From assembly GCF_900289195.1 (NCBI RefSeq), contig NZ_OMOH01000005.1, positions 120,001 through 152,000 of the forward strand: a DNA stretch of 32,000 nt. Direction: 5' to 3'. This DNA is from Propionibacterium ruminifibrarum. GTDB lineage: Bacteria > Actinomycetota > Actinomycetes > Propionibacteriales > Propionibacteriaceae. A program made the position numbers and the translations under genes. Under the pieces are notes generated by a model. That model saw only the letters and a list, made by a program, of their open reading frames with translations, made no database searches and had not been told where the DNA came from. This document shows, one piece after another, positions 1-32,000 of the stretch. Positions within the stretch are counted from its first letter, which is position 1. The number at the start of each line of letters is the position of its first letter.

Positions 1-2
1 TG

Positions 3-233
3 TGCCCATCGATGAGGGTGATGCCAAAGGCTGCGGTGATGGACGAGGCGATGAGAATCGCCCGCGGAATCTCGAAGAAATCCTTGAAGGCGCTGTTCCT
101 GCTTAAGCGTACACAGAGTGACAAGGTGTTCGAGGAATTGCCCGATCACATCGCCCGTGAAGCTGCGATGCAGCAGGAACTCTTCTCCGCTGAGCAGATT
201 GAGGTGGCGCGTGACAAGATCGCCAAGGCCTTC
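3..233 (+). other. C-terminal fragment of an enoyl-CoA hydratase/crotonase (ECH) domain
   Basis: EAMRIARGISKKSLKALFLLKRTQSDKVFEELPDHIAREAAMQQELF aligns without gaps to EAMSMASAIASHPRRTSVELKTHMLGSGIDDLLAAIDMEDAMHKRTF of the gene2 ECH domain. Shared positions are EAM, A, I, LK, L, I, E, AM and F. Confidence 0.7.
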
Positions 234-1160
234 CGGATACCGGATCGACTAGTCGAGGAGAACGGCCTGCACGCAGCCTGTGGTGCAGCCACCGTTCCAG
301 CGCCCACCGCTGCGGAGGATCGTTTGCCCGGTCAGACCGTGTCGTTGCGTCCGCTGACGGCCGCAGGGGGTCCTGTTCGGATGTCTACCCAGGGCGCGTC
401 CGGCGTTCGTCTGGCTGAACTGCGAGTTGCGAAGGCCGTCGCTGATGAGTCCCAGCAGCCGCGGACCGTCGAGGTACGACACATCGAATCGAATCAGGAA
501 GCTATGGGTCGGATTCTGGCGCAGATACTGCGCGAGGACTTGCGCGCTTTGGACTTGCGTCGCAGCGTGACTGACCTTGGGCTCGATTCTGTAGGGGCGA
601 TCGAATTTATCCAACAGGTTAACCAGCGTTTCCACTCGTCCTTCGATACCACTGTTATTTACCAGTACCCGAGGGCCATGGACTTGCTCGAGGGGATCGC
701 CGCCGCCGTGGCAGCAGACGACATCTCACTCGAACATGTCGATGTCGAACTGAACCGTGATGGCGTGCAGTCGATCTCCCCATCAAGGTCCGGTGCATCA
801 GCGAAACTTCAGGAGGACGGCATTCGAAACCATGTTTTGGAGGCGCTGCGCGTGGTGTTGCGTCTTGATGCTGACGAGGCTCTCGACCTTCGGAAGAACT
901 TCCAGGAACTGGGGCTGGACTCGGTGTCGGGCATCGAATTCGTCAGTGCCGTCAACACTAAGCTTGGAACTGCTATGCAGGCGGCCGATCTGTACGGCTA
1001 CGGCAGTGTCTGGGAGTTCATCACTGACATCACCGTTGCCGTACCGGCCGGTGACGCCCTGACCGCACAGCGTGACGACGAGATCGGTGCAGTGCTTGCG
1101 GCCCTCACTGATAATCGGCTCAGTATTGAGGGTGCTATCTCTGCGATGGAGCAAAAATGA
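3..1160 (+). CDS. Trans-AT PKS subunit, 3-prime end only (...ECH-ACP-ACP-docking tail); 5-prime partial
   Basis: The frame is open to the window edge, with no stop between nt 3 and the first ATG at 12. The first ~75 aa align ungapped with the C-terminus of the ECH domain of the next gene, so ATG 12 is not the real start. Two phosphopantetheine sites are present: LGLDSVGAIEF and LGLDSVSGIEF. The stop overlaps the next start (ATGA 1157-1160). Confidence 0.9.
   Translation, partial: CPSMRVMPKAAVMDEAMRIARGISKKSLKALFLLKRTQSDKVFEELPDHIAREAAMQQELFSAEQIEVARDKIAKAFRIPDRLVEENGLHAACGAATVPAPTAAEDRLPGQTVSLRPLTAAGGPVRMSTQGASGVRLAELRVAKAVADESQQPRTVEVRHIESNQEAMGRILAQILREDLRALDLRRSVTDLGLDSVGAIEFIQQVNQRFHSSFDTTVIYQYPRAMDLLEGIAAAVAADDISLEHVDVELNRDGVQSISPSRSGASAKLQEDGIRNHVLEALRVVLRLDADEALDLRKNFQELGLDSVSGIEFVSAVNTKLGTAMQAADLYGYGSVWEFITDITVAVPAGDALTAQRDDEIGAVLAALTDNRLSIEGAISAMEQK
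504..700 (+). other. ACP domain (first of tandem pair)
   Basis: VTDLGLDSVGAIEFIQQVNQRF; Ser codon 588-590. Confidence 0.88.
822..1035 (+). other. ACP domain (second of tandem pair)
   Basis: FQELGLDSVSGIEFVSAVNTKLG; Ser codon 921-923. Confidence 0.88.
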
Positions 1161-1246
1161 ACCAGGAATTGGCTAGGTCTATCCTTGAGAAGGTCCGTGA
1201 TGGCCGACTTGATTCTCAGGTAGCGGCTGAATTATTGAGGGCAACC
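1074..1246 (+). other. Putative docking pair at the gene1/gene2 junction (C-terminal tail plus N-terminal head)
   Basis: Tail IGAVLAALTDNRLSIEGAISAME and head ARSILEKVRDGRLDSQVAAELL. Both fit a hydrophobic helix, then G/N-x-hydrophobic-S/T/D-x-x-E/Q-A, then a second helix. Confidence 0.55.
1148..1151 (+). promoter_or_regulatory. Shine-Dalgarno-like GGAG for gene2
   Basis: GGAG lies 5 nt upstream of ATG 1157. The start overlaps the upstream stop (ATGA), implying translational coupling. Confidence 0.6.
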
Positions 1247-4200
1247 GCCGTCGCGCCCGAACCAGTTGGGGATCTTGATTCCTCACCGGGAACTGACGAG
1301 CCGATCGCCGTGATCGGAATGTCGGGGGTATTCCCGGACTCGCCTGACATCGATTCGTTGTGGGACCACCTCGTGAACCATCGAGACATGGTGCGCGAGG
1401 TGGAACCCTGGCGTTGGGACCCGAGTATCCACTATTCGCCCGAGCGTCCCGGTACCAGCGGCCCCGACTGCAAGTGGCAGGGCATGGTGCCTGATGTCGA
1501 CAGGTTCGATCCGCTGTTCTTCTCGATCTCCCCCAAGGAGGCCGAGGTTATGGATCCCCAACAGCGACTCCTCCTCCAGGAGGCCTGGCGGGCGGTCGAA
1601 GATGCGGGGTACACACCCACGCAACTGAGCAGTGGGACGTGTGGGGTGTACATCGGGGCCAATCACGGCGACTACGAGTTCAGGCTGGATCACAGTGCAT
1701 CCGAGCTGGCCGCACAGACGATGACAGGCTCACTGACATCAATCCTGGCAGCTCGGGTCTCGTACCACATGAACCTTACCGGCCCGAATCTTGCGATCGA
1801 TACCGCCTGCTCCTCATCACTAGTGGCACTGTGCCTGGCTGCGGAGGCGCTTCGCAAGGGAGAATGCGACACGGCTCTGGCTGGCGGCGTTGCGATCTTT
1901 ACAACGGAGCGCCTGTTCGTCATGGCTAGTCGAGGAGGCATGCTCTCCCGCACTGGGCACTGCCATGCCTTCGACGATGACGGCGATGGATTCGTCCCCT
2001 CGGAGGCCGTGGGCGTCGTGATGCTCAAACGTCTTGGCGATGCGCGCAGGGACGCGGACCATATCTACGGAGTGATTGAGGCCTTTGGGATGAACCATGA
2101 CGGACGCACCAACGGTCTGACCGCGCCCAGCCCCGTCTCCCAGTTCCGGCTCATCGACGGCATCTACGAGCGGTCAGGGATTGATCCGCAGTCCATCTCC
2201 TATGTAGAGTCTCACGGAACCGGTACCAAACTGGGCGACCCGATCGAGGTGAGCGCTCTCACCAAGGCATTCCGACGCCATACACAAGCGACTGGGTTCT
2301 GCGGGCTTGGTTCGGTTAAATCCAATCTCGGCCACTCGTTGTGCGCTTCAGGCGTTGTTTCCTTTATCAAGGTGATGTTGTGTCTTCAACATCAACAGCT
2401 TGTGGGCAATCTTAACTTCGTGCACCCCAACCAGCAGATTGATTTTGCCTCGAGTCCGTTCACGGTGGTCACTGACACTGTTGATTGGGAACCTGCGCCC
2501 GGTCAGCCCCGACGAGCTGGCATCAGCTCCTTCGGATTGAGCGGAACCAATGCCCACATAGTCGTGCGAGAGGCACCGGTCCAAGAGGCATCGGAGCCGG
2601 ATGTGACCTCCGTGGATGAAGTCATCATGATCAGTGCGAAACATCCTATGTCCCTGCGCGACAATGTTGTGGCGTTGAGGCGCTATCTCAGCGAGCACCC
2701 CGACCTGAACTGGCGCGACGTGGCATTCACCCTGGGGCAGGGGCGCATGGCGATGGACTATCGGATCGCTATCATCACCGACGGCATTGATGCATGCCTG
2801 GAGGCCTTGGCGCCCTTCGAGGACCAGGACATGGTGGACCGTGAGGCCGTGTGCGTTCAGGCAGGTGTCAAGGGCAGGCTGGGGGAGAACAACGGGCACG
2901 CCGGCCTTCTCGCGGAATTGCGCGTTGCACAAGGCGATCGACGTCATGCGCTCTTGGCGCAAGTGCAGCAGTTGGTGCTGGAGGGCCACGACCTGCCTGA
3001 CTGGGCCCAGATGCACGATGCTGGTGGGCCTCGTCCCCGGAGGATTCCGCTACCCACGTACCGGTTTCTCCAGGAACGTTGCTGGGTTGGACCCCGTTGC
3101 CCGGAACACTCCTCAGCGACGCGTGACATCGTTGTCCCGCCTCGGGCGAGCTACCTCGATGATCACAGGTTTGCGGGTGCACCGGTGGTTCCCGGGGCGC
3201 GTTGGCTCGACGTGATGGACCAGTTCTCCAGACAGGCCCAGGGCACACGTGGACTGTCTGAAATCCGCTGGGAAGCGCTCGTCGCTCCGGGCGAGACGGT
3301 ACATCTGACAACGGAGGACGAGTCCTCACACGTTGCGGTGCTCCTTGCGGACGGCACAGCGGTGGCCAAGGCCGCGACGATGAAGGGCGCTGTTGATCCT
3401 CATGGCGAGCTCGGAAGGATCCGCCTCCGGGACCGCGTTCCGCTACTCAAAGACAACCGGAGAGTCGACTCCGACGCCATCTATGACCGGTTCCTCGAAA
3501 TGGGAATGGACTATGGGCCCAGCTTCCGGGCCATCACTTCGCTGGAGGTCGGGGATGACACGGTGGTGGCCTATCTTAACCCAGTCCAAGTCGACGATTT
3601 GGAACCGCACAGTGTGCTGCAGCCACAAGTGATCGACGGCGTTTTCCAGGCGGTGTCGGGATTCAGGTTTGTGACCTATGAGGGACACAGTGACTGGTAC
3701 CTTCCGCATTCGCTGGAAGAGTTCATATTCAACGATGATGTCAATCGGGTCCGCACGGTGATCATCACCTCGTGTGAGCCAAGACCGGAGTTTCCGGGGA
3801 CCGTCGGTTTCGACATGGAGCTCTTTGATGACCATGGCCTACTGGTAGGCCGCATTCGCGACTACAGGGTTACGAGGATCGAGCGTCATTCTTCAGCTGG
3901 CGACGAAGATGAGTCGATCACTTTCATGGCTCCTGCGCCCATCATCCTTGACGACCCGCCCGTGCGGGCGGAGCAGCACCATCGGGTTGCTCTGCGGTGG
4001 CCGCCCAAGATCCGAGCTGTCACGGATGCACTGGCCGATGACAACGGGTCGAACGGCCTTGACGTTGTGATTCCGATCCCGAGCGCGGAGGCTTTTGATG
4101 AGGATCCATCGGCGATGACTGAAGCTGTAGTCAGGCCGGTCTTCGAACTCGTGCGTGGCATTATCGCCCAGACCACCGAGCAGGACATCCGCGTGGTGTG

Positions 4201-7200
4201 CGTTATCGAAGGGTCCCGCAGCCAGGCACCTGCCGGACTATCGATGCTCGAGGGGCTCGCGCGTTCTATCCGGCACGAGGAGCCCCGGGTCACCATGACC
4301 GTGCTCTATGTTGAGGACCCTGCTCGGAGCTCTGAGGCGCTTGACCAGGAATTGAGTACCTGTGACGGTGCGTTGGTCATCCAGAGAGGCCGTCATCGCG
4401 AGGCCATGGGCCTGTACGAGATTGAGGCACCGACCCTCGAAGGTCTTCCTGACTTGGTTGATCCTGACGCAGTGATCCTGATCACTGGCGGTATGGGAGG
4501 CATCGGCAGGCTGCTGGCCACAGATCTTCTGGACCGGGGTGTCGCCCATGTGGTGACAGTGGGACGTTCCCGACCAGACGACGCGAAGCTTGACGATCTT
4601 CAAAGCCATGCTCGAGCGCACCAGAGCGTCACCTACATGCAGTGTGATATCACCGATGCTACGGCCTGCGCGGACATGATCAGTCGGATCATTGATAATT
4701 TCGGTCGCCTAGACGGCATCTTCCATTGTGCAGGGATCATCCGCGACGGATTCCTCCGCTTCAAGTCCTGGGCCGAGGTCCAGCAGGTCCTCGCGCCGAA
4801 GACCACCGGCTTGGTCAATCTGGATCGAGCGACACGATCGATCCCGCTGGGTTTCTTCGTCGGTTTCTCGTCGAACGCATCTGTGACGGGCAATGTGGGC
4901 CAGTCGGACTACGCAATGGCCAACGCGTTCATGGACTCCCATCTGGCGCGACGCATGACGCTCGTCGAAGCAGGACAGGCGCATGGGCGCAGCCTCTCGG
5001 TGAACTGGCCATATTGGTTTGACGGGGACATGCGCCCCGATGACGCCTCATTGTGGGTCATGCGTGACCTGCTCGGACTCGATGGGCTGACGACCCGCAA
5101 TGCGCTCGGTTGTCTATATCGGCTTATGGAGACTGGGCTCGGCCAGGTCAGTGTGCTGCCGGGAGATCGGACGAAGATTCTCGACAAGGTGCCCCTGCAA
5201 GCAACGTTTGTTGCCGCCGAATCATCGAAGCGCAGGAATGACGGCGCGTCAGGTGAGGAAAGCTCCGAATGGGAGAGCAGCGCACGACAATGGCTGCGCG
5301 AACTGATCGCCCAAGGGTTGGGGCTCTCGGCTGACCGGTTGGATCCCCACAAGGACTTCGAGCATTACGGCCTCGATTCGGTCATGATCGTGAGCATTAA
5401 CGCGCTCTTGGATGAGTATTTTCCGAAACTCTCGAAGACCCTCCTCTACGAGTACCAGAACCTCGATGACTTGACTGAGTATTTCTTCACCCACCGTCGT
5501 GATGACCTGAACAAACTGATCAGCCTCGAAGGGCATACGTCGGACGAGACCCCGGTGCCCGGTGCGGTAGCGGTCAGAGCTGCCGGAGTTCCGACCCAGC
5601 AAGTCATAAAGGTCGGTAATGGCGGTGGCCGAGAGGCTGCCCAGCCCATCGCGATCATCGGTTTGGCAGGGCGTTTTCCTAAGGCGCGCGACGTTGAAGA
5701 GTTCTACCAGGTGTTGGCGGCGGGCACCGATTGCATTGAGACGATCCCCGACGACAGGTGGTCCTTCGAGCATGGTCACCATGATCCGACAGGGCAGGCT
5801 CCAGGTTCCTACCCCTCCCGTTGGGGCGGGTTCATCGATGGCGTTCGTGATTTCGATCCTCTCATGTTCGGGATGTCTCCTCGTGACGCGGAACGAACCG
5901 ATCCCCAGGAAAGGCTCTTCCTCCAGACCTGTTGGGAGACTCTGCAGGATGCCGGATACAGCCGTGACGCCGTTCGTGGTAGGCGGGCCGGGGTCTTCGT
6001 TGGGGTGATGTACAATCAGTATCAGTCGTTTGGGGTGGAACAGACCCTCGCCGGGAACCCCATGGCCCTCAGTTCGGACAGCTCATCGATCGCCAATCGG
6101 GTATCCTACGCCTTCGATCTGTCAGGCCCGTGCATGGCCGTGGACACCATGTGTTCGTCGTCGCTGACCGCCATGCATCTTGCCTGCCAGGCGATCCGCA
6201 GCGGGGATTGCGAAATGGCCCTTGCTGGCGGTGTGAATCTCACACTGCATGAGAGTAAGTACCAACTGTTGGGTAGCGGAAATTTCCTGTCGACGGACGG
6301 GCGCTGCCGCAGCTACGGGGAGGGTGGCACTGGTTATGTGCCCGGTGAGGGCGTCGGATGCGTGCTCCTCAAGCCGCTCGACAAGGCCATCGATGACGGT
6401 GATCACATCCATGCCCTGGTGTACGGAACCGCAGTGAATCATGGTGGCAAGACGAATGGATACACCGTTCCGAATCCGCTCGCGCAGGCCCAGGTCATCA
6501 GCGAAGCCATGGAGCGCGCCGGTTGGGGGCTTGACGACATCTCCTACATTGAGGGGCACGGTACCGGGACTCAGCTGGGGGATCCCATCGAGATCACCGG
6601 CTTGGTCAGGGCACTGGGATCCACCCGGGCTGATGGTCCCTGCCCGTTGGGATCGGTGAAATCGAACATCGGTCATCTCGAATCGGCAGCGGGTATCGCG
6701 TCGCTCGCCAAAGTTCTCATGATGATGCGGCACGGCTCGTACGTGCCCTCGTTGCACAGCACGACATTGAACCCGAATATCGACTTCGACGCTGTGCCCT
6801 TCCGCGTGATACAACAGAGTTCGCCTTGGGACGTGGACGGCCCCCGGCGTGCATTGATCACAGGTTTCGGCGCCGGTGGCTCGAACGGTGCTCTTGCCGT
6901 AGAGCAGGGTGTATCCCGAATCCTCACCCTGCAGGACGCCGGGCCTGACGAGCCCTTCACGATCATGCTTAGTGCTAGGACAATTTCTTCGCTGGTCGAC
7001 TACGCGGCCCGGCTGGCCCGAGCCGTGCAGAGAGCAAGGGACGACATACGTGGGCGCAAAGCTGGAGCGGCCGATCTGATGGTAGCCGAGGCCGGATGGA
7101 TGTCGGCTCTGCAATACACGTTGGCGGTGGGTCGCGATGCTTTCAAGCATCGATTGCTCCTAGAGGCCAACGACATGAACGAGCTCATCGACGCGTTGAA

Positions 7201-8488
7201 CATCGTTGCTGAGACCTCCGCCGAGGATGTTCCTGACTGTTATCGGGAGGTTGCGACGTCTCCGAAGCCGGTGCCGGACGCGGAGCGTGCTTGCATGGCC
7301 CGAGAGCTTGCCACAGGTGATCTGCAAAGGCTGGCGGAGCGATGGTTACAGGGACAAGAGATTGATTGGTCGCGTCTTGCGGGTCGGGTGGCCCGTGTTG
7401 GTCGACTCCACGGTCTTCCGTGGCCGAGACCGAACAACAAACCCTACTGGTTCTTGACTGGAGCCGATGAAGTACCTGCTCCGCAGACGCCGCGGGACCC
7501 CGTTGCAGTGACGCACTCGGCGTCGCCAGAACGAGCTAAACGGATGCGCGAGATGCTGTCCCAGCAGATGGTGAAGCTCGCAGCCGACGGGCTGCGCCCA
7601 CTGGTGCATCTCGATGTCGAGGAGTCGGGTGTTGCAGTCGTGACGATGGACGACCCGGGCAACAACAACTCGTTCACACCTGCCCTCATCGACGGGCTCA
7701 TGGTGGCCTTTTGGCAGATCTGGAACAACCCTGAAGTGCGGGCAGTGGTGCTGACTGGAACACCGAGGGTGTTCTCGATGGGAGGTACCAAGGAGCAACT
7801 GTTGGGCATCTCCCGCCGGGAACTCTCCTTCACGGATGCTCCTTTCCTTTACACCGGTCTGGCTCTCACGGAGGTTCCCGTCATCTCGGCTGTGCGCGGT
7901 CACGCCAGTGGCGGAGGGTTCATGTTCGGATTATTCGCTGACCTGACAGTGATCTCGGACGAGGGGATCTACACCTCTCCATTCACCAAGTACGGGTTCA
8001 CCCCCGGCATGGGCGCCACATACATTCTGGAGAAGAGGTTGGGGCGCAATCTTGCCCTTGAAATGATGATGACCGCCCGACAGTATTCGGGGGTCGAACT
8101 CGCAGCGCGTGGCGCTGGCATCCGTTCGTGCCCCGGGGGTCGCGTGTTCGAGGAGGCCATGTCGATGGCCAGTGCCATCGCATCGCACCCAAGGAGAACA
8201 TCGGTCGAATTGAAGACCCACATGCTGGGATCGGGCATCGACGATCTCCTCGCGGCGATCGACATGGAGGACGCGATGCACAAGCGAACGTTCCTTCCCG
8301 AGGTCGTCAATGATCGCATCGCTGCCTTCTACGTGAGTGACAACAGCCGAGGCGACGAAGTGGACCAGTCCGAATCTGACCCAGGCGATGACGAGTCCTT
8401 CTTGGAACAGCTCGTAGCCATGGTCGAGCAGGGAAGCCTGACTCCTGCCGAGGCCGTCCTCCTCGAACGCGCAGAGCAGAAAGGTTAA
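1157..8488 (+). CDS. Trans-AT polyketide synthase, 2443 aa: dock-KS-DH-KR-ACP-KS-ECH-dock
   Basis: Uninterrupted 7.3 kb ORF. It has two full KS motif sets (DTACSSS/HGTGT/GHS and DTMCSSS/HGTGT/GHLES). It also has DH HxxxGxxxxP, a KR GGMGGIG Rossmann motif, ACP GLDS and a crotonase-fold C-terminal domain. GGAG lies 5 nt upstream of ATG 1157. Confidence 0.97.
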   Translation: MNQELARSILEKVRDGRLDSQVAAELLRATAVAPEPVGDLDSSPGTDEPIAVIGMSGVFPDSPDIDSLWDHLVNHRDMVREVEPWRWDPSIHYSPERPGTSGPDCKWQGMVPDVDRFDPLFFSISPKEAEVMDPQQRLLLQEAWRAVEDAGYTPTQLSSGTCGVYIGANHGDYEFRLDHSASELAAQTMTGSLTSILAARVSYHMNLTGPNLAIDTACSSSLVALCLAAEALRKGECDTALAGGVAIFTTERLFVMASRGGMLSRTGHCHAFDDDGDGFVPSEAVGVVMLKRLGDARRDADHIYGVIEAFGMNHDGRTNGLTAPSPVSQFRLIDGIYERSGIDPQSISYVESHGTGTKLGDPIEVSALTKAFRRHTQATGFCGLGSVKSNLGHSLCASGVVSFIKVMLCLQHQQLVGNLNFVHPNQQIDFASSPFTVVTDTVDWEPAPGQPRRAGISSFGLSGTNAHIVVREAPVQEASEPDVTSVDEVIMISAKHPMSLRDNVVALRRYLSEHPDLNWRDVAFTLGQGRMAMDYRIAIITDGIDACLEALAPFEDQDMVDREAVCVQAGVKGRLGENNGHAGLLAELRVAQGDRRHALLAQVQQLVLEGHDLPDWAQMHDAGGPRPRRIPLPTYRFLQERCWVGPRCPEHSSATRDIVVPPRASYLDDHRFAGAPVVPGARWLDVMDQFSRQAQGTRGLSEIRWEALVAPGETVHLTTEDESSHVAVLLADGTAVAKAATMKGAVDPHGELGRIRLRDRVPLLKDNRRVDSDAIYDRFLEMGMDYGPSFRAITSLEVGDDTVVAYLNPVQVDDLEPHSVLQPQVIDGVFQAVSGFRFVTYEGHSDWYLPHSLEEFIFNDDVNRVRTVIITSCEPRPEFPGTVGFDMELFDDHGLLVGRIRDYRVTRIERHSSAGDEDESITFMAPAPIILDDPPVRAEQHHRVALRWPPKIRAVTDALADDNGSNGLDVVIPIPSAEAFDEDPSAMTEAVVRPVFELVRGIIAQTTEQDIRVVCVIEGSRSQAPAGLSMLEGLARSIRHEEPRVTMTVLYVEDPARSSEALDQELSTCDGALVIQRGRHREAMGLYEIEAPTLEGLPDLVDPDAVILITGGMGGIGRLLATDLLDRGVAHVVTVGRSRPDDAKLDDLQSHARAHQSVTYMQCDITDATACADMISRIIDNFGRLDGIFHCAGIIRDGFLRFKSWAEVQQVLAPKTTGLVNLDRATRSIPLGFFVGFSSNASVTGNVGQSDYAMANAFMDSHLARRMTLVEAGQAHGRSLSVNWPYWFDGDMRPDDASLWVMRDLLGLDGLTTRNALGCLYRLMETGLGQVSVLPGDRTKILDKVPLQATFVAAESSKRRNDGASGEESSEWESSARQWLRELIAQGLGLSADRLDPHKDFEHYGLDSVMIVSINALLDEYFPKLSKTLLYEYQNLDDLTEYFFTHRRDDLNKLISLEGHTSDETPVPGAVAVRAAGVPTQQVIKVGNGGGREAAQPIAIIGLAGRFPKARDVEEFYQVLAAGTDCIETIPDDRWSFEHGHHDPTGQAPGSYPSRWGGFIDGVRDFDPLMFGMSPRDAERTDPQERLFLQTCWETLQDAGYSRDAVRGRRAGVFVGVMYNQYQSFGVEQTLAGNPMALSSDSSSIANRVSYAFDLSGPCMAVDTMCSSSLTAMHLACQAIRSGDCEMALAGGVNLTLHESKYQLLGSGNFLSTDGRCRSYGEGGTGYVPGEGVGCVLLKPLDKAIDDGDHIHALVYGTAVNHGGKTNGYTVPNPLAQAQVISEAMERAGWGLDDISYIEGHGTGTQLGDPIEITGLVRALGSTRADGPCPLGSVKSNIGHLESAAGIASLAKVLMMMRHGSYVPSLHSTTLNPNIDFDAVPFRVIQQSSPWDVDGPRRALITGFGAGGSNGALAVEQGVSRILTLQDAGPDEPFTIMLSARTISSLVDYAARLARAVQRARDDIRGRKAGAADLMVAEAGWMSALQYTLAVGRDAFKHRLLLEANDMNELIDALNIVAETSAEDVPDCYREVATSPKPVPDAERACMARELATGDLQRLAERWLQGQEIDWSRLAGRVARVGRLHGLPWPRPNNKPYWFLTGADEVPAPQTPRDPVAVTHSASPERAKRMREMLSQQMVKLAADGLRPLVHLDVEESGVAVVTMDDPGNNNSFTPALIDGLMVAFWQIWNNPEVRAVVLTGTPRVFSMGGTKEQLLGISRRELSFTDAPFLYTGLALTEVPVISAVRGHASGGGFMFGLFADLTVISDEGIYTSPFTKYGFTPGMGATYILEKRLGRNLALEMMMTARQYSGVELAARGAGIRSCPGGRVFEEAMSMASAIASHPRRTSVELKTHMLGSGIDDLLAAIDMEDAMHKRTFLPEVVNDRIAAFYVSDNSRGDEVDQSESDPGDDESFLEQLVAMVEQGSLTPAEAVLLERAEQKG
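1295..2578 (+). other. KS1 ketosynthase domain
   Basis: DEPIAVIGMSGVFP; DTACSSS (Cys codon 1808-1810); ESHGTGTKLGDPIE; KSNLGHSLCASG; ends GTNAHIVVREAP. Confidence 0.95.
2579..3088 (+). other. KS C-terminal flanking subdomain (no AT)
   Basis: VIMISAKHPMSLRDNV, DVAFTLGQGRMAMDYR, ends LPTYRFLQERCW. It is about 170 aa, too short for an AT and without GHSxG. Confidence 0.75.
3125..3889 (+). other. DH dehydratase domain (canonical motifs)
   Basis: HRFAGAPVVPG (HxxxGxxxxP, His codon 3164-3166); YGPSFRAI; VIDGVFQ (DxxxQ). Confidence 0.85.
3920..5180 (+). other. KR ketoreductase domain (structural plus catalytic halves; boundaries approximate)
   Basis: VILITGGMGGIGRLL from nt 4472; HCAGIIRDG; SSNASVTGNVGQSDYAMAN. 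Confidence 0.85.
5282..5488 (+). other. ACP domain
   Basis: FEHYGLDSVMIVSINALL; Ser codon 5378-5380. Confidence 0.9.
5642..6910 (+). other. KS2 ketosynthase domain
   Basis: QPIAIIGLAGRFP; DTMCSSS (Cys codon 6152-6154); EGHGTGTQLGDPIE; KSNIGHLESAAG. The C-terminal end is atypical: GGSNGALAVEQ instead of G(T/S)NAH... Confidence 0.95.
6911..7458 (+). other. KS C-terminal flanking subdomain (no AT)
   Basis: FTIMLSARTISSLVDYA, LQYTLAVGRDAFKHR, ends NNKPYWF. Confidence 0.7.
7592..8332 (+). other. In-line ECH (crotonase-fold) domain, ECH2/decarboxylase-like
   Basis: AVVLTGTPRVFSMGG; GHASGGGFMFGLFADL; FTKYGFTPGMGATY; DAMHKRTF (His codon 8279-8281). From memory, these strings resemble PksI/CurF-ECH2-type beta-branching decarboxylases (FMKYGFTPGMGAT, MHEKTF). 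Confidence 0.85.
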
Positions 8489-8575
8489 TCGATGGATCGC
8501 ATGGAGATTTTCGCCCGTCTGGCGGATGGGGTCCTAAGTCGTGAGGAAGCGCTGTCGCTACTTAAGCGTTCGGAA
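8390..8575 (+). other. Putative docking pair at the gene2/gene3 junction
   Basis: Tail FLEQLVAMVEQGSLTPAEAVLLERAE and head MEIFARLADGVLSREEALSLLKRSE share the same motif. Confidence 0.55.
8478..8484 (+). promoter_or_regulatory. Shine-Dalgarno-like AGAAAGG for gene3
   Basis: Lies 7 nt upstream of ATG 8492. The gene2 stop TAA is at 8486-8488. Confidence 0.45.
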
Positions 8576-10798
8576 GCGCCCTGTCAGGTGCCGCACCCTG
8601 CAACCGGGCCGCGGACTCCTGCTCCCTGCGGTCAGCCATCGCTTGGTGGACGGTCATTGGAGACAATCAGGGGCGCTGTTCGGGATTGTGTTGCCGACAG
8701 GCTGCACATTGATCCCGATGAGGTAACCGACGACCTGAGCTTCTCTGAGATGGGTGCCGATTCGATCAGTGGCTTGGAAATTGTCAGAGAACTCAATGTG
8801 CGGTATGGACTGAACCTCGAATCCACCATTCTGTACGACTATCCGCACGTGGGTGATCTGGCGGCGCATATCGATTCTCTGACAGGGGACGTTGTCGCTA
8901 CCGGCGCCACCTTCCTGTCCAGCCCCGAGCAGCACCAAGTGCCCTTGGAACAGGTCAGAACGGGGATCATGGACGCTTTGGCGGGAATCCTGCATCTTGA
9001 ACCCCAAGACCTCGACGCAGAACTTACCTTCCAGGAGATGGGAGTTGACTCGATCAGCGGACTGGAAGTGGTGCGCGAGTGCAACCTCCGGTTCGGAGTG
9101 AATCTCGACTCGGTGGTTCTCTACGACCATCCGGACCTTGATGATCTAGCAAGCTACATCGCAACTCAGATGGATCCCTCCCACGAGCAGGGGAGTGCCC
9201 TGCGCGACGGCGATGAAGGTGCCCTGCGATTCGAATCACAGGAAAAACGGGTGTTGTACCACGACACAAGCTTCGTGGACATGCGAGGACAATTTCTTCA
9301 AGGGCTAGCACAGTCAGGGGATAACTCCAGTGGTACACGATCGGACGCGCGATCCGGCTCGGCGCCCCTGAAGGCGGTTCCGCTCGCCTCCCTGACGGCG
9401 GATCCGACCCCGGCCGCAGGCCCGGTGTTACTGCGGGGCTCCGACCATCCCAGGGGGGGTGCGAGGAAGTTGGCCCCCGGCGTGCGTAGCCAGAAAAGCG
9501 AAGCAGCCCCCCCGCTGCACAGCACCGACGGGGATGCGATCGCCGTCATCGGCATGGCTGGGGTGTTCCCTGATGCTGATGACGTGGAGGAGTTCTGGGA
9601 CAACTTGGTCAACGGGGTGGTCAGCATGCGTCCCGTTCCGAAGCACCGGTGGGGGCGGCGCAACGGATCGCGGACCTATCCGGATACCATTCGGCCCGCC
9701 CTGCTGCGCGGTATCGATCTTTTCGATCCGTTGTTCTTCAACGTCTCTCCGATCGACGCAGAGATTATGGATCCACAGCAGCGGGTGTTCCTGCAGGTGG
9801 CTTTCCATGCATTCGAGCACGCCGGACTGTCCGAGGATCATCTAGATGGTCGCCGGGTTGGGGTCTGGGTTGGCGCAGGGATGGGTGACTACCAGGACCG
9901 CTTAGCCCAGGGAAACATCCCGAACCAGTCACAGGTCTTCGCTGGCAACGCCAGCTCCATCCTGCCGGCTAGGGTCTCTTATTATCTTAACCTGCGTGGC
10001 CCCAGCCAGGCGATCGATACCGCATGCTCCTCCTCGCTCGTCGCCATCCACGATGCCTGTCAGGCTTTGCGGTACGGAGACGTCGAGTTGGCACTGGCCG
10101 GAGGGATTCGCCTGATGGTCGGTGACTCGCTATACATGCAGGTCCTCGATGCCGGGATGGGCTCACCAACCGGAGAATGCCGGGCTTTCGATGCCCGAGC
10201 GGACGGGATTGCGATGGGAGAAGCCGCTGCGGCGGTTGTTCTCAAGCGTCATGCCGACGCGATCGCGGACGGGGATCGCATCCTTGGCGTGATCCTTGGT
10301 TCTGGAGTGAATCAGGACGGTCGCACCAATGGGATCACGGCCCCCAGCCCAAGTGCCCAGGCCGAGCTCGAGCTTGAGGTTTACTCTCGCTATGACATCG
10401 ATGCTCGTGACATCACCTTACTGGAGGCACATGGAACCGGCACCGCGCTTGGCGACCCCATCGAGGTCCGGGCTCTTCAGAAAGCATTTTCGAGGTACAC
10501 CAGAGACGAGAGCTTCTGTCATCTCGGTTCGGTGAAGAATAATGTGGGGCACACCACGATGGCAGCGGGGATCACGAGCCTGATCAAGGTCCTCAAGGCG
10601 ATCGAGAAGAAGATAGTGCCGCCGCTCACGAATTTCGAACGGTTAACCGACAAGATCGACCTCGATGGATCGCCGTTTCGCATCAATACGGAGGCCGTGG
10701 CGTGGGAGATTCCAGAACATTCAAGACGGGTCGCTGCGTTGAGCTCGTTCGGGTTCAGCGGAACCAATTGTCACATGGTCGTCCGAGAGGCCCTGTAG
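8492..10798 (+). CDS. Trans-AT polyketide synthase, 768 aa: dock-ACP-ACP-KS, ending exactly at the KS C-terminus
   Basis: Two ACP sites (MGADSISGLE, MGVDSISGLE) are followed by a KS with DTACSSS, EAHGTGT, KNNVGHT and GTNCHMVVREAL-stop. The start lies 3 nt after the gene2 stop, with AGAAAGG upstream. Confidence 0.93.
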   Translation: MDRMEIFARLADGVLSREEALSLLKRSEAPCQVPHPATGPRTPAPCGQPSLGGRSLETIRGAVRDCVADRLHIDPDEVTDDLSFSEMGADSISGLEIVRELNVRYGLNLESTILYDYPHVGDLAAHIDSLTGDVVATGATFLSSPEQHQVPLEQVRTGIMDALAGILHLEPQDLDAELTFQEMGVDSISGLEVVRECNLRFGVNLDSVVLYDHPDLDDLASYIATQMDPSHEQGSALRDGDEGALRFESQEKRVLYHDTSFVDMRGQFLQGLAQSGDNSSGTRSDARSGSAPLKAVPLASLTADPTPAAGPVLLRGSDHPRGGARKLAPGVRSQKSEAAPPLHSTDGDAIAVIGMAGVFPDADDVEEFWDNLVNGVVSMRPVPKHRWGRRNGSRTYPDTIRPALLRGIDLFDPLFFNVSPIDAEIMDPQQRVFLQVAFHAFEHAGLSEDHLDGRRVGVWVGAGMGDYQDRLAQGNIPNQSQVFAGNASSILPARVSYYLNLRGPSQAIDTACSSSLVAIHDACQALRYGDVELALAGGIRLMVGDSLYMQVLDAGMGSPTGECRAFDARADGIAMGEAAAAVVLKRHADAIADGDRILGVILGSGVNQDGRTNGITAPSPSAQAELELEVYSRYDIDARDITLLEAHGTGTALGDPIEVRALQKAFSRYTRDESFCHLGSVKNNVGHTTMAAGITSLIKVLKAIEKKIVPPLTNFERLTDKIDLDGSPFRINTEAVAWEIPEHSRRVAALSSFGFSGTNCHMVVREAL
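8657..8875 (+). other. ACP domain (first of tandem pair, beta-branching module)
   Basis: FSEMGADSISGLEIVRELNVRYGLNLESTILYDYP; Ser codon 8762-8764. Confidence 0.9.
8945..9163 (+). other. ACP domain (second of tandem pair)
   Basis: FQEMGVDSISGLEVVRECNLRFGVNLDSVVLYDHP; Ser codon 9050-9052. Confidence 0.9.
9533..10795 (+). other. KS3 ketosynthase domain (protein ends at the KS boundary)
   Basis: DAIAVIGMAGVFPDADD; DTACSSS (Cys codon 10025-10027); EAHGTGTALGDPIE; KNNVGHTTMAAG; GTNCHMVVREAL then TAG. Confidence 0.95.
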
Positions 10799-10801
10799 GA
10801 G
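10797..10801 (+). promoter_or_regulatory. Shine-Dalgarno AGGAG for gene4, overlapping the gene3 TAG stop
   Basis: In tAGGAGcgcaaaATG the spacing to ATG 10808 is 6 nt. Confidence 0.65.
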
Positions 10802-10807
10802 CGCAAA

Positions 10808-13800
10808 ATGGTTATTTTACGTCCAACCACTTCCTTACAATCCCAGGCTGAACGGGGCGTGTTGTCGAGCCACCGTGACCAAGGGTGTACCCACACTGTG
10901 GAGTATCCATTCGTGGTGTCCGCGAAGAGCTCGCAAGCCCTCGAGCGTTCGGCGCGGCGTCTGATCCAATGGGCTGATTCGGGTCCGGAAGGCATCGAAC
11001 TCGCATGGGCGTCATATACGACGTGCCAGAGGAGATCCCGTTTTGCACACAGGATCGTGGTCTTCGCGAGTTCGTTCAGCGGTCTCGCTGAGGGTCTGCG
11101 GTCACGGATGGTGGATGGGGGTGTCCCTCACAGAGTAGAGGAACTGCCCGAGCTGGGGCCCGAGGTGGTCTCGGAACTGCGCAGTGAGGATTCCCGGTTG
11201 CGTCTGGAAGCGCAGGCACTCGTGCGAGGACATATCGAGTCAGGTGGAACATTGGACTTGGCTTCGTTTTTTAACGCCCCAGATCGTGTTGTGGTGGCCC
11301 TGCCTTCTTACCCGTTCGAGCGCACCAGCCTGTGGGTCGAGCAGTCAGCCGTCGAGCCAGGGGCTACGCCTTCGTCCCTGCCCGGCGTAGAATATCCGCT
11401 GCCTGGCTTGCGTGGTGCGACAGAACGTCGTGCGGGACAGGAATGTCGTGTGCGGACCCTCCATGTGGATGACTTCTGGCTGGCCGACCATATTGTTGCT
11501 CAGCAACACGTCTTCCCCGGCGTGGGATACATTGAATTCGCCGTGGCGTCCTCGGGTGCTTTTGCCCTTCCCGGTCCCCATGAGCTGAGGGACATCGTCT
11601 ACCACAGCCCATTGGTGGTCCAGGGTAGCGATGACGAGCCCGAACTGGAACTGCACGGGGTCGCAGCGGGCACCGGATCGTTCCGCGTGTGCACGCGCCG
11701 GAGCGGTGAGGAAACAGTTCACTGCACCGGGACGATCCTCGACGGCGTGGCGGATCCGACCGCCTTTCGAGCGCACCCGATGAATCTGGACATCGACAGG
11801 ATGTTCGGGGAACTGGGTCCTCGTCTTGATCGCGAAGCATGCTACGCCGAGATTCGTGGGACGGGACTCATGTTGGGTCCTTCGTTCAACGCGATCAGGA
11901 CCATTGCGTTCAACGCCGACCGGGCCATGGCAGAGATAGTAATGCCCGAGAAGTTTGTGACGGACCACGAAGACTTCCTGTTGCACCCCTCTATCTTCGA
12001 CGGAGCCCTCGAGAGCGTCTACTGGCTGGCACCTGCTGGCGCTACGTCGTTGCCCGTCGGAATCGACAGGGTCGGGTGGTTTTCCCGGCCCCTGCCACGT
12101 TGCTTCGCCTACGCTACTCGGTCTGTGGCAGGACGCCCGGGGGAATTCAGCTATGACGTGACAATTTACCAACCTGATGGCACACGCGCCGTGGCAGTGG
12201 AGGGCTTTCGTTTCAAGGATCTGTCATCGGGGCCTTCCCACGACAGCGACGTCCACTCCTTCACTTTCGAGCAGGTTCCGGTCGCACTCAGCGAATCCCC
12301 GGGGCTGGAGGGCAGCCTTGGCTTGGTGAACGTGACCACCCGGATGTGGGAGGCCCTGGGGCGAACCGGGGAGGTCATTGGTGTTGACACTCCCTCTTGT
12401 TCCGCATTGCGGGAGGGAGAACAGCAGGAATGGATGCGCAACGAGGTGCTGCCCTGCCGGGATGTTCGGGCGATAGTCATCGACCTCACCGGCTGTGGGG
12501 TTCCTGGGGTCGATGAACCATCTGCAGTCATGGCCATCCATGATCTGCTGGCCAGCCTCGAGAGTCATCTCATCACCCGGGCCCCGACCCTGCCGCAGGT
12601 GGTGTTGGTGGAACCAGACGCGCCCGCACGACTTACTCGAGCGCTAAGGGCATTCGCTCTGACAATGACCTTGGAGTCGCCTCAGACCAAGGTCACCGTC
12701 CTGGCAGCCGACCCCCGCGATGTACGCTTTGGGTCGCGTGTTCGCCGCGTGCTTCTGGCGGCCCCCCCTGGATTCGTGACCTGGGTTGGTGACCAACTCA
12801 TGGAACCGCGTGTAGTTCCATGTTCCAGTGCTGGTACCGCGCGTCTGGAGGAGGCCACCGGGCCTGGCGTCTACGTGATCACAGGCGGTATGGGTGCCAT
12901 CGGTAGTCTGCTTGCTGATCGCTTGGCCTGTCGCGGTACGAACCTCATGCTGTGGGGCAGGACACCTCTGGACGCGGAGCGTCGCGCGCGCATCGACGCC
13001 TTGGCGGCGCGTGGCGGCCGTGTCGAGTACCGGGTTGTGGATCTTGGCGACGCCCACTCGGTCGTGGAGTGTCTGGATGAGACCGAGCGGGCGCTGGGAC
13101 CGATCGACGGTGTCTTCCACTGCGCTGGCACCACCCATGACACCATGCTGTCGGTTCCGCATGTTTCGCAGTCTCGGTCGGTGCTTGAGCCCAAGGTCGC
13201 CGGTGCTTGGAATCTGCGCAGGGCGTTGGAAGAGCGGCATGCTCGTTTCCTGGTTCTTGCCTCATCGATGGCGTCCGTGACGGGCAATACGGGACAGTCT
13301 GACTATGCGTTCGCTAACGGGTTCATGGATGGACTGGCAGTCGATGGTTCGAACGACAGTCGACTGCACACGGTGGCGCTGGACTGGTCCGTATGGCGCG
13401 ATGGCGGTATCCACATCGAGCCGAACGTGCTGTCGATGTTCGCTACCGTGTTCGGGATCACACCGTTGACCAATGACCAGGGCTTGGCGTCGATTGCCCG
13501 CTCATTGGGCGGTGGCATGCAGCAGGTGATCGTTGTCGCAGGCGACCGGGAGCGGATCAAGGCGCACCTAGGGGTGGCTCCGCAGTCCGTGCCCCCGGTT
13601 AGGCGGCAGGTGTCCGGTCCGGGAACAGACCTGCGCGCGTGGGTCGAGCAAGGACTCCGGTCCATCATCATTTCTTCGATCAAACTGTCCGAGGACGATT
13701 TCGATCCGTCCCGTACCTTCCAGGAGTACGGCTATACGTCGCTGACGATGGTCGACCTTGCCAACGACATCAATGCCCGGTTCGGCACCTCCATCACGCC

Positions 13801-16800
13801 AGCGCTATTCTTCAGCGCCACGACCTTTGACAAGCTGGTGGAGCACCTCGTCAGTGCCGAGGAGCCCAGCGTGCTGCGCTCTTTCAAAGCATCGGGGTCC
13901 TTCGATGCGCCGACTGCGGTCGCAGCGGCTCTTCCCGGAGATAATAGGTCTGCCGATGATGCCTTCGCGATCGTGGGTCTCGATGTCGTGATGCCAGGAT
14001 CTCGTGACATTCACCAGTACTGGAAGCATCTCATCGATTGTGACTGCATGACTTCGCAGGTCCCCTCGGACCGCTGGGACTGGCAAGCTCTCGACGCCGA
14101 TCTGGCGAGGGCCGGGCAGGATCCGGTATCGCATCACGGCGCGTTCATGGCTGAGGTACAAGACTTCGATCGTTCCCTGTTCGGTATCTCGCCGCGCGAG
14201 GCGAAGTTCATGGACCCCCAACAGCGGCTGGTACTCGAATCGATCCACAGGACGATCGAAAGCTCGGGCAGACGCGTCAGCGACATGGCTGGTTCTAGGA
14301 CTGGCATCTTTATCGGGGTCGCCACAGCAGACTACTCGAACGTCCTCCAGGAATCCGCGTTTCCGGTTGATGCCTACACCTCGACGGGAGCCTCGCACAG
14401 CGTCTTGGTGAACCGCGCTTCTTTCCACTTCAACTGGACGGGGCCGTCGGAGCCGATTGACACGGCTTGCTCGAGTTCACTAGTGGCCATTCACCGTGCC
14501 TGTGAAGCCATCCGCAGCGGTACGTGCGATGCTGCTGTTGCCGGTGGGGTCAACGTGATCGTCAGTCCCCTGCTGCACACCGCTTTCTCCCGCGCTGGCA
14601 TGCTGTCGCCGTCTGGCAACTGCCATAGCTTTGATGTGGCAGCTGACGGTTATGTGCGCGGTGAGGGCGTCGGTACGCTGCTGATCAAGCCCTTGTCAGC
14701 AGCCACGTCCGATGGGGATCCAGTTCTGGCGGTGATCCGGGGAACTGCCGTGAACCACGGCGGGCATGCCAGCTCGTTGACGGCCCCCAATCCCAGAATG
14801 CAGGCCGAGGTCATCCGTGACGCATGGCGATCGGGCGATCTCGATTCCTCGGGTATCGGCTACATCGAGGCGCACGGCACCGGGACTAGGTTGGGGGATC
14901 CTGTCGAGATCGATGGTCTGCGTCAGGGCTTCCGCAGTCTGTCGCCGACCGGAGAGTTGTGGTCGGACAAGACCTGTTCGATCGGCACGGTCAAGGCCAA
15001 CATCGGTCACCTCGAAGCAGCGGCCGGTGTGGCGGGAATCGCCAAGGTCGTGATGATGCTGCGTGAAGCGACGATTCCCGGCCATCCGACACTGGGGGAA
15101 CTGAACCCGTATCTGGCCCTGGAGGACTCTCCGTTCGCCATTCAGAGGGAGACGTCTCCGTGGCCGAACCGCGGTGATGGAGAGTCCCGACGCGCTGGGG
15201 TCAGTTCGTTCGGCTTTGGGGGTGCCAACGCCCACATCGCGCTGGAGGAGTTCCGAGCCGAAGGGGTACGACCGTCCGACGGTGCACAGTTCTTGGTTTT
15301 CTCCGCGCGGAGCGAACGAGCGCTCGTCGAGCACATGCGCAATCACGCTAAAGCCCTGAGCGGATCGGTGCCGCCGAATCTTGCGGACGTCGCCAACACA
15401 CTCCGCAATGGGCGGGAGCAGTACTCGCATCGCGCTGTCGTGCTCGTTCAGTCGGGGACTGGCGTAGATCAGGTCCGACGCGCACTGGAGGGGGAGTCCG
15501 TAGTGCCTGGTGTCGACGTCCTCATGTCGGCTACGTTCGGCGACGAGGAAGCGGTAGTGGTGCGGAACCATCCTGGCGCCGTGCTTGAAAGTTCTGAACA
15601 GGTGGTGGCCTTCCTGCGGGGAGAAACCGTCGAATGGAAGATCGCCCAGGATCAATTGACGCGTCGCGCGTGGCTTCCCCCGACCCCCATGGAACGGGTC
15701 CGTTGCTGGGCGACGGACGGGGTTCCGTCGTTCGCTATGACCCTCGGCCTCGGCGTGACAGCGGCAGATAGCTCCGCCGCTCCGCAATCAGTGACGAATT
15801 CCCTTCACCCCATGATAGATGAATGCTCGGACACCGAATCAGGAGCGAAGCGGTTCGCCAAGACCCTGCGCGACACGGAGTTCCTCGTTGCGCACCATGT
15901 CGTCAACGGTCGCAAGGTGCTGCCTGGCACGGCTTACGTCGAATTGGCCCACGCGGTTGGGCGCCAACTGGGGATGTCGCAGGCTTGTACCGTGTCCGGG
16001 CTGGTGTGGGAGCAGATCCTCGAGATGAAGGAACCTGAGATCGAGCTCATCGTTGATGCGACACCGCGTCCTTCACAGCACGGAGCCTTCGACCTCGTCG
16101 TGTCCAGCAGGTCCTCAGTGGGAACCGTTCGGCATTGCTGCTGCGTGGTGAGTGATGGCATCCGCTCCGCACCTATGACGATCGACGTGCCGGGGAGGAT
16201 TCAGGAGGCGGACCGCGAGCTATCTCGTGAGTACTGCTACGGGACCCTGTATCCGCGGATTGGTTTTGACTACGGACCCGGATTTAGGGTCACCAGCGCA
16301 ATCTGGTCGCAGGCTCACGGGGCGGTGACGGAACTGCGACTCCCGGAGGGTATCGCCGGTGTGGACGATCATCGGTTCAAGGTGCACCCCAGCCTGGTGG
16401 ACGGTGCCATTCGGTCGATTGCGGCAATCTCGGAACAGCGCCACAGCTCCACTTACGTCCCCTTCTCCGTGGAGCGTGTCGAGGTCTTTGCGGAGTGTCC
16501 CGCGCATTGCTTCGCCGTTGTGACCATGGGATCCGGCACTAGCAGCAGGCGGATCCAGAGCATGTTGTTCAATGTCTCGATCCTCGACGAGGATGGGAAC
16601 GAGTGCGTACGGTTCAACAACCTCATGGTGCGCGGTCTTCCCCGGGACTATACGAATGATGACCGGGAATTCTTCCTTGTCCCCCAATGGGTCGAGGTAC
16701 CCACCGCTCGCCCAGTGGCTTCGTCGGGTGCAGAACCAGTGCTGCTCATCGGAACGCGCAACGAAGGTTTCGCGTCTTTGTCCCGGGGTCTTGTCGCTGG

Positions 16801-19800
16801 CCATCCGGGGAGCATGGCCGTGCTGGTCGTCCCGCAGGAGTCGCGGGAGCGACGAGCCGACGATGCTGACAAGGGCATTGTGGAGATCGCGCGGGACGCC
16901 AATCTCCTTAATGACGTGGCCAACAGATGCCAAGGGTTGTCCCGTGTTGTCGTTGACCTCAGCGGTGCGGATTCCGCCGAGGATCTGCGCGGCCAGGGAG
17001 GACTTGATCTTCTCGCCGGGGTGGTGAGGGCGGCGGTCAGCTCCGCAGGAGCTAGGGTCCAGGTGACAGTCCTTGCACCGAGGCCTGATTCGGTGACCTC
17101 GCTGACTCCAATGGCCGCCCTGGGTCTTGCGCGATCAATGCCAGCGGTGGTGCCGAATGTGCACTGGACGATCGCAGAAGTGGATGCATCCGTGTCGGCG
17201 GAGGGGGCGCTCCGCCGTTTGGACAGGATGACGAATCTGCCTTCGGGCACTCGGGTGAGGATCATGCGGGATGTCACCCTCATGGAATCGATGCGTGCTC
17301 TCGACGACCACGAACTGGTTGCTGAAGGGACAGGGCTCCCCGATGGAGGTGTATGCGTCCTGTCGGGCGGGATGGGGAAGATTGGGCAGGCATTAGCCAG
17401 AAAGCTCGCTGCCGATCACCACATGAGGATCGCTATCCTGGGACGCTCTCCACTTGACGACCGTCGTGAGCAACTGCTGGCGGAGCTGCGTGACATGGGG
17501 GGCGAGGGGCTCTACATCCCCTGTGACGTGAGCGACCGCCACCGCGTGGCGACGTCTGTGGAGACGATCAGGTCCAGGTGGGGTCAAATAGATGCGGTAA
17601 TCCATGCCGCAGGTGTGATGAGTTCCCGCATGTTCTTGGATGCCCCGCTGACCGACATTGAACGCGTTCTTGCCGCCAAAATCACTGGCGCGGTGAACCT
17701 AGATGCAGAGACGGCACAAGATGACCTGACCCAGTTCATCGTCTTCTCGTCTGTTTCCGCTCTAGTCGGCGACATGGGATCAGGCACCTATGGCGCAGCC
17801 AATGCGCTGCTTGATGGTTTCGCGGAGCAGCGCGAGAACGAGGTCAGGAATGGGCGTCGAAGGGGCGCCACGCTGTGCATCGACTGGCCGATGTGGGCGG
17901 ACGGCGGGATGCCCATCCCCGGCGGGGTCGACTCATTCGCGGAGAACACGGGTATGTCGCTGCTGCGTACCGACTCCGGGATCGACCTGTTCGAATGGAT
18001 CACGAAACTGGGGCGCACCCGAATCGTTCCCCTGCACGGGCGCCCGACGCCGTTGCGTCGTCTGTTCCGTTTCACCCATGCGACACAGCGATCAGCTGGT
18101 ATCGCGGCCCCCGTGAGGGCTGCCAAGCAGCAGGACGACCTGATGGAGGTCTGCATCGATCACCTCAAGCGACTCATCGCAGAGGCCAGTGGTTACGCGG
18201 TCGATGAGTTCGATGAGGATGATGACTTCGAGGAGTTCGGTATCGACTCTCTGATGATTCTGAGCCTCAATGACAAGCTGGCCGTGGACTTCCCGGGACT
18301 GGAACGGACCATCTTCTTCGAGCACAATTCGATCTCGTCACTGGCAGCCCACCTGCTTGAGGAACGCAGAGCAGCGGTTGAGGCGCTTGCCGCACGTCGG
18401 GAAGAGCCAATGATGACCTCTGCCCTGCCGTTCGTTGAAGACGCAGCGCTCGAGTCGACATCTGTCGAGGTGCAGGCTTCGGTTATCGCCCAACCACGAC
18501 GAGCGACGAGCGTGCAGTCTTTCGAAGAGGCAGCGCTGTTCGCGGCAGAGGAACCCATCGCTATTATCGGGATGAACGGAAGATTCCCCGGGGCCGATTC
18601 GATCGCCGAGTTCTGGACGAACCTTTGCGACGGGAAGGACTGCGTCACCGAGATTCCTGCCGATCGATGGGATCTGAAGGTATTCGCGGACAAGCATGCT
18701 CGAGGGGAATCATGCATCTACTCGAAGTGGGGAGCGTTCTTGGATGACGTGGCTGGATTCGATCCCCTGTTATTCAAGATTCCATTCGTCGATGCCAGGC
18801 ATATCGATCCGCAGGAGCGACTGTTCCTTGAGAACGTCTTCGGAACCCTTGAAGAGGCCGGTTACTGCGCCTTTCCGAAGGATCCGGTCAACGTTGGTGT
18901 CTACGTCGGAGTCATGTATGGGCATTACCAATTGTTGGCTCTGGAGCGCACCCTTGCTGGTAAGGAGACAATCACCAGTTCTACCTTCGCCTCAATTGCG
19001 AACCGAACTTCCTATGTCTTCAATTTTACTGGTCCATCGCTGGCAGTTGACACCATGTGTTCATCCTCCTTGACCGCCATCCATCTAGCCTGTGAAGCTC
19101 TTCGTCGGGGTGATTGCGATATGGCCGTGGCCGGTGGTGTGAACGTCACGGTGCATCCGGATAAATACCGGTTCCTGAGTTCACAGCACTTTCTCGCGTC
19201 CGATGGTCGGTGTCACGCCTTCGGTGAGGGTGGCGACGGATATGTGCCGGGTGAGGGCGTCGCATCTCTGCTCCTCAAGCCGCTATCGAAGGCCGAGCGG
19301 GACGGTGACCATATCCATGCGCTAATTCGGGGGACCGCCATCAACCATGGCGGCAAGACAAACGGATACACCGTGACGAATCCAGTGGCCCAGTCGGAGG
19401 CGATTCTCTCGGCGCTAGAGAAATCGGGTGTATCCGCGCGCGACATCAGCTACATCGAGGCCCACGGGACAGGCACTGAACTAGGTGACCCTATTGAGAT
19501 CCGCGGTCTGACGATGGCGTTCTCGCGCAGCACTCATGATCGGGATTTCTGCTGGATCGGTTCGGTCAAGTCCAATATCGGGCATGCCGAGGGTGCGGCC
19601 GGCGTCGTTTCGGTCGTGAAGACCGTAGAACAACTTCGGCATCACGCCGTGGTCCCGTCGCTTCACAGCGAGGTGCTGAACCCGCAGATCGCGTTCGCCG
19701 AGACACCGTTCCGCGTGCCCCACAAGGTGGAGCCCTGGCAGCCCACTGGTACCATTCATGATGGGGTGCACGGCTCTTTGTTGGCAGGCGTGAGTTCGTT

Positions 19801-21607
19801 CGGCGCAGGGGGCGCAAATTCCCATCTCGTCCTTGAGGAGTACCTTCCGGCACCCGGTCGGGAAGCTACCCTGCGGGGACCTGGATTAGTCCCGTTCTCC
19901 GCACGCAATGACGCGGGGATGCGCAGATTGCTGACGGTCTGGGAGACCTTCCTTACTGGGTCGCAGGCGCGATCCGAACCGGGTTCGAGAATGCTGCCCG
20001 CGTTGTGCGGCGCACTGGCCGAGCTGCTCGGCCTGCCCGATGCCGGGGACGTGGATGCGGCACTGGCACTGGACGAGCTGGGCATGGACAGTACCTTGTG
20101 GGACGTCCTGGCGAGGCGCATCGAGGAGTTTTCGGGCCACAGGTGCAACTGGTCCGAGATAGCCGACTTGGATTCGGTTGGAGCAATTGCGGGCCACTTG
20201 GAGGAAAAGGCGATGATTTCGGCTGCTGAAGGGCTTGGTGTTCGCGAGGATCTGCCATCCTGCGGTGACATCGCCTTCACCATGCAGGTGGGCAGGGTCC
20301 ACCAGACGGGGGCCAGAGCAGCGGTGATCGCCGATACCCCTGCGGAGCTTCTGGCAGGTATCCGCCTTCTGCTAGCCGGTGAGACCAGCCCAACCGTCTT
20401 TGCGTCCGTGGCCGGGAGCCGACGTCGTGACGACAAGGCTGTCATCGCCGAGTGGTGCGCTGCACGTGATCTCCCGAAGATTGCGGAGGCCTATGTGAGT
20501 GGGAACTCCGTGGACTGGACGGGTGTGGCCGAAGGGCCCGTGCGCAGAGTCAGTCTTCCGCTGTACCCCTGCGAACGAAATGCCCTGTGGCTGGACCCCG
20601 GTCCTTCTTCGCCGGTCGTCGTCCCTCCGGATCCCACGCCGATTGTCGCCAACACCTCGACACTGGAGGCGGTGGGTTTCCGCATCCATCTCGATCCCGC
20701 GTGGATGGCTGTGTCCGACCACGTCATCCATGGCAGGGCTCTGCTCCCGGGAGCTGGATACCTGCAGTTCGCGAACCAGGTGGCGTCAGCCGCTGCCGAG
20801 CAGCCCGTGACAGTCATCCGCAACGTCGTGTGGCGGGTTCCCGTAGCTGTTCAGGCCGACATGGATCTGGACGTCGAGGTTCGGCGAGAGGGTCGGACCA
20901 TCGACTTGACGGTCCATGCTGGCAACAAGTCCTCGCCGCGTGCCTTCGAGGCGAGCCTCGAGGTGGGAGACCGACAGGCCGCCGAGCGCCACAGTGATGG
21001 GTGGTCGGTCGGCGGTCAGCCTTCCATCGAGCTGGAAGCCCGCGCCATCTATGAGCGATTCGCCCAGGTCGGTATGGCTTACGGGCAGGGCATGCAGACG
21101 GTGCTCAGGGCCCGCGTGAGCGAGGCGGAGCTGGTTGCAGATCTCGAACTGCCCGGTGGATGGCAGCCCAGCCACGGGATGGATCTGCATCCCGCGCTAC
21201 TGGACGGTGCATTCCAGGCCGTGGCGATAACGGGGATGCGGGGGCGGCAGGGGCAGCAGGCCATGATTCCCTTGGGAGCGGACGCTATCACCATCCATGC
21301 AGCAATCCCTGACACGTGCACTGTGCACGTCGTTCCCGCCGTAGCGCAGACCTTCGACGAGGAGCGCTCGCGACACTTGGCCAAGTACGACATTGTCGTC
21401 ATCGACGATTCCGGCCTGATCGTGGTCGAGATCGCCGGCTTCTCGGGAATGACCGTTGAGTCCTCCGGCGGCTCCGTCACGGGACCTGCCCATTCTGGCG
21501 GCGAGGACGACGACGTGCCCACCACGTTGGAGTTGCTGCAGCGCCTCGAGCGTGGAGAGATCCCTCAAAAACTTGTGATCAACGCACTGGACCATGGAGT
21601 GTTCTGA
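10808..21607 (+). CDS. Trans-AT polyketide synthase, 3599 aa: KS-flank-DH(variant)-KR-ACP-KS-DH-KR-ACP-KS-(ACP-like insert)-DH-dock
   Basis: Uninterrupted 10.8 kb ORF in the same reading frame as gene3, 9 nt after its TAG. AGGAG lies 6 nt upstream of the ATG. It contains two KS motif sets, three DH His motifs, two KR Rossmann motifs and two canonical ACPs plus one ACP-like unit. Confidence 0.95.
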   Translation: MVILRPTTSLQSQAERGVLSSHRDQGCTHTVEYPFVVSAKSSQALERSARRLIQWADSGPEGIELAWASYTTCQRRSRFAHRIVVFASSFSGLAEGLRSRMVDGGVPHRVEELPELGPEVVSELRSEDSRLRLEAQALVRGHIESGGTLDLASFFNAPDRVVVALPSYPFERTSLWVEQSAVEPGATPSSLPGVEYPLPGLRGATERRAGQECRVRTLHVDDFWLADHIVAQQHVFPGVGYIEFAVASSGAFALPGPHELRDIVYHSPLVVQGSDDEPELELHGVAAGTGSFRVCTRRSGEETVHCTGTILDGVADPTAFRAHPMNLDIDRMFGELGPRLDREACYAEIRGTGLMLGPSFNAIRTIAFNADRAMAEIVMPEKFVTDHEDFLLHPSIFDGALESVYWLAPAGATSLPVGIDRVGWFSRPLPRCFAYATRSVAGRPGEFSYDVTIYQPDGTRAVAVEGFRFKDLSSGPSHDSDVHSFTFEQVPVALSESPGLEGSLGLVNVTTRMWEALGRTGEVIGVDTPSCSALREGEQQEWMRNEVLPCRDVRAIVIDLTGCGVPGVDEPSAVMAIHDLLASLESHLITRAPTLPQVVLVEPDAPARLTRALRAFALTMTLESPQTKVTVLAADPRDVRFGSRVRRVLLAAPPGFVTWVGDQLMEPRVVPCSSAGTARLEEATGPGVYVITGGMGAIGSLLADRLACRGTNLMLWGRTPLDAERRARIDALAARGGRVEYRVVDLGDAHSVVECLDETERALGPIDGVFHCAGTTHDTMLSVPHVSQSRSVLEPKVAGAWNLRRALEERHARFLVLASSMASVTGNTGQSDYAFANGFMDGLAVDGSNDSRLHTVALDWSVWRDGGIHIEPNVLSMFATVFGITPLTNDQGLASIARSLGGGMQQVIVVAGDRERIKAHLGVAPQSVPPVRRQVSGPGTDLRAWVEQGLRSIIISSIKLSEDDFDPSRTFQEYGYTSLTMVDLANDINARFGTSITPALFFSATTFDKLVEHLVSAEEPSVLRSFKASGSFDAPTAVAAALPGDNRSADDAFAIVGLDVVMPGSRDIHQYWKHLIDCDCMTSQVPSDRWDWQALDADLARAGQDPVSHHGAFMAEVQDFDRSLFGISPREAKFMDPQQRLVLESIHRTIESSGRRVSDMAGSRTGIFIGVATADYSNVLQESAFPVDAYTSTGASHSVLVNRASFHFNWTGPSEPIDTACSSSLVAIHRACEAIRSGTCDAAVAGGVNVIVSPLLHTAFSRAGMLSPSGNCHSFDVAADGYVRGEGVGTLLIKPLSAATSDGDPVLAVIRGTAVNHGGHASSLTAPNPRMQAEVIRDAWRSGDLDSSGIGYIEAHGTGTRLGDPVEIDGLRQGFRSLSPTGELWSDKTCSIGTVKANIGHLEAAAGVAGIAKVVMMLREATIPGHPTLGELNPYLALEDSPFAIQRETSPWPNRGDGESRRAGVSSFGFGGANAHIALEEFRAEGVRPSDGAQFLVFSARSERALVEHMRNHAKALSGSVPPNLADVANTLRNGREQYSHRAVVLVQSGTGVDQVRRALEGESVVPGVDVLMSATFGDEEAVVVRNHPGAVLESSEQVVAFLRGETVEWKIAQDQLTRRAWLPPTPMERVRCWATDGVPSFAMTLGLGVTAADSSAAPQSVTNSLHPMIDECSDTESGAKRFAKTLRDTEFLVAHHVVNGRKVLPGTAYVELAHAVGRQLGMSQACTVSGLVWEQILEMKEPEIELIVDATPRPSQHGAFDLVVSSRSSVGTVRHCCCVVSDGIRSAPMTIDVPGRIQEADRELSREYCYGTLYPRIGFDYGPGFRVTSAIWSQAHGAVTELRLPEGIAGVDDHRFKVHPSLVDGAIRSIAAISEQRHSSTYVPFSVERVEVFAECPAHCFAVVTMGSGTSSRRIQSMLFNVSILDEDGNECVRFNNLMVRGLPRDYTNDDREFFLVPQWVEVPTARPVASSGAEPVLLIGTRNEGFASLSRGLVAGHPGSMAVLVVPQESRERRADDADKGIVEIARDANLLNDVANRCQGLSRVVVDLSGADSAEDLRGQGGLDLLAGVVRAAVSSAGARVQVTVLAPRPDSVTSLTPMAALGLARSMPAVVPNVHWTIAEVDASVSAEGALRRLDRMTNLPSGTRVRIMRDVTLMESMRALDDHELVAEGTGLPDGGVCVLSGGMGKIGQALARKLAADHHMRIAILGRSPLDDRREQLLAELRDMGGEGLYIPCDVSDRHRVATSVETIRSRWGQIDAVIHAAGVMSSRMFLDAPLTDIERVLAAKITGAVNLDAETAQDDLTQFIVFSSVSALVGDMGSGTYGAANALLDGFAEQRENEVRNGRRRGATLCIDWPMWADGGMPIPGGVDSFAENTGMSLLRTDSGIDLFEWITKLGRTRIVPLHGRPTPLRRLFRFTHATQRSAGIAAPVRAAKQQDDLMEVCIDHLKRLIAEASGYAVDEFDEDDDFEEFGIDSLMILSLNDKLAVDFPGLERTIFFEHNSISSLAAHLLEERRAAVEALAARREEPMMTSALPFVEDAALESTSVEVQASVIAQPRRATSVQSFEEAALFAAEEPIAIIGMNGRFPGADSIAEFWTNLCDGKDCVTEIPADRWDLKVFADKHARGESCIYSKWGAFLDDVAGFDPLLFKIPFVDARHIDPQERLFLENVFGTLEEAGYCAFPKDPVNVGVYVGVMYGHYQLLALERTLAGKETITSSTFASIANRTSYVFNFTGPSLAVDTMCSSSLTAIHLACEALRRGDCDMAVAGGVNVTVHPDKYRFLSSQHFLASDGRCHAFGEGGDGYVPGEGVASLLLKPLSKAERDGDHIHALIRGTAINHGGKTNGYTVTNPVAQSEAILSALEKSGVSARDISYIEAHGTGTELGDPIEIRGLTMAFSRSTHDRDFCWIGSVKSNIGHAEGAAGVVSVVKTVEQLRHHAVVPSLHSEVLNPQIAFAETPFRVPHKVEPWQPTGTIHDGVHGSLLAGVSSFGAGGANSHLVLEEYLPAPGREATLRGPGLVPFSARNDAGMRRLLTVWETFLTGSQARSEPGSRMLPALCGALAELLGLPDAGDVDAALALDELGMDSTLWDVLARRIEEFSGHRCNWSEIADLDSVGAIAGHLEEKAMISAAEGLGVREDLPSCGDIAFTMQVGRVHQTGARAAVIADTPAELLAGIRLLLAGETSPTVFASVAGSRRRDDKAVIAEWCAARDLPKIAEAYVSGNSVDWTGVAEGPVRRVSLPLYPCERNALWLDPGPSSPVVVPPDPTPIVANTSTLEAVGFRIHLDPAWMAVSDHVIHGRALLPGAGYLQFANQVASAAAEQPVTVIRNVVWRVPVAVQADMDLDVEVRREGRTIDLTVHAGNKSSPRAFEASLEVGDRQAAERHSDGWSVGGQPSIELEARAIYERFAQVGMAYGQGMQTVLRARVSEAELVADLELPGGWQPSHGMDLHPALLDGAFQAVAITGMRGRQGQQAMIPLGADAITIHAAIPDTCTVHVVPAVAQTFDEERSRHLAKYDIVVIDDSGLIVVEIAGFSGMTVESSGGSVTGPAHSGGEDDDVPTTLELLQRLERGEIPQKLVINALDHGVF
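10880..11343 (+). other. KS flanking subdomain belonging to KS3 but encoded on the next protein
   Basis: YPFVVSAKSSQALERSARRLIQW, ASYTTCQRRSRFAHRIVVFASS, ends LPSYPFERTSLWVEQ. This is the same layout as the segments that follow the other seven KS domains. Confidence 0.75.
11390..12230 (+). other. DH-like domain with variant motifs (DH1 of gene4)
   Basis: LADHIVAQQHVFPG (His codon 11489-11491; Gln where HxxxG has Gly; Pro kept). LMLGPSFNAI has Leu in place of the YGP Tyr. HPSIFDGALES has DxxxE instead of DxxxQ/H. Confidence 0.7.
12250..13570 (+). other. KR domain (boundaries approximate)
   Basis: VYVITGGMGAIGSLL from nt 12869; HCAGTTHDTML; SSMASVTGNTGQSDYAFAN. Confidence 0.85.
13631..13852 (+). 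other. ACP domain with atypical GYTS attachment motif
   Basis: FQEYGYTSLTMVDLANDINARFG; Ser codon 13739-13741. Thr replaces the usual Asp before the Ser. Confidence 0.75.
13955..15253 (+). other. KS4 ketosynthase domain
   Basis: DDAFAIVGLDVVMPG; DTACSSS (Cys codon 14468-14470); EAHGTGTRLGDPVE; KANIGHLEAAAG; GGANAHIALEEF. Confidence 0.95.
15254..15720 (+). other. KS C-terminal flanking subdomain (no AT)
   Basis: FLVFSARSERALVEHMRNH, LADVANTLRNGREQYSHR, ends PPTPMERVRCW. Confidence 0.7.
15803..16650 (+). other. DH domain (DH2 of gene4)
   Basis: HVVNGRKVLPG (HxxxGxxxxP, His codon 15896-15898); YGPGFRV; HPSLVDGAIRS (Asp kept, Arg at the Q/H position). Confidence 0.8.
16660..18050 (+). other. 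KR domain (boundaries approximate)
   Basis: VCVLSGGMGKIGQAL from nt 17351; IHAAGVMSSRMF; SSVSALVGDMGSGTYGAAN. Confidence 0.85.
18140..18358 (+). other. ACP domain
   Basis: FEEFGIDSLMILSLNDKLAVDF; Ser codon 18248-18250. Confidence 0.9.
18548..19843 (+). other. KS5 ketosynthase domain
   Basis: EEPIAIIGMNGRFPG; DTMCSSS (Cys codon 19058-19060); EAHGTGTELGDPIE; KSNIGHAEGAAG; GGANSHLVLEEY. Confidence 0.95.
19844..20600 (+). other. KS flanking subdomain of KS5, enlarged by an internal insertion
   Basis: LVPFSARNDAGMRRLLTVWETFL ... (insert) ... CGDIAFTMQVGRVHQTGARAAVIADTPAELLAGI ... LPLYPCERNALW. The two conserved blocks are 8-30 aa apart after the other seven KS domains but about 105 aa apart here. 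Confidence 0.75.
19994..20209 (+). other. ACP-like (carrier-protein-like) unit inserted inside the KS5 flanking subdomain
   Basis: LPALCGALAELLGLPDAGDVDAALALDELGMDSTLWDVLARRIEEFSGHRCNWSEIADLDSVGAIAGHLEEK follows the carrier-protein layout. That layout is helix, LG-x-P, D-x-x-x-x-F/L-x-x-LG-x-DS, helix, then a helix ending in hydrophobic-x-x-hydrophobic. The candidate Ser codon is 20090-20092. Confidence 0.5.
20650..21463 (+). other. DH domain (DH3, C-terminal domain of gene4)
   Basis: SDHVIHGRALLPG (HxxxGxxxxP, His codon 20720-20722); YGQGMQTV; HPALLDGAFQ (DxxxQ). Confidence 0.82.
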
Positions 21608-21689
21608 GATGACTCGACAGGAAATCGTTGCTGCTGTTGCCGCGGGCCGCATGACTGCGGCAGAAGCGTATCGTCTTCTGGGTGAAGAA
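21515..21689 (+). other. Putative docking pair at the gene4/gene5 junction
   Basis: Tail TTLELLQRLERGEIPQKLVINALD and head RQEIVAAVAAGRMTAAEAYRLLGEE. Confidence 0.55.
21596..21599 (+). promoter_or_regulatory. Shine-Dalgarno-like GGAG for gene5 (supports ATG 21609)
   Basis: GGAG lies 9 nt upstream of ATG 21609. No comparable site precedes ATG 21594. Confidence 0.5.
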
Positions 21690-24600
21690 GCCACCCCCGC
21701 TGGGGCTTCCGATGAGCCTCGGGAGGATCTGCTGCATGGGGTTCGTATAGCCCGACGATGCTGGCTGCCCCTCGCCGCTCAACTACCCGCAGCAGACACC
21801 GGGGCGACGGTGATTATTACCGATGGCACCGACTCCCAAAGCATGATGCTTAACGAGCTTGTCGCTGGCGAGGTGCTTCTCGAACTTCCGGAGTCGGCTG
21901 CTGACCCAGTCTCGAGTGATGCCTTTGATACGTACTGGACGGAACACGTCCAGGATCGTGTCCGGGGCTGCGATCATCTTGTGATCGTCTTCCGCGATCC
22001 GACACCGAGCATGGCGAACAGGGACACAGTGTTGCTGTTCCGTGTGTTCCAAGTTCTCGCTCATCTGCGTCGAACGACGAGCCTCGCCATTGATGTCGTT
22101 GTGGACCGTCAGGACGAGGAGGCCTTGGCGTGGGCCATGGCATGTGACTCGTTCCTCGCCTGCGTGAGGTTGGAGCGGCCATTGCTGGACACCAGGGTTG
22201 TTGTAGTCGAGACGCAAGCCTCGCTGTCGCGAGTTGTGGCCCTTGGCGCGGAGCTGCGTTCGAGGGGGGTCGCTGCGCGTTTGGCGAGGACGGACGCCTC
22301 CGGTTCAGCCTTGCTGACTGCACAGGTTACCAAACCGGGTCAGTTCGTCGAGGATGAATTCCTCGAGGAAGTCGATTTCTTGGTCACGGGGGGCACCGGC
22401 GGCCTTGCCCGTGTGCTAGCTGGGGGTTTGCTGAAACGTGGTGCGGGGCACGTGACCCTGTGCGGGCGTAGGGGGCCGGAAGACCTGGATGCCGACTTGG
22501 TTCAGTTGATCGAGAGGAACAGGGATCGTGTCTGCTATGTCAGATGGGATCCTGCCGACGACGAGGATCTGGTCGGACTGGCCTGTGATGCCGTCCGCGC
22601 TAATCACCGTCTTGTCATCCTGCACGCTGCAGGGGTACGCAACGACGCCTTCTTGGTGAAGCAGAATCTCAAGGACTTCTTGACCACGGCGGTGCCGAAG
22701 GTGTCCATGACCCGGGTCGTGATGGAGGCAGCGAGGTCGATTCCCAACAGCACTGTTGTGCTCTTCTCTTCGGTGACATCCCTATTCGGTAACATCGGCC
22801 AATGCGCGTATGGCTTCGCCAACGGGCACATGGATGGGTGCGCTGTCGCCGCACGGGAGTCATCCGGCGGAGAGTTGCGGGTACTGTCGGTGAACTGGCC
22901 GCTATGGGACGAGGGCGGCATGCAACTGGATGAGGGCGCGCGTCGGATGATGAGCGCAACCACGGGCATGGAGCCCCTTCCGACGGCTGTGGGTCTGGAG
23001 TTCCTCATTAGGGCGCTGTACGACGGTTGGCAGGGTGACGAGGCGTTGCTGTACGGGGACCTGGACAAGTTGGCTGGCCTGCTGGGGGCGAATGAGGCGC
23101 CGCCAGATCGTGCCGTGGCTCGGGAGGCTCATGCGCCCGCAATGGGGGCTCCGGCCGTCCCACCGCGTTCATGCTCGTCGATCTCAGCGCACGAACTACA
23201 CCGCCGCGCCTGCTCGTTCCTCGTGGAGGTGGTGTCGGGGGTGACCGAGATCCCTCAGAGCGATATCGACATCCATGCCGCCTTCGACCAGTTCGGGCTG
23301 GACTCCATCGTGGCCATGCGCATAGGCGACGAACTCGAGGCAAACTTCTCCGGGTTGTCAAAGACGCTACTCTTCGAGTATCAGAACATCACCGACTTGG
23401 CCTCTTATTTTGTCGATGCCCACTATGATGAGCTTCTGACGGTCCTCGGGATCGGTGGGAGTTCGCTCGATGACATGGTCGAGCAGCCTCCGGCCGCTCC
23501 AACCCCGTCGGTCAAGGCCGATCGACCAGAGGTCCAGCATCCGGCAGTGGCGATCATCGGGATCGCCGGACGCTATCCGGGTGCTACCAGTCTCGACCAG
23601 TTCTGGGAGAACTTGGTGCACGGAGTGGATTCCGTCAGGGAGATTCCGGCCGAGCGTTGGGACAACGAACAAATCTATGATACGCGCAAGGGTCAACTGG
23701 GGCGTACCAACAGTCGCTGGGGCGGCTTCCTGGATGGTATCGACCAATTCGATCCACGATTGTTCCGGATCAACGCGCGCGAAGCGATGATCATGGATCC
23801 CCAAGAGAGGATCTTCCTGGAAACTGCGTGGACTGCCGTCCAAGACGCCGGGTATAAGGTCTCGGACCTGCACGGCTGTCGGGTGGGGGTCTTCGTCGGT
23901 GCGATGTACTCCGAATACCAGATGCTTCCGGCTTGTGTCCGGGGCAGGAACCTGCCCCACACGAGTCTGCACTCCTCCATAGCCAATCGTGTGTCGTATT
24001 ATCTTGATCTGAATGGTCCGAGCGTTGCTATGGATACCATGTGCTCTTCGTCGCTCGTGGCGATCCACTATGGTGCGCGCAGCATTCTCGATGGCGAGGC
24101 CACCATGGCCATCGCTGGAGGCGTCAACCTGTCGCTCACTCCCGATAAGTATCTGTTCCTCGCCCAAGGGAACTTTCTGTCGTCGGACGGGCGCTGCCGC
24201 GCTTTCGGTGAAGGCGGTGACGGATATGTCCCGGGCGAGGGGGTCGGCGCGGTTCTGCTCAAGTCACTCGAGCATGCACTCGCCGATGGGGACCACATCT
24301 ACGGGGTTATCCGTGGCTCGGCTGTGAACCATGACGGCAAGACCAGCGGCTACACCGTGCCGAGCCCCCAGGCCCAAGCCGACGTCATCTCGGCCGCTCT
24401 GGAACAATCGGGACTCGAACCTGCGCGGGTCTCTTACGTGGAAGCGCACGGCACTGGCACATCGCTAGGCGATCCTATCGAGATCTCCGGATTGAAGTGC
24501 GCGTATGGCGGCGCATCCTTAGGGCGAATTCGGGCGATCGGCTCTGTGAAGTCGAACATCGGTCACACCGAGTCCGCTGCCGGTATCGCTTCCCTCACCA

Positions 24601-27600
24601 AGGTGCTGCTGCAAATGAAGCACCACGAGCTGGTGCCGAGTCTGCACGCGACTCGGCTTAACCCGATGATCGATTTCGATGATGCCGGATTCACCGTTCA
24701 GCGGGAGCTCGGGGCCTGGCATTCGGACGGTGCACCGCGGGTGGCAGGTATCTCGTGCTTCGGCGCGGGCGGCACCAACTGCCACATGATCGTGGAGGAA
24801 CCCGCCGCCACGCCGGTCCGAACCATGGATCCTGAACGTGTCTTTGTGCCTTTCTCGTCCACCTCTGACGAGCAGTTGCGTGCATTACTGGAGAAATACG
24901 TGACCTTCCTCGCCTCTGACGATGCCAGGGCCATGACATTGGTGGACATCGCGCACACCATGACGAGCGGGCGTGATCGGATGAATGCTGCCGTGATCAT
25001 CTTCGCTAGCAGTATTGAAGAGTTGCGCGAGCGGATCATGGGATTCCTGACCACTGGTCATACCGATGCAAACGTGCTTTATCGTCCAAGCGTCGAACAG
25101 ACCGATGATGTCGGCTTCCTCTTGGAGGGGGAACAAGGCGATGACATGGTTGCCCACCTCATCGAGCAGCGTTCCATGGAGCAACTGGCCCGGGTGTGGT
25201 TGCTGGGACGGCCGGTCGACTCGAGGCGTTTGTTCCCAATGGCGCGCAGGGTCTCCCTGCCAACCCACGTCTTCGACCATGACTCATACTGGCTGCCTGG
25301 CGACGGCTCCGCGGCGACCGAATCGGCGCTGTGCGGGGTCTTGGACCGTAACGAATCCGACTTCGACGGCATCAGGTTCACCTCGTTCATCGATACTGCA
25401 TCGGAGGTGAAGAGTGCTTACATTGCCCCCGATGCAATAGTGGACCCGATGGTGGCTCCGCAACTGGCACACGATGGTTTCCAGCAACTAATGGGGGACG
25501 AGCCCGATTCGTTCGAGAATCTCCGGTTGATCGTAGCACCCTCAGGACCGGCCCCGTGCTCCTTCACTGTTCGCGCGGACCGTGGCGGTGCCATGACGCT
25601 GCTCGAGGTGACTGATGGTGACGGAGCTGTCGTGTTCCAAACGGCGGCCGGTACCACCGCCGAATCCGGCAGCACGGCCACCAGTCGGGGCGGGGAGCCT
25701 GTTCTGAGCTGGCCCGGTGACATGCCCGACCCCGGCAGTATTCCGCTCGTTACCGTGCTGCGCGCATGTATGGCTGCGTGCACGACTGACCAGTCAGGAC
25801 TTCTCGGGGTGGGCGCTGTGCGCATCTTTTCCAGCTTCCCGATCATCGTCGTACGTCAGATGCCTGCCCTGGATGGAGGAGACGGGATCGACCTGGAGTT
25901 CGGTAGCGCAACCGGCGACGTGGTCGCTTTGGCGACGAACGTCGTAGTGACTCCCTTCACCTTGCAGGACGCCTCCATGGCTGTCGATGATGGTGGCGGG
26001 CAAGAAGCGCCTGTGGATCGTCCCCCAGATGTCAGGGCTTTCATCCTAGAGGTTGCCTCCGAGCTGTTCGGCGTTCCGAGCAGCGGTATCGACGAGGACA
26101 TGCCCTTCGACGAGTATGGGATTGATTCGGTACTCATCGGCAAATTCGTCGAGGCGATCCGGACCCGTTTCCCCTCGATGCCGGAAACGTCGTTTTTTGA
26201 CCACACCACCGTGCGTTCCCTGACGACGTATCTTTCCTCGTTGGAGGATACTGAGCCGGTGGTTGCTGCCATCCCTGCGGCCCCCACCGCGGTGACCCGC
26301 AGTCGACCATCGGTGCCGATGTTGGCCTCCGTGTTACCGGACGGGGCTGGCGGTAATGACGACGAGCCGATCGCGATCATCGGCATGAGCGGCGTCTTCC
26401 CCGAGGCTGCCGATCTGGGGGAGTACTGGGACAACCTGCGTGCGGGACGCGAGAGTATCTCGCTGGTTCCGGCCGATCGTTGGGACTACCGAGCCTGGTT
26501 CGATCCAGAGACCGACATTCCTACTCCCGGGAAGATCTACGCGCCGTGGGGCGGATTCATCGATGATCCGTACGGCTTCGATCATGCTTTCTTCAACATC
26601 ACTCCCGCCGATGCTCGTGTCATCGATCCCCAAGAGAGGATGTTACTGGAGACCATCTGGCACACCCTGGAGGATGCCGGGCGCACCCGCAGTGACCTGA
26701 TGGCATCCGGAGGCGACGACCTCGCGGAGAATGTCGGAGTCTTCGTCGGGTCGACGAACCATACCTACGAATTCTGGGGTGTGGAGGAATGGGCGCGTGG
26801 CAATGCCGTCGCCACCAACTCTTCCCCATGGTCCCTGGCCAACCGACTCAGCTACTTCTTCAATTTCAGTGGCCCCAGCATGCCCGTCGACACAGCATGC
26901 TCATCGGGGCTCACCGCGTTGCATCTGGCCGTCGGGGCGTTGAGGCGCAGGGAGTGCACCAGCGCTGTCGTCGCTGGTGTGAACCTCTACCTGCACCCCA
27001 TGAAGTACGTGGCGATGTGTCAGATGAAGATGCTGTCGCCGACCGGGCATCTGAGCGCCTTCGGGGCCGACGCCGACGGATTCGTGCCGGGCGAGGGAGT
27101 CGCCGCAGTGCTTCTCAAGCCTATATCGCGGGCACTGGCCGACGGAGATCGGGTGCGCGCGGTGATTAGGGCCAGCGAACTCAACCATGGTGGGCGCAGC
27201 AACGGCTACACGGTGCCCAACGGGGTGGCTCAGACACGGCTTCTGCAACGGGCCTGGCGGCGGTGCGGGGTCTCCCCGTCAACCATCGGGTATCTCGAGA
27301 TGCACGGCACTGGCACCAGGCTCGGTGATCCCATTGAGGTCGAGGCAGCGACGAGGGCGATGCGTGACGCCACGGATCGCCAAGGATTCTGTGCGATGGG
27401 TTCCGTGAAGTCGAACATCGGGCATCTGGAGTCATGCGCTGGTCTCGCCGCCTTGGTCAAGGTGGTGCAGCAGATGGAGCACGGCGTGATCCTTCCCACG
27501 ATTAACGCCCACTCGGTCAATCCCCGACTGAAACTAGAGCACAGCCCCTTCGTCCTCGCCCACGAGGAAATGACCTGGCAGCCCGACGAACGTTCGGGAG

Positions 27601-30131
27601 TTCGCAGGGCTGGCATCAACGCCTTCGGTGCTGGCGGCTCCAATGCCCATGTAGTTATCGAATCCTTCGATGAACCCGAATCGGCACGCCCGGCCGCAGG
27701 TGACGAACTCATCGTCCTGTCGGCGCGCGAGGCAGAACGTCTGCCGGTCGTTGCTGACGAACTGGCATATGCCCTCGAGCGTGATCCGGACGTCGACCTA
27801 CAACGGGTTGCCCACACGCTCAGGGTCGGGCGGGAGCCATTGGCCAGCAGGTTGGCTTTCGTTGCGCATGATGCTGACCATGCTGTTGCCGTGCTGAAGG
27901 CGATCTCTTCGGGGCGCGCCGTACCCGAAGTGATGACCTCGGAGGATCGCGATCCCACTGCGATGATAGTAGGTCAGGATCGGCTCAGTGCAGCCGCAGC
28001 GGCGTGGGTTTGCGGTGATCCGGTGGAATGGCCGGCCTGGGATGGTCGCTTTCCGTGCCGTGTGTCGCTCCCGGGGTACCCGTTCAGGCACGCCTCCTTC
28101 GTGCAGGAACGCACCATCGTGCGCCCAGCCTCCGCCGAGGAAGCCCGACGTGCGGAGGTGACCGTCAGGAACCGCCACGAGGACTTCCGCATCGATGAGG
28201 AACTGCGGCGCGTCGATGCGGTGAGCGCCAGCTACATGAAGGACTGGGAGCGGGTCACTCCCGAGCTCCAGCAGGCAGGCCGATGGTCGGAGCGACTGGT
28301 GGTCGTCTGTGCCCAGGAGTCCCACGACAGAACCGCGATTGCGGAGGCCCTTCGCGACGAAGGCGCCCGAGTCCTGGAAATCCATCCGGACGCGGCTCGG
28401 CATGGTGAGAAGGTCCCGGGCGATGTGACGGATGTGATCTGGATGCCCCAGAATGTCAATCCCTGTCACGACGATCCTTGGAGCCGCGAGGAACTGGAGT
28501 CGCACGACCGCAGTTTGGTTGACTTCCTCGCACTGCTCAAAACGATCGCCGCACGGGGCTCCGGTGCTCCGGTGTGCAACGTGCACATTGTCACCGATCG
28601 TGTGCAAGATCTTGACGGCGGCTGCGTACGAATGTGGGGCGCCGGGTCGAGCGCCATGCTCAGGTGCGTCACCCGTGAGCATGTGAACATCCGTGGCGTC
28701 GCCATCGACATGGATCTGTCATCCGGGGTCGAACCCGCGGACCTCGTCACATGGGTCGGGAGTATCCGCTGCACCACCGAGGTGGACGAGCTGATCGTGC
28801 GCGACGCACTGTGCCGACGACTCAGACTCTCACGTGTTGAGGTCCCGGCAGCGCGGGGCGATCTTGCAGCACCTGACAGCGTGCACGTCATCTTCGGAGG
28901 ACTCGGATCGCTCGGGTTCGAACTCGCCTGTCATTTGGTCAAGAACTGCGGCGCACGTGTGTGTCTCGTCGGGCGTTCTCCTATCGATCATGACAGGCGC
29001 CAACTGATGGACCGCCTGGGCGGCGAGGGCTCACGGGTGATGTACCGCAGGGCCGATGCCACCGATGAGTCTGCGGTCCGTAGTCTGCTCGACGACGTGA
29101 TGTCTGCATGGGGCCGGATCGATTGTCTAGTTCACACTGCCATGGTGTTCGGTGAGTCCACCGTAGAGGATCTCACCGACGAAGAGTTGCTTGACATGCT
29201 TCGTCCCAAGACGCGTATGGTCCAGGCGATCCTTCGGGCCAGCAGGGATATGGAAATTGAGCGGTTTATCGCCTTCTCCTCGTCGCAGGGCTTCTTGGGG
29301 GCGCCTCGCCGGGCTCATTACGCGGCTGCGTGTGCTGGCTTGATGAGTTTCCTCGATTCCATGCGTTCGCAGTTGAATATGACCATTCATCGGATCGACT
29401 GGGGTTACTGGGGCGCGGTGCGTGGTCGCCGCATTAGCCGTGAATATGCGGCGTTCCTCGACGCCCATAACATCAGGCCGATCTCTGTGCAGGAGGGAAT
29501 GGATGTGGTGGCTCGGGTGGTGACCAACGAAATGCCGGCGCTCACCGTCCTTACCGTTGGCGATTTGGTCCGTTCGACGATGTCGATCCTTGATAACGCG
29601 CAGCCCCGGGCGTGGAATCGACAGCGGGCAGCCAAGGCCATTCACAACGCCCCCGCACGACCGATGCCCGAGACTGATGAAGAGGCCCATGAAGGCTCGG
29701 CCCAGACGTTCGAGGAGGTCCGCTCGGCCCTTATGAGCGACCTGGCCCAGACGATCTCGTCCTCGGCATCCGAGATCGACCCGTCCCAGTCCTTCATGGA
29801 CATTGGCTTGGACTCGATCTCGGGGCTCAAATTCGTCCGCAATGTCAACTCGCACCGGGGTTATCGCCTCCCGGACACGGTCGTCTTCGAGTACCCGAGC
29901 ATCGACGCCCTCGCTTGGCACATCATTGAGGCGCCGCCGATCATCGAATCGGTTGGGCCAGCGACCGACGAAACCGTGTGCGAGAAACAGATCCAAACTC
30001 CGGACGTCGCGCCACCTGCCAACTCGGCAGCGATGGACGAGGCAGAAGAGGATTTCCTTACCTTGTTGAGGAAACTCGAGTCTAACCAGATCACCCCCGA
30101 ACAGGCCATCGGCAAGGGAGAAGTCAAGTGA
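21609..30131 (+). CDS. Trans-AT polyketide synthase, ~2840 aa: dock-KR-ACP-KS-DH(degenerate)-ACP-KS-KR-ACP-dock
   Basis: Uninterrupted 8.5 kb ORF. The track starts it at ATG 21594, a 14-nt overlap with gene4. I prefer ATG 21609, which is 1 nt after the gene4 TGA, has GGAG 21596-21599 nine nt upstream, and gives MTRQEIVAAVAAGRM... in register with the other N-terminal docking motifs. It has two KS motif sets, two KR motifs and three ACP sites. Confidence 0.93.
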   Translation: MTRQEIVAAVAAGRMTAAEAYRLLGEEATPAGASDEPREDLLHGVRIARRCWLPLAAQLPAADTGATVIITDGTDSQSMMLNELVAGEVLLELPESAADPVSSDAFDTYWTEHVQDRVRGCDHLVIVFRDPTPSMANRDTVLLFRVFQVLAHLRRTTSLAIDVVVDRQDEEALAWAMACDSFLACVRLERPLLDTRVVVVETQASLSRVVALGAELRSRGVAARLARTDASGSALLTAQVTKPGQFVEDEFLEEVDFLVTGGTGGLARVLAGGLLKRGAGHVTLCGRRGPEDLDADLVQLIERNRDRVCYVRWDPADDEDLVGLACDAVRANHRLVILHAAGVRNDAFLVKQNLKDFLTTAVPKVSMTRVVMEAARSIPNSTVVLFSSVTSLFGNIGQCAYGFANGHMDGCAVAARESSGGELRVLSVNWPLWDEGGMQLDEGARRMMSATTGMEPLPTAVGLEFLIRALYDGWQGDEALLYGDLDKLAGLLGANEAPPDRAVAREAHAPAMGAPAVPPRSCSSISAHELHRRACSFLVEVVSGVTEIPQSDIDIHAAFDQFGLDSIVAMRIGDELEANFSGLSKTLLFEYQNITDLASYFVDAHYDELLTVLGIGGSSLDDMVEQPPAAPTPSVKADRPEVQHPAVAIIGIAGRYPGATSLDQFWENLVHGVDSVREIPAERWDNEQIYDTRKGQLGRTNSRWGGFLDGIDQFDPRLFRINAREAMIMDPQERIFLETAWTAVQDAGYKVSDLHGCRVGVFVGAMYSEYQMLPACVRGRNLPHTSLHSSIANRVSYYLDLNGPSVAMDTMCSSSLVAIHYGARSILDGEATMAIAGGVNLSLTPDKYLFLAQGNFLSSDGRCRAFGEGGDGYVPGEGVGAVLLKSLEHALADGDHIYGVIRGSAVNHDGKTSGYTVPSPQAQADVISAALEQSGLEPARVSYVEAHGTGTSLGDPIEISGLKCAYGGASLGRIRAIGSVKSNIGHTESAAGIASLTKVLLQMKHHELVPSLHATRLNPMIDFDDAGFTVQRELGAWHSDGAPRVAGISCFGAGGTNCHMIVEEPAATPVRTMDPERVFVPFSSTSDEQLRALLEKYVTFLASDDARAMTLVDIAHTMTSGRDRMNAAVIIFASSIEELRERIMGFLTTGHTDANVLYRPSVEQTDDVGFLLEGEQGDDMVAHLIEQRSMEQLARVWLLGRPVDSRRLFPMARRVSLPTHVFDHDSYWLPGDGSAATESALCGVLDRNESDFDGIRFTSFIDTASEVKSAYIAPDAIVDPMVAPQLAHDGFQQLMGDEPDSFENLRLIVAPSGPAPCSFTVRADRGGAMTLLEVTDGDGAVVFQTAAGTTAESGSTATSRGGEPVLSWPGDMPDPGSIPLVTVLRACMAACTTDQSGLLGVGAVRIFSSFPIIVVRQMPALDGGDGIDLEFGSATGDVVALATNVVVTPFTLQDASMAVDDGGGQEAPVDRPPDVRAFILEVASELFGVPSSGIDEDMPFDEYGIDSVLIGKFVEAIRTRFPSMPETSFFDHTTVRSLTTYLSSLEDTEPVVAAIPAAPTAVTRSRPSVPMLASVLPDGAGGNDDEPIAIIGMSGVFPEAADLGEYWDNLRAGRESISLVPADRWDYRAWFDPETDIPTPGKIYAPWGGFIDDPYGFDHAFFNITPADARVIDPQERMLLETIWHTLEDAGRTRSDLMASGGDDLAENVGVFVGSTNHTYEFWGVEEWARGNAVATNSSPWSLANRLSYFFNFSGPSMPVDTACSSGLTALHLAVGALRRRECTSAVVAGVNLYLHPMKYVAMCQMKMLSPTGHLSAFGADADGFVPGEGVAAVLLKPISRALADGDRVRAVIRASELNHGGRSNGYTVPNGVAQTRLLQRAWRRCGVSPSTIGYLEMHGTGTRLGDPIEVEAATRAMRDATDRQGFCAMGSVKSNIGHLESCAGLAALVKVVQQMEHGVILPTINAHSVNPRLKLEHSPFVLAHEEMTWQPDERSGVRRAGINAFGAGGSNAHVVIESFDEPESARPAAGDELIVLSAREAERLPVVADELAYALERDPDVDLQRVAHTLRVGREPLASRLAFVAHDADHAVAVLKAISSGRAVPEVMTSEDRDPTAMIVGQDRLSAAAAAWVCGDPVEWPAWDGRFPCRVSLPGYPFRHASFVQERTIVRPASAEEARRAEVTVRNRHEDFRIDEELRRVDAVSASYMKDWERVTPELQQAGRWSERLVVVCAQESHDRTAIAEALRDEGARVLEIHPDAARHGEKVPGDVTDVIWMPQNVNPCHDDPWSREELESHDRSLVDFLALLKTIAARGSGAPVCNVHIVTDRVQDLDGGCVRMWGAGSSAMLRCVTREHVNIRGVAIDMDLSSGVEPADLVTWVGSIRCTTEVDELIVRDALCRRLRLSRVEVPAARGDLAAPDSVHVIFGGLGSLGFELACHLVKNCGARVCLVGRSPIDHDRRQLMDRLGGEGSRVMYRRADATDESAVRSLLDDVMSAWGRIDCLVHTAMVFGESTVEDLTDEELLDMLRPKTRMVQAILRASRDMEIERFIAFSSSQGFLGAPRRAHYAAACAGLMSFLDSMRSQLNMTIHRIDWGYWGAVRGRRISREYAAFLDAHNIRPISVQEGMDVVARVVTNEMPALTVLTVGDLVRSTMSILDNAQPRAWNRQRAAKAIHNAPARPMPETDEEAHEGSAQTFEEVRSALMSDLAQTISSSASEIDPSQSFMDIGLDSISGLKFVRNVNSHRGYRLPDTVVFEYPSIDALAWHIIEAPPIIESVGPATDETVCEKQIQTPDVAPPANSAAMDEAEEDFLTLLRKLESNQITPEQAIGKGEVK
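21710..23090 (+). other. KR domain at the N-terminus of gene5; completes the module begun by KS5-DH3 (boundaries approximate)
   Basis: FLVTGGTGGLARVL from nt 22377; LHAAGVRNDAFL; SSVTSLFGNIGQCAYGFAN. Confidence 0.85.
23193..23420 (+). other. ACP domain
   Basis: FDQFGLDSIVAMRIGDELEANF; Ser codon 23304-23306. Confidence 0.9.
23538..24803 (+). other. KS6 ketosynthase domain
   Basis: HPAVAIIGIAGRYPG; DTMCSSS (Cys codon 24042-24044); EAHGTGTSLGDPIE; KSNIGHTESAAG; GGTNCHMIVEEP. Confidence 0.95.
24804..25310 (+). other. KS C-terminal flanking subdomain (no AT)
   Basis: VFVPFSSTSDEQLRALLEKY, LVDIAHTMTSGRDRMNAAVIIFASS, ends LPTHVFDHDSYW. Confidence 0.7.
25328..25970 (+). other. Degenerate DH-like region without catalytic His or Asp
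   Basis: It opens like a trans-AT DH (LCGVLDRNESDFDGIRFTSFIDTASE). APDAIVDPMVAPQLAHDGFQQL sits where xDHxVxGxxxLPG is expected. There is no YGP motif, and IPLVTVLRACMAAC sits where HPxLLDxxxQ is expected. At about 215 aa it is shorter than the other three DH domains. Confidence 0.45.
26031..26243 (+). other. ACP domain
   Basis: FDEYGIDSVLIGKFVEAIRTRF; Ser codon 26127-26129. Confidence 0.9.
26361..27668 (+). other. KS7 ketosynthase domain
   Basis: DEPIAIIGMSGVFPEA; DTACSSG (Cys codon 26898-26900); EMHGTGTRLGDPIE; KSNIGHLESCAG; GGSNAHVVIESF. Confidence 0.95.
27669..28107 (+). other. KS C-terminal flanking subdomain (no AT)
   Basis: ELIVLSAREAERLPVVADEL, LQRVAHTLRVGREPLASRLAFVAHD, ends LPGYPFRHASF. 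Confidence 0.7.
28110..29600 (+). other. KR domain (boundaries approximate)
   Basis: VHVIFGGLGSLGFEL from nt 28881; VHTAMVFGESTV; SSSQGFLGAPRRAHYAAAC. Confidence 0.8.
29709..29927 (+). other. ACP domain (sequence type resembles the tandem beta-branching ACPs)
   Basis: FMDIGLDSISGLKFVRNVNSHRGYRLPDTVVFEYP; Ser codon 29814-29816. Confidence 0.88.
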
Positions 30132-30220
30132 GTACGGATTTTCGTCATGAGCTGATGGACATGGTGTATAGAGGAGAGATCAGCGCTGAACAGGCTGCTG
30201 CTATGTTGCCACGGGCCGGG
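30045..30220 (+). other. Putative docking pair at the gene5/gene6 junction
   Basis: Tail DFLTLLRKLESNQITPEQAIGKGE and head RHELMDMVYRGEISAEQAAAMLPRAG. Confidence 0.55.
30116..30120 (+). promoter_or_regulatory. Shine-Dalgarno-like GGGAG for gene6
   Basis: Lies 7 nt upstream of GTG 30128, which overlaps the gene5 TGA (GTGA). Confidence 0.55.
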
Positions 30221-32000
30221 AAACCATTGCCAGCGAGAAGCGGCGAGGACGTCGCGGTCGTCGGGATGTCGGGACGTTTTCCGGGTGCAGACGATGTCGA
30301 CGAATTCTGGCGGCTGATCGAGCAGCAACGCTCCGCCATCGTGGATGTGCGTTCCCGATGGCCGCAGATCGCGGAACTCCTCGACTCCGCCTCCCGCAGT
30401 GGGCACGCCTACAGCCACTGGGGCGCCCTGATGAACAGCATCACCGACTTCGATCCGGCGTTCTTCGATCTGTCGCCTCGGCAGGCGCAGTTGATGGAAC
30501 CGCGCCAGCGGTTGTTGCTCATGGAGGCCTGGCGTGCGATCGAGGAAGCTGGGTACTCTAGGGCTGAACTCGACGGTCGCAATTGCGGCGTATTCATCGG
30601 CTGTGAGGGTAGCTCGGACTATTTCCACGACATGCGGTTCGACCGCATGGACGGAAATGTCGTGCTAGGACACTCGAATTCCGTACTGGCGGCGAGGCTC
30701 TCATACTTCATGAATCTCACCGGCCCAACGATGAGCATCGACACGGCATGCTCGTCCTCATTGGTGGCCATCCACTTGGCGTGTCGTTCGCTTCTCGACG
30801 GGACATGCGACATGGCCCTCACCGGTGGGGTCACGGTCATGTATTCCATGGCCGATCAACTGCTCCAGTCAGACATGGGCATGCTGTCGCCGACCGGACG
30901 ATGCGCGACTTTCGACGTGGGCGCGGATGGCTTCGTGCCTGCAGAGGCAGCAGCCGTGCTGGTGCTGAAGAGGTTGTCGGACGCGGTCCGTGACGACGAC
31001 CACATCCATGGGATCATCCGCGCCACCGCCATCAACCAGGACGGCAAGACGAACGGCATCACAGCCCCCAGCGCACTGTCCCAGGAACGCTTGATCAGGG
31101 ATGCATGGCGGTCGGGACACGCAGACCTGTCGACAATGAGGTACATCGAGGCACATGGGACGGGAACGCCGCTGGGTGATCCGATCGAAGTCGACGCCTT
31201 GGTGCGGACCTATGGAGGACTGAGCGCCTCGGGGCGGATCGGTGTCGGGTCGGTCAAGACGAACGTTGGTCATGCCGGGGCAGCTTCGGGTGTCATGTCC
31301 ATGGTCAAGGTCCTCATGGCGATGAGGCACGGTGACATCCCCGCGAGCATCAATCTCACAGAGGTCAACCCCCGTATTCGACTGGAAGGCTCCAGTCTGC
31401 ACATTGTCAGAGACCTGGAGCCCCTGTACCTGGATGATGGGGAGGCTACCGTCGCGGTCAGCTCCTTCGGCTACAGCGGGACGAACGCCCACATCATCGT
31501 CGAGTCAGCGAGACATCTTGCCACCCCCGTGAACGGGGGTGGTCTGGAGGCTCCCGATTTGCCGTTGACGTTGTTTCTTTCCGCAGCCTCTGAGCAGGCA
31601 CTTCTGGACCTGTGCTCCGCGTATGACCGGTGGTTGGCGACGCACGGTGAGGGTTTAGATCTTCTCCAGCTGTGCATCCAGTCCTTGGTCACTAGGACCC
31701 AGATGCGGTACCGAGTGGCTGTCGAGTTCACCAACCTCGCCGAGTTGCAGGACGGCCTCCGGTGCGTTGACGGCTCTATGATCACCAGGGCCATGCGACA
31801 CGTCGACGCCCAGGACCTAGTCATTGTCGACCGACTGATCGCCGCTATGAAGCCGCCGAAGGGGGATCGCCACGGGCTGGCACGCCTGATGAACCGGCTG
31901 GTCACGACTTGGTCCCACGGAGTGGATGGTGACTACTTGGTGTTGCGTGCCTACACCGGGCGTCGGCTCAGTCTGCCCACTTACCGGTTCTCGCACGCGA
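30128..32000 (+). CDS. Trans-AT polyketide synthase, N-terminal part only (dock-KS-flank...); 3-prime partial, not in the supplied ORF track
   Basis: My own translation from GTG 30128 (GTGA overlap with the gene5 stop; GGGAG 7 nt upstream) gives VSTDFRHELMDMVYRGEISAEQAAAML...EDVAVVGMSGRFPGADDVDEFW...DTACSSSLVA...EAHGTGTPLGDPIE...KTNVGHAGAASG...GTNAHIIVESA...LSLPTYRFSHA. There is no stop up to nt 32000. Confidence 0.9.
   Translation, partial: MSTDFRHELMDMVYRGEISAEQAAAMLPRAGKPLPARSGEDVAVVGMSGRFPGADDVDEFWRLIEQQRSAIVDVRSRWPQIAELLDSASRSGHAYSHWGALMNSITDFDPAFFDLSPRQAQLMEPRQRLLLMEAWRAIEEAGYSRAELDGRNCGVFIGCEGSSDYFHDMRFDRMDGNVVLGHSNSVLAARLSYFMNLTGPTMSIDTACSSSLVAIHLACRSLLDGTCDMALTGGVTVMYSMADQLLQSDMGMLSPTGRCATFDVGADGFVPAEAAAVLVLKRLSDAVRDDDHIHGIIRATAINQDGKTNGITAPSALSQERLIRDAWRSGHADLSTMRYIEAHGTGTPLGDPIEVDALVRTYGGLSASGRIGVGSVKTNVGHAGAASGVMSMVKVLMAMRHGDIPASINLTEVNPRIRLEGSSLHIVRDLEPLYLDDGEATVAVSSFGYSGTNAHIIVESARHLATPVNGGGLEAPDLPLTLFLSAASEQALLDLCSAYDRWLATHGEGLDLLQLCIQSLVTRTQMRYRVAVEFTNLAELQDGLRCVDGSMITRAMRHVDAQDLVIVDRLIAAMKPPKGDRHGLARLMNRLVTTWSHGVDGDYLVLRAYTGRRLSLPTYRFSHA
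30245..31510 (+). other. KS8 ketosynthase domain
   Basis: EDVAVVGMSGRFPGADD; DTACSSS (Cys codon 30749-30751); EAHGTGTPLGDPIE; KTNVGHAGAASG; GTNAHIIVESA. Confidence 0.93.
31511..32000 (+). other. KS C-terminal flanking subdomain (no AT), running to the window end
   Basis: LTLFLSAASEQALLDLCSAY, LCIQSLVTRTQMRYRVAVEFTN, LSLPTYRFSHA. Confidence 0.7.

Follow-up and report, generated by a model that had tools for sequence, protein, structure and literature searches.

The nearest characterized counterparts of the locus analyzed here are mostly polyketide synthases (PKSs) of the trans-AT class. The bacillaene synthase of Bacillus subtilis (PksJ/L/M/N/R plus the ECH2 enzyme PksI) is likewise a trans-AT system, and its product is a beta-methyl-branched polyene, the kind of chain predicted here. 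Among solved structures, PksI matches our in-line ECH domains best (1.5e-56), the ACP and KS of PksL are among the top matches of our tandem ACPs and KS3, and the flanking subdomains superpose. In the bacillaene system, however, ECH2 is free-standing, NRPS modules are present, and one branch is made, whereas our locus carries ECH2 in-line twice and shows no NRPS parts; the module order is not collinear, and identity is at the level of domain families only. Module 3 of mupirocin MmpA and module 5 of virginiamycin M VirA (KS-ACP-ACP) have, like our locus, tandem ACPs on which the HMG-synthase cassette acts. The MmpA structure 2L22 aligns as a didomain across both ACPs of our protein P3 (1e-13), and VirA ACP5a and ACP5b are the second and fourth best matches. 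The P3 arrangement differs from these modules in that ECH2 is fused between KS and ACPs and the module is spread over two proteins. The ECH2 of curacin CurF is, like ours, embedded in a megasynthase beside a beta-branching ACP cluster (3.7e-41), but it comes from a cis-AT cyanobacterial hybrid PKS/NRPS. Overall, the KS domains with their flanks are closest, among solved structures, to the bimodule core of the orphan cluster BGC11 of Brevibacillus brevis (7ZMA/7ZSK), which is of the same KS-flank-DH-KR type; its flanks lack the ACP-fold insert described below, the insert residues being unmatched there, and the cluster is unrelated.

The sole collinear relative that we found lies on a metagenome contig, Logan SRR23724703_5358 (L163). 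Over 3555 aa, its protein P0125 is collinear with our protein P4 (48% identity) and keeps the P3/P4 split between KS and flank-DH (gap of ∼10 nt), the domain order of P4, and a Ser-containing ACP-fold insert. This contig has a GC content of 69%, versus 61% here, and is known as a 12.6-kb fragment only.

Architecture of the locus

We analyzed a window of 32,000 nucleotides whose sequence corresponds to proteins WP_119715698-700, WP_182858629/30, and WP_147385394 of the published Propionibacterium ruminifibrarum genome, where their names are generic. The window spans ∼60% of a trans-AT PKS of seven genes, 13 KS domains, and ∼17,600 aa. These genes are co-directional, overlap or almost abut, and encode proteins of 3499, 1790, 2443, 768, 3599, 2840, and 2657 aa (P0 to P6), with P0 and P1 supplying further PKS sequence 5' of the window. 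It is very probable, in our judgment, that the window is the center of a functional multisubunit trans-AT (AT-less) modular PKS of this species.

Domain identities and order were mapped with Pfam and in-cluster HMMs (Table 1). By protein, the order in the window is ...ECH-ACP-ACP; KS-DH-KR-ACP-KS-ECH; ACP-ACP-KS; DH-KR-ACP-KS-DH-KR-ACP-KS-DH; KR-ACP-KS-DH0-ACP-KS-KR-ACP; KS.... This map bears out the first-pass annotation, which had described an AT-less multimodular type I PKS with eight KS domains in the window accompanied by KR, DH, ACP, and ECH, and modules split over proteins (KS-ECH from ACP-ACP, KS from flank-DH, and KS-DH from KR-ACP). The gene junctions are also as it had given them, namely, an ATGA overlap, 3 nt, 9 nt, 1 nt (or a 14-nt overlap from the upstream ATG of P5), and GTGA, and a GGAG-like Shine-Dalgarno sequence lies 7 to 13 nt 5' of every start at these junctions.

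Table 1. Coordinates of genes and domains in the window
Feature	Position	Strand	Details
P1 3' end	1..1160	+	full protein 1790 aa, WP_119715698.1, KR-ACP-KS-ECH-ACP-ACP
P1 ECH2 tail	1-191	+	
P1 tandem beta-branching ACPs	504-698, 831-1031	+	Ser codons 588, 921
P2 gene	1157..8488	+	2443 aa, WP_119715699.1
P2 KS1	1298-2419	+	Cys 1808
P2 KS1 flanking subdomain	2420-3076	+	
P2 DH	3095-3886	+	divergent, His codon 3164
P2 KR	4469-5023	+	B-type, Asp present
P2 ACP	5291-5485	+	
P2 KS2	5642-6760	+	Cys 6152; then flanking subdomain
P2 ECH2	7622-8299	+	
P3 gene	8492..10798	+	768 aa, WP_119715700.1; N-terminal docking helix
P3 tandem ACPs	8675-8872, 8963-9160	+	Ser codons 8762, 9050
P3 KS3	9533-10636	+	Cys 10025; KS core is direct protein end
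P4 gene	10808..21607	+	3599 aa; RefSeq model WP_182858629.1 begins 119 aa later
P4 flanking subdomain of KS3	10808-11347	+	
P4 DH	11402-12229	+	
P4 KR	12866-13402	+	B
P4 ACP	13652-13849	+	
P4 KS4	13958-15094	+	Cys 14468
P4 DH	15809-16645	+	
P4 KR	17348-17902	+	A-like, without Asp
P4 ACP	18161-18355	+	
P4 KS5	18551-19669	+	Cys 19058
P4 KS5 flanking subdomain	19670-20638	+	
ACP-fold domain inside KS5 flank	20000..20200	+	Pfam PP-binding E=5e-6
P4 DH	20639-21457	+	
P5 gene	21609..30131	+	2840 aa from ATG 21609 (WP_182858630.1); 2845 aa from ATG 21594; docking helix
P5 KR	22371-22913	+	B
P5 ACP	23217-23411	+	
P5 KS6	23541-24650	+	Cys 24042; then flanking subdomain
DH0, degenerate DH-like segment	25281..26039	+	dead DH remnant between KS6 flank and ACP
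P5 ACP	26040-26234	+	
P5 KS7	26364-27509	+	Cys 26898
P5 KR	28878-29417	+	A-like, without Asp
P5 ACP	29727-29924	+	
P6 5' part	30128..32000	+	2657 aa, WP_147385394.1; reaches window-equivalent 38101; docking helix
P6 KS8	30245-31357	+	Cys 30749; then flanking subdomain
P6 past window			DH-KR-ACP-KS9-ACP-alpha/beta-hydrolase

Each of the eight KS domains in the window keeps the Cys, HGTGT, and xNxGH elements (Pfam KS E-values of 1e-77 to 1e-175). The Cys codons lie exactly where they had been placed earlier, within a D[TS]xCSS motif, and an independent DNA repeat search recovered eight copies of the HGTGT-coding segment. Pairwise identity among the KS domains is 33 to 56%, and their grouping follows the type of the upstream module. 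KS1 and KS3, both after branch modules, are reciprocal best in-cluster matches, and KS2, KS5, and KS6, all after DH-KR modules, group at 52 to 56% identity. KS3 is nearest to the bacillaene module-6 KS of PksL (5ERF; 385 bits versus ≤335 bits for other single-KS chains).

No integrated AT was found, as the first-pass annotation had predicted: PF00698 gave no match to the whole proteins at E≤0.01. Pfam likewise returned no MT or ER match and no PF00975 TE match. Every KS is followed by an AT-less flanking subdomain (Pfam RhiE-like_linker and CurL-like_PKS_C) that matches solved trans-AT KS structures by sequence and fold (7ZMA from Brevibacillus, PksL 5ERF, PksJ 4NA1, MgsF 4TKT, and OzmN). The earlier description of these flanks as short needs one correction, in that an ACP-fold domain is inserted in the flank of KS5. 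An LPxYxF-like ending had been claimed for all; the strict motif is present in four of the eight (KS1, KS3, KS7, and KS8), and the rest carry variants such as LPTHVF and LPLYPC. After the KS6 flank, the ACP does not come at once; a decayed DH-like segment precedes it.

The insert in the KS5 flank has an ACP fold and sits where cis-AT PKSs have their AT. It keeps a GMDS motif with Ser3095 (codon 20090), the phosphopantetheine-site Ser that most relatives lack, and it is shared with the 48%-identical P4 homologue. In PDB sequence comparisons, it is closest to PKS ACPs, whose Ser aligns with its own, and the AF2 model (pLDDT of 85 to 94) matches ACPs in Foldseek with TM scores of 0.72 to 0.84. 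ACP-fold inserts in KS flanking subdomains are a widespread variant; we found no description of them in the literature, and they may merit separate study.

Predicted beta-branching and chain assembly

The in-line ECH domains are of the ECH2 type, PksI/CurF-type decarboxylases, on the basis of the matches given above and of NCBIfam PRK07110 (score of 246 bits versus a cutoff of 215). In the domain map, KS-ECH is followed by ACP-ACP in a module without KR. In the PDB, the top five matches to the tandem ACPs all belong to the beta-branching type (MmpA 2L22, VirA ACP5a/5b, PksL, and CurA), the PksL ACP being that of crystal 5ENY, which holds the module-6 KS together with the ACP of the preceding module. 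The in-line ECH2 and the tandem ACPs together indicate beta-branching. At Ser+6, the position of the Trp flag of beta-branching ACPs, we found Phe in both P1 ACPs, a departure from Trp shared with the actinobacterial Vir system, and Ile or Val in the P3 ACPs, in contrast to the mupirocin and virginiamycin modules. Because the flag is Phe in the virginiamycin beta-methylation ACPs and variable elsewhere (PMC10006238), the non-Trp residues weaken the beta-branch assignment without excluding it. For Ile or Val at the P3 position, we found no precedent in the literature consulted.

The missing partner functions had been expected outside the window. This was borne out in part: further PKS sequence (P0 and P1) lies upstream, and the release domain is a C-terminal alpha/beta-hydrolase of P6 located 6 kb past the window. 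Neither a discrete AT nor an HCS cassette was found within 10 kb downstream. No HMG-CoA synthase, ECH1, KS0, or donor ACP was found in the 58 kb of the locus read.

The module previously read simply as "keto" holds what its sequence marks as a dead DH (DH0), overlooked in that reading. DH0 keeps the N-terminal hotdog motif LDRNESDFDGIRFTSF; the catalytic Asp-His pair has become Ala-Tyr (Tyr1271, codon 25419), and the C-terminal half is decayed. Neither Pfam nor a profile of the cluster's own DHs matched this segment, and its weak BLAST matches fell on the DH N-termini of other trans-AT PKSs in eight of eight cases. The P6 DH has a 4-residue deletion in HxxxGxxxxP; this domain and the divergent DH of P2 (647-910) could have noncanonical roles.

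The domain and motif map fits the proposed order of chemistry, namely, branch, olefin, branch, olefin (hydroxyl or olefin in the first-pass annotation), olefin, olefin, keto, and hydroxyl. By analogy with established trans-AT PKS enzymology, a free-standing AT encoded elsewhere would deliver malonyl units to each ACP, subunits would associate via short terminal helical docking regions, and P3 and P4 would be joined via a KS core whose flanking subdomain is on the next protein. In step 1, the beta-keto group on the P1 tandem ACPs would be converted to a beta-alkyl branch, started by an HMG-CoA-synthase cassette in trans and completed by the in-line PksI/CurF-type ECH2 decarboxylase. KS1-DH-KR-ACP would then give an enoyl unit (step 2), and KS2-ECH2 with ACP-ACP of the next protein a second beta-branch (step 3). 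Further enoyl units would come from KS3 with DH-KR-ACP across the protein boundary (step 4), from KS4-DH-KR-ACP (step 5), and from KS5-DH with KR-ACP, again across a boundary (step 6); the step 5 double bond may be Z, since the KR lacks the B-type Asp. At KS6-DH0-ACP, the beta-keto group would stay unreduced (step 7), and KS7-KR-ACP would leave a beta-hydroxyl (step 8). Past the window, KS8-DH-KR-ACP and then KS9-ACP would act before the C-terminal alpha/beta-hydrolase frees the chain. The synthase is expected to yield a long polyene acid or lactone that bears beta-methyl (or exomethylene) branches and no alpha-methyl groups, and that may be further modified by an adjacent GT-like protein and an acyl-CoA ligase. 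The product structure, the double-bond geometry, and the roles of these two proteins we infer throughout.

Alternative explanations

Could the enzyme load its own modules, as a cis-AT PKS or in another way, through ATs too divergent to recognize, for instance in unassigned post-KS stretches? Some post-KS regions do exceed a minimal flank: there are an extra 250 aa after KS6, an insert of ∼100 aa after KS5, and, outside the window, an insert of ∼440 aa that follows the first KS of P0 and has no Pfam match. However, the KS6 segment aligns with DH N-termini, the KS5 insert folds as an ACP, and most KS-to-next-domain linkers, at ∼215 aa, have no room for an AT of ∼300 aa and align end to end with solved AT-less flanks of trans-AT KS domains. 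PF00698 remained silent on the isolated interdomain gaps even at E≤1, and no GHSxG motif occurs in the proteins, so hidden ATs are barely credible. An already described pathway, for example of the bacillaene, kalimantacin, or virginiamycin type, which would mean that the cluster is not novel, is improbable. Single domains do have their nearest solved relatives in the bacillaene, mupirocin, virginiamycin, and curacin systems, but these similarities are at the domain-family level only (E of 1e-11 to 1e-114) and not collinear. The best KS matches reach at most 50% identity among 5.8 billion proteins, and the best match among 185,579 species-representative genomes is at 45%. In the literature we found no paper on the cluster and none that links a trans-AT product to P. 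ruminifibrarum or to Propionibacteria in general. The earlier suggestion of a possibly undescribed polyketide is not contradicted, no collinear relative above ∼48% identity having been found.

A decaying, nonfunctional relic would be in keeping with the dead DH remnant in one module, with several metagenome assemblies that break off where the first PKS gene starts or close to that point, with a P0 frameshift in one JGI contig (L166), and with the AT or HCS genes not being seen in the DNA read. Against this, open reading frames run uninterrupted for up to 3599 aa, the Cys-His-His triad is intact in 13 of 13 KS domains, and the ACP serines and the catalytic residues of DH and KR are conserved. 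The locus is 99.7 to 100% identical in contigs of at least eight samples, and identity of at least 99.7% is retained in the isolate and in MAG/metagenome contigs from many samples. Strain differences comprise 33 synonymous versus 19 nonsynonymous changes (dN/dS of roughly 0.2), which indicates intact genes under purifying selection. We give the relic explanation very little credence and retain the reading of a functional trans-AT PKS.

Meaning for a rumen anaerobe

Trans-AT PKSs have yielded a wealth of bioactive polyketides, and little of the chemistry of strictly host-associated anaerobes has been explored. The cluster is real, large, intact, and uncharacterized, yet it is an ordinary representative of a well-known enzyme class and leaves the understanding of how trans-AT enzymes work unchanged. 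Its 13 KS domains, ∼17,600 aa, and conservation of at least 99.7% across many ruminant-gut samples make it a concrete, culturable target (strain JV5) for a new rumen metabolite and a moderate genome-mining lead. A product kept near-invariant across cattle- and goat-gut populations would suggest a role in rumen competition. Our judgment is evenly divided on the joint reading, in which the cluster would make a structurally new, doubly beta-branched polyene, the KS5-flank ACP fold could be a working extra carrier or a dock for the trans-acting AT, and the polyene would both mediate rumen competition and be the first trans-AT product of the Propionibacteriaceae and of a rumen anaerobe.

Gene organization and extent of the assembly line

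The six window proteins (P1 to P6) have the domain content of a polyketide synthase (PKS) assembly line, with intact catalytic residues, modules split between proteins and no acyltransferase (AT). Pfam placed ketoacyl-synt/Ketoacyl-synt_C in five of the six ORFs with E-values from 1e-77 to 1e-175, found the KR, PS-DH, PP-binding and ECH_1 families as well, and detected no Acyl_transf_1, methyltransferase, enoylreductase or thioesterase family in any of the six. Could AT domains be hidden between the recognized domains? This possibility was rejected, as no AT emerged when the gaps between domains were scanned in isolation at E ≤ 1, and a motif scan of the window proteins revealed no GHSxG motif. 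The first-pass annotation, which had described a trans-AT PKS with eight ketosynthase (KS) domains and no AT, MT, ER or TE, is correct. The KS active-site Cys codons that it had listed (1808, 6152, 10025, 14468, 19058, 24042, 26898 and 30749) were recovered exactly by motif scan, and both catalytic histidines are kept in all eight domains. Gene junctions are also as it had described them (ATGA, 3 nt, 9 nt, 1 nt or a 14-nt overlap, and GTGA), with a GGAG-like ribosome-binding site upstream of every start. Antisense ORFs of 200 to 360 aa exist in the window; because the plus strand is fully covered by high-scoring PKS domains, we read them as probable by-products of GC-rich coding sequence.

Features of the window and its downstream side. 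P1 to P6 are abutting ORFs; their RefSeq entries, all from Propionibacterium ruminifibrarum, were obtained by exact-sequence look-up.
Feature	Coordinates	Strand	RefSeq protein	Content
P1	..1160	+	WP_119715698.1	...ECH-ACP-ACP (in window)
P2	1157-8488	+	WP_119715699.1	KS1-DH-KR-ACP-KS2-ECH
P3	8492-10798	+	WP_119715700.1	ACP-ACP-KS3
P4	10808-21607	+	WP_182858629.1	flank-DH-KR-ACP-KS4-DH-KR-ACP-KS5-DH
P5	21594/21609-30131	+	WP_182858630.1	KR-ACP-KS6-DH0-ACP-KS7-KR-ACP
P6	30128 onward	+	WP_147385394.1	KS8... (in window)
ACP-fold insert	20000-20200			~100 aa, inside KS5 flank 19670-20638
DH0 (putative dead DH remnant)	25281-26039			between KS6 flank and ACP; BLAST positions and alignment
707-aa protein	38115-40238 (window-equivalent; L089 10001-12124)			

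The whole line comprises 13 KS domains and ~17,600 aa, with 8 KS domains in the window. Upstream of the window, P1 extends to its full 1790 aa (KR-ACP-KS-ECH-ACP-ACP) and is preceded by P0, a 3499-aa protein with the order KS-DH-KR-ACP-KS-DH-ACP-KS. The KS that opens P0 is already at about residue 8, so this protein must be preceded by a loader carrying an ACP or by additional modules. Beyond the window, P6 continues as DH-KR-ACP-KS-ACP and ends in an alpha/beta-hydrolase, which matches Abhydrolase_1, resembles the PcaD enol-lactonase family below the family cut-off, and is probably the release domain. The earlier expectation that the missing partners lie outside the window thus held for the release domain, whereas neither a discrete AT nor an HCS cassette was found in the 10 kb downstream. 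P6 is followed by a protein of 707 aa, in which a C-terminal GT1 domain is weakly recognized, and then by an acyl-CoA ligase. Among 5.8 billion proteins, the 707-aa protein had three relatives at E ≤ 1e-5: itself and two proteins fused to ABC-ATPase domains. The housekeeping genes beyond the ligase (MazG, enolase, DivIC, DUF501 and Ppx) mark the 3' border of the cluster.

Catalytic residues and module assignments

The ECH domains are ECH2 decarboxylases; they score above the cut-off of NCBIfam PRK07110 and, among solved structures, match PksI (1.5e-56) and CurF ECH2 (3.7e-41) best. For the tandem ACPs of P3, the top five solved matches are all beta-branching ACPs (MmpA 2L22, VirA ACP5a/5b, PksL and CurA), with MmpA 2L22 aligning across both. 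P1 has Phe, and P3 has Ile/Val, at the "Trp flag" position Ser+6; this position is described as variable and is reported to be occupied by Phe in virginiamycin beta-methylation ACPs (PMC10006238). All four window DHs keep the HxxxG/QxxxxP His and the downstream Asp, and on these grounds a role as pyran synthase or enoyl isomerase was rejected. The B-type Asp is present in three of the five window KRs and missing in those at 17348-17902 and 28878-29417.

What is the 250-aa segment between the KS6 flank and the ACP, overlooked in the first-pass annotation? All eight of its weak BLAST matches fell on the DH N-termini of other trans-AT PKSs. Alignment revealed the conserved HPLLxRNxSDxxGxRF block, with Ala-Tyr in place of the catalytic Asp-His, and decay over the C-terminal half. 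HMM and hhalign comparisons with the cluster's own DHs were negative, Pfam made no detection in the segment, and a single-sequence AlphaFold model of it had a pLDDT of 38. The assignment is based on the consistency of the BLAST positions and on the alignment, from which the segment appears to be a dead DH (DH0). With DH0 dead, the keto product that had been predicted for the KS6 module stands.

In trans-AT PKSs, the sequence of a KS tracks its incoming substrate. KS1 and KS3, each located after a branch module, are mutual best matches within the cluster, and KS2, KS5 and KS6, each located after a DH-KR module, form one group at 52 to 56% identity. These relationships fit the substrate rule. 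KS3 is nearest to the bacillaene module-6 KS (PksL 5ERF), which was crystallized with the ACP of the preceding module (5ENY); the tandem ACPs in turn have this bacillaene ACP among their best matches.

A split ketosynthase and ACP-fold inserts in the flanks

P3 ends straight after the KS core (…GTNCHMVVREAL and then stop; window 10636-10808), and the entire KS3 flanking subdomain is on P4. Because core and flank are on separate proteins, the contact between them must be noncovalent. The only collinear relative found, a 12.6-kb metagenome contig of 69% GC (Logan SRR23724703_5358), encodes a 3555-aa protein 48% identical to P4. It conserves the split, including its ~10-nt gap, and like P4 carries a Ser-containing ACP-fold insert. 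The RefSeq model of P4 (3480 aa) begins 119 aa after the ATG at 10808 (window 10808-11164). The longer N-terminus, MV[IM]LRP...YPFVVSAK, is conserved in the 48%-identical homologue and makes up the first half of the KS3 flank; the start in the RefSeq model is hence probably misplaced.

The ACP-fold insert in the KS5 flank, which had also been overlooked, is located where cis-AT PKSs have their AT. It matches Pfam PP-binding (E = 5e-6), its best PDB sequence matches are PKS ACPs with the serine aligned, and the serine of its GMDS motif (Ser3095) is retained. AlphaFold, run on an alignment of 20 sequences, modelled the insert with a pLDDT of 85 to 94, and in Foldseek its target-normalized TM-scores against ACPs were 0.72 to 0.84. 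Foldseek matched the two halves of the surrounding flank to trans-AT KS structures. No solved trans-AT KS structure that was matched has a counterpart of the insert. An equivalent insert follows the second KS of P0, and a degenerate form follows KS9, the second KS of P6. A ~440-aa insert at the same site in the flank of the first P0 KS (residues ~310-748 of the fragment, L164 1-10011) had no match at E ≤ 1 with Pfam sequence profiles.

Is the insert particular to this cluster? It occurs in 43 of 45 representative megasynthases (those with an alignment spanning the whole query), on ~29% of their KSs and ahead of modules of several different types. Its serine is mostly lost in these proteins (GFDP and similar motifs). 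Our search of the literature on flanking-subdomain insertions found no paper describing an ACP-fold insert.

Conservation, relatives and proposed working

The P1 to P6 entries are all on one 291,488-bp contig of P. ruminifibrarum JV5, on which SPF68544-SPF68550 / PROPJV5_1532 are located, and bear only generic names ("SDR family oxidoreductase," "type I polyketide synthase," "alpha/beta fold hydrolase," etc.). A 59-kb contig from run ERR1938110 is 100% identical to the window, and contigs from two Propionibacteriaceae MAGs and several ENA/JGI metagenomes are 99.7 to 99.96% identical. The intact ORFs, the excess of synonymous over nonsynonymous between-strain differences (33 versus 19) and the retention of the locus across many samples indicate that the PKS genes look functional. 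Recent module duplication was rejected, as no long DNA repeats were found (at most 86% identity over 44 nt). One JGI contig has a frameshift in P0. The upstream ends of four other contigs (L167, L168, L001 and L003) break within ~35 to 65 bp of the P0 start or ~2.3 kb upstream, and these breaks in independent assemblies suggest that a repeat, or sequence that varies between strains, borders the PKS genes on their 5' side.

By analogy with established trans-AT PKS enzymology, malonate would be loaded by a free-standing AT and the subunits would dock through helical termini. hSxEEAxxLL-like motifs are present at the N-termini of P1, P2, P3, P5 and P6, and P2 has a weak SHOCT-like Pfam match. Two beta-branches would be installed by an HCS cassette together with the in-line ECH2 domains. 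The predicted order of window modules is branch, olefin, branch, olefin, olefin, olefin, keto and hydroxyl, and the terminal hydrolase would free a beta-branched polyene acid or lactone.

Could the cluster be identical to a described pathway? Among 5.8 billion proteins, the best KS matches reached at most 50% identity; the matches listed were all ≤1089 aa or ≤1397 aa, and the megasynthases themselves were not among them. The best match in 185,579 species-representative genomes was 45%, and a P0 fragment had relatives at no more than 57% identity among metagenome contigs. Literature searches (P. ruminifibrarum, the accessions, and Propionibacteria or rumen with trans-AT) returned no paper connecting a trans-AT product with either this species or its family. 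That the cluster belongs to a pathway already described is unlikely. The enzyme class is well known; this is an uncharacterized cluster in an already sequenced genome. The homologue in a second, 69%-GC organism makes the PKS part of a small, so far unnamed family, and the cluster is moderately interesting as a genome-mining target.

What the first reader, a model, noticed from the sequence alone, without database searches (positions are those of the whole stretch)
19844..20600. Carrier-protein-like unit embedded inside the flanking subdomain of KS5
After every KS here, two conserved blocks occur: (hydrophobic)xxSA(K/R)xxxxL... and xx(V/I)AxTLxxGR.... They are 8-30 aa apart after seven of the KS domains. 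After KS5 they are about 105 aa apart. The extra segment (19994-20209) reads LPALCGALAELLGLPDAGDVDAALALDELGMDSTLWDVLARRIEEFSGHRCNWSEIADLDSVGAIAGHLEEK. This has the full layout of an ACP/PCP, including a G-x-D-S site (Ser codon 20090-20092) at the expected distance from the LGLP turn. I know of no description of a carrier domain nested within the KS flanking subdomain. It would give module KS5-DH | KR-ACP a second, topologically unusual pantetheine arm. Alternatively it could be a structural relic or a docking platform for a trans-acting enzyme.
Basis: seen in the sequence. Interest (0 to 1): 0.62.

Follow-up and report, generated by a model that had tools for sequence, protein, structure and literature searches.

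The report
Carrier-protein-like domain nested in ketosynthase flank
A real acyl-carrier-protein-fold domain sits inside the flanking subdomain of one ketosynthase of this trans-AT polyketide synthase. It belongs to a rare but taxonomically widespread family of nested carrier look-alikes that almost always lack the cofactor serine, so here it is more likely a structural or docking piece than a second working carrier.

Summary
After KS5 of gene4, about 100 extra residues lie between the first and second helix of the flanking subdomain (FSD).

Evidence that the insert is a carrier-protein fold:
- It hits Pfam PP-binding over the full model (31 bits, cut-off 20.8).
- It folds as a four-helix carrier bundle. 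All top 50 PDB matches are ACP/PCP, rmsd 1.1-3.9 A.
- Ser3095 (codon 20090-20092) is the first residue of helix II.

The insert is not unique. The same insert at the same site occurs in dozens of unrelated trans-AT synthases from many phyla.
- 60 of 62 inserts hit PP-binding.
- About 1% of KS domains carry one in a less biased sample.
- The serine position is usually Pro, Ala or Gln. G-x-D-S occurs only in this window's small orthologue clade, and one of its five members has Phe.

The window insert scores better on a profile of Ser-less inserts than on a profile of true ACPs. Its helix II departs from the ACP consensus. It is under purifying selection (dN/dS about 0.2).

Best reading: a conserved, non-shuttling pseudo-carrier that acts through protein contacts. 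A true second pantetheine arm remains possible (about 0.15-0.2).

This scan had already noted the Ser-less version on other DNA. I found no paper that describes it as a nested domain.

The parts
18527..19837 (+). KS5 core of gene4 (residues 2574-3010)
   Evidence: Pfam ketoacyl-synt and Ketoacyl-synt_C. In-session KS HMM scores 871.8 bits. The AF2 model matches trans-AT KS structures 4z37, 4tkt and 7zm9.
19883..19957 (+). Flanking subdomain, first part: strand beta1 (LVPFSAR) and helix alpha1 (residues about 3026-3050)
   Evidence: AF2 model E457-463 and H466-481. Block 1 is conserved after all KS domains of the window.
19958..19990 (+). N-terminal tether of the insert (residues 3051-3061, about 11 aa)
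   Evidence: Unstructured in the AF2 model (residues 482-492). pLDDT is below 50 at 487-489.
19991..20227 (+). Nested carrier-protein-like domain (residues 3062-3140): helix I 3062-3074, helix II 3095-3109, helix III 3115-3118, helix IV 3124-3140
   Evidence: Pfam PP-binding 31 bits, full model. AF2 pLDDT 79-96 within the full KS-FSD model and 85 when modelled alone. All top 50 Foldseek PDB hits are ACP/PCP. dN/dS 0.19-0.25.
20090..20092 (+). Ser3095 codon (AGT) in G-M-D-S, first residue of helix II
   Evidence: Orthologues carry TCG or TCC (Ser) or TTT (Phe). The same position in 57 other inserts is mostly Pro, Ala or Gln.
20228..20260 (+). C-terminal tether of the insert (residues 3141-3151, about 11 aa)
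   Evidence: AF2 model residues 572-582 have no secondary structure.
20261..20590 (+). Flanking subdomain, second part: helix alpha2 (CGDIAFTMQVGR), beta2, alpha3, a short LINKS-equivalent helical segment, and LPLYPCERNALW
   Evidence: Pfam CurL-like_PKS_C and RhiE-like_linker from about model position 30 onward. Aligns with the flanks of 7zma, 4z37 and 7zmc. AF2 elements H583-593, E600-606, H609-620, H641-650, H653-661.
20633..21481 (+). DH3 (residues 3276-3558), last domain of gene4. KR-ACP of the same module open gene5 (21594-)
   Evidence: In-session DH HMM scores 364 bits. Gene5 has KR at residues 236-475 and ACP at 541-617.

Best explanation
The 19991-20227 segment encodes a complete acyl-carrier-protein-fold domain spliced into the loop between helix alpha1 and helix alpha2 of the KS5 flanking subdomain. 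It is held by two tethers of about 11 residues each. It is one member of a rare family of such nested carrier look-alikes: roughly 1% of trans-AT KS domains, but present in many phyla. That family descends from PKS ACPs and has almost everywhere lost the phosphopantetheine serine.

Shown here: the position, the fold, the family membership, and purifying selection.

Inferred: the family works without a cofactor, so the domain most likely does not shuttle intermediates. It more likely acts as a fixed protein-protein interaction surface on the outer face of the FSD. My preferred version is an ACP mimic that offers a landing site for proteins that recognise ACPs, such as the trans-AT or another trans-acting enzyme of the pathway. 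The next-best version is a brace in the packing of neighbouring modules. In this reading the Ser of the window's clade is an allowed residue at a helix N-terminal position, not a required cofactor site. It could still be modified adventitiously.
For: Position and fold:
- PP-binding hit, with the flank profiles interrupted.
- AF2 model of KS5+FSD has pLDDT 91.1 and pTM 0.89, with a canonical helix I / long loop / helix II / short helix III / helix IV layout.
- The isolated domain model matches only carrier proteins, rmsd 1.1-3.9 A.

Family:
- The distance from KS end to the TLQxGR block is bimodal: 380 KS at 50-79 aa and 62 at 120-189 aa.
- The 62 inserts align as one family, and 60 of 62 hit PP-binding.
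- A profile of them finds only true ACPs in the PDB, best hit the mupirocin ACP didomain 2l22 at 4e-20.
- A further 32 examples lie in named genomes (Sorangium, Paenibacillus, Melghirimyces, Magnetospirillum, Streptomyces, Corallococcus and others), none with G-x-D-S.

Serine is dispensable:
- The Ser column reads P 21, A 7, S 6, Q 5, L 5, R 4, I 4.
- Clade member P0006 has Phe (TTT) in an intact gene under purifying selection.

Affinity:
- The window insert scores 36.2 bits on the Ser-less-insert HMM against 20.4 bits on an HMM of 473 true ACPs. Every true ACP of the window scores the other way round.
- In the tree the clade lies among Ser-less inserts, away from the true-ACP cluster.

Helix II is atypical: position +1 is Thr or Phe, against I/V/L/M in 90% of true ACPs, and +4 is Asp.

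Not a relic: dN/dS is 0.19-0.25. True ACPs give 0.13-0.28 and DH3 or flank4 give 0.41-0.46.

The module already has its own ACP on gene5.
Against: - The window's clade keeps a textbook G-x-D-S in 4 of 5 members. The Ser codon belongs to different codon families (AGT in the window, TCG or TCC in the orthologues). That needs at least two nucleotide changes and hints at selection for Ser or Thr-like residues.
- The genome encodes several PPTase-family genes, one about 25 kb upstream on the same contig, so modification is possible.
- No interaction partner has been identified. No association with module type or with the length of the LINKS-bearing segment points to a specific role.
- I could not inspect model coordinates, so the orientation of helix II relative to KS and FSD is unknown.
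- The Phe variant rests on one metagenome assembly.
Confidence: 0.6

Rival explanations
1. In this clade the nested domain is a working holo-carrier. Ser3095 would be phosphopantetheinylated, and the arm, anchored on the FSD beside KS5, would take part in chemistry. For example it might receive the extender unit or hold the intermediate in a module whose regular ACP lies on the next polypeptide.
For: - Canonical G-M-D-S with the Ser at the N-terminus of helix II.
- PP-binding score above the gathering threshold.
- Ser kept in 4 of 5 clade members despite a switch between AGY and TCN codons.
- The domain is under purifying selection.
- The module is split, KS5-DH | KR-ACP.
- PPTase genes are present.
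Against: - The family as a whole functions without Ser.
- Sister P0006 has Phe.
- Positions +1, +4 and +5 of helix II depart from the consensus seen in 473 true ACPs.
- The insert is closer to the Ser-less insert profile than to the true-ACP profile.
- Both ends are tethered by only about 11 residues, which limits travel to active sites.
- One Ser-bearing lineage among about 55 independent ones is what background Ser frequency predicts.
Confidence: 0.18
2. The domain is a structural brace for higher-order packing of the assembly line, through lateral or vertical contacts between modules. It would add to or modify the LINKS-mediated filament contacts of the FSD and would have no ACP-mimic docking role.
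For: - The only documented role of trans-AT FSDs is lateral association through LINKS motifs (PMC9491710; preprint 10.1101/2023.02.11.528132).
- The insert sits in the same subdomain.
- One synthase (P0023) carries three insert-bearing KS domains with closely related inserts.
Against: - The insert is at a different site (the alpha1-alpha2 loop) from LINKS, which sits at the AT-equivalent site after alpha3.
- The LINKS-bearing segment is of normal length in insert-bearing FSDs: median 94.5 against 95 aa, p = 0.96.
- Most assembly lines have the insert on only one KS, which is an odd pattern for a lattice element.
Confidence: 0.17
3. The domain is a decaying remnant of a past recombination or duplication and has no present function.
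For: - It evolves faster than the true ACPs of the same protein: 41-44% against 59-64% identity between the window and its orthologues.
- The cofactor serine is lost in most lineages.
Against: - dN/dS is 0.19-0.25, lower than DH3 and flank4.
- The full four-helix fold is predicted with high confidence.
- The insert persists at the same site across many phyla.
Confidence: 0.05

Closest known systems
Canonical ACP domains of trans-AT and cis-AT PKSs (Pfam PP-binding PF00550; for example the mupirocin ACP didomain 2l22, VirA ACP5b 4ca3, salinomycin module 9 ACP 7vrs_C)
   Same: Same fold and detectable sequence homology. The same G-x-D-S motif sits at the start of helix II in this clade.
   Different: It is nested inside the KS flanking subdomain, not strung between domains on long linkers. 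Helix II is non-consensus. It is closer to the Ser-less inserts than to true ACPs. Its relatives at this site lack the serine.
Ser-less carrier-like inserts at the same FSD site in other trans-AT PKSs. These were seen here in 57 representative proteins and 32 named-genome loci, and were noted earlier by this scan (e1-2381512, e1-4234776). The 'inactive ACP9a' annotated in the phthoxazolin Ptx PKS (PMC5764310) may be one, but its position was not checked.
   Same: Same insertion point, same length class, same fold family, and higher profile score.
   Different: The window's clade carries a canonical G-x-D-S in 4 of 5 members, which the others do not.
LINKS motif of trans-AT KS flanking subdomains (Gay et al. 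2016, as described in PMC9491710 and 10.1101/2023.02.11.528132)
   Same: It is also a helical element carried by the FSD and is proposed to mediate protein-protein contacts.
   Different: LINKS is a three-helix motif of about 36 residues at the AT-equivalent site after alpha3. This insert is a four-helix ACP homologue of about 80 residues in the alpha1-alpha2 loop. KS5 also keeps a LINKS-position segment of normal length.
DHD docking domains at split KS | DH junctions (gladiolin GbnD4/D5; review PMC9113145)
   Same: Both concern trans-AT modules in which KS and the reductive domains are arranged unusually.
   Different: DHD-bearing KS domains lack an FSD, and the DHD is a disordered C-terminal tail. 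Here the FSD is complete, DH3 is fused to it, and the split lies between DH and KR.

Membership tests
Carrier protein (PP-binding, PF00550) fold family | Profile match above the curated threshold over the whole domain | tested here: met
   31.1 bits against a 20.8 cut-off, model positions 2-67 of 67. 60 of 62 related inserts also match.
Carrier protein (PP-binding, PF00550) fold family | Four-helix bundle: helix I, long loop, helix II, short helix III, helix IV | tested here: met
   AF2 helices 493-505, 526-540, 546-549 and 555-571 in the full model. The same layout appears in the isolated model. All top 50 PDB matches are ACP/PCP. This is a prediction, not an experimental structure.
Carrier protein (PP-binding, PF00550) fold family | Ser in (D/E/N/T)-S at the N-terminus of helix II | tested here: met
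   G-M-D-S with Ser3095 as the first residue of helix II.
Functional (holo) ACP of a PKS module | Helix II recognition-helix consensus: +1 I/V/L/M, +4 hydrophobic or Thr, +5 E/Q | tested here: not met
   The window has +1 Thr, +4 Asp, +5 Val. Orthologues have +1 Phe, +4 Asp, +5 Gly. In 473 true ACPs from the same protein set, +1 is I/V/L/M in 90%.
Functional (holo) ACP of a PKS module | Serine conserved among orthologues | tested here: inconclusive
   4 of 5 clade members have Ser and one has Phe. The Ser codon family differs between the window (AGT) and the orthologues (TCN).
Functional (holo) ACP of a PKS module | Phosphopantetheinylation of the serine | not testable with these tools
   This needs MS on expressed protein. 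PPTase-family genes are present in the genome.
Nested Ser-less ACP-like insert of trans-AT KS flanking subdomains (not formally described in the literature I could search) | Inserted between FSD block 1 (xxSAK/R plus alpha1) and block 2 (xxAYTLQxGR) | tested here: met
Nested Ser-less ACP-like insert of trans-AT KS flanking subdomains (not formally described in the literature I could search) | Sequence closer to other inserts than to true ACPs | tested here: met
   36.2 against 20.4 bits whole-sequence. 27.1 against 11.4 bits at domain level, the only carrier-like unit of the window with that ordering.
Nested Ser-less ACP-like insert of trans-AT KS flanking subdomains (not formally described in the literature I could search) | No serine at the cofactor position | tested here: not met
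   The window has Ser. It is therefore filed as a Ser-bearing variant of the family.
LINKS motif | Three-helix motif of about 36 residues at the AT-equivalent site of the FSD, after alpha3 | tested here: not met
   The insert lies upstream of alpha2 and is an ACP homologue.
DHD docking domain | Disordered C-terminal tail on a KS that lacks an FSD, at a KS | DH subunit junction | tested here: not met
   The FSD is complete and DH3 is covalently attached.

The most novel reading that the evidence does not exclude
In this Propionibacteriaceae clade the nested domain has kept or regained its serine and is a true holo-carrier. That would be a phosphopantetheine arm anchored on the KS flanking subdomain itself, serving KS5 in a module whose regular ACP sits on the next polypeptide. 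It would be the first carrier domain known to operate from inside another domain of a PKS.
Probability: 0.15. Interest if true: 0.8.

Novelty: new variant of a known kind. Interest (0 to 1): 0.5.

Why it matters
The flanking subdomain is the least understood part of trans-AT ketosynthases. It has been linked to lateral assembly through LINKS motifs, and it lies next to the preferred recombination and engineering site.

A conserved ACP homologue spliced into it, under purifying selection and recurring across phyla, points to a protein-contact role for a cofactor-less carrier fold. That role is not in current models of these assembly lines. It also explains stray 'inactive ACP' calls after KS domains in cluster annotations, which can mislead module and product prediction.

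The window's clade is the natural test case. It is the only one found here that still has a modifiable serine, so one MS experiment and one point mutant could tell whether the fold can still act as a carrier.

Tried and rejected
- LINKS motif: rejected. It has a different site, size and fold, and the LINKS-bearing segment has the same length with or without the insert.
- DHD docking domain: rejected.
- Link to the split KS-DH | KR-ACP module or to any module type: none found. The next domain after insert-bearing KS is DH 32, KR 15, ACP 13, KS 8, END 7, against a background of 224/86/63/27/51.
- A solved structure containing the insert: none.
  - Profiles of the insert alone and of block1+insert+block2 hit only separate ACPs or plain flanks.
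  - Whole-model Foldseek hits are all about 100 residues shorter.
  - 4oqj_A looked like a candidate, but its ACP-like match lies after the flank, at 725-811.
- More orthologues to count Ser:
  - The metagenome scan found none.
  - A second homologue search sized for fragments found none.
  - An order-wide genome search found only one further genome, near-identical to P0004.
- Phylogeny to decide whether Ser is ancestral or regained: too few columns, unresolved.
- Literature: nine full-text searches found no description of a nested ACP-like domain. The LINKS paper itself (PMC4738151) is not held.
- Correction: my 'ACP2' comparator covered only the C-terminal half of ACP2 plus linker. One search gives the corrected values.

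Full report
**What is in the sequence**

The window carries six co-directional trans-AT PKS genes. Gene4 (10808-21607, 3599 aa) reads DH-KR-ACP-KS4-DH-KR-ACP-KS5-DH. Gene5 opens with KR-ACP, so the KS5 module is split between DH and KR.

After each of the eight KS domains there is a strand-helix block (hydrophobic-x-x-S-A-K/R ...). In seven of them a xxAxTLxxGR-type block follows roughly 25-45 residues later. KS2 has about 20 extra residues there, and KS8 has a degenerate second block. After KS5 the blocks LVPFSAR (19886-19906) and CGDIAFTMQVGR (20261-20296) are about 118 residues apart.

The Ser codon is AGT at 20090-20092.

**Is the extra segment a carrier-protein unit? Yes.**

- The excised 83 residues hit Pfam PP-binding over the whole model (31.1 bits, E 2.9e-7, cut-off 20.8).
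- The rest of the flank matches the CurL-like and RhiE-like linker profiles only from about position 30 onward. The carrier-like unit therefore interrupts the flanking subdomain.
- I built an AlphaFold2 model of KS5 plus flank (706 aa) on an alignment of 59 KS-flank sequences from the window and fetched loci. It has mean pLDDT 91.1 and pTM 0.89.
- The insert forms helices 493-505, 526-540, 546-549 and 555-571 in model numbering (model residue 1 is gene4 residue 2570). Block pLDDT is 79-96. Unstructured tethers of about 11 residues lie on each side (482-492 and 572-582).
- Ser3095 is model residue 526, the first residue of helix II, as in real ACPs.
- Modelled alone, the insert has pLDDT 85 and the same layout. 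All 50 best PDB matches are acyl or peptidyl carrier proteins, rmsd 1.1-3.9 A for nearly all of them, mostly below 2.2 A, over about 73 columns.
- The whole model superposes on solved trans-AT KS+FSD structures (4z37, 4tkt, 7zm9, 4ope, 4na1 and others), all about 100 residues shorter.

**It is not unique**

Orthologues of gene4 have the same insert at the same place: P0004 (near-identical to a genome of another genus in the same family), P0005, P0006 and the fragment P0007.

A scan of 1.84 billion representative proteins with the KS-end-to-flank query returned many unrelated trans-AT synthases that align over the full 266 residues.

In the 152 proteins retrieved:
- The distance from KS end to the TLQxGR block is sharply bimodal: 380 KS at 50-79 residues and 62 at 120-189.
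- The 62 inserts align as one family with the ACP layout.
- 60 of 62 hit PP-binding at E <= 0.01, best 7e-15.
- Their profile finds only bona fide ACPs in the PDB, best hit the mupirocin ACP didomain 2l22 at 4e-20.

Another 32 examples lie in named genomes, including Sorangium cellulosum So ce56 and So ce1128, Paenibacillus, Melghirimyces, Magnetospirillum, Streptomyces, Corallococcus and Sulfidibacter.

These samples are enriched by the query. Among neighbouring KS domains in the same loci, which were not selected by the query, only 1 of 124 carries the insert. The feature is therefore rare per KS (order of 1%) but taxonomically widespread.

No PDB chain has it.

**The serine**

In the 62 aligned inserts the Gly at -3 (about 90%) and the Asp at -1 (47 of 62) are kept. 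The cofactor position itself reads P 21, A 7, S 6, Q 5, L 5, R 4, I 4, T 3 and others.

- Four of the six Ser belong to the window's own clade.
- The other two sit in E-S contexts, one of them without the Gly.
- None of the 32 named-genome inserts has G-x-D-S.
- Inside the clade, P0006 has Phe (TTT). The window has AGT, and L081 and L082 have TCG and TCC.

The family as a whole therefore works without a phosphopantetheine. One Ser-bearing lineage among roughly 55 independent ones is about what background Ser frequency predicts. The switch between AGY and TCN codons hints at some preference for Ser in this clade, while the Phe variant shows Ser is not indispensable.

**Is the window insert a true ACP that landed there, or a member of the insert family?**

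- An HMM of the 57 other inserts scores the clade at 30-41 bits (window 36.2). An HMM of 473 true ACPs from the same proteins scores it at 13-34 bits (window 20.4).
- The window's real ACPs score the opposite way, 79 against 45 and 44 against 9.
- Across the window, the KS5 insert is the only carrier-like unit that prefers the insert profile.
- In a weakly resolved tree the clade sits among Ser-less inserts, and 45 of 47 true ACPs cluster apart.
- Helix II departs from the ACP consensus. Position +1 is Thr (Phe in orthologues), against I/V/L/M in 90% of true ACPs. Position +4 is Asp, where true ACPs have T/V/M/L/I.

**Is it a relic? No.**

Between orthologues the insert has dN/dS 0.19-0.25.
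- The two true ACPs give 0.13-0.28.
- KS5 gives 0.10-0.18.
- DH3 and the KS4 flank give 0.41-0.46.

One search corrects a mis-set ACP2 comparator used. The insert evolves faster than the true ACPs (41-44% against 59-64% identity to the window) but is clearly constrained.

**What it is not**

The LINKS motif is a three-helix element of about 36 residues at the AT-equivalent site late in the FSD. The present insert lies earlier, in the alpha1-alpha2 loop. KS5 also retains a LINKS-position segment. The length of that segment does not differ between insert-bearing and plain FSDs (median 94.5 against 95, p = 0.96).

DHD docking domains belong to KS domains that lack an FSD.

The insert shows no preference for a downstream domain or for subunit ends.

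**Most likely mechanism**

- Shown: an ACP-fold domain, homologous to PKS ACPs, nested in the FSD on short tethers. It is conserved under purifying selection and belongs to a family that has dispensed with the cofactor serine.
- Inferred: it does not shuttle intermediates. It acts through its surface.
  - I favour an ACP-mimicking landing pad for ACP-recognising partners, the trans-AT or another trans-acting enzyme.
  - Second choice is a brace in inter-module packing.
- I put about 0.6 on the non-carrier reading overall and about 0.15-0.2 on a true second pantetheine arm in this clade.
- The genome has PPTase-family genes, one about 25 kb upstream on the same contig, so adventitious modification is also conceivable.

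**Known or new?**

Nine full-text searches found no description of a carrier-like domain nested in the FSD.

One cluster paper annotates a Ser-less 'inactive ACP9a' in a KS0-containing module of the phthoxazolin PKS (PMC5764310). It may be the same thing seen without noticing its position. I could not check the sequence.

This scan had already flagged the Ser-less version in other genomes (e1-2381512, e1-4234776). The present case adds the only clade found so far with a canonical G-x-D-S. I class it as a new variant of a known kind (a carrier fold in a new topological context) and give it moderate interest.

**Limits**

- Model coordinates could not be inspected.
- The Phe variant rests on a single assembly.
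- The frequency estimates come from small or biased samples.
- The organism names in earlier notes (a rumen Propionibacterium; Brooklawnia for the relative) were not verified here.

Noticed in passing
window 6905-7090 (gene2, after KS2): The KS2 flank has about 20 extra residues between block 1 and block 2 (ARLARAVQRARDDIRGRKAGAADLMVAEAGWMSALQYTLAVGR). This is a smaller expansion of the same alpha1-alpha2 loop, with no carrier-like signal.
   Followed up: no
window 13727-13747 (gene4 ACP1): The true ACP1 of gene4 has G-Y-T-S, with Thr instead of Asp before the serine. That variant is seen in only about 2% of 473 true ACPs sampled.
   Followed up: no
window 30128-31999 (gene6, after KS8): The KS8 flank lacks a recognisable xxAxTLxxGR block (it reads LLQLCIQSLVTRTQ). 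Its flanking subdomain is therefore degenerate.
   Followed up: no
window 10741-10860 (gene3/gene4 junction): KS3 ends gene3, and its flanking subdomain (FVVSAKSSQALERSARRL...) opens gene4. This KS is separated from its own flank by a gene boundary.
   Followed up: partly
own genome, contig C27:94681-94989 (-), about 25 kb upstream of the window; also C27:259850-260077, C19:225613-225882, C20:48772-49044: There are four PPTase-family (PF01648) matches in the genome. The 278-aa frame at C27:94.7 kb may belong to the same PKS island.
   Followed up: no
protein P0023 (4992 aa, metagenomic): One synthase carries three insert-bearing KS domains. Their inserts are closely related to each other (GLDPVQ in all three; SH-aLRT 98), which suggests module duplication or concerted evolution of the nested domain.
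   Followed up: no
PDB 4oqj_A (845 aa, 'PKS'): Its region from KS end to the end of the flank aligned as one stretch of 270 residues (439-708), about 85 more than usual. Its ACP-like match, however, lies after the flank at 725-811. The nature of the extra flank residues was not resolved.
   Followed up: partly
literature: PMC5764310 (phthoxazolin Ptx PKS, module 9): A Ser-less 'inactive ACP9a' is annotated beside an active ACP in a KS0-DH-ACP bimodule. It may be a published sighting of the nested insert that was not recognised as such.
   Followed up: partly
window 19756-20445 (- strand): A 229-aa open frame on the opposite strand overlaps the finding. It is most likely a by-product of high G+C coding DNA.
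   Followed up: no
protein P0073 = ALD83702.1 'tAT polyketide synthase' of Sorangium cellulosum; locus L006 (Sorangium sp. So ce1128): A deposited, named Sorangium trans-AT PKS carries a Ser-less insert (GFDA/GFDV) strong enough to be picked up by an HMM built from the window's two true ACPs. It could be a convenient characterised system for experiments.
   Followed up: no
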